From assembly GCF_964355755.1 (NCBI RefSeq), contig NC_092671.1, forward strand, positions 34,916,304 through 34,980,303: a DNA stretch of 64,000 nucleotides, in the 5' to 3' direction. Below are positions 1 to 64,000 of the stretch, piece by piece. The notes under the pieces are model-generated. The model searched no databases. It saw only the letters and a list, made by a program, of their open reading frames with translations, and was not told the DNA's origin. Source of the stretch: Antedon mediterranea (taxonomy: Eukaryota > Animalia > Echinodermata). Made by a program: the position numbers and the translations under genes. The first letter of the stretch is position 1; the number at the start of each line of letters is the position of its first letter.

Positions 1-1381
1 ACCATAAATAGGATACAATAGGCTAGCCTTTATTAGATTCTTGGCTCTTTAAAATAGATTCGAGTTTTTTTTAACTAACGATTCAAACAATAGCTGGTCT
101 ACGCTTTCAGGTCCAGCAGGCTTGGTTATTTGCACGAGTAGATCGTGACATGGCTTGTCCTGATTGAGCTAGAAAAACTTGGTATGTTAAGTAATGCTTT
201 TCATGATCTTGTTGTATAAGCGTCTTACTCCAACCGAATCAAAGTTTGTTTAAGAAATGACTATTGATAATGTTTTAAGTCTATTTCATGCCTAGCTTAC
301 CTGGACAAACCAACAATAACCCGTGCTCTCCAGAGGGAGGGCTTAGATACGAAAAGTTAAAGGTTCCTGGAATACTCCTGTACCATAATGGAGATAAGTA
401 TGGAATTCCAAGCATTCAAATCCTCCCCTCTCCACCTTAAGGAGACAAATATTAAAGGATATCAACCCAAACCATTGGTCGAGGGTACATATAAACTTTA
501 CATTTTTTTGTAATGTATTCCTAGTTACGAATAGTAGTAAACTTATTATAAATATCATGCCCATCACAGGGAATTTCATAAAATATAACTCATCCACTTT
601 AAAAAAAATAGCAACCCCAAACAGACCCTACAACATTTACCTATTCTGGATATTCCATTAACCACCAACACTAATATGTACCAACCTTGCTTTAAAATGA
701 TTCTGTCAGTGCCATTCAGATGTATTGTATATTTTCCTTGATGTTTATAACTATAGGAATTTGCGGTGAATTCCAATATAGGTCTACTCTCACATAATCC
801 CAATTTGATCCAACAACTTATCTACAGTATTATATAAAAGCAGTAGCAAAATATACAGTGTAGGCCTACTAATAATAGCATTGTGTAGGTTATTCTATAA
901 ACTAGGTTTAATTCTGATTACATTTCGTTTAAACAGTAATCTATGCCGGTTACTTACAATGTACTTGAATATTTGAATAATCTCTCAAGTGGATTTCAGT
1001 TGAACTTTGAATGTACATAGAGGGACAATAAATACAAAAATTAGCTCATTCACTTTAGTTTCCCATTGATTTTATTATCATACTGATAGTGGTATAAGCC
1101 CACTCAAATTTGGTGAAGTTTACCGAGTGACCCATCAAGTGACCAAAATGTGGGTCTACATTAAATACAAGGCTTCAAAGCAAAATAACTTTGATGAGTT
1201 TTGTTACTGAAGCTTGCAATGCAATAAGTAATAGGCATATAAGAATGAAGTAATGATGAATTTATTTATTCTTTCAGTTTTATTCGGTTCACTCAAAAAT
1301 ACAAAGACAAACATAACATAGAAAAGATAACAATATTAATAGAACGAACCGAAGAATAACCCAAGAAAGTTTAAAAGAAAA

Positions 1382-1449
1382 CAGTGATGCTTTGTTCTGT
1401 GGCTATATGTTACATGAAGTGAATTTTCTAAGATCCATCTCAGCATACA
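1382..1449 (-). pseudogene. Short relic of the ITIM-coding tail segment
   Basis: Reverse strand reads TAT GCT GAG ATG GAT CTT AGA AAA TTC ACT TCA (YAEMDLRKFTS), matching R2 YAELDLRKFTS, then decays. Confidence 0.65.
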
Positions 1450-2147
1450 GTTAAAGGTCAGTGCGGGCAAACAATTTCTATTGATTATACATTCAAATAA
1501 TTATCGATCTATAGTTTCCTCTATGTTTCATAATTTATTTGTGTTACACGAGCCTGTTGGAAATAAGCACCTTCTTATCAGTGGAGGCGGGGTGGGGGGG
1601 GGGGAGAGTTCAAATTACTCAGTAAAATTTCTATTCTTTTGTACACAAATGTTGTGAATAGAATTAATATTTAAAAAACTATGAAAAATAAACAGTGTGG
1701 TAAAAAATGTTGTCAGATGACTAAGGTAATAACTGGAATTTTACGTTTCTAGTATTTTTATTCAACTTCAGAGTTTTATTTTCATGCTATAGCAAAAATT
1801 ATCCACTGTATATCCACCATATTTATTCACCTTCTAGGGAGTCATCGGACATGTTATTACATTGGGTTAAACTACCTAACTACTGAAAAAAAGTCTTCTA
1901 TTATTCTAGCAGAATTTTTCCAAATTTTGTATTTGACCCTTTTTAAGGGAAATTGATGTTTTTTCGTCTTGATTTCTATTAAAAATATTTGATTTATGTA
2001 CAATTAACCAGATATTATATTTAAAATTCATGCCAGTACCTAAGCTTTAAGGCCCCAATTTTATTTTATCAAAGTTTGAATAGTATTGTTCTATAGAGGG
2101 CTCACTTCATATATCCCCATTTCTAAACGTTTTGTCAGTTCTGTTGT

Positions 2148-3689
2148 TTAGGTTTGTAATGTAGCATAAGTTATGCTTTGATCTTTGTCTATTATGTCAC
2201 ATGAGGTGGAAGTTCTAAGGTCCAGCTCAGCATAGTTAAGGCCCTCTGCATTTAGCATGTCTTCGATATCTTGTGTAAAAGGTCTGTTCTCATATAGAAC
2301 TTCATCATTGACCTGTGTATTAATATCACAATTATTGACATCTATTTGATTGGGTATGGATGAATAATAAACATCATCACAGGTGTCTCCACCTTCATCT
2401 ACGTTAGTTGTCACTATAGTCCTTTGAACAACCTCATACAATTGTGTGTTATTGAAGAGTGTTTCTGAGGTTACAGATTTATTGCTGAATATGGTTCTGT
2501 GTAATTTTTGTCGATTAAGAAACACAACTATCAACAATATCACAGATATAGCAATGACGGCCACTCCTAGAATAACTCCGACTATTGGTCCAGATTTGCT
2601 ATTATCAAGTTCAGTTATAGGCCCATTCATACTACTATTTATGTCCTGATCATTGTTAAGAAGTGTTGTTGGAAGAGTGTATATCTGTTGCCTTATGGTC
2701 AAAGTAGCTGATGAATTCCAAATCATTCCATCTTCTCTTACAAAACATGTGATAATAAATAGTTGATTTACAAGCAAAGTATTATTAAGTTGAAGATCAG
2801 TGATGTTCAAAATTGATATCATGGAAGTAAACATGTTTCCAGGAATGTATGGTGAGACCTGCCATTCATACGTAAGATTAGTTGTCTTAAGGTTTCTTGC
2901 AGAACACTGAAAATGAACATTAGTTGACTCTTGCACTGATAGTAATTTAGGTTTAATTTCCACATCAGGTGATAATACATTAAGTCTGATTGTACAGTTT
3001 CTTGTCTCTTCCAAAGCTTCACTGTCAAGATAGCATGTTAATTCAGTGTCATTTCTTTCAATTATAATTTCATTAGATTTTACCCATTTGTAATCGATGA
3101 CATCACTGACTATACTCTCAGCAACATTGACACCAGATATTGTGATGGTAAGATTTGGAGATGTACTTCCATGATCTTCTGAAATACAGTGAAGTCTGAT
3201 TGACTCACCAGTATATAATGGTGTATCAGAAATAATCCACTTAGCATTGTTTTTTAAAAAACAATAAGGAGAGGTTTCAGATGGTGGCTTGTGGACTGTT
3301 AGTTTAGCAGTAGCAGGGTTTGGCTGGAAAGCGAATGCATAATTTTCACTTCTATAACCAAATCGGCACTCGTATAATCCAGCATCAGAAAGCTGTACGT
3401 TTGAAAGTGTTAAATGGTAAGATAAACTGTTAAAAGATACAAAGTATTTGCTTGGAGATACTGATGAATACAACTGGTAAGCTCTGGTAAGATACCGAGT
3501 TTCGTTTTTCCAAAACAAAGTATAAACATTTGTATCATAAGTTGCTTTACAGTTAAAGACAACATCTGAGCCAATTCTTACTTGAGTGTCTTCTGGACCA
3601 GAAACTAAACTCTGGCTGTTAACATTAGAAATAATTGTAGAAATAATATAAGAATATACAACTATTTCAAATAGTCTGACAAACCTCAT
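2148..3689 (-). CDS. IgSF type I membrane receptor, inhibitory-type (3 Ig-like domains, ITIM tail); receptor R1
   Basis: 513-aa single ORF. Signal peptide; V/I-set domain (VVFNC...LFW...LTLSNVQLSDAGLYEC); two further Cys-paired Ig-like domains; uncharged TM IVGVILGVAVIAISVILLIVVFL; tail with VYYSSI, VLYEN, LNYAEL, ITYATL. Confidence 0.9.
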   Translation of the reverse strand: MRFVRLFEIVVYSYIISTIISNVNSQSLVSGPEDTQVRIGSDVVFNCKATYDTNVYTLFWKNETRYLTRAYQLYSSVSPSKYFVSFNSLSYHLTLSNVQLSDAGLYECRFGYRSENYAFAFQPNPATAKLTVHKPPSETSPYCFLKNNAKWIISDTPLYTGESIRLHCISEDHGSTSPNLTITISGVNVAESIVSDVIDYKWVKSNEIIIERNDTELTCYLDSEALEETRNCTIRLNVLSPDVEIKPKLLSVQESTNVHFQCSARNLKTTNLTYEWQVSPYIPGNMFTSMISILNITDLQLNNTLLVNQLFIITCFVREDGMIWNSSATLTIRQQIYTLPTTLLNNDQDINSSMNGPITELDNSKSGPIVGVILGVAVIAISVILLIVVFLNRQKLHRTIFSNKSVTSETLFNNTQLYEVVQRTIVTTNVDEGGDTCDDVYYSSIPNQIDVNNCDINTQVNDEVLYENRPFTQDIEDMLNAEGLNYAELDLRTSTSCDIIDKDQSITYATLQT

Positions 3690-4983
3690 TTTTGATGATA
3701 GATCAATGATTGTGTTTCAGTTTCTATTCAACTTCACTGTGTGCTATGTTGTTTAGTATTTAAACTTGAATTATTTCCTGCCTCGAACAAAATGGAGGGA
3801 GGAGGATTTCCTACACCGTACTATTCAGGATGTGTATGGCCACTTGATACTATCTTTGGTATTGAGTATTATAGGCTGATTATAGAGCATGGAGGTGTAA
3901 CATTTGAGTATAGTAGTACATGTATAGTGTAAAACAAAAGTACCATTTAAATTATTGGGAAATACTGCATATCTGCTCTTTCATACACATTGTATGCTGC
4001 AAATTTTTCCAAATTTAAACAAACGGCCAAAATTGGTTCAAAATCAGACTCGCATTTGAAGGCTTTTAGATAAACAGGCTTCATATATTTAGAATAACTC
4101 TGCAATGAAACCATTCTCAGATAATATAGTACAATGCTTTATCATTTTATTGTAACTGATTAATTTATAGTGTACAGAAAAAGTTTAAAGCTGCCAGATG
4201 AGTAATGTAAAATATTATACTAAAAATTATATGATAATATAACAACAATAAGCACTGTAAAAGAATGAACCAAATTCTACAAAAGGAAATATTATATAAT
4301 AAATTGCATTTCAATGCTTTAGTAAAAAATATTTTATAATTTATGTACTTATATTTAATCTATTATTTTTAGTCAAGGTCTGAATGAGTACTGAACCCAG
4401 CCTTGTATGCAGTGGTCAGTCAATTCAGATAATATAGCTTGCATATTAATTTTAGATATAATTGTTTATAGATGATGCTATTTATTATTGTATAATTTAA
4501 ATTAAGATGTTAATTTAAAGATATTCTAAGAAGCAGTGATCAAGCCAGCCTGTAAGCAAAGTTTCTGGTATATTTTGTTATATCATACTTGATTTATTAG
4601 AAGCATTTCTTAGGACATAGTAGGCCTATATGGACCTAAATTATATTTTAGGATCTTACTTTGTATGACAAAGGATTTTGTATTATTTTTTTTTTCAATT
4701 TTAAATTGAAAGAGTGGAATAATGTAAAATGTTCACATTATTTTTAGTTATTATTAGTTGATTTATTTGAATTTTTTGCAGAAAATCATCCTCTTTGAAA
4801 GGCCTAAATAGTAGAATATTAAATGAAAAAAGTTGCCGGTATTTTAAGTATTGTATTTAAAAAAGAAAACACAGAAAAAGTTTTCATAGTATTGTTCTAT
4901 AGAGGGCTCACTTCAGGTCACCATTTCTAAACCTGAAATTAAGTTTTGTCCCAAAACATGCGTCGTTTTGTCAGTTCTGTTGT

Positions 4984-6498
4984 TTAGTTGTTCAATGTAG
5001 CATAAGTGACGCTTTGCTCTGTGTCTATTATTTCACCTGAAGTGAATTTTCTAAGATCCAACTCAGCATAGTTTAGTCCCTCTGCATTTAGCATGACCTC
5101 AGCATCTCGTGTAAAATTTTTGTTCTCATATAGAGCTTCATCATTGCCATGTGTATTGCTAAGAATATCACAATTGTTGACATCATTTTGATTCGGCACT
5201 GATACATTATCACATGGGTCTTCACCTTCATCTACGTTTGTTGTCATTCTATTTCTCTTTTTAACAACAACTGCATACAACTGTGTTTCATTAACCTGAC
5301 GTATTTCCGATTTGTTAGATTTATTGCTAAATAAGATAATGCATACTTTTTTGCGATTAAGAACAACTATCAACAATATCACGACAGCTATAGCAACAGT
5401 GACTGTTCCTATAATCACTGCAACTATATATGATTCCGAATCGCTGTTTTCAAGTTTAGTTGTAGGCCCATCACTACTATTAAAGTCCTGATCATTGTAA
5501 ATAAATGTCGTTGGTAGAATATCGATCTCTCGTGTTATGGTCAAAGTAGTAGATGAATTCCAAACCATTCCATTTTCTCTTACAAAACATGTAATGATAA
5601 ATAATTGATTTTCAAGTAAAGTATTATTAAGCTTAAGGTCTATGATGTTAAAAATTGATGTCCTGGAAGTAAAGATGTCTCCAGGAACATATGGTGAGAC
5701 CCGCCATTCATACTGGAGATTAGTTGTCTTAAAGTTTCTTGCAAAACACTGGAAATGAACATCATCCGCTTTTTGCACTAATAGTAATCTAGGTTTAATT
5801 TCCACATCAGGTAATAATACATTAAGTCTGATTGTACATGTTTTGATCTCTTCCAAAGCTTCACTATCAAGATAGCATGTTAATTCAGTGTCATTCCTTT
5901 CAATTATAATGTTATCAGATCTTACCTCTTTGTAGTCAATTATATCACTTACAATATTCTCAGCAACACTGACGTCAGATACCATGATTTTAAGATTTGG
6001 TGATGTACTTCTATGGTCTCTTGAATTACAATGAAATGTTATTGACTCCCCAATGTATAACTTTGTTTTTTCTGAAATCCAATTATAATTTCTCTTTAAC
6101 CAACACTTAGGAGAGGTTTCAGATGGTTGCTGATATACTGTTAGTGTGGCAGTAGCAGGTTTTGGATAGAAAGAGTATACATTGTCATTATAAAAATACC
6201 CGCATTCATAGAGTCCAGCATCAGAAAGTTGTACGTTTGAAATCGTTAAACGGTAAAATGAATTGTCAAACGAAACTGAGTATTTGCTTGGAGTATACAC
6301 CGTGTTGCCCCATGTAAGTAACCGAGTTCTGTAATACCAAAGCAATGTATATCCAGTTGCTTTACAACTGAAGACAACATCTGAGCCAATTCTTACTTGA
6401 GCGTCGTCTGGACCAGAAATTAAAGACAGGCTGTTGACAGTAGAAATTAAAATAATTATAATGTAAGCATATACTCTAAATAGTCTGACAAACTTCAT
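4984..6498 (-). CDS. IgSF receptor, inhibitory-type; R2
   Basis: 504-aa paralog of R1. DAGLYEC motif, TM IVAVIIGTVTVAIAVVILLIVVL, tail with LYAVV, LYEN, LNYAEL, VTYATL. Confidence 0.9.
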   Translation of the reverse strand: MKFVRLFRVYAYIIIILISTVNSLSLISGPDDAQVRIGSDVVFSCKATGYTLLWYYRTRLLTWGNTVYTPSKYSVSFDNSFYRLTISNVQLSDAGLYECGYFYNDNVYSFYPKPATATLTVYQQPSETSPKCWLKRNYNWISEKTKLYIGESITFHCNSRDHRSTSPNLKIMVSDVSVAENIVSDIIDYKEVRSDNIIIERNDTELTCYLDSEALEEIKTCTIRLNVLLPDVEIKPRLLLVQKADDVHFQCFARNFKTTNLQYEWRVSPYVPGDIFTSRTSIFNIIDLKLNNTLLENQLFIITCFVRENGMVWNSSTTLTITREIDILPTTFIYNDQDFNSSDGPTTKLENSDSESYIVAVIIGTVTVAIAVVILLIVVLNRKKVCIILFSNKSNKSEIRQVNETQLYAVVVKKRNRMTTNVDEGEDPCDNVSVPNQNDVNNCDILSNTHGNDEALYENKNFTRDAEVMLNAEGLNYAELDLRKFTSGEIIDTEQSVTYATLNN

Positions 6499-6526
6499 TG
6501 TAGGTTTAGCACGAATAAATGGTTGC

Positions 6527-6713
6527 GTTTCAGTTTCTACTCAGCTTTACACTGAGCTATGTGTTTTATAATTTAAAATAAATTATTTCCTGATATACAA
6601 CGCTTAGCAGCCAAAATGGAGGAAAGGGGAATTTCCTAAAACATACAATTCATGACAAACATCGTTCTTTCAGGATGGGTATGACTACTCGATACGATCT
6701 CTGGTATCGAGTA
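6527..6713 (-). promoter_or_regulatory. Candidate immune-inducible upstream module of R2 (ISRE/IRF, ETS, NF-kB, 10-bp inverted repeat)
   Basis: GTTTCAGTTTC 6527-6537; ATTTCCTG 6585-6592; GGGGAATTTCC 6626-6636; TACTCGATAC-N8-GTATCGAGTA 6686-6713. Confidence 0.5.
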
Positions 6714-8138
6714 TTTTAGGTTGATTATGAAATAAACAAAGTATCAGTTAAACAATAAGGAAATACAATGCCCTTCTTCCATACAATGTGTTTGTTATGC
6801 TGCATTTAATAAATCAAAATAGTTATTGTATATCAAATGTAAGGTGTGTCAGTATTCAATTGGACATAAACCACTTGCATTATTATTATAAGACTTTTCG
6901 ATGGTTATTATACTTATATTTGAAAAAACTGTGCAACAAAATAATTTTCAGATGTAATATAACACAATGCTTTTAATACCTTTTAATTGCAACTGATTAA
7001 TTTATGTTTACAGCAAAATTCTATAATATACATTAATTATTATTATAAAATATCTGTAAAATAAAAATCAATGATAATATAATCAATTAAAAGAATCTAG
7101 AGAAGAAAATATGGTATAAATTATCTTTCATATTTCCCATGTTTTTGACCTTTTTTAATTATCTGTTAATAACAGTAACTGACAGAGAGGCAATAAATAT
7201 CCAGTATTATGCAATTCTTGGTAAATTCTGGAAAACATAATTATAGTTTGTATATTAATACGCCATACGATTACATGACCTATACTTTTCTTATAGTCTA
7301 TATACTTCCTATTTACAATTAATCATAACATGATTTTTTTCAATTTTCTAAATTAGACCATTGTGGTAAATCAAAGCACATATTTCCTGTATTTTTTATT
7401 TTTTTTTTTTTTAAATTAATTAATTTTTTACATACAATTCAAGAAACATTTTCGATAGGCTCAGAAAGACTAGGTTTTATAAATACAACGGCTTCACAGT
7501 ATTCAATATTCACCAATTATTATACTGTTGTAACTGATTAGTTTACTGTGTACAGCAAAAGACTAAAAATAAAAGCTGATTAATAATATAAAATATTGAG
7601 GTACATCTGATTAGTTTAATATAAAAACGATTAGCTACGGAAGTATAAACACAAAGAAGTTACATTTCATACTACTAATATTTTGTAAATATTTACAATC
7701 TATCTTATTCAATCATTAATTTATTGAATTTAATTATAAAAAAAACTAAACGTGTGGCAAAACCCAGCCTTGGCACAGCAACTTTATGAGACATTCTGAT
7801 AATTAGTAAAATTCAGATAATGGTAGCTTGTTTATTAATCTTAGATATGATATATGTTTGTATAGGTAACACTATTTAGGCTACTATTGATCACCTAAAT
7901 TATGCTGGGTTATTTTACTTATACTTTTTTATCATCATCTCTGGTTTTTTGTCGCGTGCAAACGCGACTCTACAGCTCACTATGTCGGTCGGTCGGTCGG
8001 TCAGTAAACACTAACTCAAATTTGCAGCCATGTGACGGTGACCATCACGTGAAATATCTTGTTCAGCAAAGTTTTTTTTCAGATCCAATGTTTAGCCATC
8101 GTGTGTGATACCTTGTAAACAGGTTCTCAGTTCTCATA

Positions 8139-9473
8139 TTAAACTTCATCATCTTCATTGGATACAGATAAATAATAAATAGCATTATCACAAGAAACTC
8201 CACTTTTGTGTACATTAGTTGTCATTCTTATTCTCTTATTAACGAACGAGTCTAATTTATTGTCATTATCCTGGGTTTCTGATTTTATAAATTTATTGCT
8301 GAACAGGATTCGGCGTAATGTTTGCCGATTAATAATAACTATTAACAATATTGCAGTTATAGCAATGACGGCCCTTCCTATAACCACTCCCACTATTACT
8401 AGTTCAGATTTGTTGCTATCAAGTTTAGATAGTCCATCAATATTACTATTAGAGTCCTGATTATCGTCAAGAACTATCGGTGGTAGATTAATATGGATCT
8501 CTCGTGTTATGTTTAAAGTAGTGGATGAATTCCAAACCATTCCATCTTTTCTTACAAAACATGTAATGGTATATAGTTGACTATCGACTAAAGTATTACT
8601 AAGCTTAAGATCTATGATGTCAAAGCTTGACGTTGTGGAATTAACAATGTCTCCAGAAATATATGGTGAGACCTGCCATTCATACTGGAGATTGTTTGTC
8701 TTAAAGTTTTTTGCAGAACAATGGAAATGAACAGCATCTGTCTCTTGCACTGATAGTAATTTAGGTTTGATTTCCACATCAGGTGACAATACATTAAGTT
8801 TGATTGTACAATTTCTTGTCTCATCCAAAGCTTCACTGTCAAGATAGCATGTCAATTCGGTATCTTTCCTTTCAATAATAATTGTATCAGATTTTACCCA
8901 TTTGAAATCAATGACATCACTTACAATATTATCAGAAACAATGACATCAGATACCGTGATGGTAAGATTTGGAGATGTATTTTTATGATCTACTGAGTCG
9001 CAATGAAATATGATTGACTCACCAATGTATAATGGTGTCTCGTAATAAATCCAATTAGCATTGCTTTTTAAAAAACACTGAGGAGAAGTTTGAGATGGTG
9101 GCTGGAGGAACGTTAGTTTAGCAGTCGCAGGATTTGGCTGGAAAGGTAGTGCATTTTTCCTATTATAACCAAACCGACACTCGTATAATCCAGCATCAGA
9201 AAACTGTACGTTTGAAATCGTTAAACGGTAAAATGAACTGTCAAAAGAAACAGAGTATTTGCTTCGAGACGTAGATCGAAACAACCGGTCACCCCTGGTA
9301 AGATACCGAGTTTCGTTTTTCCAATACAACGTGTAATTCATATAAGTCGCTTTACAGTTGAAGACAACGTCTGAGCCGATTCTTACTTGAGCATCTTTAG
9401 GGCCAGAAATTAAATTAAAAATAATTATTATGTAAGCATGTAGACAAATTTCAAATTGTCGGACAAACTTCAT
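8139..9473 (-). CDS. IgSF receptor, activating-type candidate (TM Arg, truncated tail); R3
   Basis: 444-aa paralog. TM VIVGVVIGRAVIAITAILLIVII (AGG codon 8373-8375); ends ...DDEV* before the YEN/LNYAEL region; signal peptide shortened by an in-frame deletion. Confidence 0.82.
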   Translation of the reverse strand: MKFVRQFEICLHAYIIIIFNLISGPKDAQVRIGSDVVFNCKATYMNYTLYWKNETRYLTRGDRLFRSTSRSKYSVSFDSSFYRLTISNVQFSDAGLYECRFGYNRKNALPFQPNPATAKLTFLQPPSQTSPQCFLKSNANWIYYETPLYIGESIIFHCDSVDHKNTSPNLTITVSDVIVSDNIVSDVIDFKWVKSDTIIIERKDTELTCYLDSEALDETRNCTIKLNVLSPDVEIKPKLLSVQETDAVHFHCSAKNFKTNNLQYEWQVSPYISGDIVNSTTSSFDIIDLKLSNTLVDSQLYTITCFVRKDGMVWNSSTTLNITREIHINLPPIVLDDNQDSNSNIDGLSKLDSNKSELVIVGVVIGRAVIAITAILLIVIINRQTLRRILFSNKFIKSETQDNDNKLDSFVNKRIRMTTNVHKSGVSCDNAIYYLSVSNEDDEV

Positions 9474-12400
9474 TGTAAATTAACTAAAGACAAATTATAT
9501 GTTTCAATTGACTCAGCTTCACTGTAAATGTTATTTCACTGAAAAAACAAACCGATATGATTGAACTGTTCTAACTTAGAGGGATTCTGTATAATACCAC
9601 CAATTCAATTCATCCTTTCAGAGTGTATATTTCAACTCGATACTATCAATGGTATCGGTTATAAAAGCCTAGTGTCATAAATATATCATTGAAATCAGGA
9701 AACAAGCATTATGTCGCCGTAGGTATTCAAGTGGTTATTTTCAGATTTAATGTTTTTTACTAACTATATACAACGCATACTTTTTAGCAGTATGGAAGTT
9801 CAGATGGAAAAGATACCGCATAGATATTGTATTAATTTTTTCTAATAATATCAAGAGAATTTGAATGTATAGTCACATTTTAATTTAACTGGAGTCGAGA
9901 TTGATAACCGGAATGAATTGTCTTATGAAGTAGTCAATTTACGAAGTTTAACAAAAGATTGGAACAGTGAAGTGAAGGTATACCATTTGTTGACATAGAT
10001 GCATAATTGACACATAACAAGTCCTATTTAGTAGGCCTACACCCTTCAAATCCAAGTTAATTAGTATGCATTTCATCAGGGGATGGGAACCTCTTACCCA
10101 CTGCAGTTCTCCAGCAATATCCATCTTTGTCATTCCAAAACCTACGATAGAGGGTACTGTACTGTAAGTTTTTAGAAAAATAGTAGATCGTTATAAATGA
10201 TTGAGGAGGAAGAACATTGTATTGTGGTTGTATTATTTTTCCGATTTGGTACAGTATCTGTATCAACAAACATAATTTAGACTGTTTTACTGATTCATAT
10301 TCACCATCTTTCTTTGGAAATGATGAAACTAAAAATATACCAACATATGTTGCATTAATAACATCATCACAAATATAGATACTGTACACTACTACTACGG
10401 CTGTGTGTGTATATTTTACGTCGATCATCATTGGCTGCAAGTTATATGTATATACAGTTCCGCCAATCAAAACCTTATTCGTATTGATTGTTGCGATTCG
10501 TCAATTTTAACCAATAGAATTTCATGACGTTGACAATTGTTTCATCTTTCAACAACAAGTCGCCACCGCGCCAGCGCGCACACTATAATACACATTACAT
10601 GCGCATCGCAAACGTCACATTCTGTAATTTGTGCGCGTAGTAAAGTAACTAGGCAGATTTAAATCTCTATAGTTACATATCAAAACAATTCCCGAGCCTA
10701 GTTTCGTTATAAATCATAATTCCAAATAATTCATTGAAAAAACCCTTATAAAAATACCTTTAATATTTCAATCATTCCTAAATAAGTAATTCAATAAAAT
10801 GAACAATTTTATATTAAAAAAAAGGTTATAAAATCGGATATTTAAACAAAATATATTACTATGCATAACCATGATAGAGTAGGGTAGGATTTAGTATGTC
10901 TATCTTTAATTTACTTATTTTTGTTCTAGAAAATTAAAAAATATTAATAATTAGAATTCTTCCAGGCCTATCCATATTATGACTTCACATGGATGTGCAT
11001 TGCCTTACTGTTCGATTTGAAATATCATCTTATTCTTACCTTTGTTATTTATTCGTGGAAATTTAGGCAGTCGTATTGTTGCACCACAAAATAAGAGAGG
11101 CATAATACGTTATTTTAAATAAATATAGTAAATACAATACTAATAATGTTTGATAAATTCAATCGAAATATTTTGGAAAGGAAAACTAAGTAAGGAGATG
11201 ATGTCTCTTCACCGTGTTGTCGGAGCTAGCGCTTGTTGTATACTGATGTTTATTGGTTATGTACACAAACTTTATTCAGCGCAACAATTGTGACGTCATA
11301 CGTGTCATTAGGACAATCAAATATGAATTATATATTTTGCGTCATTCACTCACAGGTCCTCTTTCTATAAGTTTTTTTTACTAAGAACATTTTAAAACTA
11401 ATTAAATTGATTGCGATTTATTTCCCAATCATTATAATTATATTTGTATAATCCCCGAATAGGCCTATATAGTGTAACAAAAAAGAAATTTTAAAAAAAA
11501 CTTACATAAAACTGTAAAAATCACAATATAAACAATATTTACAGTGTTTTAAACAAAGACATTGACTTGATTAAATAACGGCCAATTTTGTAATTAAAAC
11601 GATAATATAAATTACTATAAATTGTTTTATGATTGTGATTTATTTGCGCGATTTAATTGATAATGAATTTCCTAAACATTTAATTTTGTGATTTCGCTGT
11701 TTTACGCTTTTCATTAGTAATTGCATTAATATTACATCTATACAGTAGCGGACAATCGCTGTAAAATGAACTACCAGCTACAATTATATAGAAATTGTAA
11801 TAAAATAAGGACGTCAAAAATTAATTCCGATATTAAAATGCTATCAAAAGGAATAAATATAGATTACATTTATAATATGACCTTTCATAAGTTACAAATT
11901 AGTTTTTATTATGCAAAATAAGTTTGTTTCGGGTTTAACCAAATGATTTCGTCTGCTTTGATTTGTCATCTTAACAATAACTTCTGTGATTAGAAAAATC
12001 AGTGCAATTTATTTATATTTATTTTCTACTTATGTAATTGGCACATCTGTAGACCTATGATTTATATTGTTCTTATGTTATTTGCACACCTACATACTAA
12101 ATACATCAAATATTGAAACACAATAACTTTGTTTCCTGGTCACTAGCTGCTTTCAAATTGTAATTGCTTTCCGTCTTGTCAAGTTGTTTAAAATTATTAA
12201 AATCTTGTAGTATACCTTATGAATCTGTGTATATCCGTTTAGTTTTAAAGTCGTCAAATCACCATCCTTTTATTTAATACGTTCATTGCGTTTTCAAGAA
12301 GTTTGCGTTTATCCTCCAACTTAAACGTCACTGAATTATTTCTGGTAATTTCCTTTTACATTTGACCTAGTGACGTTGAATATTGAAGTCTTTTAAATAT

Positions 12401-12818
12401 TTACTGCATAGACTTTTAAGTCAAGGACCACCACTGTGTAGTATCGAAGTTCATCCCCGATTTGATACGGTTGAATCGACTTTCACAAAAAAAATAAAAT
12501 CAAAATTGATTTTTTTCTCAATGTATATTTATTTATATAAGAGTACACGTTTTATTATAAGGAAGACCGGTTTTCTAAAGATTATTATTATTATGCATAG
12601 GCTTATCATTCTGTATTATAATTATTATCTGTATTATTAAAATATTGAACTTGCAGTAATAAAATCTAATATATCTAGTGGTAAATCGTACATTTTGTTA
12701 TATGTCAACATGATTGGAGAAGGCTTTTCTGACAATTAATAGAGACTAATCCTCGTAATTATGTAATACGCGTTTCATTCATTACTCCAGCAGTAGATCT
12801 TCAAAGCCATTCGGACCA

Positions 12819-14480
12819 CTATTTTGGTTGAGGAGCCCATGACCACAATCTAATCTGTCTAGTTTGTCTAGCTCGGCTGATCGTCATCTCGGCATTCTGT
12901 TTACCGTCTTCTTGCACCTTCAACAGATTTGCTGCAGCATCAACTAAAATACAAACAATAATATGTGTATGATGATATAAATACAATTCAAAATAACACT
13001 TAATGTAAATGTTTTAGAAATTACAGTGACATCGCTAAGAAGAATGTAAAGAATATTGTAAAGCTCTGTTTACACTATCAAATCATCAAAAAGTGTGAAG
13101 TTTCCAAATATGGTAGTGATATGCTTAATATGGGCACATCACATTTTTCACATAAAGTTTGATAGTATAGAGAGAGCTTAAATGATTTTGAATGTTTGCT
13201 TGAATAATTTAATTTGAAACTATTCCATGTGTGTGATTTTATTCATTTAGAGACGAATCCAAGTAATTACCGTTTTCGTTGCTGTTTCCTCCAGAGTTGA
13301 GTTGAGCCGGACCTGCATCTTCATTAGATGTTGTCTCATCATCCCCTATCAGTATTGTAAATATTGATTAGTTTCACACACAATATTGCTATGCTAACAG
13401 GGCATTATTGTAGTGAATTTCTTTCAAAATTGGTCTTGAGCTCTGTCTACACTATCAAACTTTATGTGACAAGAAAATGCGATGTGCCCATATATGGACA
13501 TGATGATGTCATATCACTACCATATTTAAGTATATCATCACCATATTTGGGCACATCACACTTTTTTGTCAAACTAGTTTGATAGTGTAGATAGAGCTTT
13601 AATTATTATAGTTAATTGATGATTTGTACTTTTAGGATTACATCTTTTTTTCTTTGGTTGCTTAATTTAAAGGTTGAAAAAAGAATGATTTTTATAACTG
13701 ATGTTAAAAATAACTATAACTATAATAATTCTTCTATAAATTGTATATTATATTTTTAAATTTAAATGTTGATAATAAATAGTATTTGTTTGTATAAACT
13801 TTTTAAAATTTTTATAATTGTAATATTTTTCTAATGTTTATTATGCAGTTTTTTTCTGTACTCCAAAGATGTAGACAAGTAAAAGTATAGGCTTATTTGA
13901 ATTTCTATATAATATAAATAAATAATTGCGAAACTTTAATATGAAAAATAATCATAATAATTTAGTATATTTTTATAATCTCCTTTTTTCGTTTTTTTTT
14001 ATATGCTCCCGTTCATATGTAATTAAGATTGTTTGCTTGCTTTCTTTTATTGTGTTCTTCTCTGTTTTATGTTTGTAAATCACAGGTTTGCCCGCTGGGA
14101 TTGTTGTGATTTTGTTTTATACCGAATAAATAAAAAATAAAAATAAAAAAAATTTTAAGGTTTTTATAACCCAATTTGAAGTGTATTATAATCTGTTAAA
14201 TGTGTAACAACGAACTGCAGTGCCATAAATAGGATTACCACTACACTATTACACTAGGGAATTTGTTATTAATTTTTCCCAGTTTTCTATCTCATGACAA
14301 AACAAATTGTTTCATAATGGTGTATCAACAATAATTAAAATTCAATTGATATTGTAAATACATTGCATTAAAGTATTACAAAAATGATTAGTACTATACA
14401 AAATTAATCTTACTTCCAGGTCTTGCTGCCGTTAACGCAATCAGGACAAGAAACATTGATAAAAAGAAAAACTTATTCAT
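12819..14480 (-). CDS. Small secreted prepropeptide, copy A1 (3 coding exons, 88 aa)
   Basis: Manually spliced exons 14480-14414, 13345-13271, 12943-12819, all GT-AG and phase 1: MNKFFFLSMFLVLIALTAARPGRDDETTSNEDAGPAQLNSGGNSNENVDAAANLLKVQEDGKQNAEMTISRARQTRQIRLWSWAPQPK*. Confidence 0.72.
13439..13598. mobile_element. Short MITE family (other copies ~13062-13178, 17881-17990, 43297-43457, 46275-46442, 58933-59095, 61464-61631)
   Basis: TIR AGCTCTGTCTACACTATCAAAC / GTTTGATAGTGTAGA(C/T)AGAGCT with internal CATATTTGGGCACATCAC repeats. Confidence 0.75.
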
Positions 14481-15468
14481 CTTCCACCCTTAAAAATTTA
14501 AAATAGAAAATAATTTAAAAAATTATAAATAGAAAGTAACACAAATTGCACTCTTCGTTAATTAGTGTTTTTTCTTTATAAATTAAAATACAATTAAACA
14601 CAGTAATAATTAGTAAATAATCGTGAGAACTAAAAAAAAAAATTAAAAAAAAAATAATTTAAAAATACGTTATTCAATAAGGGCAAACTTCCTTTTACTA
14701 TTATATTTAGAAAACTGTTTTTCAAATTAACTGTTGGTTGCAATTATAGAAATGAAAGAACAAACACCTTCGGGGGCCAAAAAGTGTCCCCTTAATGTCA
14801 ACTAACCAGAAATCGATTGTCCTCCTAAAATAGGGGTTTGCGCAGAAAAAAAAATTGACAATTACAAATACAATAATTGACCTGGACTCAAGAAATTGAG
14901 AAGAAATAAAAATTTAGCAGCCAACGTTTCACCAATGAAAACTATGTCGTCCCATAGGACAATCAACAATTTGCTGTAGTGTAAAAATATATATTGCCTC
15001 TCGTATTACAATCAGAATGTTCAGATAGCAATTGCATTTTATAACACTTTTGTTAACATTTTATTATTGCATATTTGTCTATGTATTTTTCTAAATGTGT
15101 TAATGTTGGTTTTATTGTATCTTCCTAGTTGACAGGGGCTGGTCAAGCACATCACAAGATGACAGTTTTATTACTTTTGCTTTTCCGCTACTCCCCTGTT
15201 ATACTTTATATTTTGTGTTATGTAGAAAGATTGAAAATAAAATAAATAAATAAATAAGGTGTCCCTTAATAGGGGTGTTCCAAAGAAGGAAAATGAAACT
15301 TTTTAAAACGAAGGTCAGACAATAAAAATGTCGTTATTAAAAGAAATAATAAATTAAATCTAAAATTAATTTCAATTAAAAAATTAAAAAAACATTACCT
15401 AATTACAACAATAGAAAACACAACCAAACGACTAACTTTAGCCTATAATCATTTTATCTTAATAATAA

Positions 15469-15651
15469 CGTGAGATGAAATAACATAATCTATCGGAAAT
15501 TTTGATTAAAGGATAAAAGTACAACAGTCAGAAAGACCAAGCTGTCGAAAAACACTCTAAAAACGTGAGATGAAATAACATAATCTATCGGAAATTTTGA
15601 TTAAAGGATAAAAGTAAAACAGTCAGAAAGACCAAGCTGTCGAAAAACACT
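15469..15651. repeat. Direct duplication of ~90 bp
   Basis: CGTGAGATGAAAT...GCTGTCGAAAAACACT occurs twice in tandem and once in the other modules. Confidence 0.85.
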
Positions 15652-16554
15652 ATCATATAAATATATAATATAAATGTTACCTTGATTATTGAAGAATATC
15701 TGCTTTGAAATAATACTTGCTTTCCGCCTTGTTAAGTTGCTTAGAATTGATAGTATCTTGTAGTATATCTTGTGGATCCCTGACTGATGTTTTCAGGGAA
15801 AGTTGCTTTTATAGACTTTAGCCCGTTGTTGTTTTAGCCATTATTTGCACCCTATCACCCAATACCTGCTTTCCGTCTTGTCAAGTTGTTTATAATAAAT
15901 AATACCATGTCAATATGTGTACTTTATATCAGCTTAGTTTTAAAATCGTTGGGTGGTTGATGTTTTCTTGGAAAGTTACTTTTATACACGTCATCAACTC
16001 GCTGTTGTTTTTATCAGATTTAATATTTATAAGAAGCGAAGTCGACGACCTCACTTAATGCTTGCTTTCTGTCGTATATATATACAGTTGTTTTATAATA
16101 ATGTAATAATAATAATGACGATGTATTCGCTGAAAGTTGCTTTTATACACGGATGCCTAAAATGTTGTTTTTACCGTTATTTGTTGAGATTGAATACTTG
16201 TAGTTTATAAAGTCGACGACCTTACCACCGACACTCTGTGCCTAGTCCAATACAAATTTCCAACATTTTTCCAGTTGCAGACTTCATCAAATTACAAACT
16301 AAAGTTTGCTAGTGTAGACCTACACTTCTGCAAACTTGTTTTCTGCGTAGCTCACTATTTCGGTCGGTTGGTCGGTCGGTAAACACTAACTCAAAATTAA
16401 ACGTATCTAAAAAAAATATGCACAGGTCTACATGTTTTTCTAATTTTTTTGTTGTCGATTTGTTTTTCATTTATTGTCTGCCGACTGAGAATTAGCTTGC
16501 ACGTTCGCCAGATTTGATTCAACTCATTTAATTACTCATTTAATTTTCTCAAAA

Positions 16555-17366
16555 TAATTATCGTTTTCGTTAGAATTTGTGTTTCCTCCGGCGCCGAGTT
16601 GAGTGGGACCTGCATCTTCTTTAGAAGCTGTGCCGTCGCGCCCCTATAAATAGAAAAGTTGTTTATTTCAATCAAACAGCGATATTGACAATTGAATGGT
16701 TAATTATTTTGACTTCTGAAAGTATCGTTTAAATTTAGTTCGGAAATAATGAGAAAACGTATATAATTTTCTTCTTAATTTTCCTTCTTTTTCATTTTGG
16801 CAAACTACCAACGGTAGTATAAGCAAAATCATTTACTGTCCTCCTTAAAGGAGGAAGTCCGGTTCACAGACAAACATTATACACAAGATGCTTTACATAA
16901 ACAAGTCTTTGCGAGTTAGATAAATACATTTTCATGCATGTCCTTAACATTATCGCATTATTATTATTACGATCTGATTTGATTTATTTCGATATGGTAC
17001 CATACCGTACCATACATGAACAAAAATAAATAAAAGCAAAACAACGCAATTATTTTGTATGGTATCGTGGATAACCCCAAATGCGATTTACATCCTGAAG
17101 GGTCTCCTATATTAAAACACATTAGACAGTAGAATAATAATAACATAACGCCATCCAACAAAGTGTCTCCTTAACATAAGTGTCATATAGAAGCTAGTTG
17201 GAATATTACTCTCTATTAGTATAACAGTAAAGTTTCCTTATCATCTGGTCCCCCAAAGAGGTTCTGTTGTATTTATTCACACAATTATGAATCTTACTTT
17301 CTCGTCTTGCCGTCGTCACAGCTACAATAAGAACGAGGCATAAGAAAATGAATAACGTATGATGTC
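16555..17366 (-). pseudogene. Paralogous prepropeptide pseudogene B1
   Basis: Signal-like exon TLFIFLCLVLIVAVTTARRE with gtaag donor (~17298-17366) but no ATG. Second exon GRDGTASKEDAGPTQLGAGGNTNSNEN (~16562-16643) is homologous to A exon 2, out of phase by 1 nt, and its donor reads GAT instead of GGT. Confidence 0.65.
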
Positions 17367-18559
17367 CTATAAACTAGAAAAACAATAATATTGCTATCTT
17401 TAGATAGTATTTGAAGAAGCTTCCTCCTCGTATAGGCCTATGTACACGCAAGTATTTCCACCCAATCACAAGTAACAATTTAGATGACCTATCGTTTGTG
17501 ATTGGTAGATTTTCTGTACGTTACTTGATTTGTGTTTTCCATCACTCTCCAGGGGTATGACATTTTTATTTTTAACCTCCATTTATTTTTAACATCGGTT
17601 AGTTTCGTGATCATTATTAATGAATAATTAATATTTTCTATAATTAATTGAAGGCTTTCCTGTTTAAGGGTTTTGAAAGCGGCCTAGACACTAGACTAGA
17701 CATAACTAAATAGAACTAAGCCTATACCCACAGCTTTCGCTATACCTATTTTAATAACGCAAGACCAGTAGGGGGTTCCCTCTGCTGACCATCCCCTTAC
17801 CCCATGACCTATTATTATCAATGAACGTTCTGTTGGTGTATACTGCCGCATAATAAAATGTATTCGCAATATTGTTATTAAGTTCTGTCTACACATCAAA
17901 CTTGATGTGACAAAAAATGATATTTAGGCATGTCACTACCATTTGGGCACATCACACTTTTTTTTCCAAACTAGTTTGGTAAACAGAGCTTCAGTAAAAT
18001 ATTTTAAATTATCAAATTAAAGTTCTCAAAACTGATAAAGCTAATAATAGACGAACTTGTGTGTCATCAAACAAAATACAACCTCAGTTAATCATGGCTA
18101 GTAAGAATTGGTGTACAGCACACACGACGAGATCAATTGATTTACAATATTAATATATAATATAAATGGTTTCTTTTGTGTCAACCCATTCGACGAATAC
18201 CTCGTACGTATCTAATTTGTATCTTCAATCGTATCTTCATAAGTTGTGGCACGTTCCGCGCGTCATAAACATAATCGCTTACAATTTGATTAGACATGCA
18301 GTATTGGTTCCTTAGCAAGGAACACGTTCTCAAAAACTGGGTTGGCATTTATCAATATTTGCTTATATTTTTGCTTAAGCTATACTAAAACATTTAAGAA
18401 TGATAATAACTTAGCTTATTTATCAAACCGTCTTAGTAACAAAATTGTCTTTATTTAAATTTTTTTTTTTATTTTACGTTGCGCGTGCGTAATATTAAAC
18501 TCTAGAGGGCAGCAATTTATGTCTTAAGACGAAAAATCATTGTTTGAGCGTTCGCATTA

Positions 18560-18830
18560 GCTTTTTAGTCGCGTGGACGCGACTCTATAGTTCACTATGT
18601 CGATCGGTCGGTCGGTCTGTTGGTCGGTCTGTCTGTCGGTCCGGTATCACTATGCATTGTAGCACGAGACTTAATGGATGTTGGCCTTGTTTCTCTTAGC
18701 GGCGCTATAACAGTTTATCTCCACATTTTTAACAGCTCACTATGTCGGTCGGTTGGTCGGATGGTCGGTCGGTCGGTAAACACTAACTCAAATTTGAGCA
18801 CGCGACTGCAGCCATGTATATGGCCTTTTT
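18560..18830 (+). repeat. Dispersed repeat with short palindrome + (GGTC/GTCT)n, DINE-1/Helentron-associated-like (also ~7945-8050, 16345-16395, 26025-26130, 51750-51850)
   Basis: T-run, AGTCGCGTG..CGCGACT palindrome, CACTATGTCGGTCGGTCG microsatellite. Confidence 0.55.
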
Positions 18831-19403
18831 CACCCCAACAAGGTTACCATGCTTTTATTACATGAAATAGAGAAAGAGCACAAATTCGGAAATACTTACG
18901 AAAATCATTAGCTCTAAACTTAAATCAAATCAACATTTATTTATTTTCATCAATGACAGCGACCCTTTTGTTGCTAAGCAAGGTTGATAATTCCGACCCC
19001 TGGTGTCTTATTTATTATACAGCAAAATACAAAACATATTAATAAATCAGATATATAATAATATAAAAACAATTGGCAGATAAATTAAGAAAGAATTTAT
19101 TTAAGAAAACATGTTTAAATTACATTTCAATGCTTTGGAAAACATATACAGTATTTTACAATCTGTCGATTTATTCGATCTATTTATATTATTAGTAGCT
19201 TGAGAGTGAACACTCTTCCCTGGCGTGACTAAAGGCGTAGTAAAACCCCAGCCTTGTATGCAGCTATAAGTGACGTAGGTGACATTTATAGACGACAAAT
19301 CATCATTTTATGCAGTTGATAGTACAATCAGATAATACGGCTTGTTTCTTTTTTACTCTATTTACTTTTGTATGTGATCACTTGAATTATTTTAAATATA
19401 GTT

Positions 19404-19819
19404 TGTTTCACGAACTCCTCTTACGTATGTTTCCGAGCGGTTGAAAATACTTTAGGAACTCCCTTGTGACATAAAAGCATACACAAAAATCCACAAAGTT
19501 GTAAAATAACTCAAAAACAAAGCTTTAATTCCAATCAACTTCAACTTTCAACAATCCAGTAAGCACTTTTAAACAACAGCTTCACAATAACTTTTACAAT
19601 ATACGGTAATATCCAACCTCTAATATCCAACCTGTAATATCCAACAACCTTACATCCCTTTATATACAAGATGCTCCTATCCTTCTAGATCATTCTTTAT
19701 ACTTCTCATTATTACATGATTACAGTTTCTATTAATAGCACTTTTTAATTATACATGGTTTCTTAAATCAAAACACCTTATTCTAGAATGTTCGTATTAA
19801 GGAATGGTAATTTATTACA
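19404..19819 (-). mobile_element. Probable solo LTR
   Basis: TGT...ACA termini; - strand TATATAAA (~19660) and ATTAAA (~19525); absent from the paralogous flank at ~25535; TSD imperfect. Confidence 0.5.
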
Positions 19820-19975
19820 GTTTGTACCATATCTGTTTACTGTGCCATAGAATGACGGTGACCATATAAGCCTCTATAACCTACGTGAACTAGACATTTG
19901 AAGATGTAACTCAACATATTTATTTAGATTTTCCGTTTTGTCATCGTTTGACACCCTGTTAGGTCAGCTCTCATA

Positions 19976-20242
19976 TTAAATTTCATCATTTATAATATCT
20001 TCTGCGTTGAAATCATTTTGATTTGGCATTGAAGAATAATAAACAGCATTATCACAAGGTCCTCTATCTTCGTCTACGTTAGTTATCATTCTTATTCTCT
20101 TATTAACTACCGAGTCTAATTTGTTGTCATTATCCCGTGTTTCTGATTTTATAGATTTATTTCTGAACACGATTCGGTGTAATGTTTGGCGATTTAGAAT
20201 AACTATTAACAATACCACAGCGATAACAACGACGGCCCTTCC
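19976..20242 (-). pseudogene. Fragment (TM + tail) of an Arg-TM type receptor
   Basis: Reads GRAVVVIAVVLLIVILNRQ...NDEI*, homologous to R4. No ectodomain; LINE-derived sequence lies upstream. Confidence 0.85.
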
Positions 20243-20559
20243 CTTTCTAAACCATAAGTAATATTTGATTGAATAAATTATAAAGCATAAGTACAACGGG
20301 GTACAATATGGCGTAAACTAAACAGAATTCCAGATTTCTTTTTTATCCTATTTTTAATAAAGTATATATGGCTATTCCATGTGATGTGTTTATCTAAACA
20401 CCTAAAAACTGAATTTCATTGACTTCTTTAGGCCTAATAGTAACATTTTTGTAATAAATATTGTTATATTTATTAATAGTTTTATGTCGGTTACAAAAAA
20501 TAATATAATTAGTTTTCTCCAAATCTCCAAGTTAATTTATTAGCGTCACATCAGTGATA

Positions 20560-21870
20560 TTTTTTTTAAATGATGATTTACCAAAGACAAATCAATATTA
20601 CTGCCTGCGAAATTGTGATATATGTTAGTATCATCGGCAAATAAACGAAATTAAACAAAACTGGAAGAATTTGGTAAGTCATTAATATAAATTAGAAAAA
20701 GAGTGGGTCCAAGAACCGAGCCTTGCGGAACACCGCATTGAATAGGTAACTGATCGGAGCTTTGACCGTTCAAAAAAACAAATTGGGATCTATTTTTTAA
20801 ATAATCTGTAAACAAAAGTAACGGTTGCCCTCTAATGCCATAATAATATAATTTGGATAAAAAAAATTGGTGATTAATTGTATCGAAGGCCTATAGAGAA
20901 ATCAATAAATATACTTAGTGAAGACTTATTATTATCAAATTGGTAAAGAAAATTATTAATTAGATTAATTAAGGATAATTTTGTACTATATTTTTTACGA
21001 AAACCGTACTGGTGTTTAAAGAACAAATTATATTTTTCAAAGAAGATAATAAGTCTGTTATTGATTATTCTTCAAACATTTTACTAAATAAAGGCGAGAT
21101 GGAGATTGGACGATAATTACCGGGTTTATCTGTACTACCTTTCTTAAATAAAGGTATTACTTTTGCTACTTTCAAAGCAGTGGGGAAACGACTATGTGTA
21201 AATGATAAATTAATAATGTAGGATAGCGGCATTGCAATAACGTTTGCAGCTATAACAATCAATTTAGCCGGTAAATCATCATATCCAGCTGATTTTCGTC
21301 ATAACATGTAGGGTTTAAATAAAAAGATTTTCTGAAGCATTTGTCAAAAAAATCAGAATAGATGGATGTGTAGATGCAATTTTCTCTGCAAGGTTGGGAC
21401 CGATGTTGGTGAAATACTGATTAAAGGTATTTACAATTTGTTCGGGAGTATCATGAACTATTTCATTTCCATTATCGTGTTTAATTATTCATTTTTCAGG
21501 TAGGTTATGATTAGATTTGTTTTTCCCAAGAAGATTATTGATAGTTTGCCATGTTTTCGAGGAATTATTCTGGTTGTGTAAAAGTAAAGTAGTATAATTT
21601 CTTTTAGCTAGTCTAAGTACTTTTGTTAACGTATTTATATACTTCTTATATATGGTTACTTTACTAATTTCGTGTCCTGATTTAATCACCTTTGAATACA
21701 ATTTATGGTTTTTATTAATTGATTTTTTAATTGATTTGGTAATCCATGGTTTATTTTTTGTTTTTGTTTTTGTAGATTTCTCTACATGAATATTACAATA
21801 ATCACTAAATAGTGTATTGAATAACTCGTATGCTTCGTCAACCTCATTATAAGAGTAAATTGCATCTCAC
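20560..21870 (-). mobile_element. Decayed CR1/L2-group LINE ORF2 fragment
   Basis: Broken frames: KTWQTINNLL, LKVAKVIPLFKKG..PGNYRPIS, and [28 protein letters not shown] near 20630-20740. Confidence 0.85.
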
Positions 21871-21874
21871 GAAA

Positions 21875-23300
21875 TAATGTTAATGTTGTTAATGTCATCC
21901 TACGACGACTTAATTCATAGTGGGTGCCATGATAATTTGTCTCCACACATCTCTATCAAGCATGCTCTGCCTCAGTTCACTCAGGTCTAGTTTGGTTTCT
22001 TTTAACAGTATGTCGAGCCAAGTCAGTTGAGGTCTTCCCACTTTCCTTTTCTCTTCTGGTTCCCAAAGGAGAACTCTTGAGGCTGGCTCAGAGCTTCTCA
22101 TAACATGACCGGCCAGACCCATGTGACGTCTTTGAATGATGGTCGTAAGACGGGGAAGGTTGCCATATAGTGTCTTGTTGGTGGCGTGTGAGGACCATGG
22201 GATATTTTGGACTTTCCTCAGCATGCGGGTGTATGCTCCATCCAATGATTTTGAGAGCGATGAAGTAAGACTCCATGTCTCACAGCCGTAAAGAAGAATG
22301 GCTTCAACTGTTGACTTAAAGAGGCGGATTTTAGTGGACTTGTTGTTGATACGAGATACCCATATTTTTGAAAGACTGTTCAGCGCACCCCATGCTTGAC
22401 CAAGTCTTGCTTCGACATCATTGTTAGTGGATGAACAGTAGCTTCCGAGGTACTTGAAATCCTCTACATGTTCTATTGCTGATCCATCCAGTGTGAGAAT
22501 TATAGAAGGTGATGAGGGGTTTAAATGTATGAATTGGGTCTTCTTGATGTTTAAGTATAAACCTATAGCTTGTGTGGCTTGTTGAATTCTGTGCAGTAGA
22601 TTTTCGGCTGCCTGTATGGAATCTTCAAGAATGGAGATGTCATCGGCAAAGTCCAGGTCTGGTAGTACTTCAGCAGGATGTCTTCTACTACGCTTACGGT
22701 GGAGGGTAAGACCATCTGATGATGTAGTTGCTGATCGCATTGCATAGTCAAGGCAGACAATAAACAAGAATGGAGCAAGAGAGTCTCCTTGAAGTACGTC
22801 AGAGTCAATGTTGAAGCAATCAGTCTCACCATCTGGAGTCAGGACAACTGCTGATGTATTGATATACATTACTCTGATGGCTTCTACAATTTTATGAGGG
22901 ATGCCGTATGCTAGGATGATCTTCATCATGATGTTGCGATTGATGGAATCGAAGGCTTTGCGAAAGTCAATAAAGATAATGACTGCCTCTTTGTGATGAT
23001 TCTTAACCTCTTCAAAAAATTCTCCTCATTGCAAGAATGTGCGTAGTTGTTGATCGTGTCTGACGAAAGCCGTTCTGGTTGGGGCGTAAAACTTCATTAA
23101 TCACAGGACGTATCCTATTTAAAATCAGGCGATTGTAGATTTTTGCAGCCGATTGTGATAATGAAATACCCCTGTAGTTATCTGGTTTTGAAAGATCACC
23201 TTTTTTCAGGATAGGAACGATCCCAGAAATTCCCAATTCTGATGGCCTGTTTCCTTCTAGAGTTTGATTGCAGAAAGAAGTGAGAGCTTTCTGGGTGCCT
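21875..23300 (-). mobile_element. 5'-truncated RTE-clade non-LTR retrotransposon
   Basis: NYRGISL, QNGFR, LQGDSLAPFLF, DLDFADD, FKYLGS, LLYGCETW, GHVMR; short-repeat 3' tail near 21875-21895. Confidence 0.9.
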
Positions 23301-25658
23301 ACTACTCACTGTAGGTGTACGTCATTACTGTGATTTGTGCGCGTAGTAAGTAACTAGGTATTTAAATCTCTATAGTAACAATTTCCTCCTCTAGGACGTT
23401 ATAATAATTTCAAATAATTAATTGAGAAACTCCTTATAAAAATACCTTCTTTAATATTTCTAAATAAGTAATTAAATGAACAATTTCATTTGTTATAAAA
23501 TCCGATATTTAAAAATATATGTCAAGGCATGTGGGTAGGGTTGGGCAGGCCTAGGCTATCTTTAATTTAATCATTTTTGTTTTAAAAACTACAAAATATT
23601 ATTAATTAGAATTACTCCTACTTCTTTAATATAATTTTAAATTTTTTTTAATAATAAAATGTTTTATTATTCAATGCTATGTCCTGGCCTACATCCATAG
23701 TATGCCTTACTGTTCGATTTTAAATATCATTTTATTCTTACCTTTATTATTTATTCGTGGAAATTTTGTATTGTTGCACCACAAAATAAGAGAGGCATAA
23801 TGCGTTATTTTATGATAAATATAGTAAATATAATACAATTTACAAATAATGTTTGATAAATTCAATCGAAATAGTTTGTAAAGAAACAAAGCACAGAAAC
23901 AAGGAGATGATGTCTCTTCACCGTGTTGTCGGAGCTAGCGCTAGTTGTATACTGGAGTTTCTTAGTTGTGTACACAAACTCTATTCCGCGAAAAAAATTG
24001 TGACGTCATACGTGTCATTAGGACAATCAAAGATGAATTATATATTTTGCGTCATTCACTCACAGGTGTCCTCTTTCTAGAAGTTTATTAGAAGATAATT
24101 TTAAAACTAATTAAATTTATTGCAATTTATTTCCCGATCATTATACATATATTTGTATTATCCACAAATAGGCATATTATTTTAAATAAAACAAAGATCT
24201 TTGATTGAAACAAAAATAAAAGTTGTATTTCTTACAGTTCCCAAGGAAACAAATAATACGTAACATAACTTTGGTTTTTTGTTTTGGTGTGACTAGATGA
24301 CGCTTTTTAGCAAGGAAGATTGATTACCAAATTTGTTCATCTGATGTGTTACAATGTGTTGCCATTTTACTGTAACCTATTCATTTATTGTGTAAACGAA
24401 ATTCTGAAATATACCAGATTGATAATTAATGTAAATATTATACCATACCCATAGGATAAATATTATAATCTACAGAAGAAAACTTAAATTATATTTCTTA
24501 GTTAACTCATCATTCGCGATTAATTCAAGTTTATATTTCTAGTTTTCATAATAATTCGCCGTGAGAGGTAAGCTTTCTTATACATGTTGTAAACAAATCA
24601 TCAGAGGTCGTAATTTTTTTTAAATTGTTCAAGATTATCTCTTTTTTAATTATAATTATATTATTTATTATAAATAATCTAATCGAAAGACCAAATATTA
24701 AATTTTTTTTTAATTCTTTCAACTACCTTGTGATGTGGTTATGCATGATGTAGAATTTTCTTAGAATCAGAGTATGGGATTTGTTTCAATTTCCTTTAAA
24801 ATCTACCACACTTCCTCACAGTTTCCTCCTAAGTTTTTGAGTAAAGAAAAATGTCGGTAGTTATCATAACTTGTTAACTTCCTTATATGCATAGGTAACA
24901 CAAACATTATATTTCAACAATTTTTCCAGTTTTTAATTATAAAGAAAAAGTTCGGCAAAATTATATTAATCAATTATTTAATTAATTCTATATTATCATA
25001 TGGTATACATTATATGCATAATAACACATACATTTTTATAATATTCTGTCGTTACGCGTGAAATACATTCTAAATATTGTGTACAATTAATCATCTATAT
25101 ATAAATTTACGTAAGGGCAAAAATCGGTAAATCGTGCGTTATTTCTAGAATGTTTACTCGATGGTATATAAAGTTGGTTCGTACTTTCGGTACTAATTTT
25201 AACCACTATATTGATACATCAGATATATAATAATATAAAAACAATTAGTAGATAAATTAAGAAAGAATTTACTGAAGAAACCATGTTTAAATTACTTTTT
25301 ATTTATTTTATAATCTGTCGACTTATTAATATATTATAGTAGCGTGACCAGGGAAGAGTGAACTAAAGGCGTGGTAAATCCCCAGCCGTGTATGCAGCTG
25401 TAATTGACGTAGGTAGCATTTATAGACGACAACTCATCTAGATATGCAGTTGATAGTAGGCCTACATTCAGATAATACGGCTTGTTTATCCTTGACTCTA
25501 TTTACTATTGTACTTAAATTATTTTAATTATAGTTTGTATCATATCTGTTTACTGTGACATAGAATAACTCTCTAGCCTACGTGAACTAATTTGAAGATG
25601 TAGTTATTTAGATCCTCCGTTTTGTCATCGTTTAACACCTGTTAGGTCAGCTCTCATA

Positions 25659-25849
25659 TTAAACTTCATCATTTATAATATCTTCTGCGTTGACATCATT
25701 TTGATTTGGCACTGAAAAATAATAAACAGCATTATCACAAGGTCCTCTATCTTCGTCTACGTTAGTTCTCTTATTAACTACCGAGTCTAATTTCTTGTCA
25801 TTATCCTGTGTTTCTGATTTGATAAATTTATTGCTGAACACGATTCGGC
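25659..25849 (-). pseudogene. Tail-only fragment of the truncated-tail receptor class
   Basis: FSNKFIKSETQDNDKKLDSVVNKR...NDEV*, near-identical to the R4 tail. Confidence 0.8.
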
Positions 25850-26201
25850 CAGCCTTGTCCCAGCAACTTTATGATACAGAGACATTCTGATAATTAGTAA
25901 AATTCAGATAATAATAGCTTGTTTATTAATCTTAGATATATGTTTGTATAGGTAACACTATTTAATTGATCACTTAAATTATGATGGTTTACTTTACTTA
26001 TTGTTTTTATATCATCATCTCTGGATTTTAGTCGCGTGCAAACGCGACTCTGCAGTTCACTATGTCGGTCGGTTGGTCGGTCGGTCGGTAAACACTAACA
26101 AATTTGCAGCCATGTGACGGTGACCATCACGTGAAATATCTAGTTCAGTTTTTTTAGATCCAATGTTTAGCCATCGTGTGTGATACCTTGTAAACAGGTT
26201 C

Positions 26202-26870
26202 TCAGTTCTCATATTGAACTTCATCATCTTTATTTGATACTGATAAATAATAAATAGCATTATCACAAGAAACTCCACCTTCGTGTTCGTTAGTTGTCAT
26301 TCTTATTCTCTTATTATTTATTAACGAACGAGTCTAATTTGTTGTCATTATCCTGGGTTTCTGATTTTATAAATGTATTGCTGAATAGGATTCGGCGTAA
26401 TGTTTGCCGATTAAGAATAACTATTAACAATATTGCAGTTATAGCAATGACGGCCCTTCCTATAACAACTCCCAGTAATACCAGTTCAGATTTGCTGTTA
26501 TATTATAGTTTATATATATGCCCGTCAATACTACTATTAAAGTACTGATCATCGTTAAGAAGTGTCGTTGATAGATTAACATGGATCTCTCGTGTTATGT
26601 TTAAAGTTGACGATGAATTCCAAACCATTCCATCTTCTATTACAAAACATGTAAGATCTGTGATGTCAAAAATTGACGTTGTGGAATTAACAATGTCTCC
26701 AGGAATATATGGTGAGATCTGCCATTCATACTTGAGATTATTTGTCTTAAAGTTTCTTGCAGAACACTGGAACTGAACATCACCTGTCTCTTGCACTGAT
26801 AGTAATTTAGGTTTAATTTCCACATCAGGTAATAATACATTAAGTCTGATTGTACAATTCTTTGTCTTTC
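26202..26870 (-). pseudogene. 5'-truncated, frameshifted Arg-TM type receptor (domain 3, TM, tail)
   Basis: PDVEIKPKLLSVQE...YEWQISPY, internal deletion before TCFV, frameshifts, TM LGVVIGRAVIAITAILLIVIL; its 3' flank matches that of R3. Confidence 0.85.
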
Positions 26871-29396
26871 AGCCTTCCATGTGTTTTTCAACTCAATACT
26901 AATGGTATCGGTTATAAAAGCCTAGTGTCATAAATATATCATTGAAATCAGGAAATAAGCATTATGTCGCCGTTCAGTAGTTCAAGTGGTTATTTTCAGT
27001 TTTACTTTTTTTTTCTAACCATACGACGCATCTTTTGTAGAGTAGAGTACGGAAGTTCAGATGGAAACGTACCGCATAGTATTGTAATAATTTTGTCTAA
27101 TAATATCAAGAGAATTGGAAGGTATATTCACATTTTAATTTTCATTAGTAGATTTACCTCATCCGACTAAATACAGCAGGCCTACCTGAAGAAGAAAAAA
27201 TATCCTACTAGCACCACCACCCGTAGACACAATTTAAGAATCTATAAAAAATCGAAGAAGAAGGGATTGAAGTCGAGATTGATAACCGGAATGAATTGCC
27301 TTATGAAGTAGTCAATTTACGAAGTTTAACAAAAGATTGGAACAGTGAAGTGAAGGTATTTTTTTACTAAGATGCATAATTGACGGTGGTAAACTAGTCC
27401 TATTTAGTAGGCCTACACACTTCAAATACAAGTTAATTAGTATGCATTTCATCAGGGGATGGGAACCTCTTACCCACTGCAGTTCTCCAGCAATATCCAT
27501 CTTTCTTTCTTTTTTTCTTTAGAGGGTACTGGACTGTAAGTTTGTAGAAATATAGTAGATCGTTAGAAATGATTGATATGAAGAGCATTGTATTGTAGTT
27601 TTATTATTTTTTTATTATTAGGTAACAGTAGTAGTAGTAGTAGTTTCTTTTTGTATTTATGACTCCGCTTGAGTAAGACGTGCCAAACGAGAGCTCCGAT
27701 ATTACTTTTTCATAATGGCTACAACACGTTCCAAAAAGCCTGACAACGTAAGTTTTGAAGAATTTGTTAAAGAATCTCTTTCCAATATCATGAAATCGCA
27801 AAATAACCTTAAGAGTAAACTAGCTGAATCTATTAAATTCAACGAAGACCGAATTATTGCTCTTGAAAAGGCTCAGTCGCGTTACGAAGCTAGGCAGGCG
27901 GAATTCGTCGACGATTTGCATACAGCTCACAACACAATTGCGTCTATGCAGGCTGAGCTAAACAAGGCTGAACGCTTCTCCAGGAGAAATAACATTCGCA
28001 TTGTGGGAATCGCTAAATCTGATAACGAAAACCCAATCAACATTGTAGAAGATTTCTTAGCCACTCATTTTAAAATTAAACCAACGATTGAGAGAGCCCA
28101 TTTTGAATTTGAATTTTTTTTTTTTTGAATTTCTTTATTTAGTAATCAATGTTAAAAAACAATAAATACAATGCATAAAAAGTAGAAAAACAATTGCACA
28201 GAAACACAGGCCTTGATTACAAGGAATGCCAAGAAAAGTTAAAAACTTATTTCCACTTGGGTCCTAAAAACAAGGAACTGATAAAAAAACATACAAATTA
28301 CATCAAAAGAAACTTTGAAAAAAATGGTATAAAAATATAAAAGTTTAAAAATAACAATTTATCTAACACTTATCAAAATTTAATCCTAATTTACAGTTTT
28401 AAGAAAGATTGATTATAAGAGATATATACAAAAATTTATTTATTACACTAAAGTAAAAAAATTACAATTAATTTTAACACTTATTTATTTATATTTATTC
28501 TTAATTTACAGATTACAGAAAATTATTGATTTATTGCATTATACTAAAACCTTTTTATAATTTATTGCACATGAGAATTAAATGTTGAGGAGATGCTTTT
28601 TTAGTGCCAATTTAAAATGTTCTAATGAAATATTACTTTTAACATATAATGGTATAGCGTTCCAGGCTTTTATTGAGTTGTAATAAAAAGGTTTTTTTCG
28701 CAGCCCTTAATTATTGGAATCCTATAATTTAAATTTGTGGCACTACGTGTCCTTCTAGAGTGGTAATCAACAATACAAACAAAGTTACTATTTAGATACA
28801 TTGGAGCAGAATTATTAAAAATTGTATATACATTGCATAAACATTTGAACTTAACTCTTTCTGGGACGTTCAGATATCCGATTGATTTCAGCTCAGATTG
28901 ACCAACATGAGATCTCGAATCTGATTGAGTAATAAATCTGAATATTTTGTTTTGAGTAGTCTGAAGCCTGTGTTTGTGTACCTGAGAAGAGTCATTATAC
29001 CATGCTGGGGAAGCATAGTCAAAAAGAGGCTGAATTAGAGCTGAAGAGAGAAGTTTCCTACTACCAAAATCAAGATATTTGGATTGTCTGTACATAAATT
29101 TTAAACGGCTATTTGCGCTAGTTATTACTGAATTGGCAATCAGATTCCCAGAAGCCTGTTGGTCAATCTGGACACCTAAATACCTTACCGACTCTGTTGA
29201 TTTTATATCACATTCAAGGGCATTGAGTTGGAATGAGACATTTTTTATCGACGTTTCGTTTCCAACAGAATGCATTCAGTTTTACCTGGATGAATTGTAA
29301 GTCGGTTATCAATAAGCCACTCATTACAAAGATTTAACGAAGCACTAAGTACAGCCGAAATAGTATTAGGGTTTCGGTCTGAATACAAGATGGCAC

Positions 29397-30928
29397 CAGC
29401 CGCGTAACAAGGGGGTCTTGTCAGGGGGGGCAAAGAGGAGAAAATCCTTCCAGACACCAAGTACTTGAGCCACAGCCCCCCCATGGTGGGGGCTGTGGCG
29501 AAGCGAATTTTGGTAAATGACACCCCTAGATCGTCGGAAATGGTACTCTCGCACATAAAATTCATGATAAATGGCGCCTAACTAGTAGTAGTTGGCCTGG
29601 AAATAACACTCCCATTTATTGCACAGCAATCAGCAAAATGATCGTACATTTTCCACCGTTAAAAACTCAGGTGACATAACATTTGAACATGTGAAAACCC
29701 AATCTAACATTGGATCCGCACCTGGCAAAGGTAGTAATTTTTCCGGTTAGAAGACTGAAACAGGGCCGTAACCAGGTTTGACGGCGGGGTGGATCGTTAA
29801 ATTGTTTAGTGGAACCATACCCTCGAATTTTTTTTTCTCTATAGGCCTATGTATGGCCGCAAATCGCATTTCCGGCTAAACTCTTTTGTTTATGAACTAT
29901 ATAATTTGGTGAAATTTCCAGCCCACGAATTTCAATTGCCGACCTTAAATTGTCAGAGGAAGGCATTCTCTTGCCGACCGAAACTAGGCTAGATCCCTCC
30001 TCCCTTTAAGCCTCCTAACAACAACAACATGGTACATTAAGGGATCGTATCATTGAGACTTTAACAGGCATATTCACCATCATGTGGTGTTTAGGTAACA
30101 AACCATGGAATTAAGGTGATCCCTGAATTCACTCAACCATTGCATCTTGCACTTGCGTGAGCTGCATGCTTTCTCTCTATACTATCAAGCAGCTGGCTGG
30201 GCACGTCACACGCACGCAGAGACCTGTGATGGGGAATACCCTTTTATGTCAAGCAAACAACTATGCTCTGTGCCACGATGTTCAGCAGTTATCAAATAGA
30301 ATTTATCTTGTAAATTTAGTGTTAGGTTTTTATATTTTAGTTAAAATATACTTTATATTCTTATGTCGATTTATATTAATTAAATTTATTAAGGCTTGAC
30401 TAGACCTGTAGTAAACAATCGTAGTGTTGTGTTAGTATGCCTGTGAAAGATTGAGTATTGGAGTGACAGCCAGCCACGAAAGTACGTTCATTTTGCTGAT
30501 CGCTAGCGCGTTACATACGATTAGTAGGAGTGTATTTTTTTAAGGTGGCCTCACACGCACAGCACAGCGTCACAATTGTGTATGAGATGCCCGCGATGGC
30601 GGCTTAGATAAAAGACGCCAAAAACCACAGTCAACTGACCGCATGTTAATGTACTGATAAGCAGTGCGTCTTCCCACGAGTTGTCAGTCAGGATTTTGTG
30701 TATTTCATATCATCTTACTTGAATATCATACTGTACTGTGACTCATTTGAAGCCATATCATATATCGTATATTTTATTCTTATCTTATATTTTCTTTCTT
30801 CTATCCCTTCTTTGTATTTTATTTTATTTTTTTTACTTGTTACCCAGCCCGATCGAACGCTTCTCAACCCGGTAATATCCGCCAGGGGGGTATTCCGCCC
30901 CCCTGCCCCCCCGCCTGTTACGCCACTG
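29397..30928. mobile_element. Non-autonomous hAT-like DNA transposon
   Basis: 8-bp TSD GATGGCAC (29389-29396 and 30929-30936); imperfect TIRs CAGCCGCGTAACA / CAGTGGCGTAACA; interrupts the RT just after YADD. Confidence 0.85.
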
Positions 30929-33554
30929 GATGGCACAGTCATCTGCATATAGTAGCACTTTACATTTTGATTCAACTGATGAAACAACATCATTTATGTA
31001 CACTAGGAACAGCAAAGGTCCCAATATGCTCCCTTGGGAGACGCCATGTGCAATAGCCATATTTGTTTGATTTACCTCCCTTAATTTCAACAAATTGTTT
31101 CCTATTAGATAAGTAAGAACGGAACCATTTAGTTGAATCGCATCCGATTCTTCTGAGTTTATCACAAAGAATGAAGTGATCGACCGAATCGAAGGCCTTT
31201 CGAATGTCCAGCAAAACCATACCTGTAAGAAACCCATTGGCCATTTTTGATTTCACATGATCCAATAAATGAGTAAGACAGGTTTCAGTGGAAAACCCTT
31301 CTCTGAAACCAGACTGAAAATCTGTTATCACATCATTATCTTCCAGGTGTCTGGCTAGCTGGACATACACAGCCTTTTCTAGAATCTTAGAGGTACAACT
31401 TAATAGGCTAACAGGGCGGTAGTTATTTGTGTCAGTACGATCGCCTTTTTTAAATATCGGCTTTACTTTTGCTATTTTAAATTGGTCTGGTACAATTTCA
31501 GTTTTAAGGGAAAGGTTTATTATATGGGTTAGGGGACCTTTTAAGAAAGTTGCTCCATCTTTTCGAAAACGAGCAGGGATGCTGTCTGGTCCTGTGGCTT
31601 TATTAGGATTTAGTGAACTTAAATACTTTTCAACAAATTCTTCACTCACAGGATCAAGCTTAAATTTGGTAATATTTTTCTTATCATAATGAGTTTTAAA
31701 GTAACTAGAACCGGGTAGATTGATTGCTTTGTTGAGGTAACTTATTTCTGAGATCCTGAGCAACGTGAGTAAAGAATCTGTTGAATTCGGTTGCAATACC
31801 TTTTATAGTACTATCTCCATTTTTTAACACTATCTTTGCATCACTTATGTTCTTATTACTATAACTTAGATGTTTTAAAGTTCTCCAGAGTTCCTTAGGT
31901 TTAGCTTTATTTTCTAATATTTTGTTTTTTATAAAATCTGCTTTAGTATTTTTAATACTAGTTTGAACTAAATTTCTAATTTTAACATAATCTTCATAAA
32001 TATCTAAATGAGTTTTGTTGTTAGTGAACCTTTTTAGTAGCCTGTCTGGTTCACGCAGCAAACTAAGAATGTCTCCTGTCATCCATTCTTCAGTTCTTGA
32101 TTTAATGCGGATACGCTTCATTGGAGCTATTTTATCTATTAGTGTTGTTATAAGGTACTGGTGAAAATTATTAAAAGCACTATTTACTTCGTTTGAGTTA
32201 TACACGTTAGACCAGTCTATATTTTCAGATAATGTAAAATTAAGTAGTTCGGGTGTATAATTTTTTAAAGACCGAAACTCGGCATATTTATGTTCGTTTA
32301 ATTTAGCATGAGACTTTTTTCTAATACAAAAGGTGATGAAGTGGTCACTAAGACCGTATTTGAGTATACCACTATGAGTAATTGTGTGCTTGTTGTTACA
32401 CAATATGTGATCTATCAATGTTGATGATGTTGACGTAATTCTGGATGGTTCTTTAATTATTTGGTCCATGCCATGATTATTCAGCAACTCTTCATACTGT
32501 TTTGTCAGGGGATTCTTTCGATCGAGAATGTTGATATTAAAATCACCTAATATAATGGTCTCTTTTTCATTGCCTCCAATTAGGGTGTTGAAATCCTCGA
32601 TGAAGCAATGCTGATTTGGTGGTCGATAGACACACCCTATTAGAATAGGTTTAGACTTAGGTAAAAGTATGTCAATCCATACCGATTCCAGATTGCTGAT
32701 TGCTGTTACAGGCACTTCATTAAAAGCAAGGCTATCTTTTATATAAATTAAAGTTCCACCATGAGCATCTGATTTTCTGTCACATCTGACAGAGCTGTAA
32801 CCATTCATTTTTATTTCGTCGTCTGTGATTGACGTATGCAGCCATGTCTCAGTGACACAAATAACGTCTGCCTTGGTATTGACTGTAATTAGTTTGAGCT
32901 CAGAAAGTTTGGGCAGAAGGAATCTAGCATTAAGATGAATCAAATGTAGCCCTTTGTTCTTGAAAACTGCTAGATCAACAATGTCATTGATATTTTCTGG
33001 TCTTGGTACGTTAATGTTGCCAGAGTCGACAATCTCCGTATCCATAATAATTATATGGAGAAATTTGAAGGATTAGGCAGCGTGGGCATATCCAATTTAG
33101 AGAACACTTTTGCTTTAGATCAATTCGTCCGCATTTCAAATGACAGTCCTTAAGACAATCAGTACATTGAACATAGCGATGATTTCTTGCCACAGGGCGT
33201 TCACAAACTGCACAAGGATTCTTGACAGGACCAGGATTTGTCTCGATGTCTCCTGCCGTAATTAATGTTCCATTAAATGTAGCGGTGTGATTGGTATAGT
33301 AAATACAGGGAGCTCCATATGATACCTATTTCGTAATTGGCTGGATTGGAAGTTGGCTAGGCCCACTTTGTTTACATCTGTGAGTGAGCCAAACCCCTGA
33401 TAAGGGGCTTCTCGAAGGCTGCCAAAAGTTAGTAGCCACACCAAACCTAGGCCTAGCAAGATCATGTTTCCTTGGCTTTAAATTTGATATTTTGTACACA
33501 ACTATGGGAGAGCAGGTACAAGCTGATTGACTTGCTGTGATGGACAGAGCTTTA

Positions 33555-33733
33555 AGCGTGGTTCCCACTAGCGACGCAACGCAAGGACGTAACGCAACGC
33601 AAGTGAATTGACCAATCACAAGCGATGGCTTATTCGCTTGTGATTGCTAACTGTCTATAACTTCGCTTGTCATTGGTTAAAACGCTTGCGTTGCGTTTAC
33701 GTCCTTGCGTTACGTTCTAGTGGGAACCAAGCT
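33555..33733. mobile_element. Palindromic MITE, Harbinger/Tourist-like
   Basis: TIRs AGC(G/T)TGGTTCCCACTAG extending into GCAACGCAAG repeats; TTA on both flanks. Confidence 0.75.
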
Positions 33734-36700
33734 TTAGATAAGAAATATGATTAAATGTTGACTTACAAATCGTGAAGAAGGACTGTCTAGACGGTCTAGG
33801 ATTCCAAGGAAAGCCGCCCCATATACTCTTTAAAGTGCTATCATATGTTGACAAAGTAGAAATCCTCAAAAACCGACATAAACTCGCTAGTCCAGGTGCC
33901 TACATTATAGACGACCTAACCCGCACGGACAGGCAAGAGAAGAACAAGTGGAAGACCCAAGTTAAAGCCCTGTATGATCAAGGAATCAAGCTTAAGTTCA
34001 GAGCCGGGAAATGGCGTTCATCAACTGGTATCCCACATGCGTTTAAGTAGTAACCTGTTTGCACAATGATGAACTCTATCCAGCTTCATCTATCCAAGAA
34101 GAACTTTTTTTCCCTCGACTTTACATAATTATATTATTTTAAAATATGCAATGATATCGTTTTTCCGTTAGCTGTTCATTATTACTATATTACATCGTAT
34201 TATTATATTGGGAGCTCCTGTTTTAATTTACTTCTGTAAATGCACTCTTATCATATCTTGTTTTTCTGTTTTGTTAATGTATTATTATTATTGTTATTAT
34301 TTACTATATTGTTTTCTATTACCATTTACTTTATATTCAGTGATGCTTCTCAAATTGTTAAATCGTTGTCAAAATGATGTATGAGAATTATTTTTGTCAT
34401 CTCCCATTCCATGATTTTACTATAGATTCTGATACTATTAACTATAGTGATATATCTAACATTATTATAAACCCCCTTGCTCATACTGAATATGATAAAT
34501 TTGATGAACATTCCGAGCCTCTTGCCAACCAATTAAATTCTAGAAATTCGACACTCGAGGATTGTATATATTATGACACTAATCATTTTAATACCACTTT
34601 TAGAAATGTTTCAAATTCCCTAATTTCTCTCTTTCATGTTAACATTAGAAGCGTTACAAATAAAACTGATTCCCTTGAACTATTTTTAAATTCAATTAAT
34701 TTAAAATTTTCTATTATTGGTCTCTCTGAGACGTGGTTGAATGACACGTCACCTACTCCCTTCTTGCATAATTATTCATTTATATTTAAAAATAGGCAGT
34801 CTGGTAAAGGTAGTGGCGTAGCTTTTTTTCGTAAAAAACGATTTTAATGTTAGAGTCCGTCTTGATCTATCGATTTCTCAACCATATGATTCCCTTTTTC
34901 TAGAAATAGTACATCAAAATAAAAGAAATACAATCGTTGGTGTAATTTACCGTCCTCCAGATGGTAATATTGATCATTTCTCCAAATCCTTCGATGAACT
35001 CTTAAATAAAATAAATTCTGAACATAAACCCTGTCATATCATGGGCGATATAAATATTGATATCATAAAATATCAAAATCATATTCAAACTAATAATTAT
35101 ATTGATATGTTACTTTTTCGCTCATTTTATTCAACAATTTCAAAACATACTCGAATCACACCGAATACCGCCACCTTGATTGACCATTTTTACACCAATA
35201 TTATTGATACAAAAATACATTCTGGTGTATTTATTTTTTATATATCCGACCACCTTCCTATCTTTCATATAGTAGATGAAAAAGTATACCATACTGACAC
35301 CGACAATGTACCATCTCGTATATTAGATATTGATGCTTTGTGTGGTGATTTGGTTGAGGAAAATTGGTCTGAGGTTTACGATTGATAAATTTCTTAACAC
35401 ATTCTATAAAATTCATAATAAACATATTAAAAATAAATATAATGTATCAAATAAAATGAAAGCAAAACAGTCTTGGATGACAGCTGGCTTAATTAAAAGT
35501 AGCAAAAAGAAACAAAAACTTTATAAAAATAAATTTATTCTCATGATATTCAACATAAAAGTATATACAAAAATTTTAAAAATATGTATACTAAACTCTG
35601 TCGAACCGCCAAAAGAATGCATTATATATCAACATTTCAAAATGTAAAATGTAACCTTAAAAAGACCTGGGCTATAATAAATTCTGTATTAAGACCAGAA
35701 AATCGAAACAACTTTCCATCCCTCATAAATAACGGTTTTGAAACAATTACATCAACTAAAGAAATATGCGATTCATTTAATAAGTACTTTTCAACAATTG
35801 ATTCAAATTTAAATAATTCTATGCCTGACCCTCATATTGACCCAATCTCATATTTACCTAATCCAATTTCTCAATCCTTTTTTATAAATCCTGTTACAAA
35901 AGAAGAAATAATAATTATTGTCAACAATTTAAATCCTAATAAAGGATCTGGTGACGATAATATCACTTCACGTACGATCAAACGAATACTGCCGTACATA
36001 ATTGACCACATTACCTTCTCTATAAATTGTTCATTCTCATCTGGTGTATTTCCATGTTTATTAAAAATAGCTAAAGTTTTTCCAATCTTTAAGAAAGGTG
36101 ACAAGGACAAGTTAAAAATTACAGGCCTATCTCCCTTCTTAGTGCTTTTTCTAAGATCTTAGAAAAACTCATGCACCAGCGACTCTATGATTACCTTACT
36201 AAATTCAACATTCTTTATACTCACCAATATGGCTTCCGTCATAACCATTCCACATCCCATGCAATTCTGGATCTTGTTAAAAACATCACCTCATCTCTTG
36301 ACAATAAACAATTTTTACTCTCCGTTTTTATAGACTTAATTATGGCATTAGAGGAATTGCATTAAACTGGTTTGAAAGTTATTTAGTAAACCGTAAACAG
36401 TATGTTGCGTTAGGCTCATTTAAATCATCAGTGGAGGCTGTAAATTGCGGAGTGCCTCAAGGGTCGGTTTTAGGACCACTACTATTTTTAATTTATGTAA
36501 ATGATCTTTCTATCAAGTGACACTCTGAAAGTCATATCCTTTGCTCTGATGATACTACGATTTTGTATTCTCATTCTGATATCAATGTCTTATATAACAC
36601 CGTCAACACTGAACTAAATAAAATTACTGACTGGTTCACCTCAAATAAGCTTATTGTTAATGTACAGAAAACTAATTACATTTTATTTCGTACTCATCAA

Positions 36701-38565
36701 AGACAAATTGATTTCTCTAATCTTAATATTTACATTAACAATAATATTATTGAACGTAACCCGAAGTACTATTCCTCGGAGTTTATTTACATGAATACTT
36801 GAGATGGACCAGCCATCAAGCGTATGTATCTAACAAGATATCTAAAGTAATTGGCATCCTTTGTAAATTGAGACACTTTTTTCCACAACATATCTTACTC
36901 TTTTTATATAACACCCTTATACAACCTCATCTTCTTTATTGCAACATTATTTGGGCAGCCAACTACCCATCAAATTTATAAAAACTTAATAAACAAATTA
37001 AACGTGCTGCCCACATTATTACTTTCTCTCACTATCTCGCCCCTTCCCAACATTTACTTAAAAAACTCAATATTTCTACATGATCTATTTACAACACAAA
37101 TTGCTTCCTTTATTTTTCAATTCTTTAATACCAAACTCCCTGTGACAATGTCTAATCTATTAAGTCATCATACAAAATCACACAAGTACAATTTACGTAT
37201 CGACAATAAATTTCAGCATCTTGATGTACCTCCTTTTAGACTGAAAATTTCCGAATATTTTATTTCTGTCTCAGGACCGCGAATATGGAATGATCTTGAT
37301 GACAAACTAAAGCATTTTAAATCTCTTTATACTTTTCGGAAAAATTTTAAAAAAATATCTTATTTCTTTATACTAATTTTAATATTATTATGATTGTAGT
37401 ACACTGAAAGTATCTATTTTTATTTCATCGTTTTTGTTTTTATTTATTATTTTATGTAGTAAATTGTATTAGTTTAAATGTATGTGTATTGTTTCTGGGG
37501 TCTTTCTCGAGACAAGAAACTTGTTTTCCTCTAGAGAAGACCCCAAATGATGGCTTATTACTAGGTTTCATTTATGTACACACCTATAATTATATCATAC
37601 TGTATAATGCCATTGTTGAATAAATAAATGTTTTTTGAACTTTGAAGTATCTGTGTTGCAACAAGCATAATTTAGACTGTTGTACTGATTCATATTCACC
37701 ATCTTTCTTTGGCAATGGTGAAACTAAAAATATACCAACATATGTTACATTAATAACATCATCAGACATATACACACTGTACACTACTATGGCTGTGTGT
37801 GTATTTTACGTCGATCATCATTGGCTGCAAGTTATGTGTCCCATATGGGTCCACCAATCAAAACCTTATGCTTATTGATTGTTGGGATTCGTCAATTTTA
37901 ACCAATAGAATTTCATGACGTTAACAATTGTTTCATCTTTCAACAACAAGTCGTCACCGCCCCAGCGCGCACACTATAATACACATTACATCATGCGCAT
38001 CGCACACGTCATTCTGTAATTTGTGCGCGTAGTAAAGTAACTAGGCAGATTTAATCTCTATAGTAACATATCAAAACAATTCCCTCCTCTAGTAGGAACC
38101 TAGTTACGTTATAATAATTCCAAATAATTCGTTGAAAAACCCCTTTTAAAAATACCTTTAATATTTCAATCACTTCTAAATAAGTAGTAAATCAATGAAA
38201 TGAATAATTTCATATAAAATAAAGTTACAAAATCGGTTATTTAAACAAAATATTTGATTAGACAGAAAGTAGGGTAGGATTTATGCATATCTTTAGTTTA
38301 CTTATTTTTGTTCTAAAAATATTATTAATCAGAATTATTCTTACTTTAATATTAAAAATGTTATTTTATTATTCAATGCTATGTCCAGACCATATTATGA
38401 CTTCACTTGGAATCTACCAAGTGTATTGCCTTACTGTTCGATTTGAAATATCATCATAGTCTTACCTTTGTTATTTATTCGTGTTAACGACGTAGGCAGT
38501 CGTATTGTTGCACCACAAGAAGACAGGCATAATGCGTTATTTTATGACAGATATAGTAAATATAA

Positions 38566-40119
38566 TCTATATATAAATTTACGTAAGGGCAAAATTCGGT
38601 AAATCGCGCCTTACTTCTAGAATTTTTACTCGATGGTATATAAAGTTGGTGGGTACTTTCGGTACTGATTTTAACCACCTGGATGTAACCCTGTTTACTA
38701 ATTAAATTGAGTTATATAATTAGTTATTGACGATTAAAACGAATTTTAATTAGGTTCAACGATTTGCCCCAAATAGGGGTGTTTTCCGTTCGTGGTATAC
38801 ACTGTCTAATGGATGTCCAACTTGAAAAATACCCGCACACAATAATACGAGGACGCTTCGCATTTTCCTATCTCCTCCTACGATAATTGTTTTTAATAGC
38901 TGAAAACCGGTTGAACTGCTCGAGTACAGCACCATAATGTTGAAGACAGGCCGATTTTCTTAAAAAAATACTATTTTGATAGATTTAATTTACGTTTTTA
39001 CAAATGTATTGATTTGCGATGAATGAAACATTCCAATCTTTCACTCTGCCAGTTTGGTTTAACACAAGTAGGTAAATTTATGAGCCCTTGGAGAATAAAC
39101 TTGCAATACTTTGACAATACAGTACTGCAAATACCTATTAACCATTTTTGGTCGTCATTTGAATCGAACATTTCTTACTGTGAATACTGTTAGATGTAAA
39201 AAAATATATACAAATAAACTTTATTACTGTGATTATGGGTAGACTCTACTGTTAGATATATACACACGTAATATACAAATAAACTGACAGTTGCTTCTCA
39301 ACGTTTGCATTAATTAATAATTACAAAAAATATAAACGTCGAAGTGGTGTATCGTTACATGTACTTTAATATTTCAATCGACTATGACAGTGACAGTTTT
39401 AACAAAGTATTAAATCGCAAATGTTTTACTATATTTAGTCACCGTTAGTGGTATATTATTTATAGGCCTATCAAAAATGAAAACAATATTTCGTTACTGA
39501 CGTGGATAAAGAATATATTTAAAAAGGAGATGAGAGTATATTGAAAAGGAGATGAGGGTACCCAGACTTAGGCCTAAGAGGTTGAGAAAAAATCGCGAAC
39601 GGGAATGACATACGCCGCCAATAGTTTGACTTTTCAATTCAATTCAAACATTTCATTCAAAATATTTCATTCAAAACATTTCGTTCAAAACATTTCGTTC
39701 AAAACATTTCATTCAAAACATTTCATTCAAAACAATAAATTCAAAGCATTCAATTCAAAACATTTCATTCATATATCGCGCCATTCAATTCATATCGATG
39801 CATTTCATTCACATACCGCGTCATAAAATTCATATCATCGAAATGTTGCGTAAACGGCGTTCCATACCTAATTGGGTTTCTTTAAATGAATAAACAATTT
39901 GGACTCATTTTGTGGTAAGTTTCTCTTTCGGAAGTAATTCCCAGGGTGCTAATTTTGTTTGACTACATAAATAATTGTGTCTGTAAACGACAATGTTATA
40001 GTCCTGCGGTACGTGCATTTGAAATCGCCAGATTTTTTACCCTGAAATTACTGTGTATTCGAGAACCATCTGTGGGCACGACCTAGATGGTACGCGAGCG
40101 AAGGGAGCGTACCATCTAG
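38566..40119 (+). mobile_element. Non-autonomous Helitron
   Basis: Starts TC, ends CTAG, inserted between A and T (empty site tataa|tactaat at ~56548); terminal inverted repeat CTAGATGGTACGC..GCGTACCATCTAG; no TSD. A copy of its 5' end lies at ~25095-25207. Confidence 0.8.
39640..39770. repeat. 14-bp tandem repeat (TTCAAAACATTTCA) inside the Helitron
   Basis: Visible degenerate tandem array. Confidence 0.8.
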
Positions 40120-41977
40120 TACTAATAATGTTTGATAAATAATAATCGAAATATTTTGGAAAGAAACTAAGCACAGGACAACTAAGTAAGGAGATGATGT
40201 CTCTTCACCGTGTTGTCGGAGCTAACGCTTGTAGTATACTGATGTTTATTGGTTATGTACACAAACTTTATTCCGCGCAACAATTGTGACGTCATACGTG
40301 TCATTAGGACAATAAAAGATGAATTATATATTTTGCTTCATTCACTCACAGGTGTCCTCTTTCTAGAAGTTTTTTTTATTAAGAACATTTTAAAACTAAT
40401 AAAATTGATTGCGATTTATTCCCGATCATTATAAAAATATTTGTATAATCCCCGAATAGACCTAAATATATATCTATTATAACAAAAAATAAATTAAAAA
40501 AAATTAACAATAAAACTGTAAAAATCACAATACAAACAATATTTACAGTGTTTTAAAAAAAGGACATTGACTTGATTAAATAACGGACAATGTTGTAATT
40601 AAAATGATAACATTAAATTACAATAAATTGTTTTATGATTGTGATTTATTTTCGCGATTTAATTGATAGGTAATTAATTAAATTCCTAAACATTTAATTT
40701 TGTGATTTCTCTGATTTACGCTCTTCATTAATAATTGCATTAATATTACATGTATCCAGTAGCGGACAATCGCTGTAAAAATAGTGACCAGCTACAATTA
40801 TATAGAAATGTAACTGAAATAAAGACGTCAAAAATGGATTCCAATATTATAATGCTCTCTCTATCAAAAGAAATAAAATTACATTTATAATTATGACCTT
40901 TCATTTCAGGTTTAACCAAACGACTTCGTCTGCTTAGTCTTCTTAACAATAACATGTGATTAAGAAAATTGCTTTCCGTCTTATCAAGTTGTTTAGAATT
41001 ATTAAAGCTCAGGTACAGGCATGAATTTAAATATAATATTTGGTTAATTGTACATAAATAAAATATTTGTAACAGAAATCAAGACGAAAAAATATGAATT
41101 TCCCTTAATATGGTCAAATACAAAATTTGGCAAAATTCTTCTATAAAAACCAAGAAGACTTTTTTTCAGTAGTTAGGTAGTTAACCTAATGTAATAACAT
41201 GTCTGGTGACTCCAACAAGCTTGTGTAACATAAATAAAACTCCAACAATTATGAAACATAGGGGAAACTATAGATCGACAAATATTGGAATGTATGATCA
41301 ATAGAAATTTTTTGCCCGCACCTGGCCTTTAATATCTTTTAGTATGCCTTATGGATCTGTGTATATCCGTTTAGTTTTAAAATCGTCAAATCGCCATCTT
41401 TTATGTAATACGTTCATTGCTTTTTGCGTTTATCCTCCAACTTAAACGTCACTAAATTATTTCTGGTCATTTTTTTTTAAATTTGACGTAGTGATGTTGA
41501 ATAATACATTCTTTTAAATATTTACTGCATAGACTTTTAAATCGAGGACCACTGTGTAGTATCGAAGTTCAATACCGATTTGATACTGTTGAATCGACTT
41601 TCACAAAAACAAAAAGAAAATCAAAATTTATTTTTTCTAAATGTCTATTTATTACCTTTAGAGTACACGTTTTATTAATATAATATTATTATTATGCATA
41701 GGCCTATCATTCTAGGAGAATCTGTATTAATATATTAAACTTGAAATTAATCCGTATATTGTTTTGTATCTCATATGTCCAGTATGTAAATCGTCCATTT
41801 TTGCGTTTATTGTAAGGAAGCGAATAGTGATTTTTACTCGATGACATGCCGATCAATTTTACAACCCAGTATATTATGTTAATGAACAACATGATTGGAG
41901 ACGGCGTTTCTAGCTATTTATGAGACTAATCCTCGTAATGGAATGATATAATACGCGTTTCATTACTACAGTGCATC

Positions 41978-43904
41978 TTAAATGCCTCCTTTTTTAATCG
42001 GTGATCTAATTTTTCTAGTCATCTCGGCATTCTGGTTACCGTCTTCTTGTACTTTCAACGGATTTGCTGCAGCAGCAACTAAAATAAAGACAATAATATG
42101 TGTATGATAATATTAATTCAAAATAACGCTTAAAGGTGTATTGTCCCCCAAAAACATGAACAATGAAGATTAATTAAATCAGACTTTGAATAAGTTATTT
42201 GGTAGTTTTAATAAAGTTAGTCACTTTAGTAGAATAAAAAAACCCAAATGACAAATAAATAAACCAAAAACTCATTACATTCTCTTGCAACCAATTTGAC
42301 TATTTTTTGCTTTAAAGCTCAGGTACAGGCATGAATTTTAAATATAATATTTGGTTAATTGTACATAAATCAAATATTTGTAACAGAAATCAAGACGAAA
42401 AAACATGAATTTCCCTTAATATGGCCAAATACAAAATTTTGCAAAATTCTTCCATAAAAACCAGGAAGACCTTTTTTCAGTAGTTAGGTAGTTAACCTAA
42501 TGTAATAACATGTCTTGTGACTCCCTAGAAGGTGAAAAAAGATGGTGGATATACGGTGGATAATTTTTGCTATAGCATGAAAATAAAAATTTGAAGTTGA
42601 ATAAAAATTCCAGAAATGTAATATTCAAGTTATATTACCTATACTTAGTCATCTGAAAATTTTTTTTACCACACTGTTTATTTTTCGTAGCTTTTTAAAA
42701 TGCCTCTCTATTTACAAAATTTGTGTACAAAAGAATAGAGATTTTACTGTGTAATTTGAACTATCCCCCCACTGATAAGAAAGTGCTTATTTTCAACAAG
42801 CTCGTGTAACAAAAATAAAATCCCAAAAATTATGAAACATAGGGGAAACTATAGATCGATAATTATTTGAATGTATGATCAATAGAAATGTTTTGCCCGC
42901 ACCTGGCCTTTAAATCACATTTTTCCAGGTAACTCATTTTTTCGATCCAATTTTTTGTCAATGTGAATATTATGTGACATTAAAATGACATATTCAACAA
43001 AAAATGTTGTAAGAATTTTTTCAGGGCAACAATATATCCTTAATGTAAATGTTTTAGAAATTCCAGTGAGACATCGCTAAGAAGAATGTAAAGACTTTAT
43101 TCATTTTAGGGACGAATCCAAATAATTACCGTTTTCATTGCTGTTTCCTCCAGAGTTGAGTTGAGCCGGATCTGCATCTTCGTTAGATGTTGTCTCATCA
43201 TTCCCTATCAGTATTGTAAATATTGATTAGTTTCACACACAATATTGCTATGCTAACAGGGCATTGTTGTAATGAATTTCTTTCAAAATTGGTCTTAGGC
43301 TATGTCTATACTATCAAACTGTATGTGACAAGAAAATGCGATGTACCCAAATATGGATATGATGATGTCATATCACTACCATATTTGAGCATATCACTAC
43401 CATATTTGGGCACATCACACTTTTTTGTCAAACTAGTTTGAAAGTGTAGACAGAGCTTTAATTATTATGGTTAATTGATGATTTGTACTTTTAGGTCTAC
43501 GTCTACAACTTTTTTTATTTGGTTGCTTAATTTAAAGGTTGAAAAAATAATGATGTTTTATATGTGATGTTAAGGTTTTTATAACCCAACTTGTAGTGTA
43601 TTATAATCGGTTAAATGTGTAACATCGAACTACAGTGCCATAAATAGGATTACCACTACACTATTACGCTAGGAAATTTGTCATTAATTTTTCCCATTTT
43701 GTTTTTATCTCATGACAGAACAACTTGTTTCATAATGGTGTATCAACAATAATTATAAATCAATTGATAATTTACATACATTGCATTAAAATATTACACA
43801 AATTATTATAATTAGGCCTATACAAAATTAATCTTACTTCCAGGTCTTGCTGCCGATAACGCAATCAGTACAAGAAGCATTGATAAAAAGAACAACTTAT
43901 TCAT
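41978..43904 (-). CDS. Small secreted prepropeptide, copy A2 (80 aa)
   Basis: Exons 43904-43838, 43204-43130, 42078-41978: MNKLFFLSMLLVLIALSAARPGRNDETTSNEDADPAQLNSGGNSNENVAAAANPLKVQEDGNQNAEMTRKIRSPIKKGGI*. Splice sites and frame conserved with A1. Confidence 0.72.
42316..42909. mobile_element. TTAA-target non-autonomous element (Kolobok-like); other copies 1455-2046 (inverted) and 41006-41328 (internally deleted)
   Basis: TTAA on both flanks, AG-starting termini AGCTCAGGT/AGGCCAGGT, empty sites in the 57.5 and 58.5 kb paralogous block. Confidence 0.75.
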
Positions 43905-44724
43905 CTTCAACCCTTAATAAACAAAAACAAATTGTAAAATATAAAACAATTACAAAAAATAAATAGAAAATAACTAAATAATATGTAAATAGAAAATAAC
44001 TAAACAATTTGTTTATAGAAAATAACTCAAATTGCACTCTTCGTTAATTAGTTGTTTTTTTTTCTAAATTTACTTAAATACGATTATTTACTTATTTATC
44101 TTCCACCCTTAATAAAGAAAAAATAATTTGTAAAATAGAAAATAACTAAAACATAAATGCATATTTGTCTATTTATCGTCGATCGTTATCGTCCTAGTGT
44201 AAATAGGCCTTTAAACATGGTTCATTCATTCATTCATTCATAATGGTATATTTATTAAAATTATCTTCACAGAAAAACTGAATTTTGACAATTTTTTACA
44301 TTAGTAAAAGGTACTTAAAATATTTAAAATGTTTTAAAAAAATAGCATAAAATAACATCAAAAATTGAGAACCACACAATAATGGTAATACACAGTAAAT
44401 AAAAGTGAGAACTAAAAAACATAAATTAAATACATCATTCAATAAGGGCAAACTTCATTTTACTATTATATTAAAAAACTGTTTTTAAAATTTAGTGTTA
44501 GTTGCAATTATAAAAAAATGAAACCACAAACACATTCGAGGCCCAAAAAGTGTTTCCTTAATGTCCACTAACCAGAAATCTATTGACCTCTTAATATGGG
44601 TTTGCGGCAGAAAAAACAAAAACAAATATACCAAAATGAACAAATTGACCTGGACTCAAGAAATTGAGAAGAATGGAAAATTTAGCAGCCAACGTTTTAT
44701 TAATGAAAACTATGTTGTTCCATT

Positions 44725-45299
44725 AATACGGGTTGCAGCAACAATTTGTGTTGGCTGTAGTGTAAAGCATAAAGTGCCTCTCGTATTATTTCTGTAAGGT
44801 GTCCCTTAATAGGGGTTGCATCAACAATTTGTGTTGGCTGTAGTGTAAAGCATAAAGTGCCTCTCGTATTATTTCTGTAAGGTGTCCCTTAATAGGGGTT
44901 GCATCAACAATTTGGTGTTGGCTGTAGTGTAAAGCATAAAGTGCCTCTCGTATTATTTCTGTAAGGTGTCCCTTAATAGGGGTTGCATCAACAATTTGGT
45001 GTTGGCTGTAGTGTAAAGCATAAATTGCCTCTCGTATTTCTGTAAGGTGTCCCTTAATAGGGGTTGCATCAACAATTTGGTGTTGGCTGTAGTGTAAAGC
45101 ATAAATTGCCTCTCGTATTTCTGTAAGGTGTCCCTTAATAGGGGTTGCATCAACAATTTGGTGTTGGCTGTAGTGTAAAGCATAAATTGCCTCTCGTATT
45201 TCTGTAAGGTGTCCCATTAATAGGGGTTGCATCAACAATTTGGTGTTGGCTGTAGTGTAAAGCATAAACTGCCTCTCGTATTTCTGTAAGGTGTCCCTT
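44725..45299. repeat. Minisatellite, 7 units of 81-84 bp
   Basis: Unit AATAGGGGTTGCATCAACAATTTGGTGTTGGCTGTAGTGTAAAGCATAAATTGCCTCTCGTATTTCTGTAAGGTGTCCCTT; a single unit at 60370-60450. Confidence 0.95.
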
Positions 45300-47147
45300 A
45301 ATAGGGGTGTTCCAAAGAAGTTTCAACGATAGAAAACACAACTAAACGACAATATTTAGCCTATAATCCTTTTATCTTAGTAATAACTTGAGATGAGATA
45401 TCAAAAATCTATCGGGAAAAGCAATATCAAATGAAAATAACAGTCAGAAAGACCAAGCTGTCGAAAAACACTATCATATAAATATATAATATAAATATTA
45501 CCTTGAATATTGATGATTTTCTGCTTTGAAATAATACTTGCTTTCCGCCTTGTTAAGATGCTTAGAATTGATAGTATCTTGTATAGTATACCTTGTGGAT
45601 CTCTGGCTGATGTTTTCAGGGAAAGTTGCTTTTATAGACGAATGACTTTAGCCCGTTGTTGTTTTACCCATTATTTGCACACTGTAACCCAATACATGCT
45701 TTCCGTCTTGTCAAGTTGTTTATAATAAATAATACCATGTCAATGTGTATATATATCGGCTTAGTTTTAAAATCGTCAGGTGGTTGATGTTTTCTGGGAA
45801 AGTTACTTTGATACATGTCATTAACTCGCTGTTTTTTTTTTATCAGATTGAATATTTATAAGAAATGAAGTCGACGACCTCACCTAATACTTGCTTTCTG
45901 TATTATATATCAAAAATTGTTTATAATAATGTAATAATAATAATAATAATGATGTTTTCGCTGAAAGTTCTTTTCTACACGGATACCCGGATGTTCTACC
46001 GTTATTTGTTGAGTCGACGACCTCACCACGACCTAGTCCACATTATATAGCAAACTTAAGAAAAAACTAATTTCCAACATTTTTCCAGTTGAAAACTTCT
46101 GCAAACTGCAGAAAACTGGCTAGCAGAACTTAAGCCATGTCTGCACTTAGCACACTTTACCTTTCATTCACTTTAAATTCATGTCTGCAAAGTTTGCTAG
46201 TGCAGCTCACTTCTGCAAACTTGTTTTCTGCAATTTTTCAACTGATCTGCACTAGTAAAACTTGTTTTGACTAAAGCTCTGTCTACACTGTCAAACTAGT
46301 TTGATTAAAAATAAGTGTGATGTGCCCACATAAGGTAGTATACTGATATGCCCAAATATGGTAGTTATATGACATCATCATGCCCATATATGGGCATATC
46401 ACATTATTTGTCATATAAAGTTTTATAATGTAAATAGGGCCTAAATCGGAGTTTGCTCAAGTTTGCAACAAATGTTTTTTGACAAACTAGTTTGCTGATG
46501 TGTGGTGAACACAGCCAATCAAATCACTTTTGTTGTAGGCATGTTAATCTGCAGATGGACAAGTCAGCCTCTAGTAAGAGAAGACAAGTAAAAGACAAGT
46601 TTTTCAAAGAAAGGTTTTCCAAAGCCAGTGCAGTCAAAGACAAACTTCGGCAGAAAACAGAAAACAAGTTCTCAGAAATCTACACTAGCACACTTTAGTT
46701 TACGGTGTATAAAGACTAGAAGAACTCTACTTATAGGCAGTTTATTCTCGTTTAAACCAAAATGGCTTCGATAGTGTTAACTCAAGTTTCACACAAAATA
46801 ATAATTCAATTTATTTTACATTTATATTTATTTTACCAAGAATACTTGTTTTTATTACATCCGTTGATAACCTGTATTATTATTACTTTAAAAAATCGTT
46901 TTTCTTCTTAATCCCCTTCCCCCACCCCCTACGCATATTGAAATAGGCCTATTAAACTTAGACGCGATAAACCTGCAACAATTACCGGTTGATTGTGTAG
47001 ATAAATTGCATCTAATATTTCCTAATTGGTAATTAGTCTACGTAGCATAAATATTATAAGATCAGGGAATAGTAAAATTACACTCTTCCTGGTTGGTGCT
47101 GCAATAAAATCGCTTGGAAATATTTTATTAAAATATATGAAATAATT

Positions 47148-47268
47148 AACACATGGTGGCATTGCATGGCAAAGAGTAGCTAGAGACAGAAGTAATGGTC
47201 AATTGGTGAAGAGGCCTTCGTCCTGCAGTGGAAAGAAATAGGTTAAGAAGAAGAAGAAAAAGAATAAT
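47148..47268 (+). mobile_element. 3' tip of an RTE-like LINE (also 62340-62482)
   Basis: WQRVARDRSN...EAFVLQW-like end followed by an (AAG)n(AAT)n tail whose length differs between copies. Confidence 0.55.
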
Positions 47269-47287
47269 TAATATCAATGAAACGTAT

Positions 47288-47710
47288 CTAAGAAAAATAT
47301 GCACAGGGTTGAGCGGGACCTGCATCATCGTCGTAGTCTTGCCTTCGTGTTCCTATCAGTAGAAAGGCTGTGTAATAATTATTTCAATCACATCAAACAG
47401 CGATATTGATAATTGAATGGTTAATTATTTTGACTTCTGAAAGTATCGCTTAAATTCAGTTCAGAAATAATAAGAAAAAGTATATACTTTCTTTTAATTT
47501 TTCCTCTTTTTTATATTGGCAAACTACCAATATGGTAGTATAAGTGGAATCATTCACTGTCCTCCTTAAAGGAGGAAGCCGGTTCACAACATATACACAA
47601 GATGCTTTACATAAACAAGTCTTTGAGGGTGAAATAAATACATTTTCATACATGTCCTTAACATTATCGCATAATTATTAACACGATTTAAATAACGTAT
47701 GATGTCCTAT
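47288..47710 (-). pseudogene. Prepropeptide pseudogene B2
   Basis: Exon relic TRRQDYDDDAGPAQP; about 330 bp including most of the signal exon is missing relative to the 62.9-63.2 kb copy. Confidence 0.55.
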
Positions 47711-49520
47711 AACATATTAATATTAAAACAATTATATTGCTATCTTTAGATAGTATTTGAAGATGCTTCCTCCTCGTATAGGCATACACACAAGTATTTC
47801 CACCCAATCACAAGTAACAGTTTAAATGACCCATCGATTGTACGTTACTACTTGTATTTGGTTTTTTCCATCACACTCCAGGGGTATGACATTTTGATTT
47901 CTAACCTCAATTTTTTTTAAACATCGATTAGTTTTGTAATCATTATTAATGAATAATTCATTGAAATTATATACAATATTTTCAATAAATAATTTAAAGT
48001 TTTCCTGGTGGTTTTTAATGCGGCCTAGACACTTTAGGGTACGTGTACCGACACCTTGACATTGGCCTAGACACTTTAGGAGACGTGTACCGACACTGAC
48101 AATGGCCTAGACACTTAAGAGGTATCGAACCTTTGCCTTGCCTTTAAGGCGTCATCTAAACAATTCGCCCTGGCCTTTGATTACCCTTAGATTACCTAAT
48201 AAACAAATCCTCAATTCTATGATGACATTAGTTTTTTACTTATTCAGAGTTTGCGAAGTCCCAATTAATCTTATATGTTCCATACCATGTACAGTTTATT
48301 GACTTAGTGAATAGAGAGAATACATCTTGCTAAATCTCTGAGCTATGAATCTCTGATAACTAGGTCCACTCCATAGACGTGACGGTGTTAATTTTAAAAA
48401 TTATTTAAAAATTCCTTTTTTTTTTTTGGTTGATCTCGCCAACAATATACACGACTTGAAGTGCTTGGTAGTTTGTGTGTCATCAAACAAAATCCAACCT
48501 CAATTAATCATGGCTAGTAAGAATTGATGTATAGCACACACGACGAGATCAATAATATTTACAAAAGCCTTGCTTACGCGTGCGCATTAGCTTTTTTCTT
48601 TTAGCGATGTCGCGCCATGACGGCGCTATAACATTTTATCTCCGCATTTTCATTCCCAACTAGAGAGGGCGCATTCTGATTTCTATGCTTTTGTTACTTG
48701 AAATAGAGAAAGAGCACAAAAGTCGGAAATACATACGAAAATCTAATTCTAAAAGTAACTGCTGGTTAGACAAATGGGTCGTACCTATCCCAGAATATTA
48801 GTTTTGCTCCTCCAATAGGGCTTCTTACTGAAGATCGATATCAATATTTAGCGTCCTTGATACCGCAGAAACGCACTAGCGCGCTCGCGTTGTCAAAACA
48901 GATTTTTTTTTTCTATACTAAAGCAGAAATGAGATAAGACGAACTTGTTCATCTTAAAGCAGGGTGCTGTTCGTCTTAATATTTAATACAAAAATAAGCA
49001 AATCTTTTTTCTTAAATATATAATAAATTGGAATTAAGCAAAATTAAGGATTTAAGGCAAAGTTAAGACGATTTTTTCCTAAGCAAAACCGGCCCCTGGT
49101 AAGAATTTATATAAGAAAACATGATTAAGATACATAATTGCAATGCTTTGGAAAAAATGTTATTTATTAAATCTGTCGATAGTGGCGTGACCAGGGAAGT
49201 GTGAAACCTCTTCCCTGGCGTGACTAAAGGCGTGGTAAAACCCCAGCCTTGTATGCAGCTATAATTGACGTAGGTGACATTTCTAGAAAACTCATCCATC
49301 CTGATATGCAGTTGATAGTACATTCAGATAATACGGCTTATTCTTGAGTCTATTTACATTGTATGTGATCACACACATTATTTTAATTATAGATTTATCA
49401 TATCTCTTTACTGTGACATAGAATGACTCTCTATCCTACGTGAACTAGACATTTGAAAATGTAACTCAACATAGTTTTTGAGATCCTCCGTTTTTTCACC
49501 ATGTTAGGTCAGCTCTCATA

Positions 49521-50906
49521 TTAAACTTCATCATTTTTAATGTCTTCTGCGTTGACATCATTTTGATTTAGCACTGAAGAATAATAATTAGCATTATCAC
49601 AAGAAATTCCACCTTCGTCTACGTTAGATGTTATTCTTATTCTCTTATTAACTACCGAGTCTAATTTATTGTCATTATCCTGTGTTTCTGATTTGATAAA
49701 TTTATTGCTGAACACGATTCGGCGTAATGTTTGCCGATTAATAATAACTATTAACAATATAACAGTTACAGCAACGACGGCCCTTCCTATAACCACTCCC
49801 ACTATTACTAGTTCAGATGTTTTGTTATCAAGTTTAGATATAGGCCCATCAATACTACTATTAAAGTACTGATCATCGTTAAGAAGTGTCGTTGGTAGAT
49901 TAACATGGATCTTTCGTGTTATGGTCAAAGTAGTGGATGAATTCCAAACCATTCCATCTTCTCTTACAAAACATGTAATGATAAATAGTTGATTTTCAAG
50001 CAAAGTGTTATTAATCTTAATGTTTGTGATATTCAAAATTGACATCGTGACATTAAAGATGTCTCCAGGAACATATGGTGAGATATGCCATTTATACTGG
50101 AGATTGTTTGTCTTAAAGTTTCTTGCAGAACACTGGAAATGAACAGCATCTGTCTCTTGCACTGATAGTAATTTAGGTTTAATTTCCACATCAGGTAATA
50201 ATACATGAAGTCTGATTGTACAGTTTCTTGTCTCTTTCAAAGCTTCACTGTCAAGATAGCATGCTAATTCAGTGTCATTTTTTTCAATCACAATTTCATA
50301 TGATTTTACCCCTTTGTAATCAATGACATCACGTACAATATTCCCAGCAACACTGACACCATTTTCTGTGATATTAAGATTTGGTGATGTACTTCCATGA
50401 CCTTCTGAATAGCAATAGAATATGATTGACTCACCAATGTAAAAGTTCTCGGACAAAATCCGTGTATTATTTCTTGTTAATAAACACCGAGGAGAGGTTA
50501 CAGATGGTGGCTGGTGTACTGTTAGTGTAGCAGTAGCAGGAGTTGGCTGGAAAGAAAATGCACTGTTTTTATTATAACCATACCGGCACTCGTATAATCC
50601 AGCATCAGAAGGCTGTACGTTTGTAATTGTTAAACGGTAAAATGAATTGCCAATCGAAACTGAGTATTTGCTTTTAGATACATATTGACACAACCGGTCA
50701 CCTCGGGTAAGATACCGATTTTCGTTTTTCCAAAGCAATGTATAATAATACGCATTATAAGTTGCTTTACAGTTGAAGACAACATTTGAGCCGATTCGTA
50801 CTTGAACGTCTTCTGGACCAGAAATTAAAGTCTGTTGGCTGTTGACAGTAGAAATTAAAATAATTATTATGTAAGCATATACTCCAAATAGTCTTACAAA
50901 CTCCAT
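49521..50906 (-). CDS. IgSF receptor, activating-type candidate (TM Arg, truncated tail); R4
   Basis: 461-aa paralog with intact signal peptide and three Ig-like domains. TM VIVGVVIGRAVVAVTVILLIVII (AGG 49782-49784); ends ...NDEV*. Confidence 0.88.
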   Translation of the reverse strand: MEFVRLFGVYAYIIIILISTVNSQQTLISGPEDVQVRIGSNVVFNCKATYNAYYYTLLWKNENRYLTRGDRLCQYVSKSKYSVSIGNSFYRLTITNVQPSDAGLYECRYGYNKNSAFSFQPTPATATLTVHQPPSVTSPRCLLTRNNTRILSENFYIGESIIFYCYSEGHGSTSPNLNITENGVSVAGNIVRDVIDYKGVKSYEIVIEKNDTELACYLDSEALKETRNCTIRLHVLLPDVEIKPKLLSVQETDAVHFQCSARNFKTNNLQYKWHISPYVPGDIFNVTMSILNITNIKINNTLLENQLFIITCFVREDGMVWNSSTTLTITRKIHVNLPTTLLNDDQYFNSSIDGPISKLDNKTSELVIVGVVIGRAVVAVTVILLIVIINRQTLRRIVFSNKFIKSETQDNDNKLDSVVNKRIRITSNVDEGGISCDNANYYSSVLNQNDVNAEDIKNDEV

Positions 50907-52342
50907 TGTAGATTGAACAAAAATAAATGATATTGCGTTTCAGTTTCTGCTCAGATTCACACCGTGAACTGTACGTTTTACAATGTAATTTAAATTTGAC
51001 ATTATTTCCTTATCTCTAACACTTCCAACCAAAATGGAGGAAAAGAGGTTTTTTCTAGAACGTACCATTCAACATGATGTGATGTGTATGACTACTCGAT
51101 ACCGCGTATTTTAGGATGATAACGGAGTGATCAGTTAAACAATAAAGAAATACGTTATGTCGGCCCTTTCATACGAGTGTTTTTATTCTGCATTTAACAA
51201 ATCTAAAATAGTTTTAATTTCATATAAAATTCAAGGTGTGTAAGTATTCAAAGGGGTAATAATCACTTGCATTTAAATACTTTTAGATGACTAAAATATC
51301 CTCATATATTTGAGTGACACTGTTCAAATAAGATTTTCTGTTGGAAGATATTACAATGCTCTACTATTTTATTACAACTTATTAATGTATTGTGTACAGC
51401 AAAATCCTGAATATACAATAATTGATAATATAAAATACTGATACACCAAAAATATATGATAATAATATAAGCAATTAGCAAAATTTAGAGAAGGAAACAT
51501 GGTATCAATTATATTTCATATTTCCCATGTTTTTTGTTAAATTATCGACCTTTATTTATTTGTTAATAACAGTAACTGACAGAGAAGAAATAAATATCCA
51601 GTATTATGCAATTCCCGGTAAAATCAGGGAAACATATTTCAGTTTGTATGTCAATACGCCATACGGGTACTACATGACCTATCATTTTCTTATAGCGTCT
51701 ATATGCTAATTTATTATTTTATTCACTATTAACCACAACTTATATTTTTTTGAACTCTATAGTTCACTATGTCGGTCGGTCGGTCTGTCGGTCTGTCGGT
51801 CCGGTATCACTATGCATTTTATCACGCGACTTATGGCTGTTGGCCTTGTTAAAGTTCATAATAAATAGGAATGAGACGGTAGTGGTCAATCAAAGCACTT
51901 TTTTTTAAATTAAAGAAGAAGATATATAAAATACCGAATATACTATATAAAAGTATATAAAAGAGCATTGTTTAGGTTTCGCTACACTAGGTTTTAATTC
52001 TGGTTCTGTTTGTACATAAAAGATTCCATTGCTTACAACATACTTGAATATTTGAATAATATTTTATGTGCGTTTTAGTTGAACTGTAGCCCACATATAA
52101 GGACATTACTTGATTCAATTTGTTTCTCAATCTTTGTATGATATCACTGGTTGTGGTATATAAGGCAACATAACGTTGGTCAAATTTACAGGGTGACCCA
52201 GTGATCAAAAGGCAGTGGATAACATGAAAATTTATAAATTTAGTTATAGGACCTACATGAACAGATTTATACGACGTTGTATAAGATGTTACTATAGGCT
52301 TTATCAGTTTTGCTCTGTGTCTATTATGTCAAACGAAGTGGA

Positions 52343-53767
52343 TTATCTAAGATCCAGCTCAGCATAGTTTAGTCCCTCTGCATTTAGCATGTCCTCAACA
52401 TCTCGTGTAAATGTTCTGTTTTCATATAGAACTTCATCATTGCTCTGTGTATTGTTAATAATATCACATTTATTGACATCATTTTGATTCGGTACTGATG
52501 AATAATAAACAGCATCACAAGGATCTTTAACATCATCTACGTTAGTTGTCATTCTATGTCTCATTTCCACAACAACTGCATATAATTGTTTGTCATTAAC
52601 TTCTGTTTCTGAGTTTATAGTTTTATTTCCGAGTCTGCGTAATTTTTGACGATTAAGACAAATAATTATTAACAATATCATAGCTATTCCAACAGAGACT
52701 GTCCCTGTAATCACTGTAACTATGTATGATTCTGAATCTCTGTTGTTAAGAAGTAGTGTCGGTAGAATAATTTGGATCTCTTGTGTTATGTTCAACGTAG
52801 TAGATGAATTCCAAACCATTCCATCTTCTCTTACAAAGCATGTAATGATAAATAGTTGATGTACAAGTAAAGTATTATTTAGCATAAGGTTAGTGATGTT
52901 CAAAATTGACGTTGTGGAATTAAAAATGTCACTAGGAACATATGGTGAGACCTGCCATTCATACTGGAGATCGTTTGTCTTAAAATTTGTCACAAAACAC
53001 TGGAAATGAACAGCATCTGTCTCTTGCACTGATAGTAATTTAGGTTTAATTTCCACATCAGGTAATAATACATTTAGTCTGAATGTACAGTTTCTTGTCT
53101 CTTTCAAAGCTTCACTGTCAAGATAGCATGTTAATTCAATGTCGTTTCTTATAATTGTAATTTCATCAGATTTTACCCATTTGTAATTAAATTCATCGTA
53201 TTCAATATTCTCAGCAACATTGACATCAGATTCCGTGATAGTAAGATTTGGAGATGTACTTCCATGATCTTTTGAATCGCAATAAAATCTGATTGACTCA
53301 CCAATGTATAATGGTGTATAAGGATTAATCCACTTATTGCTATATAAATAACAATGAGGAGAGGTTTCAGATGGTTGCTGATATACTGTTAGTGTGGCAG
53401 TAGCAGGTTTTGGCCAGAAAGAGTATGCATTGCCATTATAAACATACCCGCATTCGTATAATCCAGCATCAGAAAGCTGTACGTTTGAAATCGTTAAACG
53501 GTAAGATGTATTGTAAGTGGAAACAGAGTATTTGCTTGCAGATATAGATTGAAACAACCAGGCACATTGGGTAAGAAACCAAGTTTCGTTTTTCCAAAAC
53601 AAGGTATAATAATTCGCATTAAAAGTTGCTTCGCAGTTGAAGACAACATCTGAGCCGATTCTTACTTGAGCGTCTTCTGGACCAGAAATTAAAGTCTGGA
53701 TGTTCACAGTAGAAATTAAAATAATTATTATGTAAGCATATACTCTAAATAATCTGACCAACTTCAT
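52343..53767 (-). CDS. IgSF receptor, inhibitory-type lacking the last ITIM; R5
   Basis: 474-aa paralog with neutral TM. Tail has LYAVV, VYYSSV, VLYEN, LNYAEL, then TAA; the relic frame STSFDIIDTEQN follows the stop. Confidence 0.87.
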   Translation of the reverse strand: MKLVRLFRVYAYIIIILISTVNIQTLISGPEDAQVRIGSDVVFNCEATFNANYYTLFWKNETWFLTQCAWLFQSISASKYSVSTYNTSYRLTISNVQLSDAGLYECGYVYNGNAYSFWPKPATATLTVYQQPSETSPHCYLYSNKWINPYTPLYIGESIRFYCDSKDHGSTSPNLTITESDVNVAENIEYDEFNYKWVKSDEITIIRNDIELTCYLDSEALKETRNCTFRLNVLLPDVEIKPKLLSVQETDAVHFQCFVTNFKTNDLQYEWQVSPYVPSDIFNSTTSILNITNLMLNNTLLVHQLFIITCFVREDGMVWNSSTTLNITQEIQIILPTLLLNNRDSESYIVTVITGTVSVGIAMILLIIICLNRQKLRRLGNKTINSETEVNDKQLYAVVVEMRHRMTTNVDDVKDPCDAVYYSSVPNQNDVNKCDIINNTQSNDEVLYENRTFTRDVEDMLNAEGLNYAELDLR

Positions 53768-53795
53768 TGTAGTTCGAACAAATATAAATGACTGC

Positions 53796-53991
53796 GTTTC
53801 AGTTTCTACTCAGCTTGACTGTGACCTACTGTATGAGTTTAAGAATTTAAAATAAAATTATTTCCTGATATCCAACGCTTTTAGCAGCAAAAATAGAGGA
53901 AATGGGGAATTTCCTAAAACATACCATTCAATACAAACATCATTCTTTCAGGATGGGTATGACTACTCGATACGGTCACTGGTATCGAGTA
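53796..53991 (-). promoter_or_regulatory. Same upstream module at R5
   Basis: GTTTCAGTTTC 53796-53806; ATTTCCTG 53860-53867; GGGGAATTTCC 53904-53914; inverted repeat 53964-53991. Confidence 0.5.
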
Positions 53992-56900
53992 TTTTATTTT
54001 TCAGTTGAACAATAGGCCTAAGGAAATTTGTTTGTTATGCAGCATTTAAGAAATCAAAAATAGTTAATTGTATGATATCAAAATTAAGATGTGTCAGTAT
54101 TCAATTGGACAAAAACTACTTGCATGATTATAGCCTTATATTTCTAAAAAAAACTTCAGATGTAATATAATCCAATACCTTTTTTATTGCGACTGATTAA
54201 TTTTACAGTTTACAGCAATTAATTCTGAATATACAAACATAATTATTATTAAAATATCGATACAATACAATTAATTATAACATAAGCAATTAGCAGAAAC
54301 AGAAGGAAAGATGGTAACAATTATATTTCACATTACCATGTTTTTGTTAAAATATTTGACCTCTTTTATCTGTGAATAACAGTAACTGAAATAAATATCC
54401 AGCATTATGCAATTCGTTGTAAATTCAGGTAAACATTATTATTACAGTTTGTATATCAATCCGCCATTTGGTTACATGACCTAATACTTTAATAGTCTAT
54501 AGGCCTATACTAATTATTATTAATTAACTTAAATTCATAACAAATGATAAGTTTAGTAGTGGTCAATCAAAGCACAAATTTCCTGGTAATTTATAATTTG
54601 AATTGTTAGTATACAATTCAAGAAAAATTTGCGATAGACTAGGACTATGTTTTATACATTTATTATACTAAGGCTTCACGTTATTAAATATTTGTTACTT
54701 TTTATATTGTTGTAACTGATTAATTTACTGTGTTCAGCAAAACACTAACAATAAATCCTGATTAATAATATAAATATTGAGGTACATCCGATATAATAGT
54801 GTAATATAAAAATAATTAGCTATGGAAGTATGAACAAAGAAATTACATTTCATACTACTAATACTTCGGAGTGTGTATTTCAACTTGATACTAACATTAG
54901 TATCGGTTATAAAAGCCTAGTGTCATAAATGTATCATTGAAATCAGGAAACAAGCATTATGTCGCCGTTCAGTAGTTCAAGTGGTTATTTTCAGTTTTAA
55001 TGTTTTTTTTTACAACGCATTCTTTTTAAAGTACAGTATGGATGTTCAGATGGAAAAGCACCGCATAGATATGGTAATAATTTTGTATAATAATATCAAG
55101 AGAATGGAAAGGTATATTCACATTTTAATTATCATTAGTAGATTTACCTCCTCCGACTAAATACAGTAGGCCAGAAGTTGTTTTTTTTAAATATCCTACT
55201 ATCATCATCACCCGTAGCTACAATTTAAGAATCTATAAAAATTCGATGAAAAAGGGATTGGAGTCGAGATTGATTACGGTACCGGAATGAATTGCCTTAT
55301 GAAGTAGTCAATTTACGAAGTTTAACAACAGATTGGAACAGTGAAGTGAAGGTATACCATTTTTTGACTTGCATAATTGACACATAAACAAGTCCTATTG
55401 AGTAGGCCTACACCGTTCAAATTCAAGTTAATTAATATGCATTTCATCAGGGATGAGAACCTCTTACCCACTGCAGTTCTCCAGCAATATCCATCTTTGT
55501 CATTCCAAAACCTACGATAGAGGGTACTGTACTGTAAGTTTGTAGAAAAATAGTAGATTGTTAGAAATGATTGAGGAGGAAGAGCATTGTATTGTGGTTG
55601 TATTATTTTCCCGATTTGGTACAGTATCTGTATCAACAAACATAATTTAGACTGTTGTACTGATTCATATTCACCATCTTTCTTTGTAAATGGTAAAACT
55701 AAAAATATACAAAAGTATGTTGCATTAATAACATCATCATAAATATACATACTGTACACTACTATGGCTGTGTGTATATTTTACGTCGATCATCATTGGC
55801 TGCAAGTGATATGTCCCATACGGTTCCGCCAATCAAAACCTTATGCTTATTGATTGTTGCGATTCGTCAATTTTAACCAATAGAATTTCATGACGTTGAC
55901 AATTGTTTCATCTTTCAACAACAAGTCGTCACCGCGCCAGCGCGCACACTATAATACACATTACATTATGCGCGCATCGCACACGTCATTCTGTAATTTG
56001 TGCGCGTAGTAAAGTAACTAGGCAGATTTAAATCTCTATAGTTACATATCAAAACAATTCCCTCCTCTAGGAACCTAGTTACGTTAGAATAATTCCAAAT
56101 AATTTGTTGAAAACCCCCTTTTAAAAATACCTTTAATATTTCAATCATTCCTAAATAAGTAGTAAATCAATGAAATGAACAATTTCATATAAAATAAAGT
56201 TACAAAATCGGTTATTTAAACAAAATATTTGATTAGACAGAAAGTAGGGTAGGATTTATGCATATCTTTAGTTTACTTATTTTTGTTCTAAAAATATTAT
56301 TAATCAGAATTATTCTTACTTTAATATTAAAAATGTTATTTTATTATTCAATGCTATGTCCAGACCAACATCTATATTATGACTTCACTTGGAATCTACC
56401 AAGTGTATTGCCTTACTGTTCGATTTGAAATATCATCATAGTCTTACCTTTGTTATTTATTCGATCGTGTTAACGTAGGCAGTCGTATTGTTGCACCACA
56501 AGAAGACAGGCATAATGCGTTATTTTATGATAGATATAGTAAATATAATACTAATAATAATATTTGATAAATAATAATCGAAATATTTTGGAAAGAAACT
56601 AAGCACAGGACAACTAAGTAAGGAGATGATGTCTCTTCACCGTGTTGTCGGAGCTAACGCTTGTAGTATACTGATGTTTATTGGTTGTTGTGTACACAAA
56701 CTTTATTCCGCGCAATAATTGTGACGTCATACGTGTCATTAGGACAATCAAATATGAATTATATATTTTGCGTCATTCACTCACAAGTGTCCTCTTTCTA
56801 GAAGTTTTTTTTAAAGAACATTTTAAAACTAATTAAATTGGTTGCGATTTATTTCCTATAAATATATTTGTATAATCCCCGAATAGGCCTAAATATATAT

Positions 56901-58214
56901 CTAATGTAACTAAAAAGACATTTAAAAAAAAATCACAATACAAACAATATTTACAATGTTTTAAAAAAGACATTGACTTGATTAAATAACGGCCAATTTT
57001 ATAATTAAAATGATAACATTAAATTACAATAAATTATTTTTATGATTGTGATTTATTTGTGCGATTTAATTGATAATGAATTTCCTAAACATATCATTTT
57101 GTGATTTCTCTGTTTTACGCTCATTATTAATAATTGCATTAATATTACATATATGCAGTAAAAAATACTGTAAAATTAATTACCAGCTAAAATTATATAG
57201 AAATTGTAAAATGAATTCAAATATTAAAAGCTCTCTCTATCAAAAGAAATAAAATTACATTTATAATAATATGACCTTTCAAAAGTTACATTTTTTTTTT
57301 TATTATGCAAAATAAGTTTGTTTCGGGTTTAACCAAACGACTCGTCTGCTTTGTCATCTTAACAATAACTTTTGTGATTATGAAAATAATCAATGTAATT
57401 TAGATTTTCAATTGGCACATCTTTAGAACTATTATTTATATTGTTCTCGTGTTATTTGCACTCCTACATACTAAATACATCAAATATAGAAACAAATTAC
57501 ATTTATTTACTGATCACTAGCTCATTGTACTTGCTTTCCGTCTTGTCAAGTTGTTTAGAATTATTAATATCTTGTAGTATACCTTGTGAATCTGTGAATC
57601 TCTGTTTAGTTTTAAAATCGTCAAATCACCATCCTTTTATGTAATACGCACAGGTGTAATACGTTCATTGAGTTTTCAAGAAGTTTGCGTTTATCCTCCA
57701 ACTTAAACGTCACTGAATTATTTCTGGTAATTTCCTTTTACATTTGACCTAGTGACGTTGAATATTGAATTCTTTTAAATATTTACAACTGTGTAGTATC
57801 GAAGTTCAACCCCGATTTGATACTGTTGAATCGACTTTCACAAAAAAATAAAATCAAAATTCATTTTTTCTAAATGTATATTTATTTCACTAAGAGTACA
57901 CGTTTTATTAATATAATATTAGTATTATGCATAGGCCTATCATTCTAGGAGAATCTGTATTAATATTTTGAACTTGAAATTAATATTAATTAATATTATT
58001 TTGTATCTGATATGTCCAGTATGTAAATCGTCCATTTTTGCGTTTATTGTAAGGAAGCGAATAGTGATTTTTACTCGACGACATGCCGATCAATTTTACA
58101 ACCCAGTATATTATGTTAATGAACAACATGATTGGAGACGGCTTTTCTAGCTATTTATGAGACTAATCCTCGTAATGGAATGATTTAATACGCGTTTCAT
58201 TACTACAGTGCATC

Positions 58215-59541
58215 TTAAATGCCTCCTTTTTTAATCGGTGATCTAATTTTTCTAGTCATCTCGGCATTCTGGTTACCGTCTTCTTGCACTTTCAACGGAT
58301 TTGCTGCAGCAGCAACTAAAATAAAGACAATAATATGTGTATGATAATATTAATTCAAAATAACGCTTAAAGGTGTATTGTCCCCAAAAACATGAACAAT
58401 GAAGATTAATTAAATCAGACTTTGAATAGGTTATTTGGTAGTTTTAATAAAGTTAGTCACTTTAGTAGAATAAAAAAACCCTAATGACAAATAAATAAAC
58501 CAAAAACTCATTACATTCTCTTGCAACCAATTTGAATATTTTTTGCTCTAAATCACAGTTTTCCAGGTAACTCATTTTTTCGATCCAATTTTTTGTCAAT
58601 GTGAATATTATGTGACATTAAAATGACATATTCAACAAAAAATGTTGTAAGAATTTTTTCAGGGCAACAATATATCCTTAATGTAAATGTTTTATAAATT
58701 CCAGTGACATCGCTAAGAAGAATGTAAAGACTTTATTCATTTTAGGGACGAATCCAAATAATTACCGTTTTCATTGCTGTTTCCTCCAGAGTTGAGTTGA
58801 GCCGGATCTGCATCTTCGTTAGATGTTGTCTCATCATCCCCTATCAGTATTGTAAATATTGATTAGTTTCACACACAATATTGCTATGCTAACAGGGCAT
58901 TGTTGAAATGAATTTCCTTCAAAATTGGTCTTAGGCTATGTCTATACTATCAAACTGTATATGTGACAAGAAAATGCGATGTGCCCATATATGGACATGA
59001 TGCTGTCATATCACTACCATATTTAAGCATATCACTACCATATTTGGGCACATCACACTTTTTTGTCAAACTAGTTTGAAAGTGTAGACAGAGCTTTAAT
59101 TATTATGGTTAATTGATGATTTGTACTTTTAGGTCTACATCTACAACTTTTTTTATTTGGTTGCTTAATTTAAAGGTTTAAAAAATAATGATGTTTTATA
59201 TGTGATGTTAAGGTTTTTATAACCCAACTTGTAGTGTATTATAATCGGTTAAATGTGTAACATCGAACTACAGTGCCATAAATAGATTACCACTACACTA
59301 TTACACTAGGAAATTTGTTATAAATTTTTCTCCAGTTTTTTTTATCTCATGACAGAACAACTTGTTTCATAATGGTGTATCAACAATAATTATAAATCAA
59401 TTGATAATTTACATACATTGCATTAAAATATTACAAAAATTATTATAATTAGGCCTATACAAAATTAATCTTACTTCCAGATCTTGCTGCCGATAACGCA
59501 ATCAGTACAAGAAGCATTGATAAAAAGAACAACTTATTCAT
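58215..59541 (-). CDS. Small secreted prepropeptide, copy A3 (80 aa)
   Basis: Exons 59541-59475, 58840-58766, 58315-58215. Nearly identical to A2 (AARSGRDDETT...RKIRSPIKKGGI*). Confidence 0.72.
58371..58677. mobile_element. Second TTAA-target element (also ~42134-43039, where it hosts a nested insertion)
   Basis: ttaa-AGGTGTATTGT...ACAATATATCC-ttaa; a single TTAA at the equivalent site of copy A1 (~13000). Confidence 0.65.
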
Positions 59542-62499
59542 CTTCTCAACCCTTAATAAACAAAAACAAATTGTAAAATATAAAACAATTACAAAAAATA
59601 AATAGAAAATAACTAAATAATGTGTAAATAGAAAATAACTAAACAATTTGTTTATAGAAAATAACTCAAATTGCACTCTTCGTTAATTAGTGTTTTTTTT
59701 TTCTAAATTTACTTAAATACGATTATTTACTTATTTATCTTCCACCCTTAATAAAGAAAAAATATTTGTAAAATAGAAAATAACTAAAACATAAATACAT
59801 ATTTGTCTATTTATCGTCGATCGTTATCGTCCTAGTGTAAATAGGCCTTTAAACATGGTTCATTCATTCATTCATTCATTCATAATGGTATATTTATTAA
59901 AATTATCTTCACAGAAAAACTGAATTGTGACAATTTTTTACATTAGTAAAAGGTACTTAAAATATTTAAAATGTTTTAAAAAGATTGCATAAAATAACAT
60001 CAAAAATTGAGAACCACACAATAATGGTAATACACAGTAAATAAAAGTGAGAACTAAAAAACATAAATTAAATACATCATTCAATAAGGGCAAACTTCAT
60101 TTTACTATTATATTAAAAAACTGTTTTTAAAATTTACTGTTAGTTGCAATTATAAAAAAATGAAACCACAAACACATTCGAGGCCCAAAAAGTGTTTCCT
60201 TAATGTCCACTAACCAGAAATCTATTGACCTCTTAATATGGGTTTGCGGCAGAAAAAACAAAAACAAATCTACCAAAAAAATGAACAAATTGACCTGGAC
60301 TCAAGAAATTGAGAAGAATGGAAAATTTTGCAGCCAACGTTTTATTAATGAAAACTATGTTGTCCCATTAATAGGGGTTGCATCAACAATTTGGTGTTGG
60401 CTGTAGTGTAAAGCATAAATTGCCTCTCGTATTTCTTTAAGGTGTCCCTTAATAGGGGTGTTCCAAAGAAGTGTCAACGATAGAAAACACAACTAAACGA
60501 CAAAATGTGGCCTATAATCATTTTATCTTAAAACTAACTTGAGATGAGATATCAAAAATCTATCGGCAATTTTGATTATTTATCCAAATAATATAAGGGA
60601 AAGCTATATCAAATGAAAACAACAGTCAGAAAGACCAAGCTGTCGAAAAACACTATCATATAAATATATAATATAAATGTTACCTTGAATATTGATGATT
60701 TTCTGCTTTGAAATAAAACTTGCTTTCCGCCTTGTTAAGATGCTTAGAATTGATAGTATCTTGTAGTATACCTTGTGGATCTCTGACTGATGTTTTCAGG
60801 GAAAGTTGCTTTTATAGACGAATGACTTTAGCCCGTTGTTGTTTTACCCATTATTTGCACCCTGTCACCCAATACATGCTTTCCGTCTTGTCAAGTTGTT
60901 TATAACAAATAATACCATGTCAATGTGTACTTTATATCGGCTTACTTTTAAAATTGTCAGGTGGTTGATGTTTTCTGGGAAAGTTACTTTGATACATGTC
61001 ATTAACTCGCTGTTGTTTTTTATCAGATTGAATATTTATAAGAAATGAAGTCGACGACCTCACCTAATACTTGCTTTCTGTATTATATATCAAAAGTTGT
61101 TTATAATAATGTAATAATAATAATAATAATAATAATGATGATGTTTTCGCTGAAAGTTCTTTTCTACACGGATACAAGGATGTTCTACCGTTATTTGTTG
61201 AGTCGACGACCTCACCACGACCTAGTCCACATTATATAGCAAACTTAAGAAAAAACTAATTTCCAACATTTTTCCAGTTGAAAACTTCTGCAAACTGCAG
61301 AAAACTGGCTAGCAGAACTTAAGCCATGTCTGCACTTAGCACACTTTACCTTTCATTCACTTTAAATTCATGTCTGCAAAGTTTGCTAGTGCAGCTCAAT
61401 TCTGCAAACTTGTTTTCTGCAATTTTTCAACTGATCTGCACTAGTAAAACTTGTTTTGACTAAAGCTCTGTCTACACTGTCAAACTAGTTTGATTAAAAA
61501 TAAGTGTGATGTGCCCACATATGGTAGTATACTGATATGCCCAAATATGGTAGTTATATGACATCATCATGCCCATATATGGGCATATCACATTAATTGT
61601 CATATAAAGTTTTATAATGTAAATAGGGCCTAAATCTGAGTTTGCTCAAGTTTGCAACAAAAGTTTTTTGACAAACTAGTTTGCTGATGTGTGGTGAACA
61701 CAGCCAATCAAATCACTTTTGTTGTAGGCATGTTAATCTGCAGATGGACAAGTCAGCCTCTAGTAAGAGAAGACAAGTAAAAGACAAGTTTTTCAAAGAA
61801 AGGTTTTCAAAAGCCAGTGCAGTCAAAGACAAACTTCGGCAGACAACAGAAAACAAGTTCTCAAAAATCTACACTAGCACACTTTAGTTTACGGTGTATA
61901 AAGACTAGAAGAACTCTACTTATAGGCAGTTTATCCTTGTTTAAACCAAAATGGCTTCGATAGTGTTAACTCAAGTTTCACACAAAATAATAATTCCATT
62001 TATTTTACATTTATATTTATTTTACCAAGAATACTTGTTTTTATTACATCCGTTGATAACCTGTACTATTATTACTTTTAAAAAAATCGTTTTTCTTCTT
62101 AATCCCCTTCCCCCACCCCCTACGCATATTGAAATAGGCCTATTAAACTTAGACGCGATAAACCTACAACAATTACCGGTTGATTGTGTAGATAAATTGC
62201 ATCTAATATTTCCTAATTGGTAATTAGTCTACGTAGCATAAATATTATAAGATCAGGGAATAGTAAAATTACACTCTTCCTGGTTGGTGCTGCAATAAAA
62301 TCGCTTGAAAATATTTTATTAAAATATATGAAATAATTAACACATGGTGGCATTGCATGGCAAAGAGTAGCTAGAGATAGAAGTAATGGTCAATTGGTGA
62401 AGAGGCCTTCGTCCTGCAGTGGAAAGAAATAGGTTAAGAAGAAGAAGAAGAAGAAGAAGAAGAATAATAATAATAATAATTAATATCAATGAAACGTAT

Positions 62500-63250
62500 C
62501 TAAGAAAAATATGCACAGGGTTGAGCGGGACCTGCATCATCGTCGTAGTCTTGCCTTCGTGTTCCTATCAGTAGAAAGGCTGTGTAATAATTATTTCAAT
62601 CACATCAAACAGCGATATTGATAATTGAATGGTTAATTATTTTGACTTCTGAAAGTATCGCTTAAATTTAGTTCAGAAATAATAAGAAAAAGTATATACT
62701 TTTCTTTTACTTTTTCCTCTTTTTTATTTTGGCAAACTACCAATATGGTAGTATAAGTGGAATCATTCACTGTCCTCCTTAAAGGAGGAAGCCGGTTCAC
62801 AACATATACACAAGATGCTTTACATAAACAAGTCTTTGAGGGTGAAATAAATACATTTTCATACATGTCCTTAACATTATCGCATAATTATTAACACGAT
62901 TTGATTATATTTATTTCGATACGGTACCATACCGTACCATGAACAAAAAAGATAAACAACGCAATTATTGTGTATGGTACCGTGGATAACCCCAAATGCG
63001 ATTTACATCCTGAAGGGTCTCCCATATTAAAACACATTAGACAGTAGAATAATAATAACTTAACGCGATCCAAAATAGTGTCTCCTTAACACGAGTTTCA
63101 TAGGAGTTGTATACTTTATTAGTATAACAGTAACATTTTCTGATTATGCTGTATTTATTCATACATCATTATGAATCTTACTTTCTCGTCTTTCCGTCAC
63201 AGCTACAATAAGAACGAGGCATAAGAAAAAAGAATAACGTATGATGTCCT
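62500..63250 (-). pseudogene. Prepropeptide pseudogene B3
   Basis: Signal exon with a +1 frameshift (63182-63248), second exon DYDDDAGPAQP, and a SINE inserted a few bases upstream of the acceptor. Confidence 0.6.
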
Positions 63251-63256
63251 ATAACA

Positions 63257-63538
63257 GTGGAGCTGTGGGAGTGGAGCTGTGGCTTGGTGGTTATGATGCT
63301 TGGCTACCAATCTAAGGGTCCTGGGTTCAAGTCCTGTCATATGTCAGGGGTTTTTCTCATGACAATTTACAACTCCACTCCCAAAGACTCAATAATAAGT
63401 CTTTGTTTATGTAGAGCATCTTGTGTATATGTTTGTCTTGTGAAATTATTGAATAGTTTATCCATCCTGTAACGGGTTACTCGCTGTTGGATGAGTATGA
63501 AATAGAATAAAATAAAAAAATAAAAAAATAAAAATAAA
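63257..63538 (+). mobile_element. tRNA-derived SINE
   Basis: A-box TGGCTTGGTGG, B-box GGTTCAAGTCC, (A)nT tail, TSD ATAACA; absent at the paralogous site ~47710. Confidence 0.8.
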
Positions 63539-64000
63539 ATAACATATTAATATTAAAACAATTATATTGCTATCTTTAGATAGTATTTGAAGATGCTTCC
63601 TCCTAGTATAGGCCAATGTACACGCAAGTATTTCCACCCAATCACAAGTAACAGTTTAAATGACCCATCGATTGTACGTTACTTGTATTTGGTTTTTTCC
63701 ATCACTCTCCAGGGGTATGACATTTTGATTTCTAACCTCAATTTTTGTTAAACATCGATTAGTTTTGTAATCATTATTAATGAATAATTCATTGAAATTA
63801 TATACAATATTTTCAATAAATAATTTAAAGTTTTCCTGAGGGTTTTTAATGCGGCCTAGACACTTTAGGGTACGTGTACTGACACCTTGACATTGGCCTA
63901 GACACTTTAGGAGACGTGTACCGACACTGACAATGGCCTAGACAATTAAAAGGTATCGAACCTTTGCCTTGCCTTTAAAGCGTCATCCAAACAATTCGCC

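Follow-up and report, generated by a model that had tools for sequence, protein, structure and literature searches.

Tandem cluster of three-Ig receptor genes

The window, which is the whole stretch of 64,000 nucleotides analysed, contains a tandem cluster of five intact single-exon genes, each encoding three Ig domains and a transmembrane (TM) segment, and three relics. All of them are located on the minus strand. The intact genes are as follows.

R1, 2148..3689 (3689-2148), minus strand: intact, 513 aa, TM G-V, ITIM class
R2, 4984..6498 (6498-4984), minus strand: intact, 504 aa, TM G-T, ITIM class
R3, 8139..9473 (9473-8139), minus strand: intact, 444 aa, TM G-R (Arg367), Arg class, sub-lineage I
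R4, 49521..50906 (50906-49521), minus strand: intact, 461 aa, TM G-R (Arg375), Arg class, sub-lineage II
R5, 52343..53767 (53767-52343), minus strand: intact, 474 aa, TM G-T, ITIM class

The five proteins are 65-71% identical to one another. According to the AlphaFold2 model of R4 (residues 25-395, mean pLDDT 87.2), they are composed of three Ig domains, a stalk and a single TM helix. D1 alone is recognised by Pfam, as the best stretch. The initial annotation, which was made from the sequence alone, described five 3-Ig paralogues in two classes, and the five open frames do divide into R1/R2/R5 and R3/R4. The two-class family is real.

Cytoplasmic tails

The tails of the ITIM class contain LYEVV, YEN, LNYAEL and ITYATL in R1, LYAVV, YEN, LNYAEL and VTYATL in R2, and LYAVV, VYYSSV, YEN and LNYAEL in R5, from which the distal motif is removed by its own stop. 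LNYAEL, the I/VTYATL motif 22 residues later in R1 and R2, and Val or Thr after the TM Gly (Val in R1, Thr in R2 and R5) are all present as originally described. R1, R2 and R5 contain two strict ITIM matches each, a number reached by 1-2% of shuffled tails of R1, R2 or R5 composition.

The R3 tail (63 aa) contains LDSFV and IYYLSV, and the R4 tail (72 aa) contains LDSVV and NYYSSV without a strict ITIM. The proximal Tyr is changed to Asp (LYxVV to LDS(V/F)V) in all five Arg-class copies, relics included, and a second stop is located behind YEN or YES in all five. The initial annotation placed the Arg-class stop just before YEN, which is correct for R3, whereas the triplet in R4 is YES. It also noted one remaining YY motif in R3 and R4. 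This motif is present but is not specific to the Arg class, as that of R3 is shared with R1, R5 and the Anneissia proteins described below, and IYYLSV of R3 matches the strict ITIM consensus, as do 8% of shuffles. The ITAM pattern is absent from all five tails, R3 and R4 retaining a single YY pair each. The signal peptide of R3 is shortened by an in-frame deletion of 7-8 residues.

Transmembrane arginine

The residue following the TM Gly is Arg in R3, R4 and two relics (A and B1). It is encoded by AGG in all four copies that hold this position, including the two intact ones.

8373..8375, minus strand: R3 TM Arg codon (AGG), Arg367
49782..49784, minus strand: R4 TM Arg codon (AGG), Arg375

The most hydrophobic 23-residue window in R3 and R4 has this Arg at position 9, followed by 14 hydrophobic residues, and Arg375 of R4 is located within the predicted helix 364-394 of the AlphaFold2 model. 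The Arg is therefore positioned inside the membrane span, as the paired-receptor interpretation in the initial annotation needs. Among the 153 proteins compared, 76 are homologues with a TM segment, the core of which is uncharged in every case. The NxxR motif is absent, the context being VIGR in R3, R4 and B1 (GVVIGR). The summed insertion scale of the Arg-class TM segments is -2.7 to -2.9, which is still favourable and near the value of R5 (-3.3).

In the cassette tree, many other changes share a branch of length 0.156 with the Arg. The odds that its codon stays unchanged across the ~0.25 substitutions per site joining the four copies are about even, as we estimate from the tree, and by this estimate the invariance of the Arg is not significant. 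Other than in the window, the Arg class was observed only in contigs of runs that carry two species labels.

Relics and decayed DNA behind the Arg-class stop

Three of the five Arg-class copies are relics, as compared with none of the three ITIM-class copies.

Relic A, 19855..20242, minus strand: begins at the TM Gly-Arg; LDSVV; tail to EI-stop-YES-stop; without ectodomain
Relic B2, 25358..25849, minus strand: tail only; LDSVV; EV-stop-YES-stop
Relic B1, 26100..26871, minus strand: end of D2, D3 with internal deletion, TM G-R; sister of R3

Relic B1 carries a stop in the stalk and a 7-nt frameshift insertion, and ends with EVQYEN-stop. The initial annotation counted two TM-containing relics. 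Both (A and B1) do carry G-R, but a third, tail-only relic (B2) exists as well. The Arg-class signature of G-R with LDS(V/F)V is likewise confirmed, with the restriction that relic A is cut exactly at Gly-Arg, so that only the inner part of its TM segment is left.

Former tail-coding DNA extends behind the stops of both intact Arg-class genes.

8010..8138, minus strand: behind the R3 stop; YEN, second stop, out-of-frame NFAEQD (trace of NYAELD)
49400..49520, minus strand: behind the R4 stop; YES, second stop, out-of-frame LKNYVELH (trace of LNYAELD)

The R4 trace scores z 4.0-4.9 against R1, R2 and R5. The R3 trace scores z 3.5 against R1 (1 of 500 shuffles) and z 1.5 against R2, and the signal is weak for some other pairs (z 0.8-1.6 for relic B1 against the ITIM genes, z 2.3 for R3-R4). 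R3 and R4 are 90.0% identical over the TM segment and tail and 58.1% identical behind the stop (values taken from the multiple alignment, not from a pairwise one), as compared with 82-89% for the ITIM-class genes there. Judged from these alignments, a decayed remnant of the lost ITIM is still present behind the Arg-class stop.

Relatives and origin of the two classes

Closest to the family are two proteins of Anneissia japonica, XP_033109427.1 and LOC117110815 (36-46% identity), both of which have an uncharged TM segment and a long tail with a proximal Tyr, VYYS, YEN, LNYADL and TTYSTV. The host is therefore probably a crinoid, and we infer that the ITIM form is ancestral. The 3-Ig family includes proteins of Anneissia, Antedon, Patiria, Asterias, Acanthaster, Diadema, Holothuria and Amphiura, and several sea-star tails carry LxYADL. 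Of 20 full-ectodomain hits looked up, 15 are named and all 15 are from echinoderms, in agreement with the non-vertebrate host initially suggested. Orthology to a known vertebrate cluster, which would have removed the novelty claimed, is not seen among these similarity matches, the nearest named relatives being echinoderm proteins.

The homology extends over ectodomain, TM segment and tail motifs, and homologue P0001 matches profile positions 1-492 with an E value of 5.9e-93. The protein-homologue search gives no match with R1 alone, two matches with the family alignment and one further Anneissia paralogue with P0001. The blanks of this search weigh little, because the alignment query missed its own member P0001. 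The Atlas search gives generic IgSF neighbours only.

R1 to R5 group together in a single clade next to the Anneissia outgroup proteins, and the Arg cassette forms one clade with 100% bootstrap. For the TM segment and tail, all 12 of the 15 five-taxon trees that do not group R3 with R4 are rejected. The signal peptide, ectodomain and stalk carry almost no signal of the two classes, R3 being grouped with R4 by 1 of their 69 informative sites. The class tree is not rejected by the ectodomain data (AU p 0.26), and the evidence of mosaicism is weak (p 0.026 and 0.084). Discordance between cassette and ectodomain is a pattern known from paired opposing receptors, as described in the available part of PMC3210942. 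These trees suggest a single origin of the Arg-Asp-stop cassette, followed by duplication into at least two sub-lineages, accompanied by either ectodomain exchange or near-simultaneous radiation.

Open frames and selection

In eight duplicated non-coding segments used as a reference, 102 frameshifting indels occur per ~500 substitutions. The neutral expectation is thus 56 frameshifts in the R3-R4 coding sequence and 5-8 in the cassette, whereas both frames are open; the chance of zero frameshifts in a neutral cassette is 0.0004-0.005. A frame-blind alignment of the R3 and R4 coding sequences contains five non-triplet gaps and a codon-aware one contains six in-frame indels. The former are probably cancelling pairs or alignment artefacts, because both frames are open and the indels are in-frame.

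The R3-R4 dN/dS is 0.76 overall (Fisher p 0.10), not significantly below 1, and ~0.65 in the cassette (p 0.33). The initial annotation named neutral decay of the Arg-type genes among the outcomes that would speak against it. Signs of decay are found in part, in this ratio and in the relics, yet the frames are open. The private ectodomain changes of R3 are 14 synonymous and 14 non-synonymous (p 0.003), those in its D1 being eight synonymous and none non-synonymous. The private changes of R4 are 15 non-synonymous and three synonymous. The family ectodomain dN/dS is 0.5-0.9, and that of ITIM-class gene pairs is 0.58-0.71. A 579-nt contig under the second species label spans the Arg-class TM segment without a gap, and none of the 18 differences listed (22 in total) hits the Arg or Asp codon or creates a stop. 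The outgroup tails, the trees and the ITIM traces support derivation of the short-tailed class from an ITIM ancestor, and the missing frameshifts support that its frames were kept open.

Run X9, which is guessed to be RNA, contains contigs over coding parts of R1 and R2 and one low-depth relic-A-type tail contig, in which eight of eight listed letters match relic A. None of its contigs covers the R4 Arg codon and almost none covers the R3 TM segment and tail. Because contigs can show neither absence nor level, expression is not inferred from this run. No joint across the Arg-class stop is found among the contigs listed, although splicing may still occur there.

Proposed function and alternative explanations

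The cluster may encode a paired recognition system (probability roughly 0.45), in which the long-tailed ITIM forms (R1, R2 and R5) would brake via SH2-domain phosphatases, and the Arg forms (R3 and R4) would signal the opposite way via a putative partner with an acidic membrane residue. An ITIM ancestor would have acquired the TM Arg, the Tyr-to-Asp change and the stop, with loss of the YEN, ITIM and distal motifs from the Arg class. Adaptor-coupled activation is plausible from the sequences, but it is nearly as likely that the Arg class is functional without activating. R3 and R4 could then be tail-less decoys or competitors that bind what the ITIM forms bind, be it ligand or microbe, and exert no brake, the Arg being a tolerated passenger of the cassette or having a packing effect beside the GxxxG motif. 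This possibility, to which we give a tentative minority weight, needs no adaptor, a thing not described outside vertebrates, to account for the open frames and the similar ectodomains, and agrees with the insignificant invariance of the Arg, the missing NxxR motif, the still favourable membrane insertion and the example of R5, whose tail is truncated without an Arg. It does not account well for the absence of a charged TM core from 76 of 76 TM-bearing homologues, or for the fact that the Arg goes together with a missing proximal Tyr and the loss of both distal motifs, as is characteristic of activating KIR.

It is improbable that the Arg class is a dead end. In that case, a single damaged ancestor would have passed on the Arg, the Tyr-to-Asp change and the stops as common lesions, and R3 and R4 would be decaying, their ectodomains having lately been replaced from functional ITIM genes, or kept open, through recombination. 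The relics, the R3-R4 dN/dS, the 15:3 ratio of R4 private changes and the shortened R3 signal peptide would fit such decay. However, the cassette is open although the DNA behind the stop fell to 58% between the sub-lineages, the absence of frameshifts is hardly expected by chance, D1 of R3 has no private non-synonymous change, the gap-free Arg-class contig comes from a second species label, and dN/dS is high in ITIM-class pairs too. Similarly improbable is a nectin/Kirre-like adhesion or cell-sorting code outside immunity, with the tail classes tuning adhesion signalling. The closest folds are those of adhesion molecules, namely Necl-4 (Z 16.9, rmsd 7.2, 271 aligned), D1-D2 of Rst (Z 16.6, rmsd 2.6, 194 aligned), Neph1 and SYG-1, and echinoderm homologues are automatically named kin of IRRE-like or nephrin-like. 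However, the identities to these structures are only 13-20%, SIRP-alpha scores Z 14.8, and SIRP is among the fold matches at 14-20% identity alongside nectins, DIPs and titin. Tandem birth and death, high ectodomain dN/dS and paired ITIM tails are also more usual for immune recognition.

Comparison with known receptor systems

TREM and SIRP-beta, which associate with DAP12, have Lys in the TM segment, as does KIR2DS, whereas the Arg class of the window has Arg (AGG). In the available part of PMC2213150, activating KIR, with Lys in the TM segment, arose from inhibitory KIR through a TM charge and a stop, a switch that relied on a pre-existing adaptor. According to the same part, KIR2DS/3DS and Ly49 resemble the cluster in that the inhibitory form is ancestral, a basic TM residue is combined with an ITIM-removing stop, the signalling cassette has spread onto different ectodomains (as may have happened in the cluster) and many activating copies are disabled. 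The cluster differs from them in that it shows no sign of orthology, has Arg instead of Lys and consists of single-exon coding sequences. The KIR switch comprised two changes (PMC2213150), whereas the Arg-class branch carries many others, and the KIR/Ly49 adaptors DAP12 and FcR-gamma are known, whereas that of the cluster is only putative. FcR-gamma-associating receptors (LILRA2, PIR-A, NKp46, GPVI, OSCAR, Fc-alpha-R and Xenopus XFL TM1) share the Arg in the outer TM half, the short tail and the clustering with long-tailed paralogues with an uncharged TM segment, as far as the available part of PMC2413239 describes them. Their Arg is part of NxxR at the TM N-terminus, whereas that of the cluster (GVVIGR) is eight residues inside the hydrophobic stretch.

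Botryllus FcoR (PMC12582321, PMC12065747) and Hydractinia Alr (bioRxiv 2022.03.04.482883) are described, in the available parts of these accounts, as clustered invertebrate IgSF genes, some putatively inhibitory and others putatively activating, with exchange between ectodomains and tails, as may have occurred in the cluster too. Their activating members have their own ITAM or hemITAM, in contrast to R3 and R4. In the available text of the FcoR accounts, 'charged' is not used at all, and that of the Alr account uses it only for an Ig salt bridge. The initial annotation proposed an independently evolved paired-receptor system. The two-class anatomy that it described stands, but pairing itself is already described in invertebrates, and by these partial accounts the charged-TM route alone would be new.

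Crinoids are solitary, in contrast to the Botryllus and Hydractinia systems. The echinoderm 3-Ig family shares the ectodomain and cysteine pattern with the cluster, but a charged TM core is missing from all 76 of its TM-bearing hits. Among jawless vertebrates, hagfish have APAR, a paired Ig receptor whose TM segment is charged.

Significance

To our knowledge, almost no Ig receptor biology has been described in echinoderms. The split of activating immune receptors into a basic-TM ligand-binding chain and an acidic signalling chain characterises jawed vertebrates, and little is known of its ancestry, according to the available part of PMC4536121. That a crinoid evolved adaptor-handed activation via a membrane charge pair independently of vertebrates is, on the sequences, rather doubtful. 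If it did, echinoderms would own an acidic-TM signalling subunit, either a relative of the ancestor of FcR-gamma, DAP12 and CD3-zeta or a convergent one, for which the R4 TM segment could serve as bait. If the adaptor is absent, the cluster would be a clear case of an ITIM family yielding tail-less twins. A derived class with an Arg-containing TM segment and a short tail, long kept in an echinoderm, leads to the prediction of one specific protein that could be found, and with this predicted acidic-TM partner the origin of receptor adaptors would become testable.

Gene set and architecture

The window (GC content 32%) contains five intact genes for receptors with three Ig domains (R1 to R5), each encoding a complete type I membrane protein in a coding part without introns, and three relics (A, B1 and B2) detected by tblastn within the window.

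3689-2148, minus strand: R1, long open frame
6498-4984, minus strand: R2, long open frame
9473-8139, minus strand: R3, long open frame
about 19855-20242: relic A
25358-25849: relic B2
26100-26871: relic B1
50906-49521, minus strand: R4, long open frame
53767-52343, minus strand: R5, long open frame

No further pieces of the family are detected by tblastn within the window. The model of R4 residues 25-395, built on a 64-row alignment (mean pLDDT 87.2), predicts a single helix (R4 364-394) that a disordered stalk joins to three Ig domains. Its top structural match is Necl-4 (Z 16.9, rmsd 7.2, 271 aligned), followed by D1-D2 of Rst (Z 16.6, rmsd 2.6, 194 aligned); Neph1, SYG-1, DIPs, nectins and SIRP-alpha (Z 14.8) also match, and sequence identity to all of these proteins is 13-20%.

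Two receptor classes

The initial annotation divided the family into receptors with ITIM tails (ITIM class: R1, R2 and R5) and receptors with an arginine in the transmembrane (TM) segment and a short tail (R3, R4 and two relics with a TM; together with relic B2, the Arg class), and this division is borne out by the TM residue, a Tyr to Asp change and the stop codons. The residue behind the TM glycine is Val in R1 and Thr in R2 and R5, and Arg (AGG) in R3, R4 and relics A and B1. The Arg of R3 and R4 is residue 9 of the best 23-residue hydrophobic window and cannot sit outside the membrane span, because only 14 hydrophobic residues come after it; its original placement within the span is upheld. 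The proximal Tyr of the tail is changed to Asp in all five Arg-class copies, which also have TGA behind YEN/YES, and TAA stands directly before YEN/YES in four of the five. At this last site (26214-26216 in B1) B1 has CAA and the ITIM genes have CTA; either B1 has reverted here, or it preserves an earlier stage, at which tails of the class still terminated behind YEN. The tails of R1 and R2 finish with LNYAEL and I/VTYATL, and R5 ends after LNYAELDLR. Overlooked initially were the fit of IYYLSV of R3 to the strict ITIM pattern, the ancestral nature of the YY motif, which is common to R1 and R5 as well, the start of relic A exactly at Gly-Arg, and an in-frame shortening of the R3 signal peptide. 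In the stalk (R4 residues 332-366, about 49809-49913), R3 and R4 differ by 14 non-synonymous changes and 1 synonymous change, the highest dN/dS among the regions, on small counts.

Relatives and ancestral form

A profile of the five proteins was searched against 1.84 billion representatives and gave 348 matches at the cut-off (E 0.001) or better, the best being full length (5.9e-93). When 20 matches picked for spanning the ectodomain were looked up, 15 had names, all 15 being echinoderm proteins; the best is from the crinoid Anneissia japonica, in which a second paralogue is also found. These relatives make it probable that the host is a crinoid. Orthology to a known vertebrate cluster had been raised as an objection, and nothing in the comparisons made here suggests that the genes belong to a vertebrate family. 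The window proteins are 36-46% identical to the two Anneissia proteins, and the five genes appear as a lineage-specific expansion (support 100/100). The Anneissia tails also contain the proximal Tyr, VYYS, YEN, LNYADL and TTYSTV, and their TM has no charge, which indicates that the ITIM form is ancestral. In a survey that reduced 153 homologous proteins to 76 of 380-900 aa with a TM-like window, none of the 76 carries a charge in its TM core; rare charged paralogues could stay hidden, because these proteins are cluster representatives. Sea-star members of the family are both long- and short-tailed, with uncharged TM: two Patiria proteins (among homologues P0007/P0008 and P0023/P0024) have tails of 128 and 71 aa, and P0024 has a tail of 46 aa.

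History of the Arg class

The DNA tree of TM and tail unites all five Arg-class copies (bootstrap 100) on a branch of 0.156 and, within this clade, groups R3 with B1 (bootstrap 100). Of the 15 possible five-gene trees for this region, 12 do not join R3 with R4, and every one of these is rejected. Across the signal peptide, the ectodomain and the stalk, just 1 informative site in 69 unites R3 with R4; the best ectodomain tree keeps them apart, with the class tree not rejected (AU p 0.26), and support for a mosaic is weak (identical neighbours p 0.026, compatible neighbours p 0.084). Traces of the old tail lie out of frame behind the stops of R4 (LKNYVELH) and R3 (NFAEQD), with alignment z values of 4.0-4.9 for R4 versus R1/R2/R5, 1.5-3.5 for R3 and 0.8-1.6 for B1. 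R3 and R4 are 90% identical before the stop and 58% behind it, where the ITIM-class genes are 82-89% identical. This low identity and the faint traces indicate an old truncation: the freed DNA is by now hardly recognisable and has followed two separate courses of decay.

Stretches upstream of R3 (9890-12557) and B1 (26880-27610) are 86-94% identical to 54872-57910 upstream of R5, which is closer than R3 and R5 are at synonymous sites (dS 0.26 in the ectodomain); the explanation is either repeats in common or a hybrid origin of R3 and B1, with a 5' flank of R5 type. At about 7945-8002 and 26000-26100, some 130 nt past the stop codons of R3 and B1, a short repeat of high copy number that contains runs of GGTC/ACCG marks their sub-lineage.

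Surrounding DNA

A recent segmental duplication (42908-48169 and 58546-64000) has 95-97% identity; another Arg-class gene may lie just past the window end, because the first copy sits just below R4 in coordinates. An 81-bp tandem repeat at 44719-45308 (7.2 copies, 97%) leaves a 178-aa open frame of 27-residue repeats on the minus strand, and its duplicate near 60361-60459 has about one unit. Three broken non-LTR retrotransposons (21489-23305, 28670-33325 and 33751-36802) lie between relic A and R4, with the following Pfam domains.

21913-23025 and 30993-31802: RVT_1
31708-33072 and 34822-35382: endonuclease domains
33014-33325: PHD finger, weak

Maintenance or decay of the Arg class

The neutral indel rate was taken from eight hand-picked duplicated non-coding segments, in which about 500 substitutions are accompanied by 102 frameshifting indels. 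At this rate, R3 and R4 would be expected to differ by 56 frameshifts over the whole coding sequence and by 5-8 within the 258-nt cassette (TM and short tail) alone, for which the probability of zero is 0.0004-0.005. R3 and R4 both have open frames and are separated by six in-frame indels. After 0.1 substitutions per site, 0.6-0.9% of simulated neutral copies are still free of a stop. The private ectodomain changes of R3 are 14 synonymous and 14 non-synonymous (p 0.003), at 8 to 0 in Ig domain D1. A run with a second species label (X8) gives a 579-nt contig that lies gap-free on 49613-50100; the 18 listed of its 22 differences from R4 touch 17 codons, 15 with a changed residue, leave the Arg and Asp codons untouched and introduce no new stop.

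Neutral decay, which the initial annotation named as one outcome that would undo its proposal, is opposed by the open frames and the frameshift deficit. Pointing towards decay are the R3-R4 dN/dS of 0.76 (p 0.10), the private changes of R4 (15 non-synonymous and 3 synonymous) and the relics, which make up three of the five Arg-class copies. The dN/dS is about 0.65 (p 0.33) for the cassette and 0.58-0.71 among ITIM-class pairs. The constancy of the Arg codon in four copies is uninformative, having about even odds over approximately 0.25 substitutions per site, as estimated from the TM and tail tree. A stop within a single-exon coding sequence would escape exon-junction-dependent decay, so that the short form can be made. 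On balance, these sequence comparisons suggest that the Arg class has been kept as protein, and that it is a decaying branch is unlikely.

Proposed working and alternatives

By analogy, the family may be a paired system, in which ITIM forms inhibit and Arg forms signal through a partner with an acidic TM; we give this reading a probability of roughly 45%. Ligand binding would lead to phosphorylation of the ITIM members and recruitment of SH2 phosphatases. The Arg members would bind similar ligands, since their ectodomains are no less alike than those inside the ITIM class. They have lost three or four tyrosine motifs, among them the YEN site of Grb2 type, and would signal only with a membrane partner that bears an acidic residue. 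Phosphorylation and phosphatase recruitment have been demonstrated in human T cells with an ITIM receptor of amphioxus (PMC8211107), and paired receptors have homogenised ectodomains and class-specific tails (PMC3210942).

The adaptor is the weak link of the paired reading. The split into receptor and adaptor is described as basic to jawed vertebrates and of little-known ancestry (accessible part of PMC4536121), and the echinoderm acidic-TM adaptor that is implied is less likely than not. FcR-gamma partners have an NxxR motif (PMC2413239), which R3 and R4 lack, and the Arg class has Arg in place of a TM Lys. That the Arg class is a decoy without signalling is a serious possibility, less probable than pairing. 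Activating KIR and Ly49 arose repeatedly from inhibitory ancestors through a TM charge and a stop, with co-option of an older adaptor (accessible part of PMC2213150), and the path in the window is likened to this. An adhesion code outside immunity is improbable, slightly more so than decay; the predicted fold settles the architecture, but does not fix the function.

Pairing of inhibition and activation is not new in invertebrates. It is stated as background in PMC2413239, and Botryllus FcoR has ITIMs or hemITAMs (PMC12582321, PMC12065747), Hydractinia Alr tails have ITAMs or ITIMs (bioRxiv 2022.03.04.482883) and oyster NCAM1 is listed with two ITIMs (PMC11841013), according to the available parts of these sources. 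The accessible portions of a 2025 review of invertebrate IgSF (PMC11999971) contain neither 'charged' nor 'paired', and those of a 2026 review that includes echinoderm immunity (PMC13428168) contain none of ITIM, ITAM and 'paired'. A search of mostly open main texts found no paper that treats this family or any invertebrate class of short-tailed receptors with a charged TM, a result that argues only weakly for absence. A precedent among jawless vertebrates would be hagfish APAR.

The likeness to paired receptors appears to lie in anatomy and history. As judged from the sequences, a derived and long-kept class with a TM Arg and a short tail in an invertebrate retraces the evolutionary path of activating KIR.
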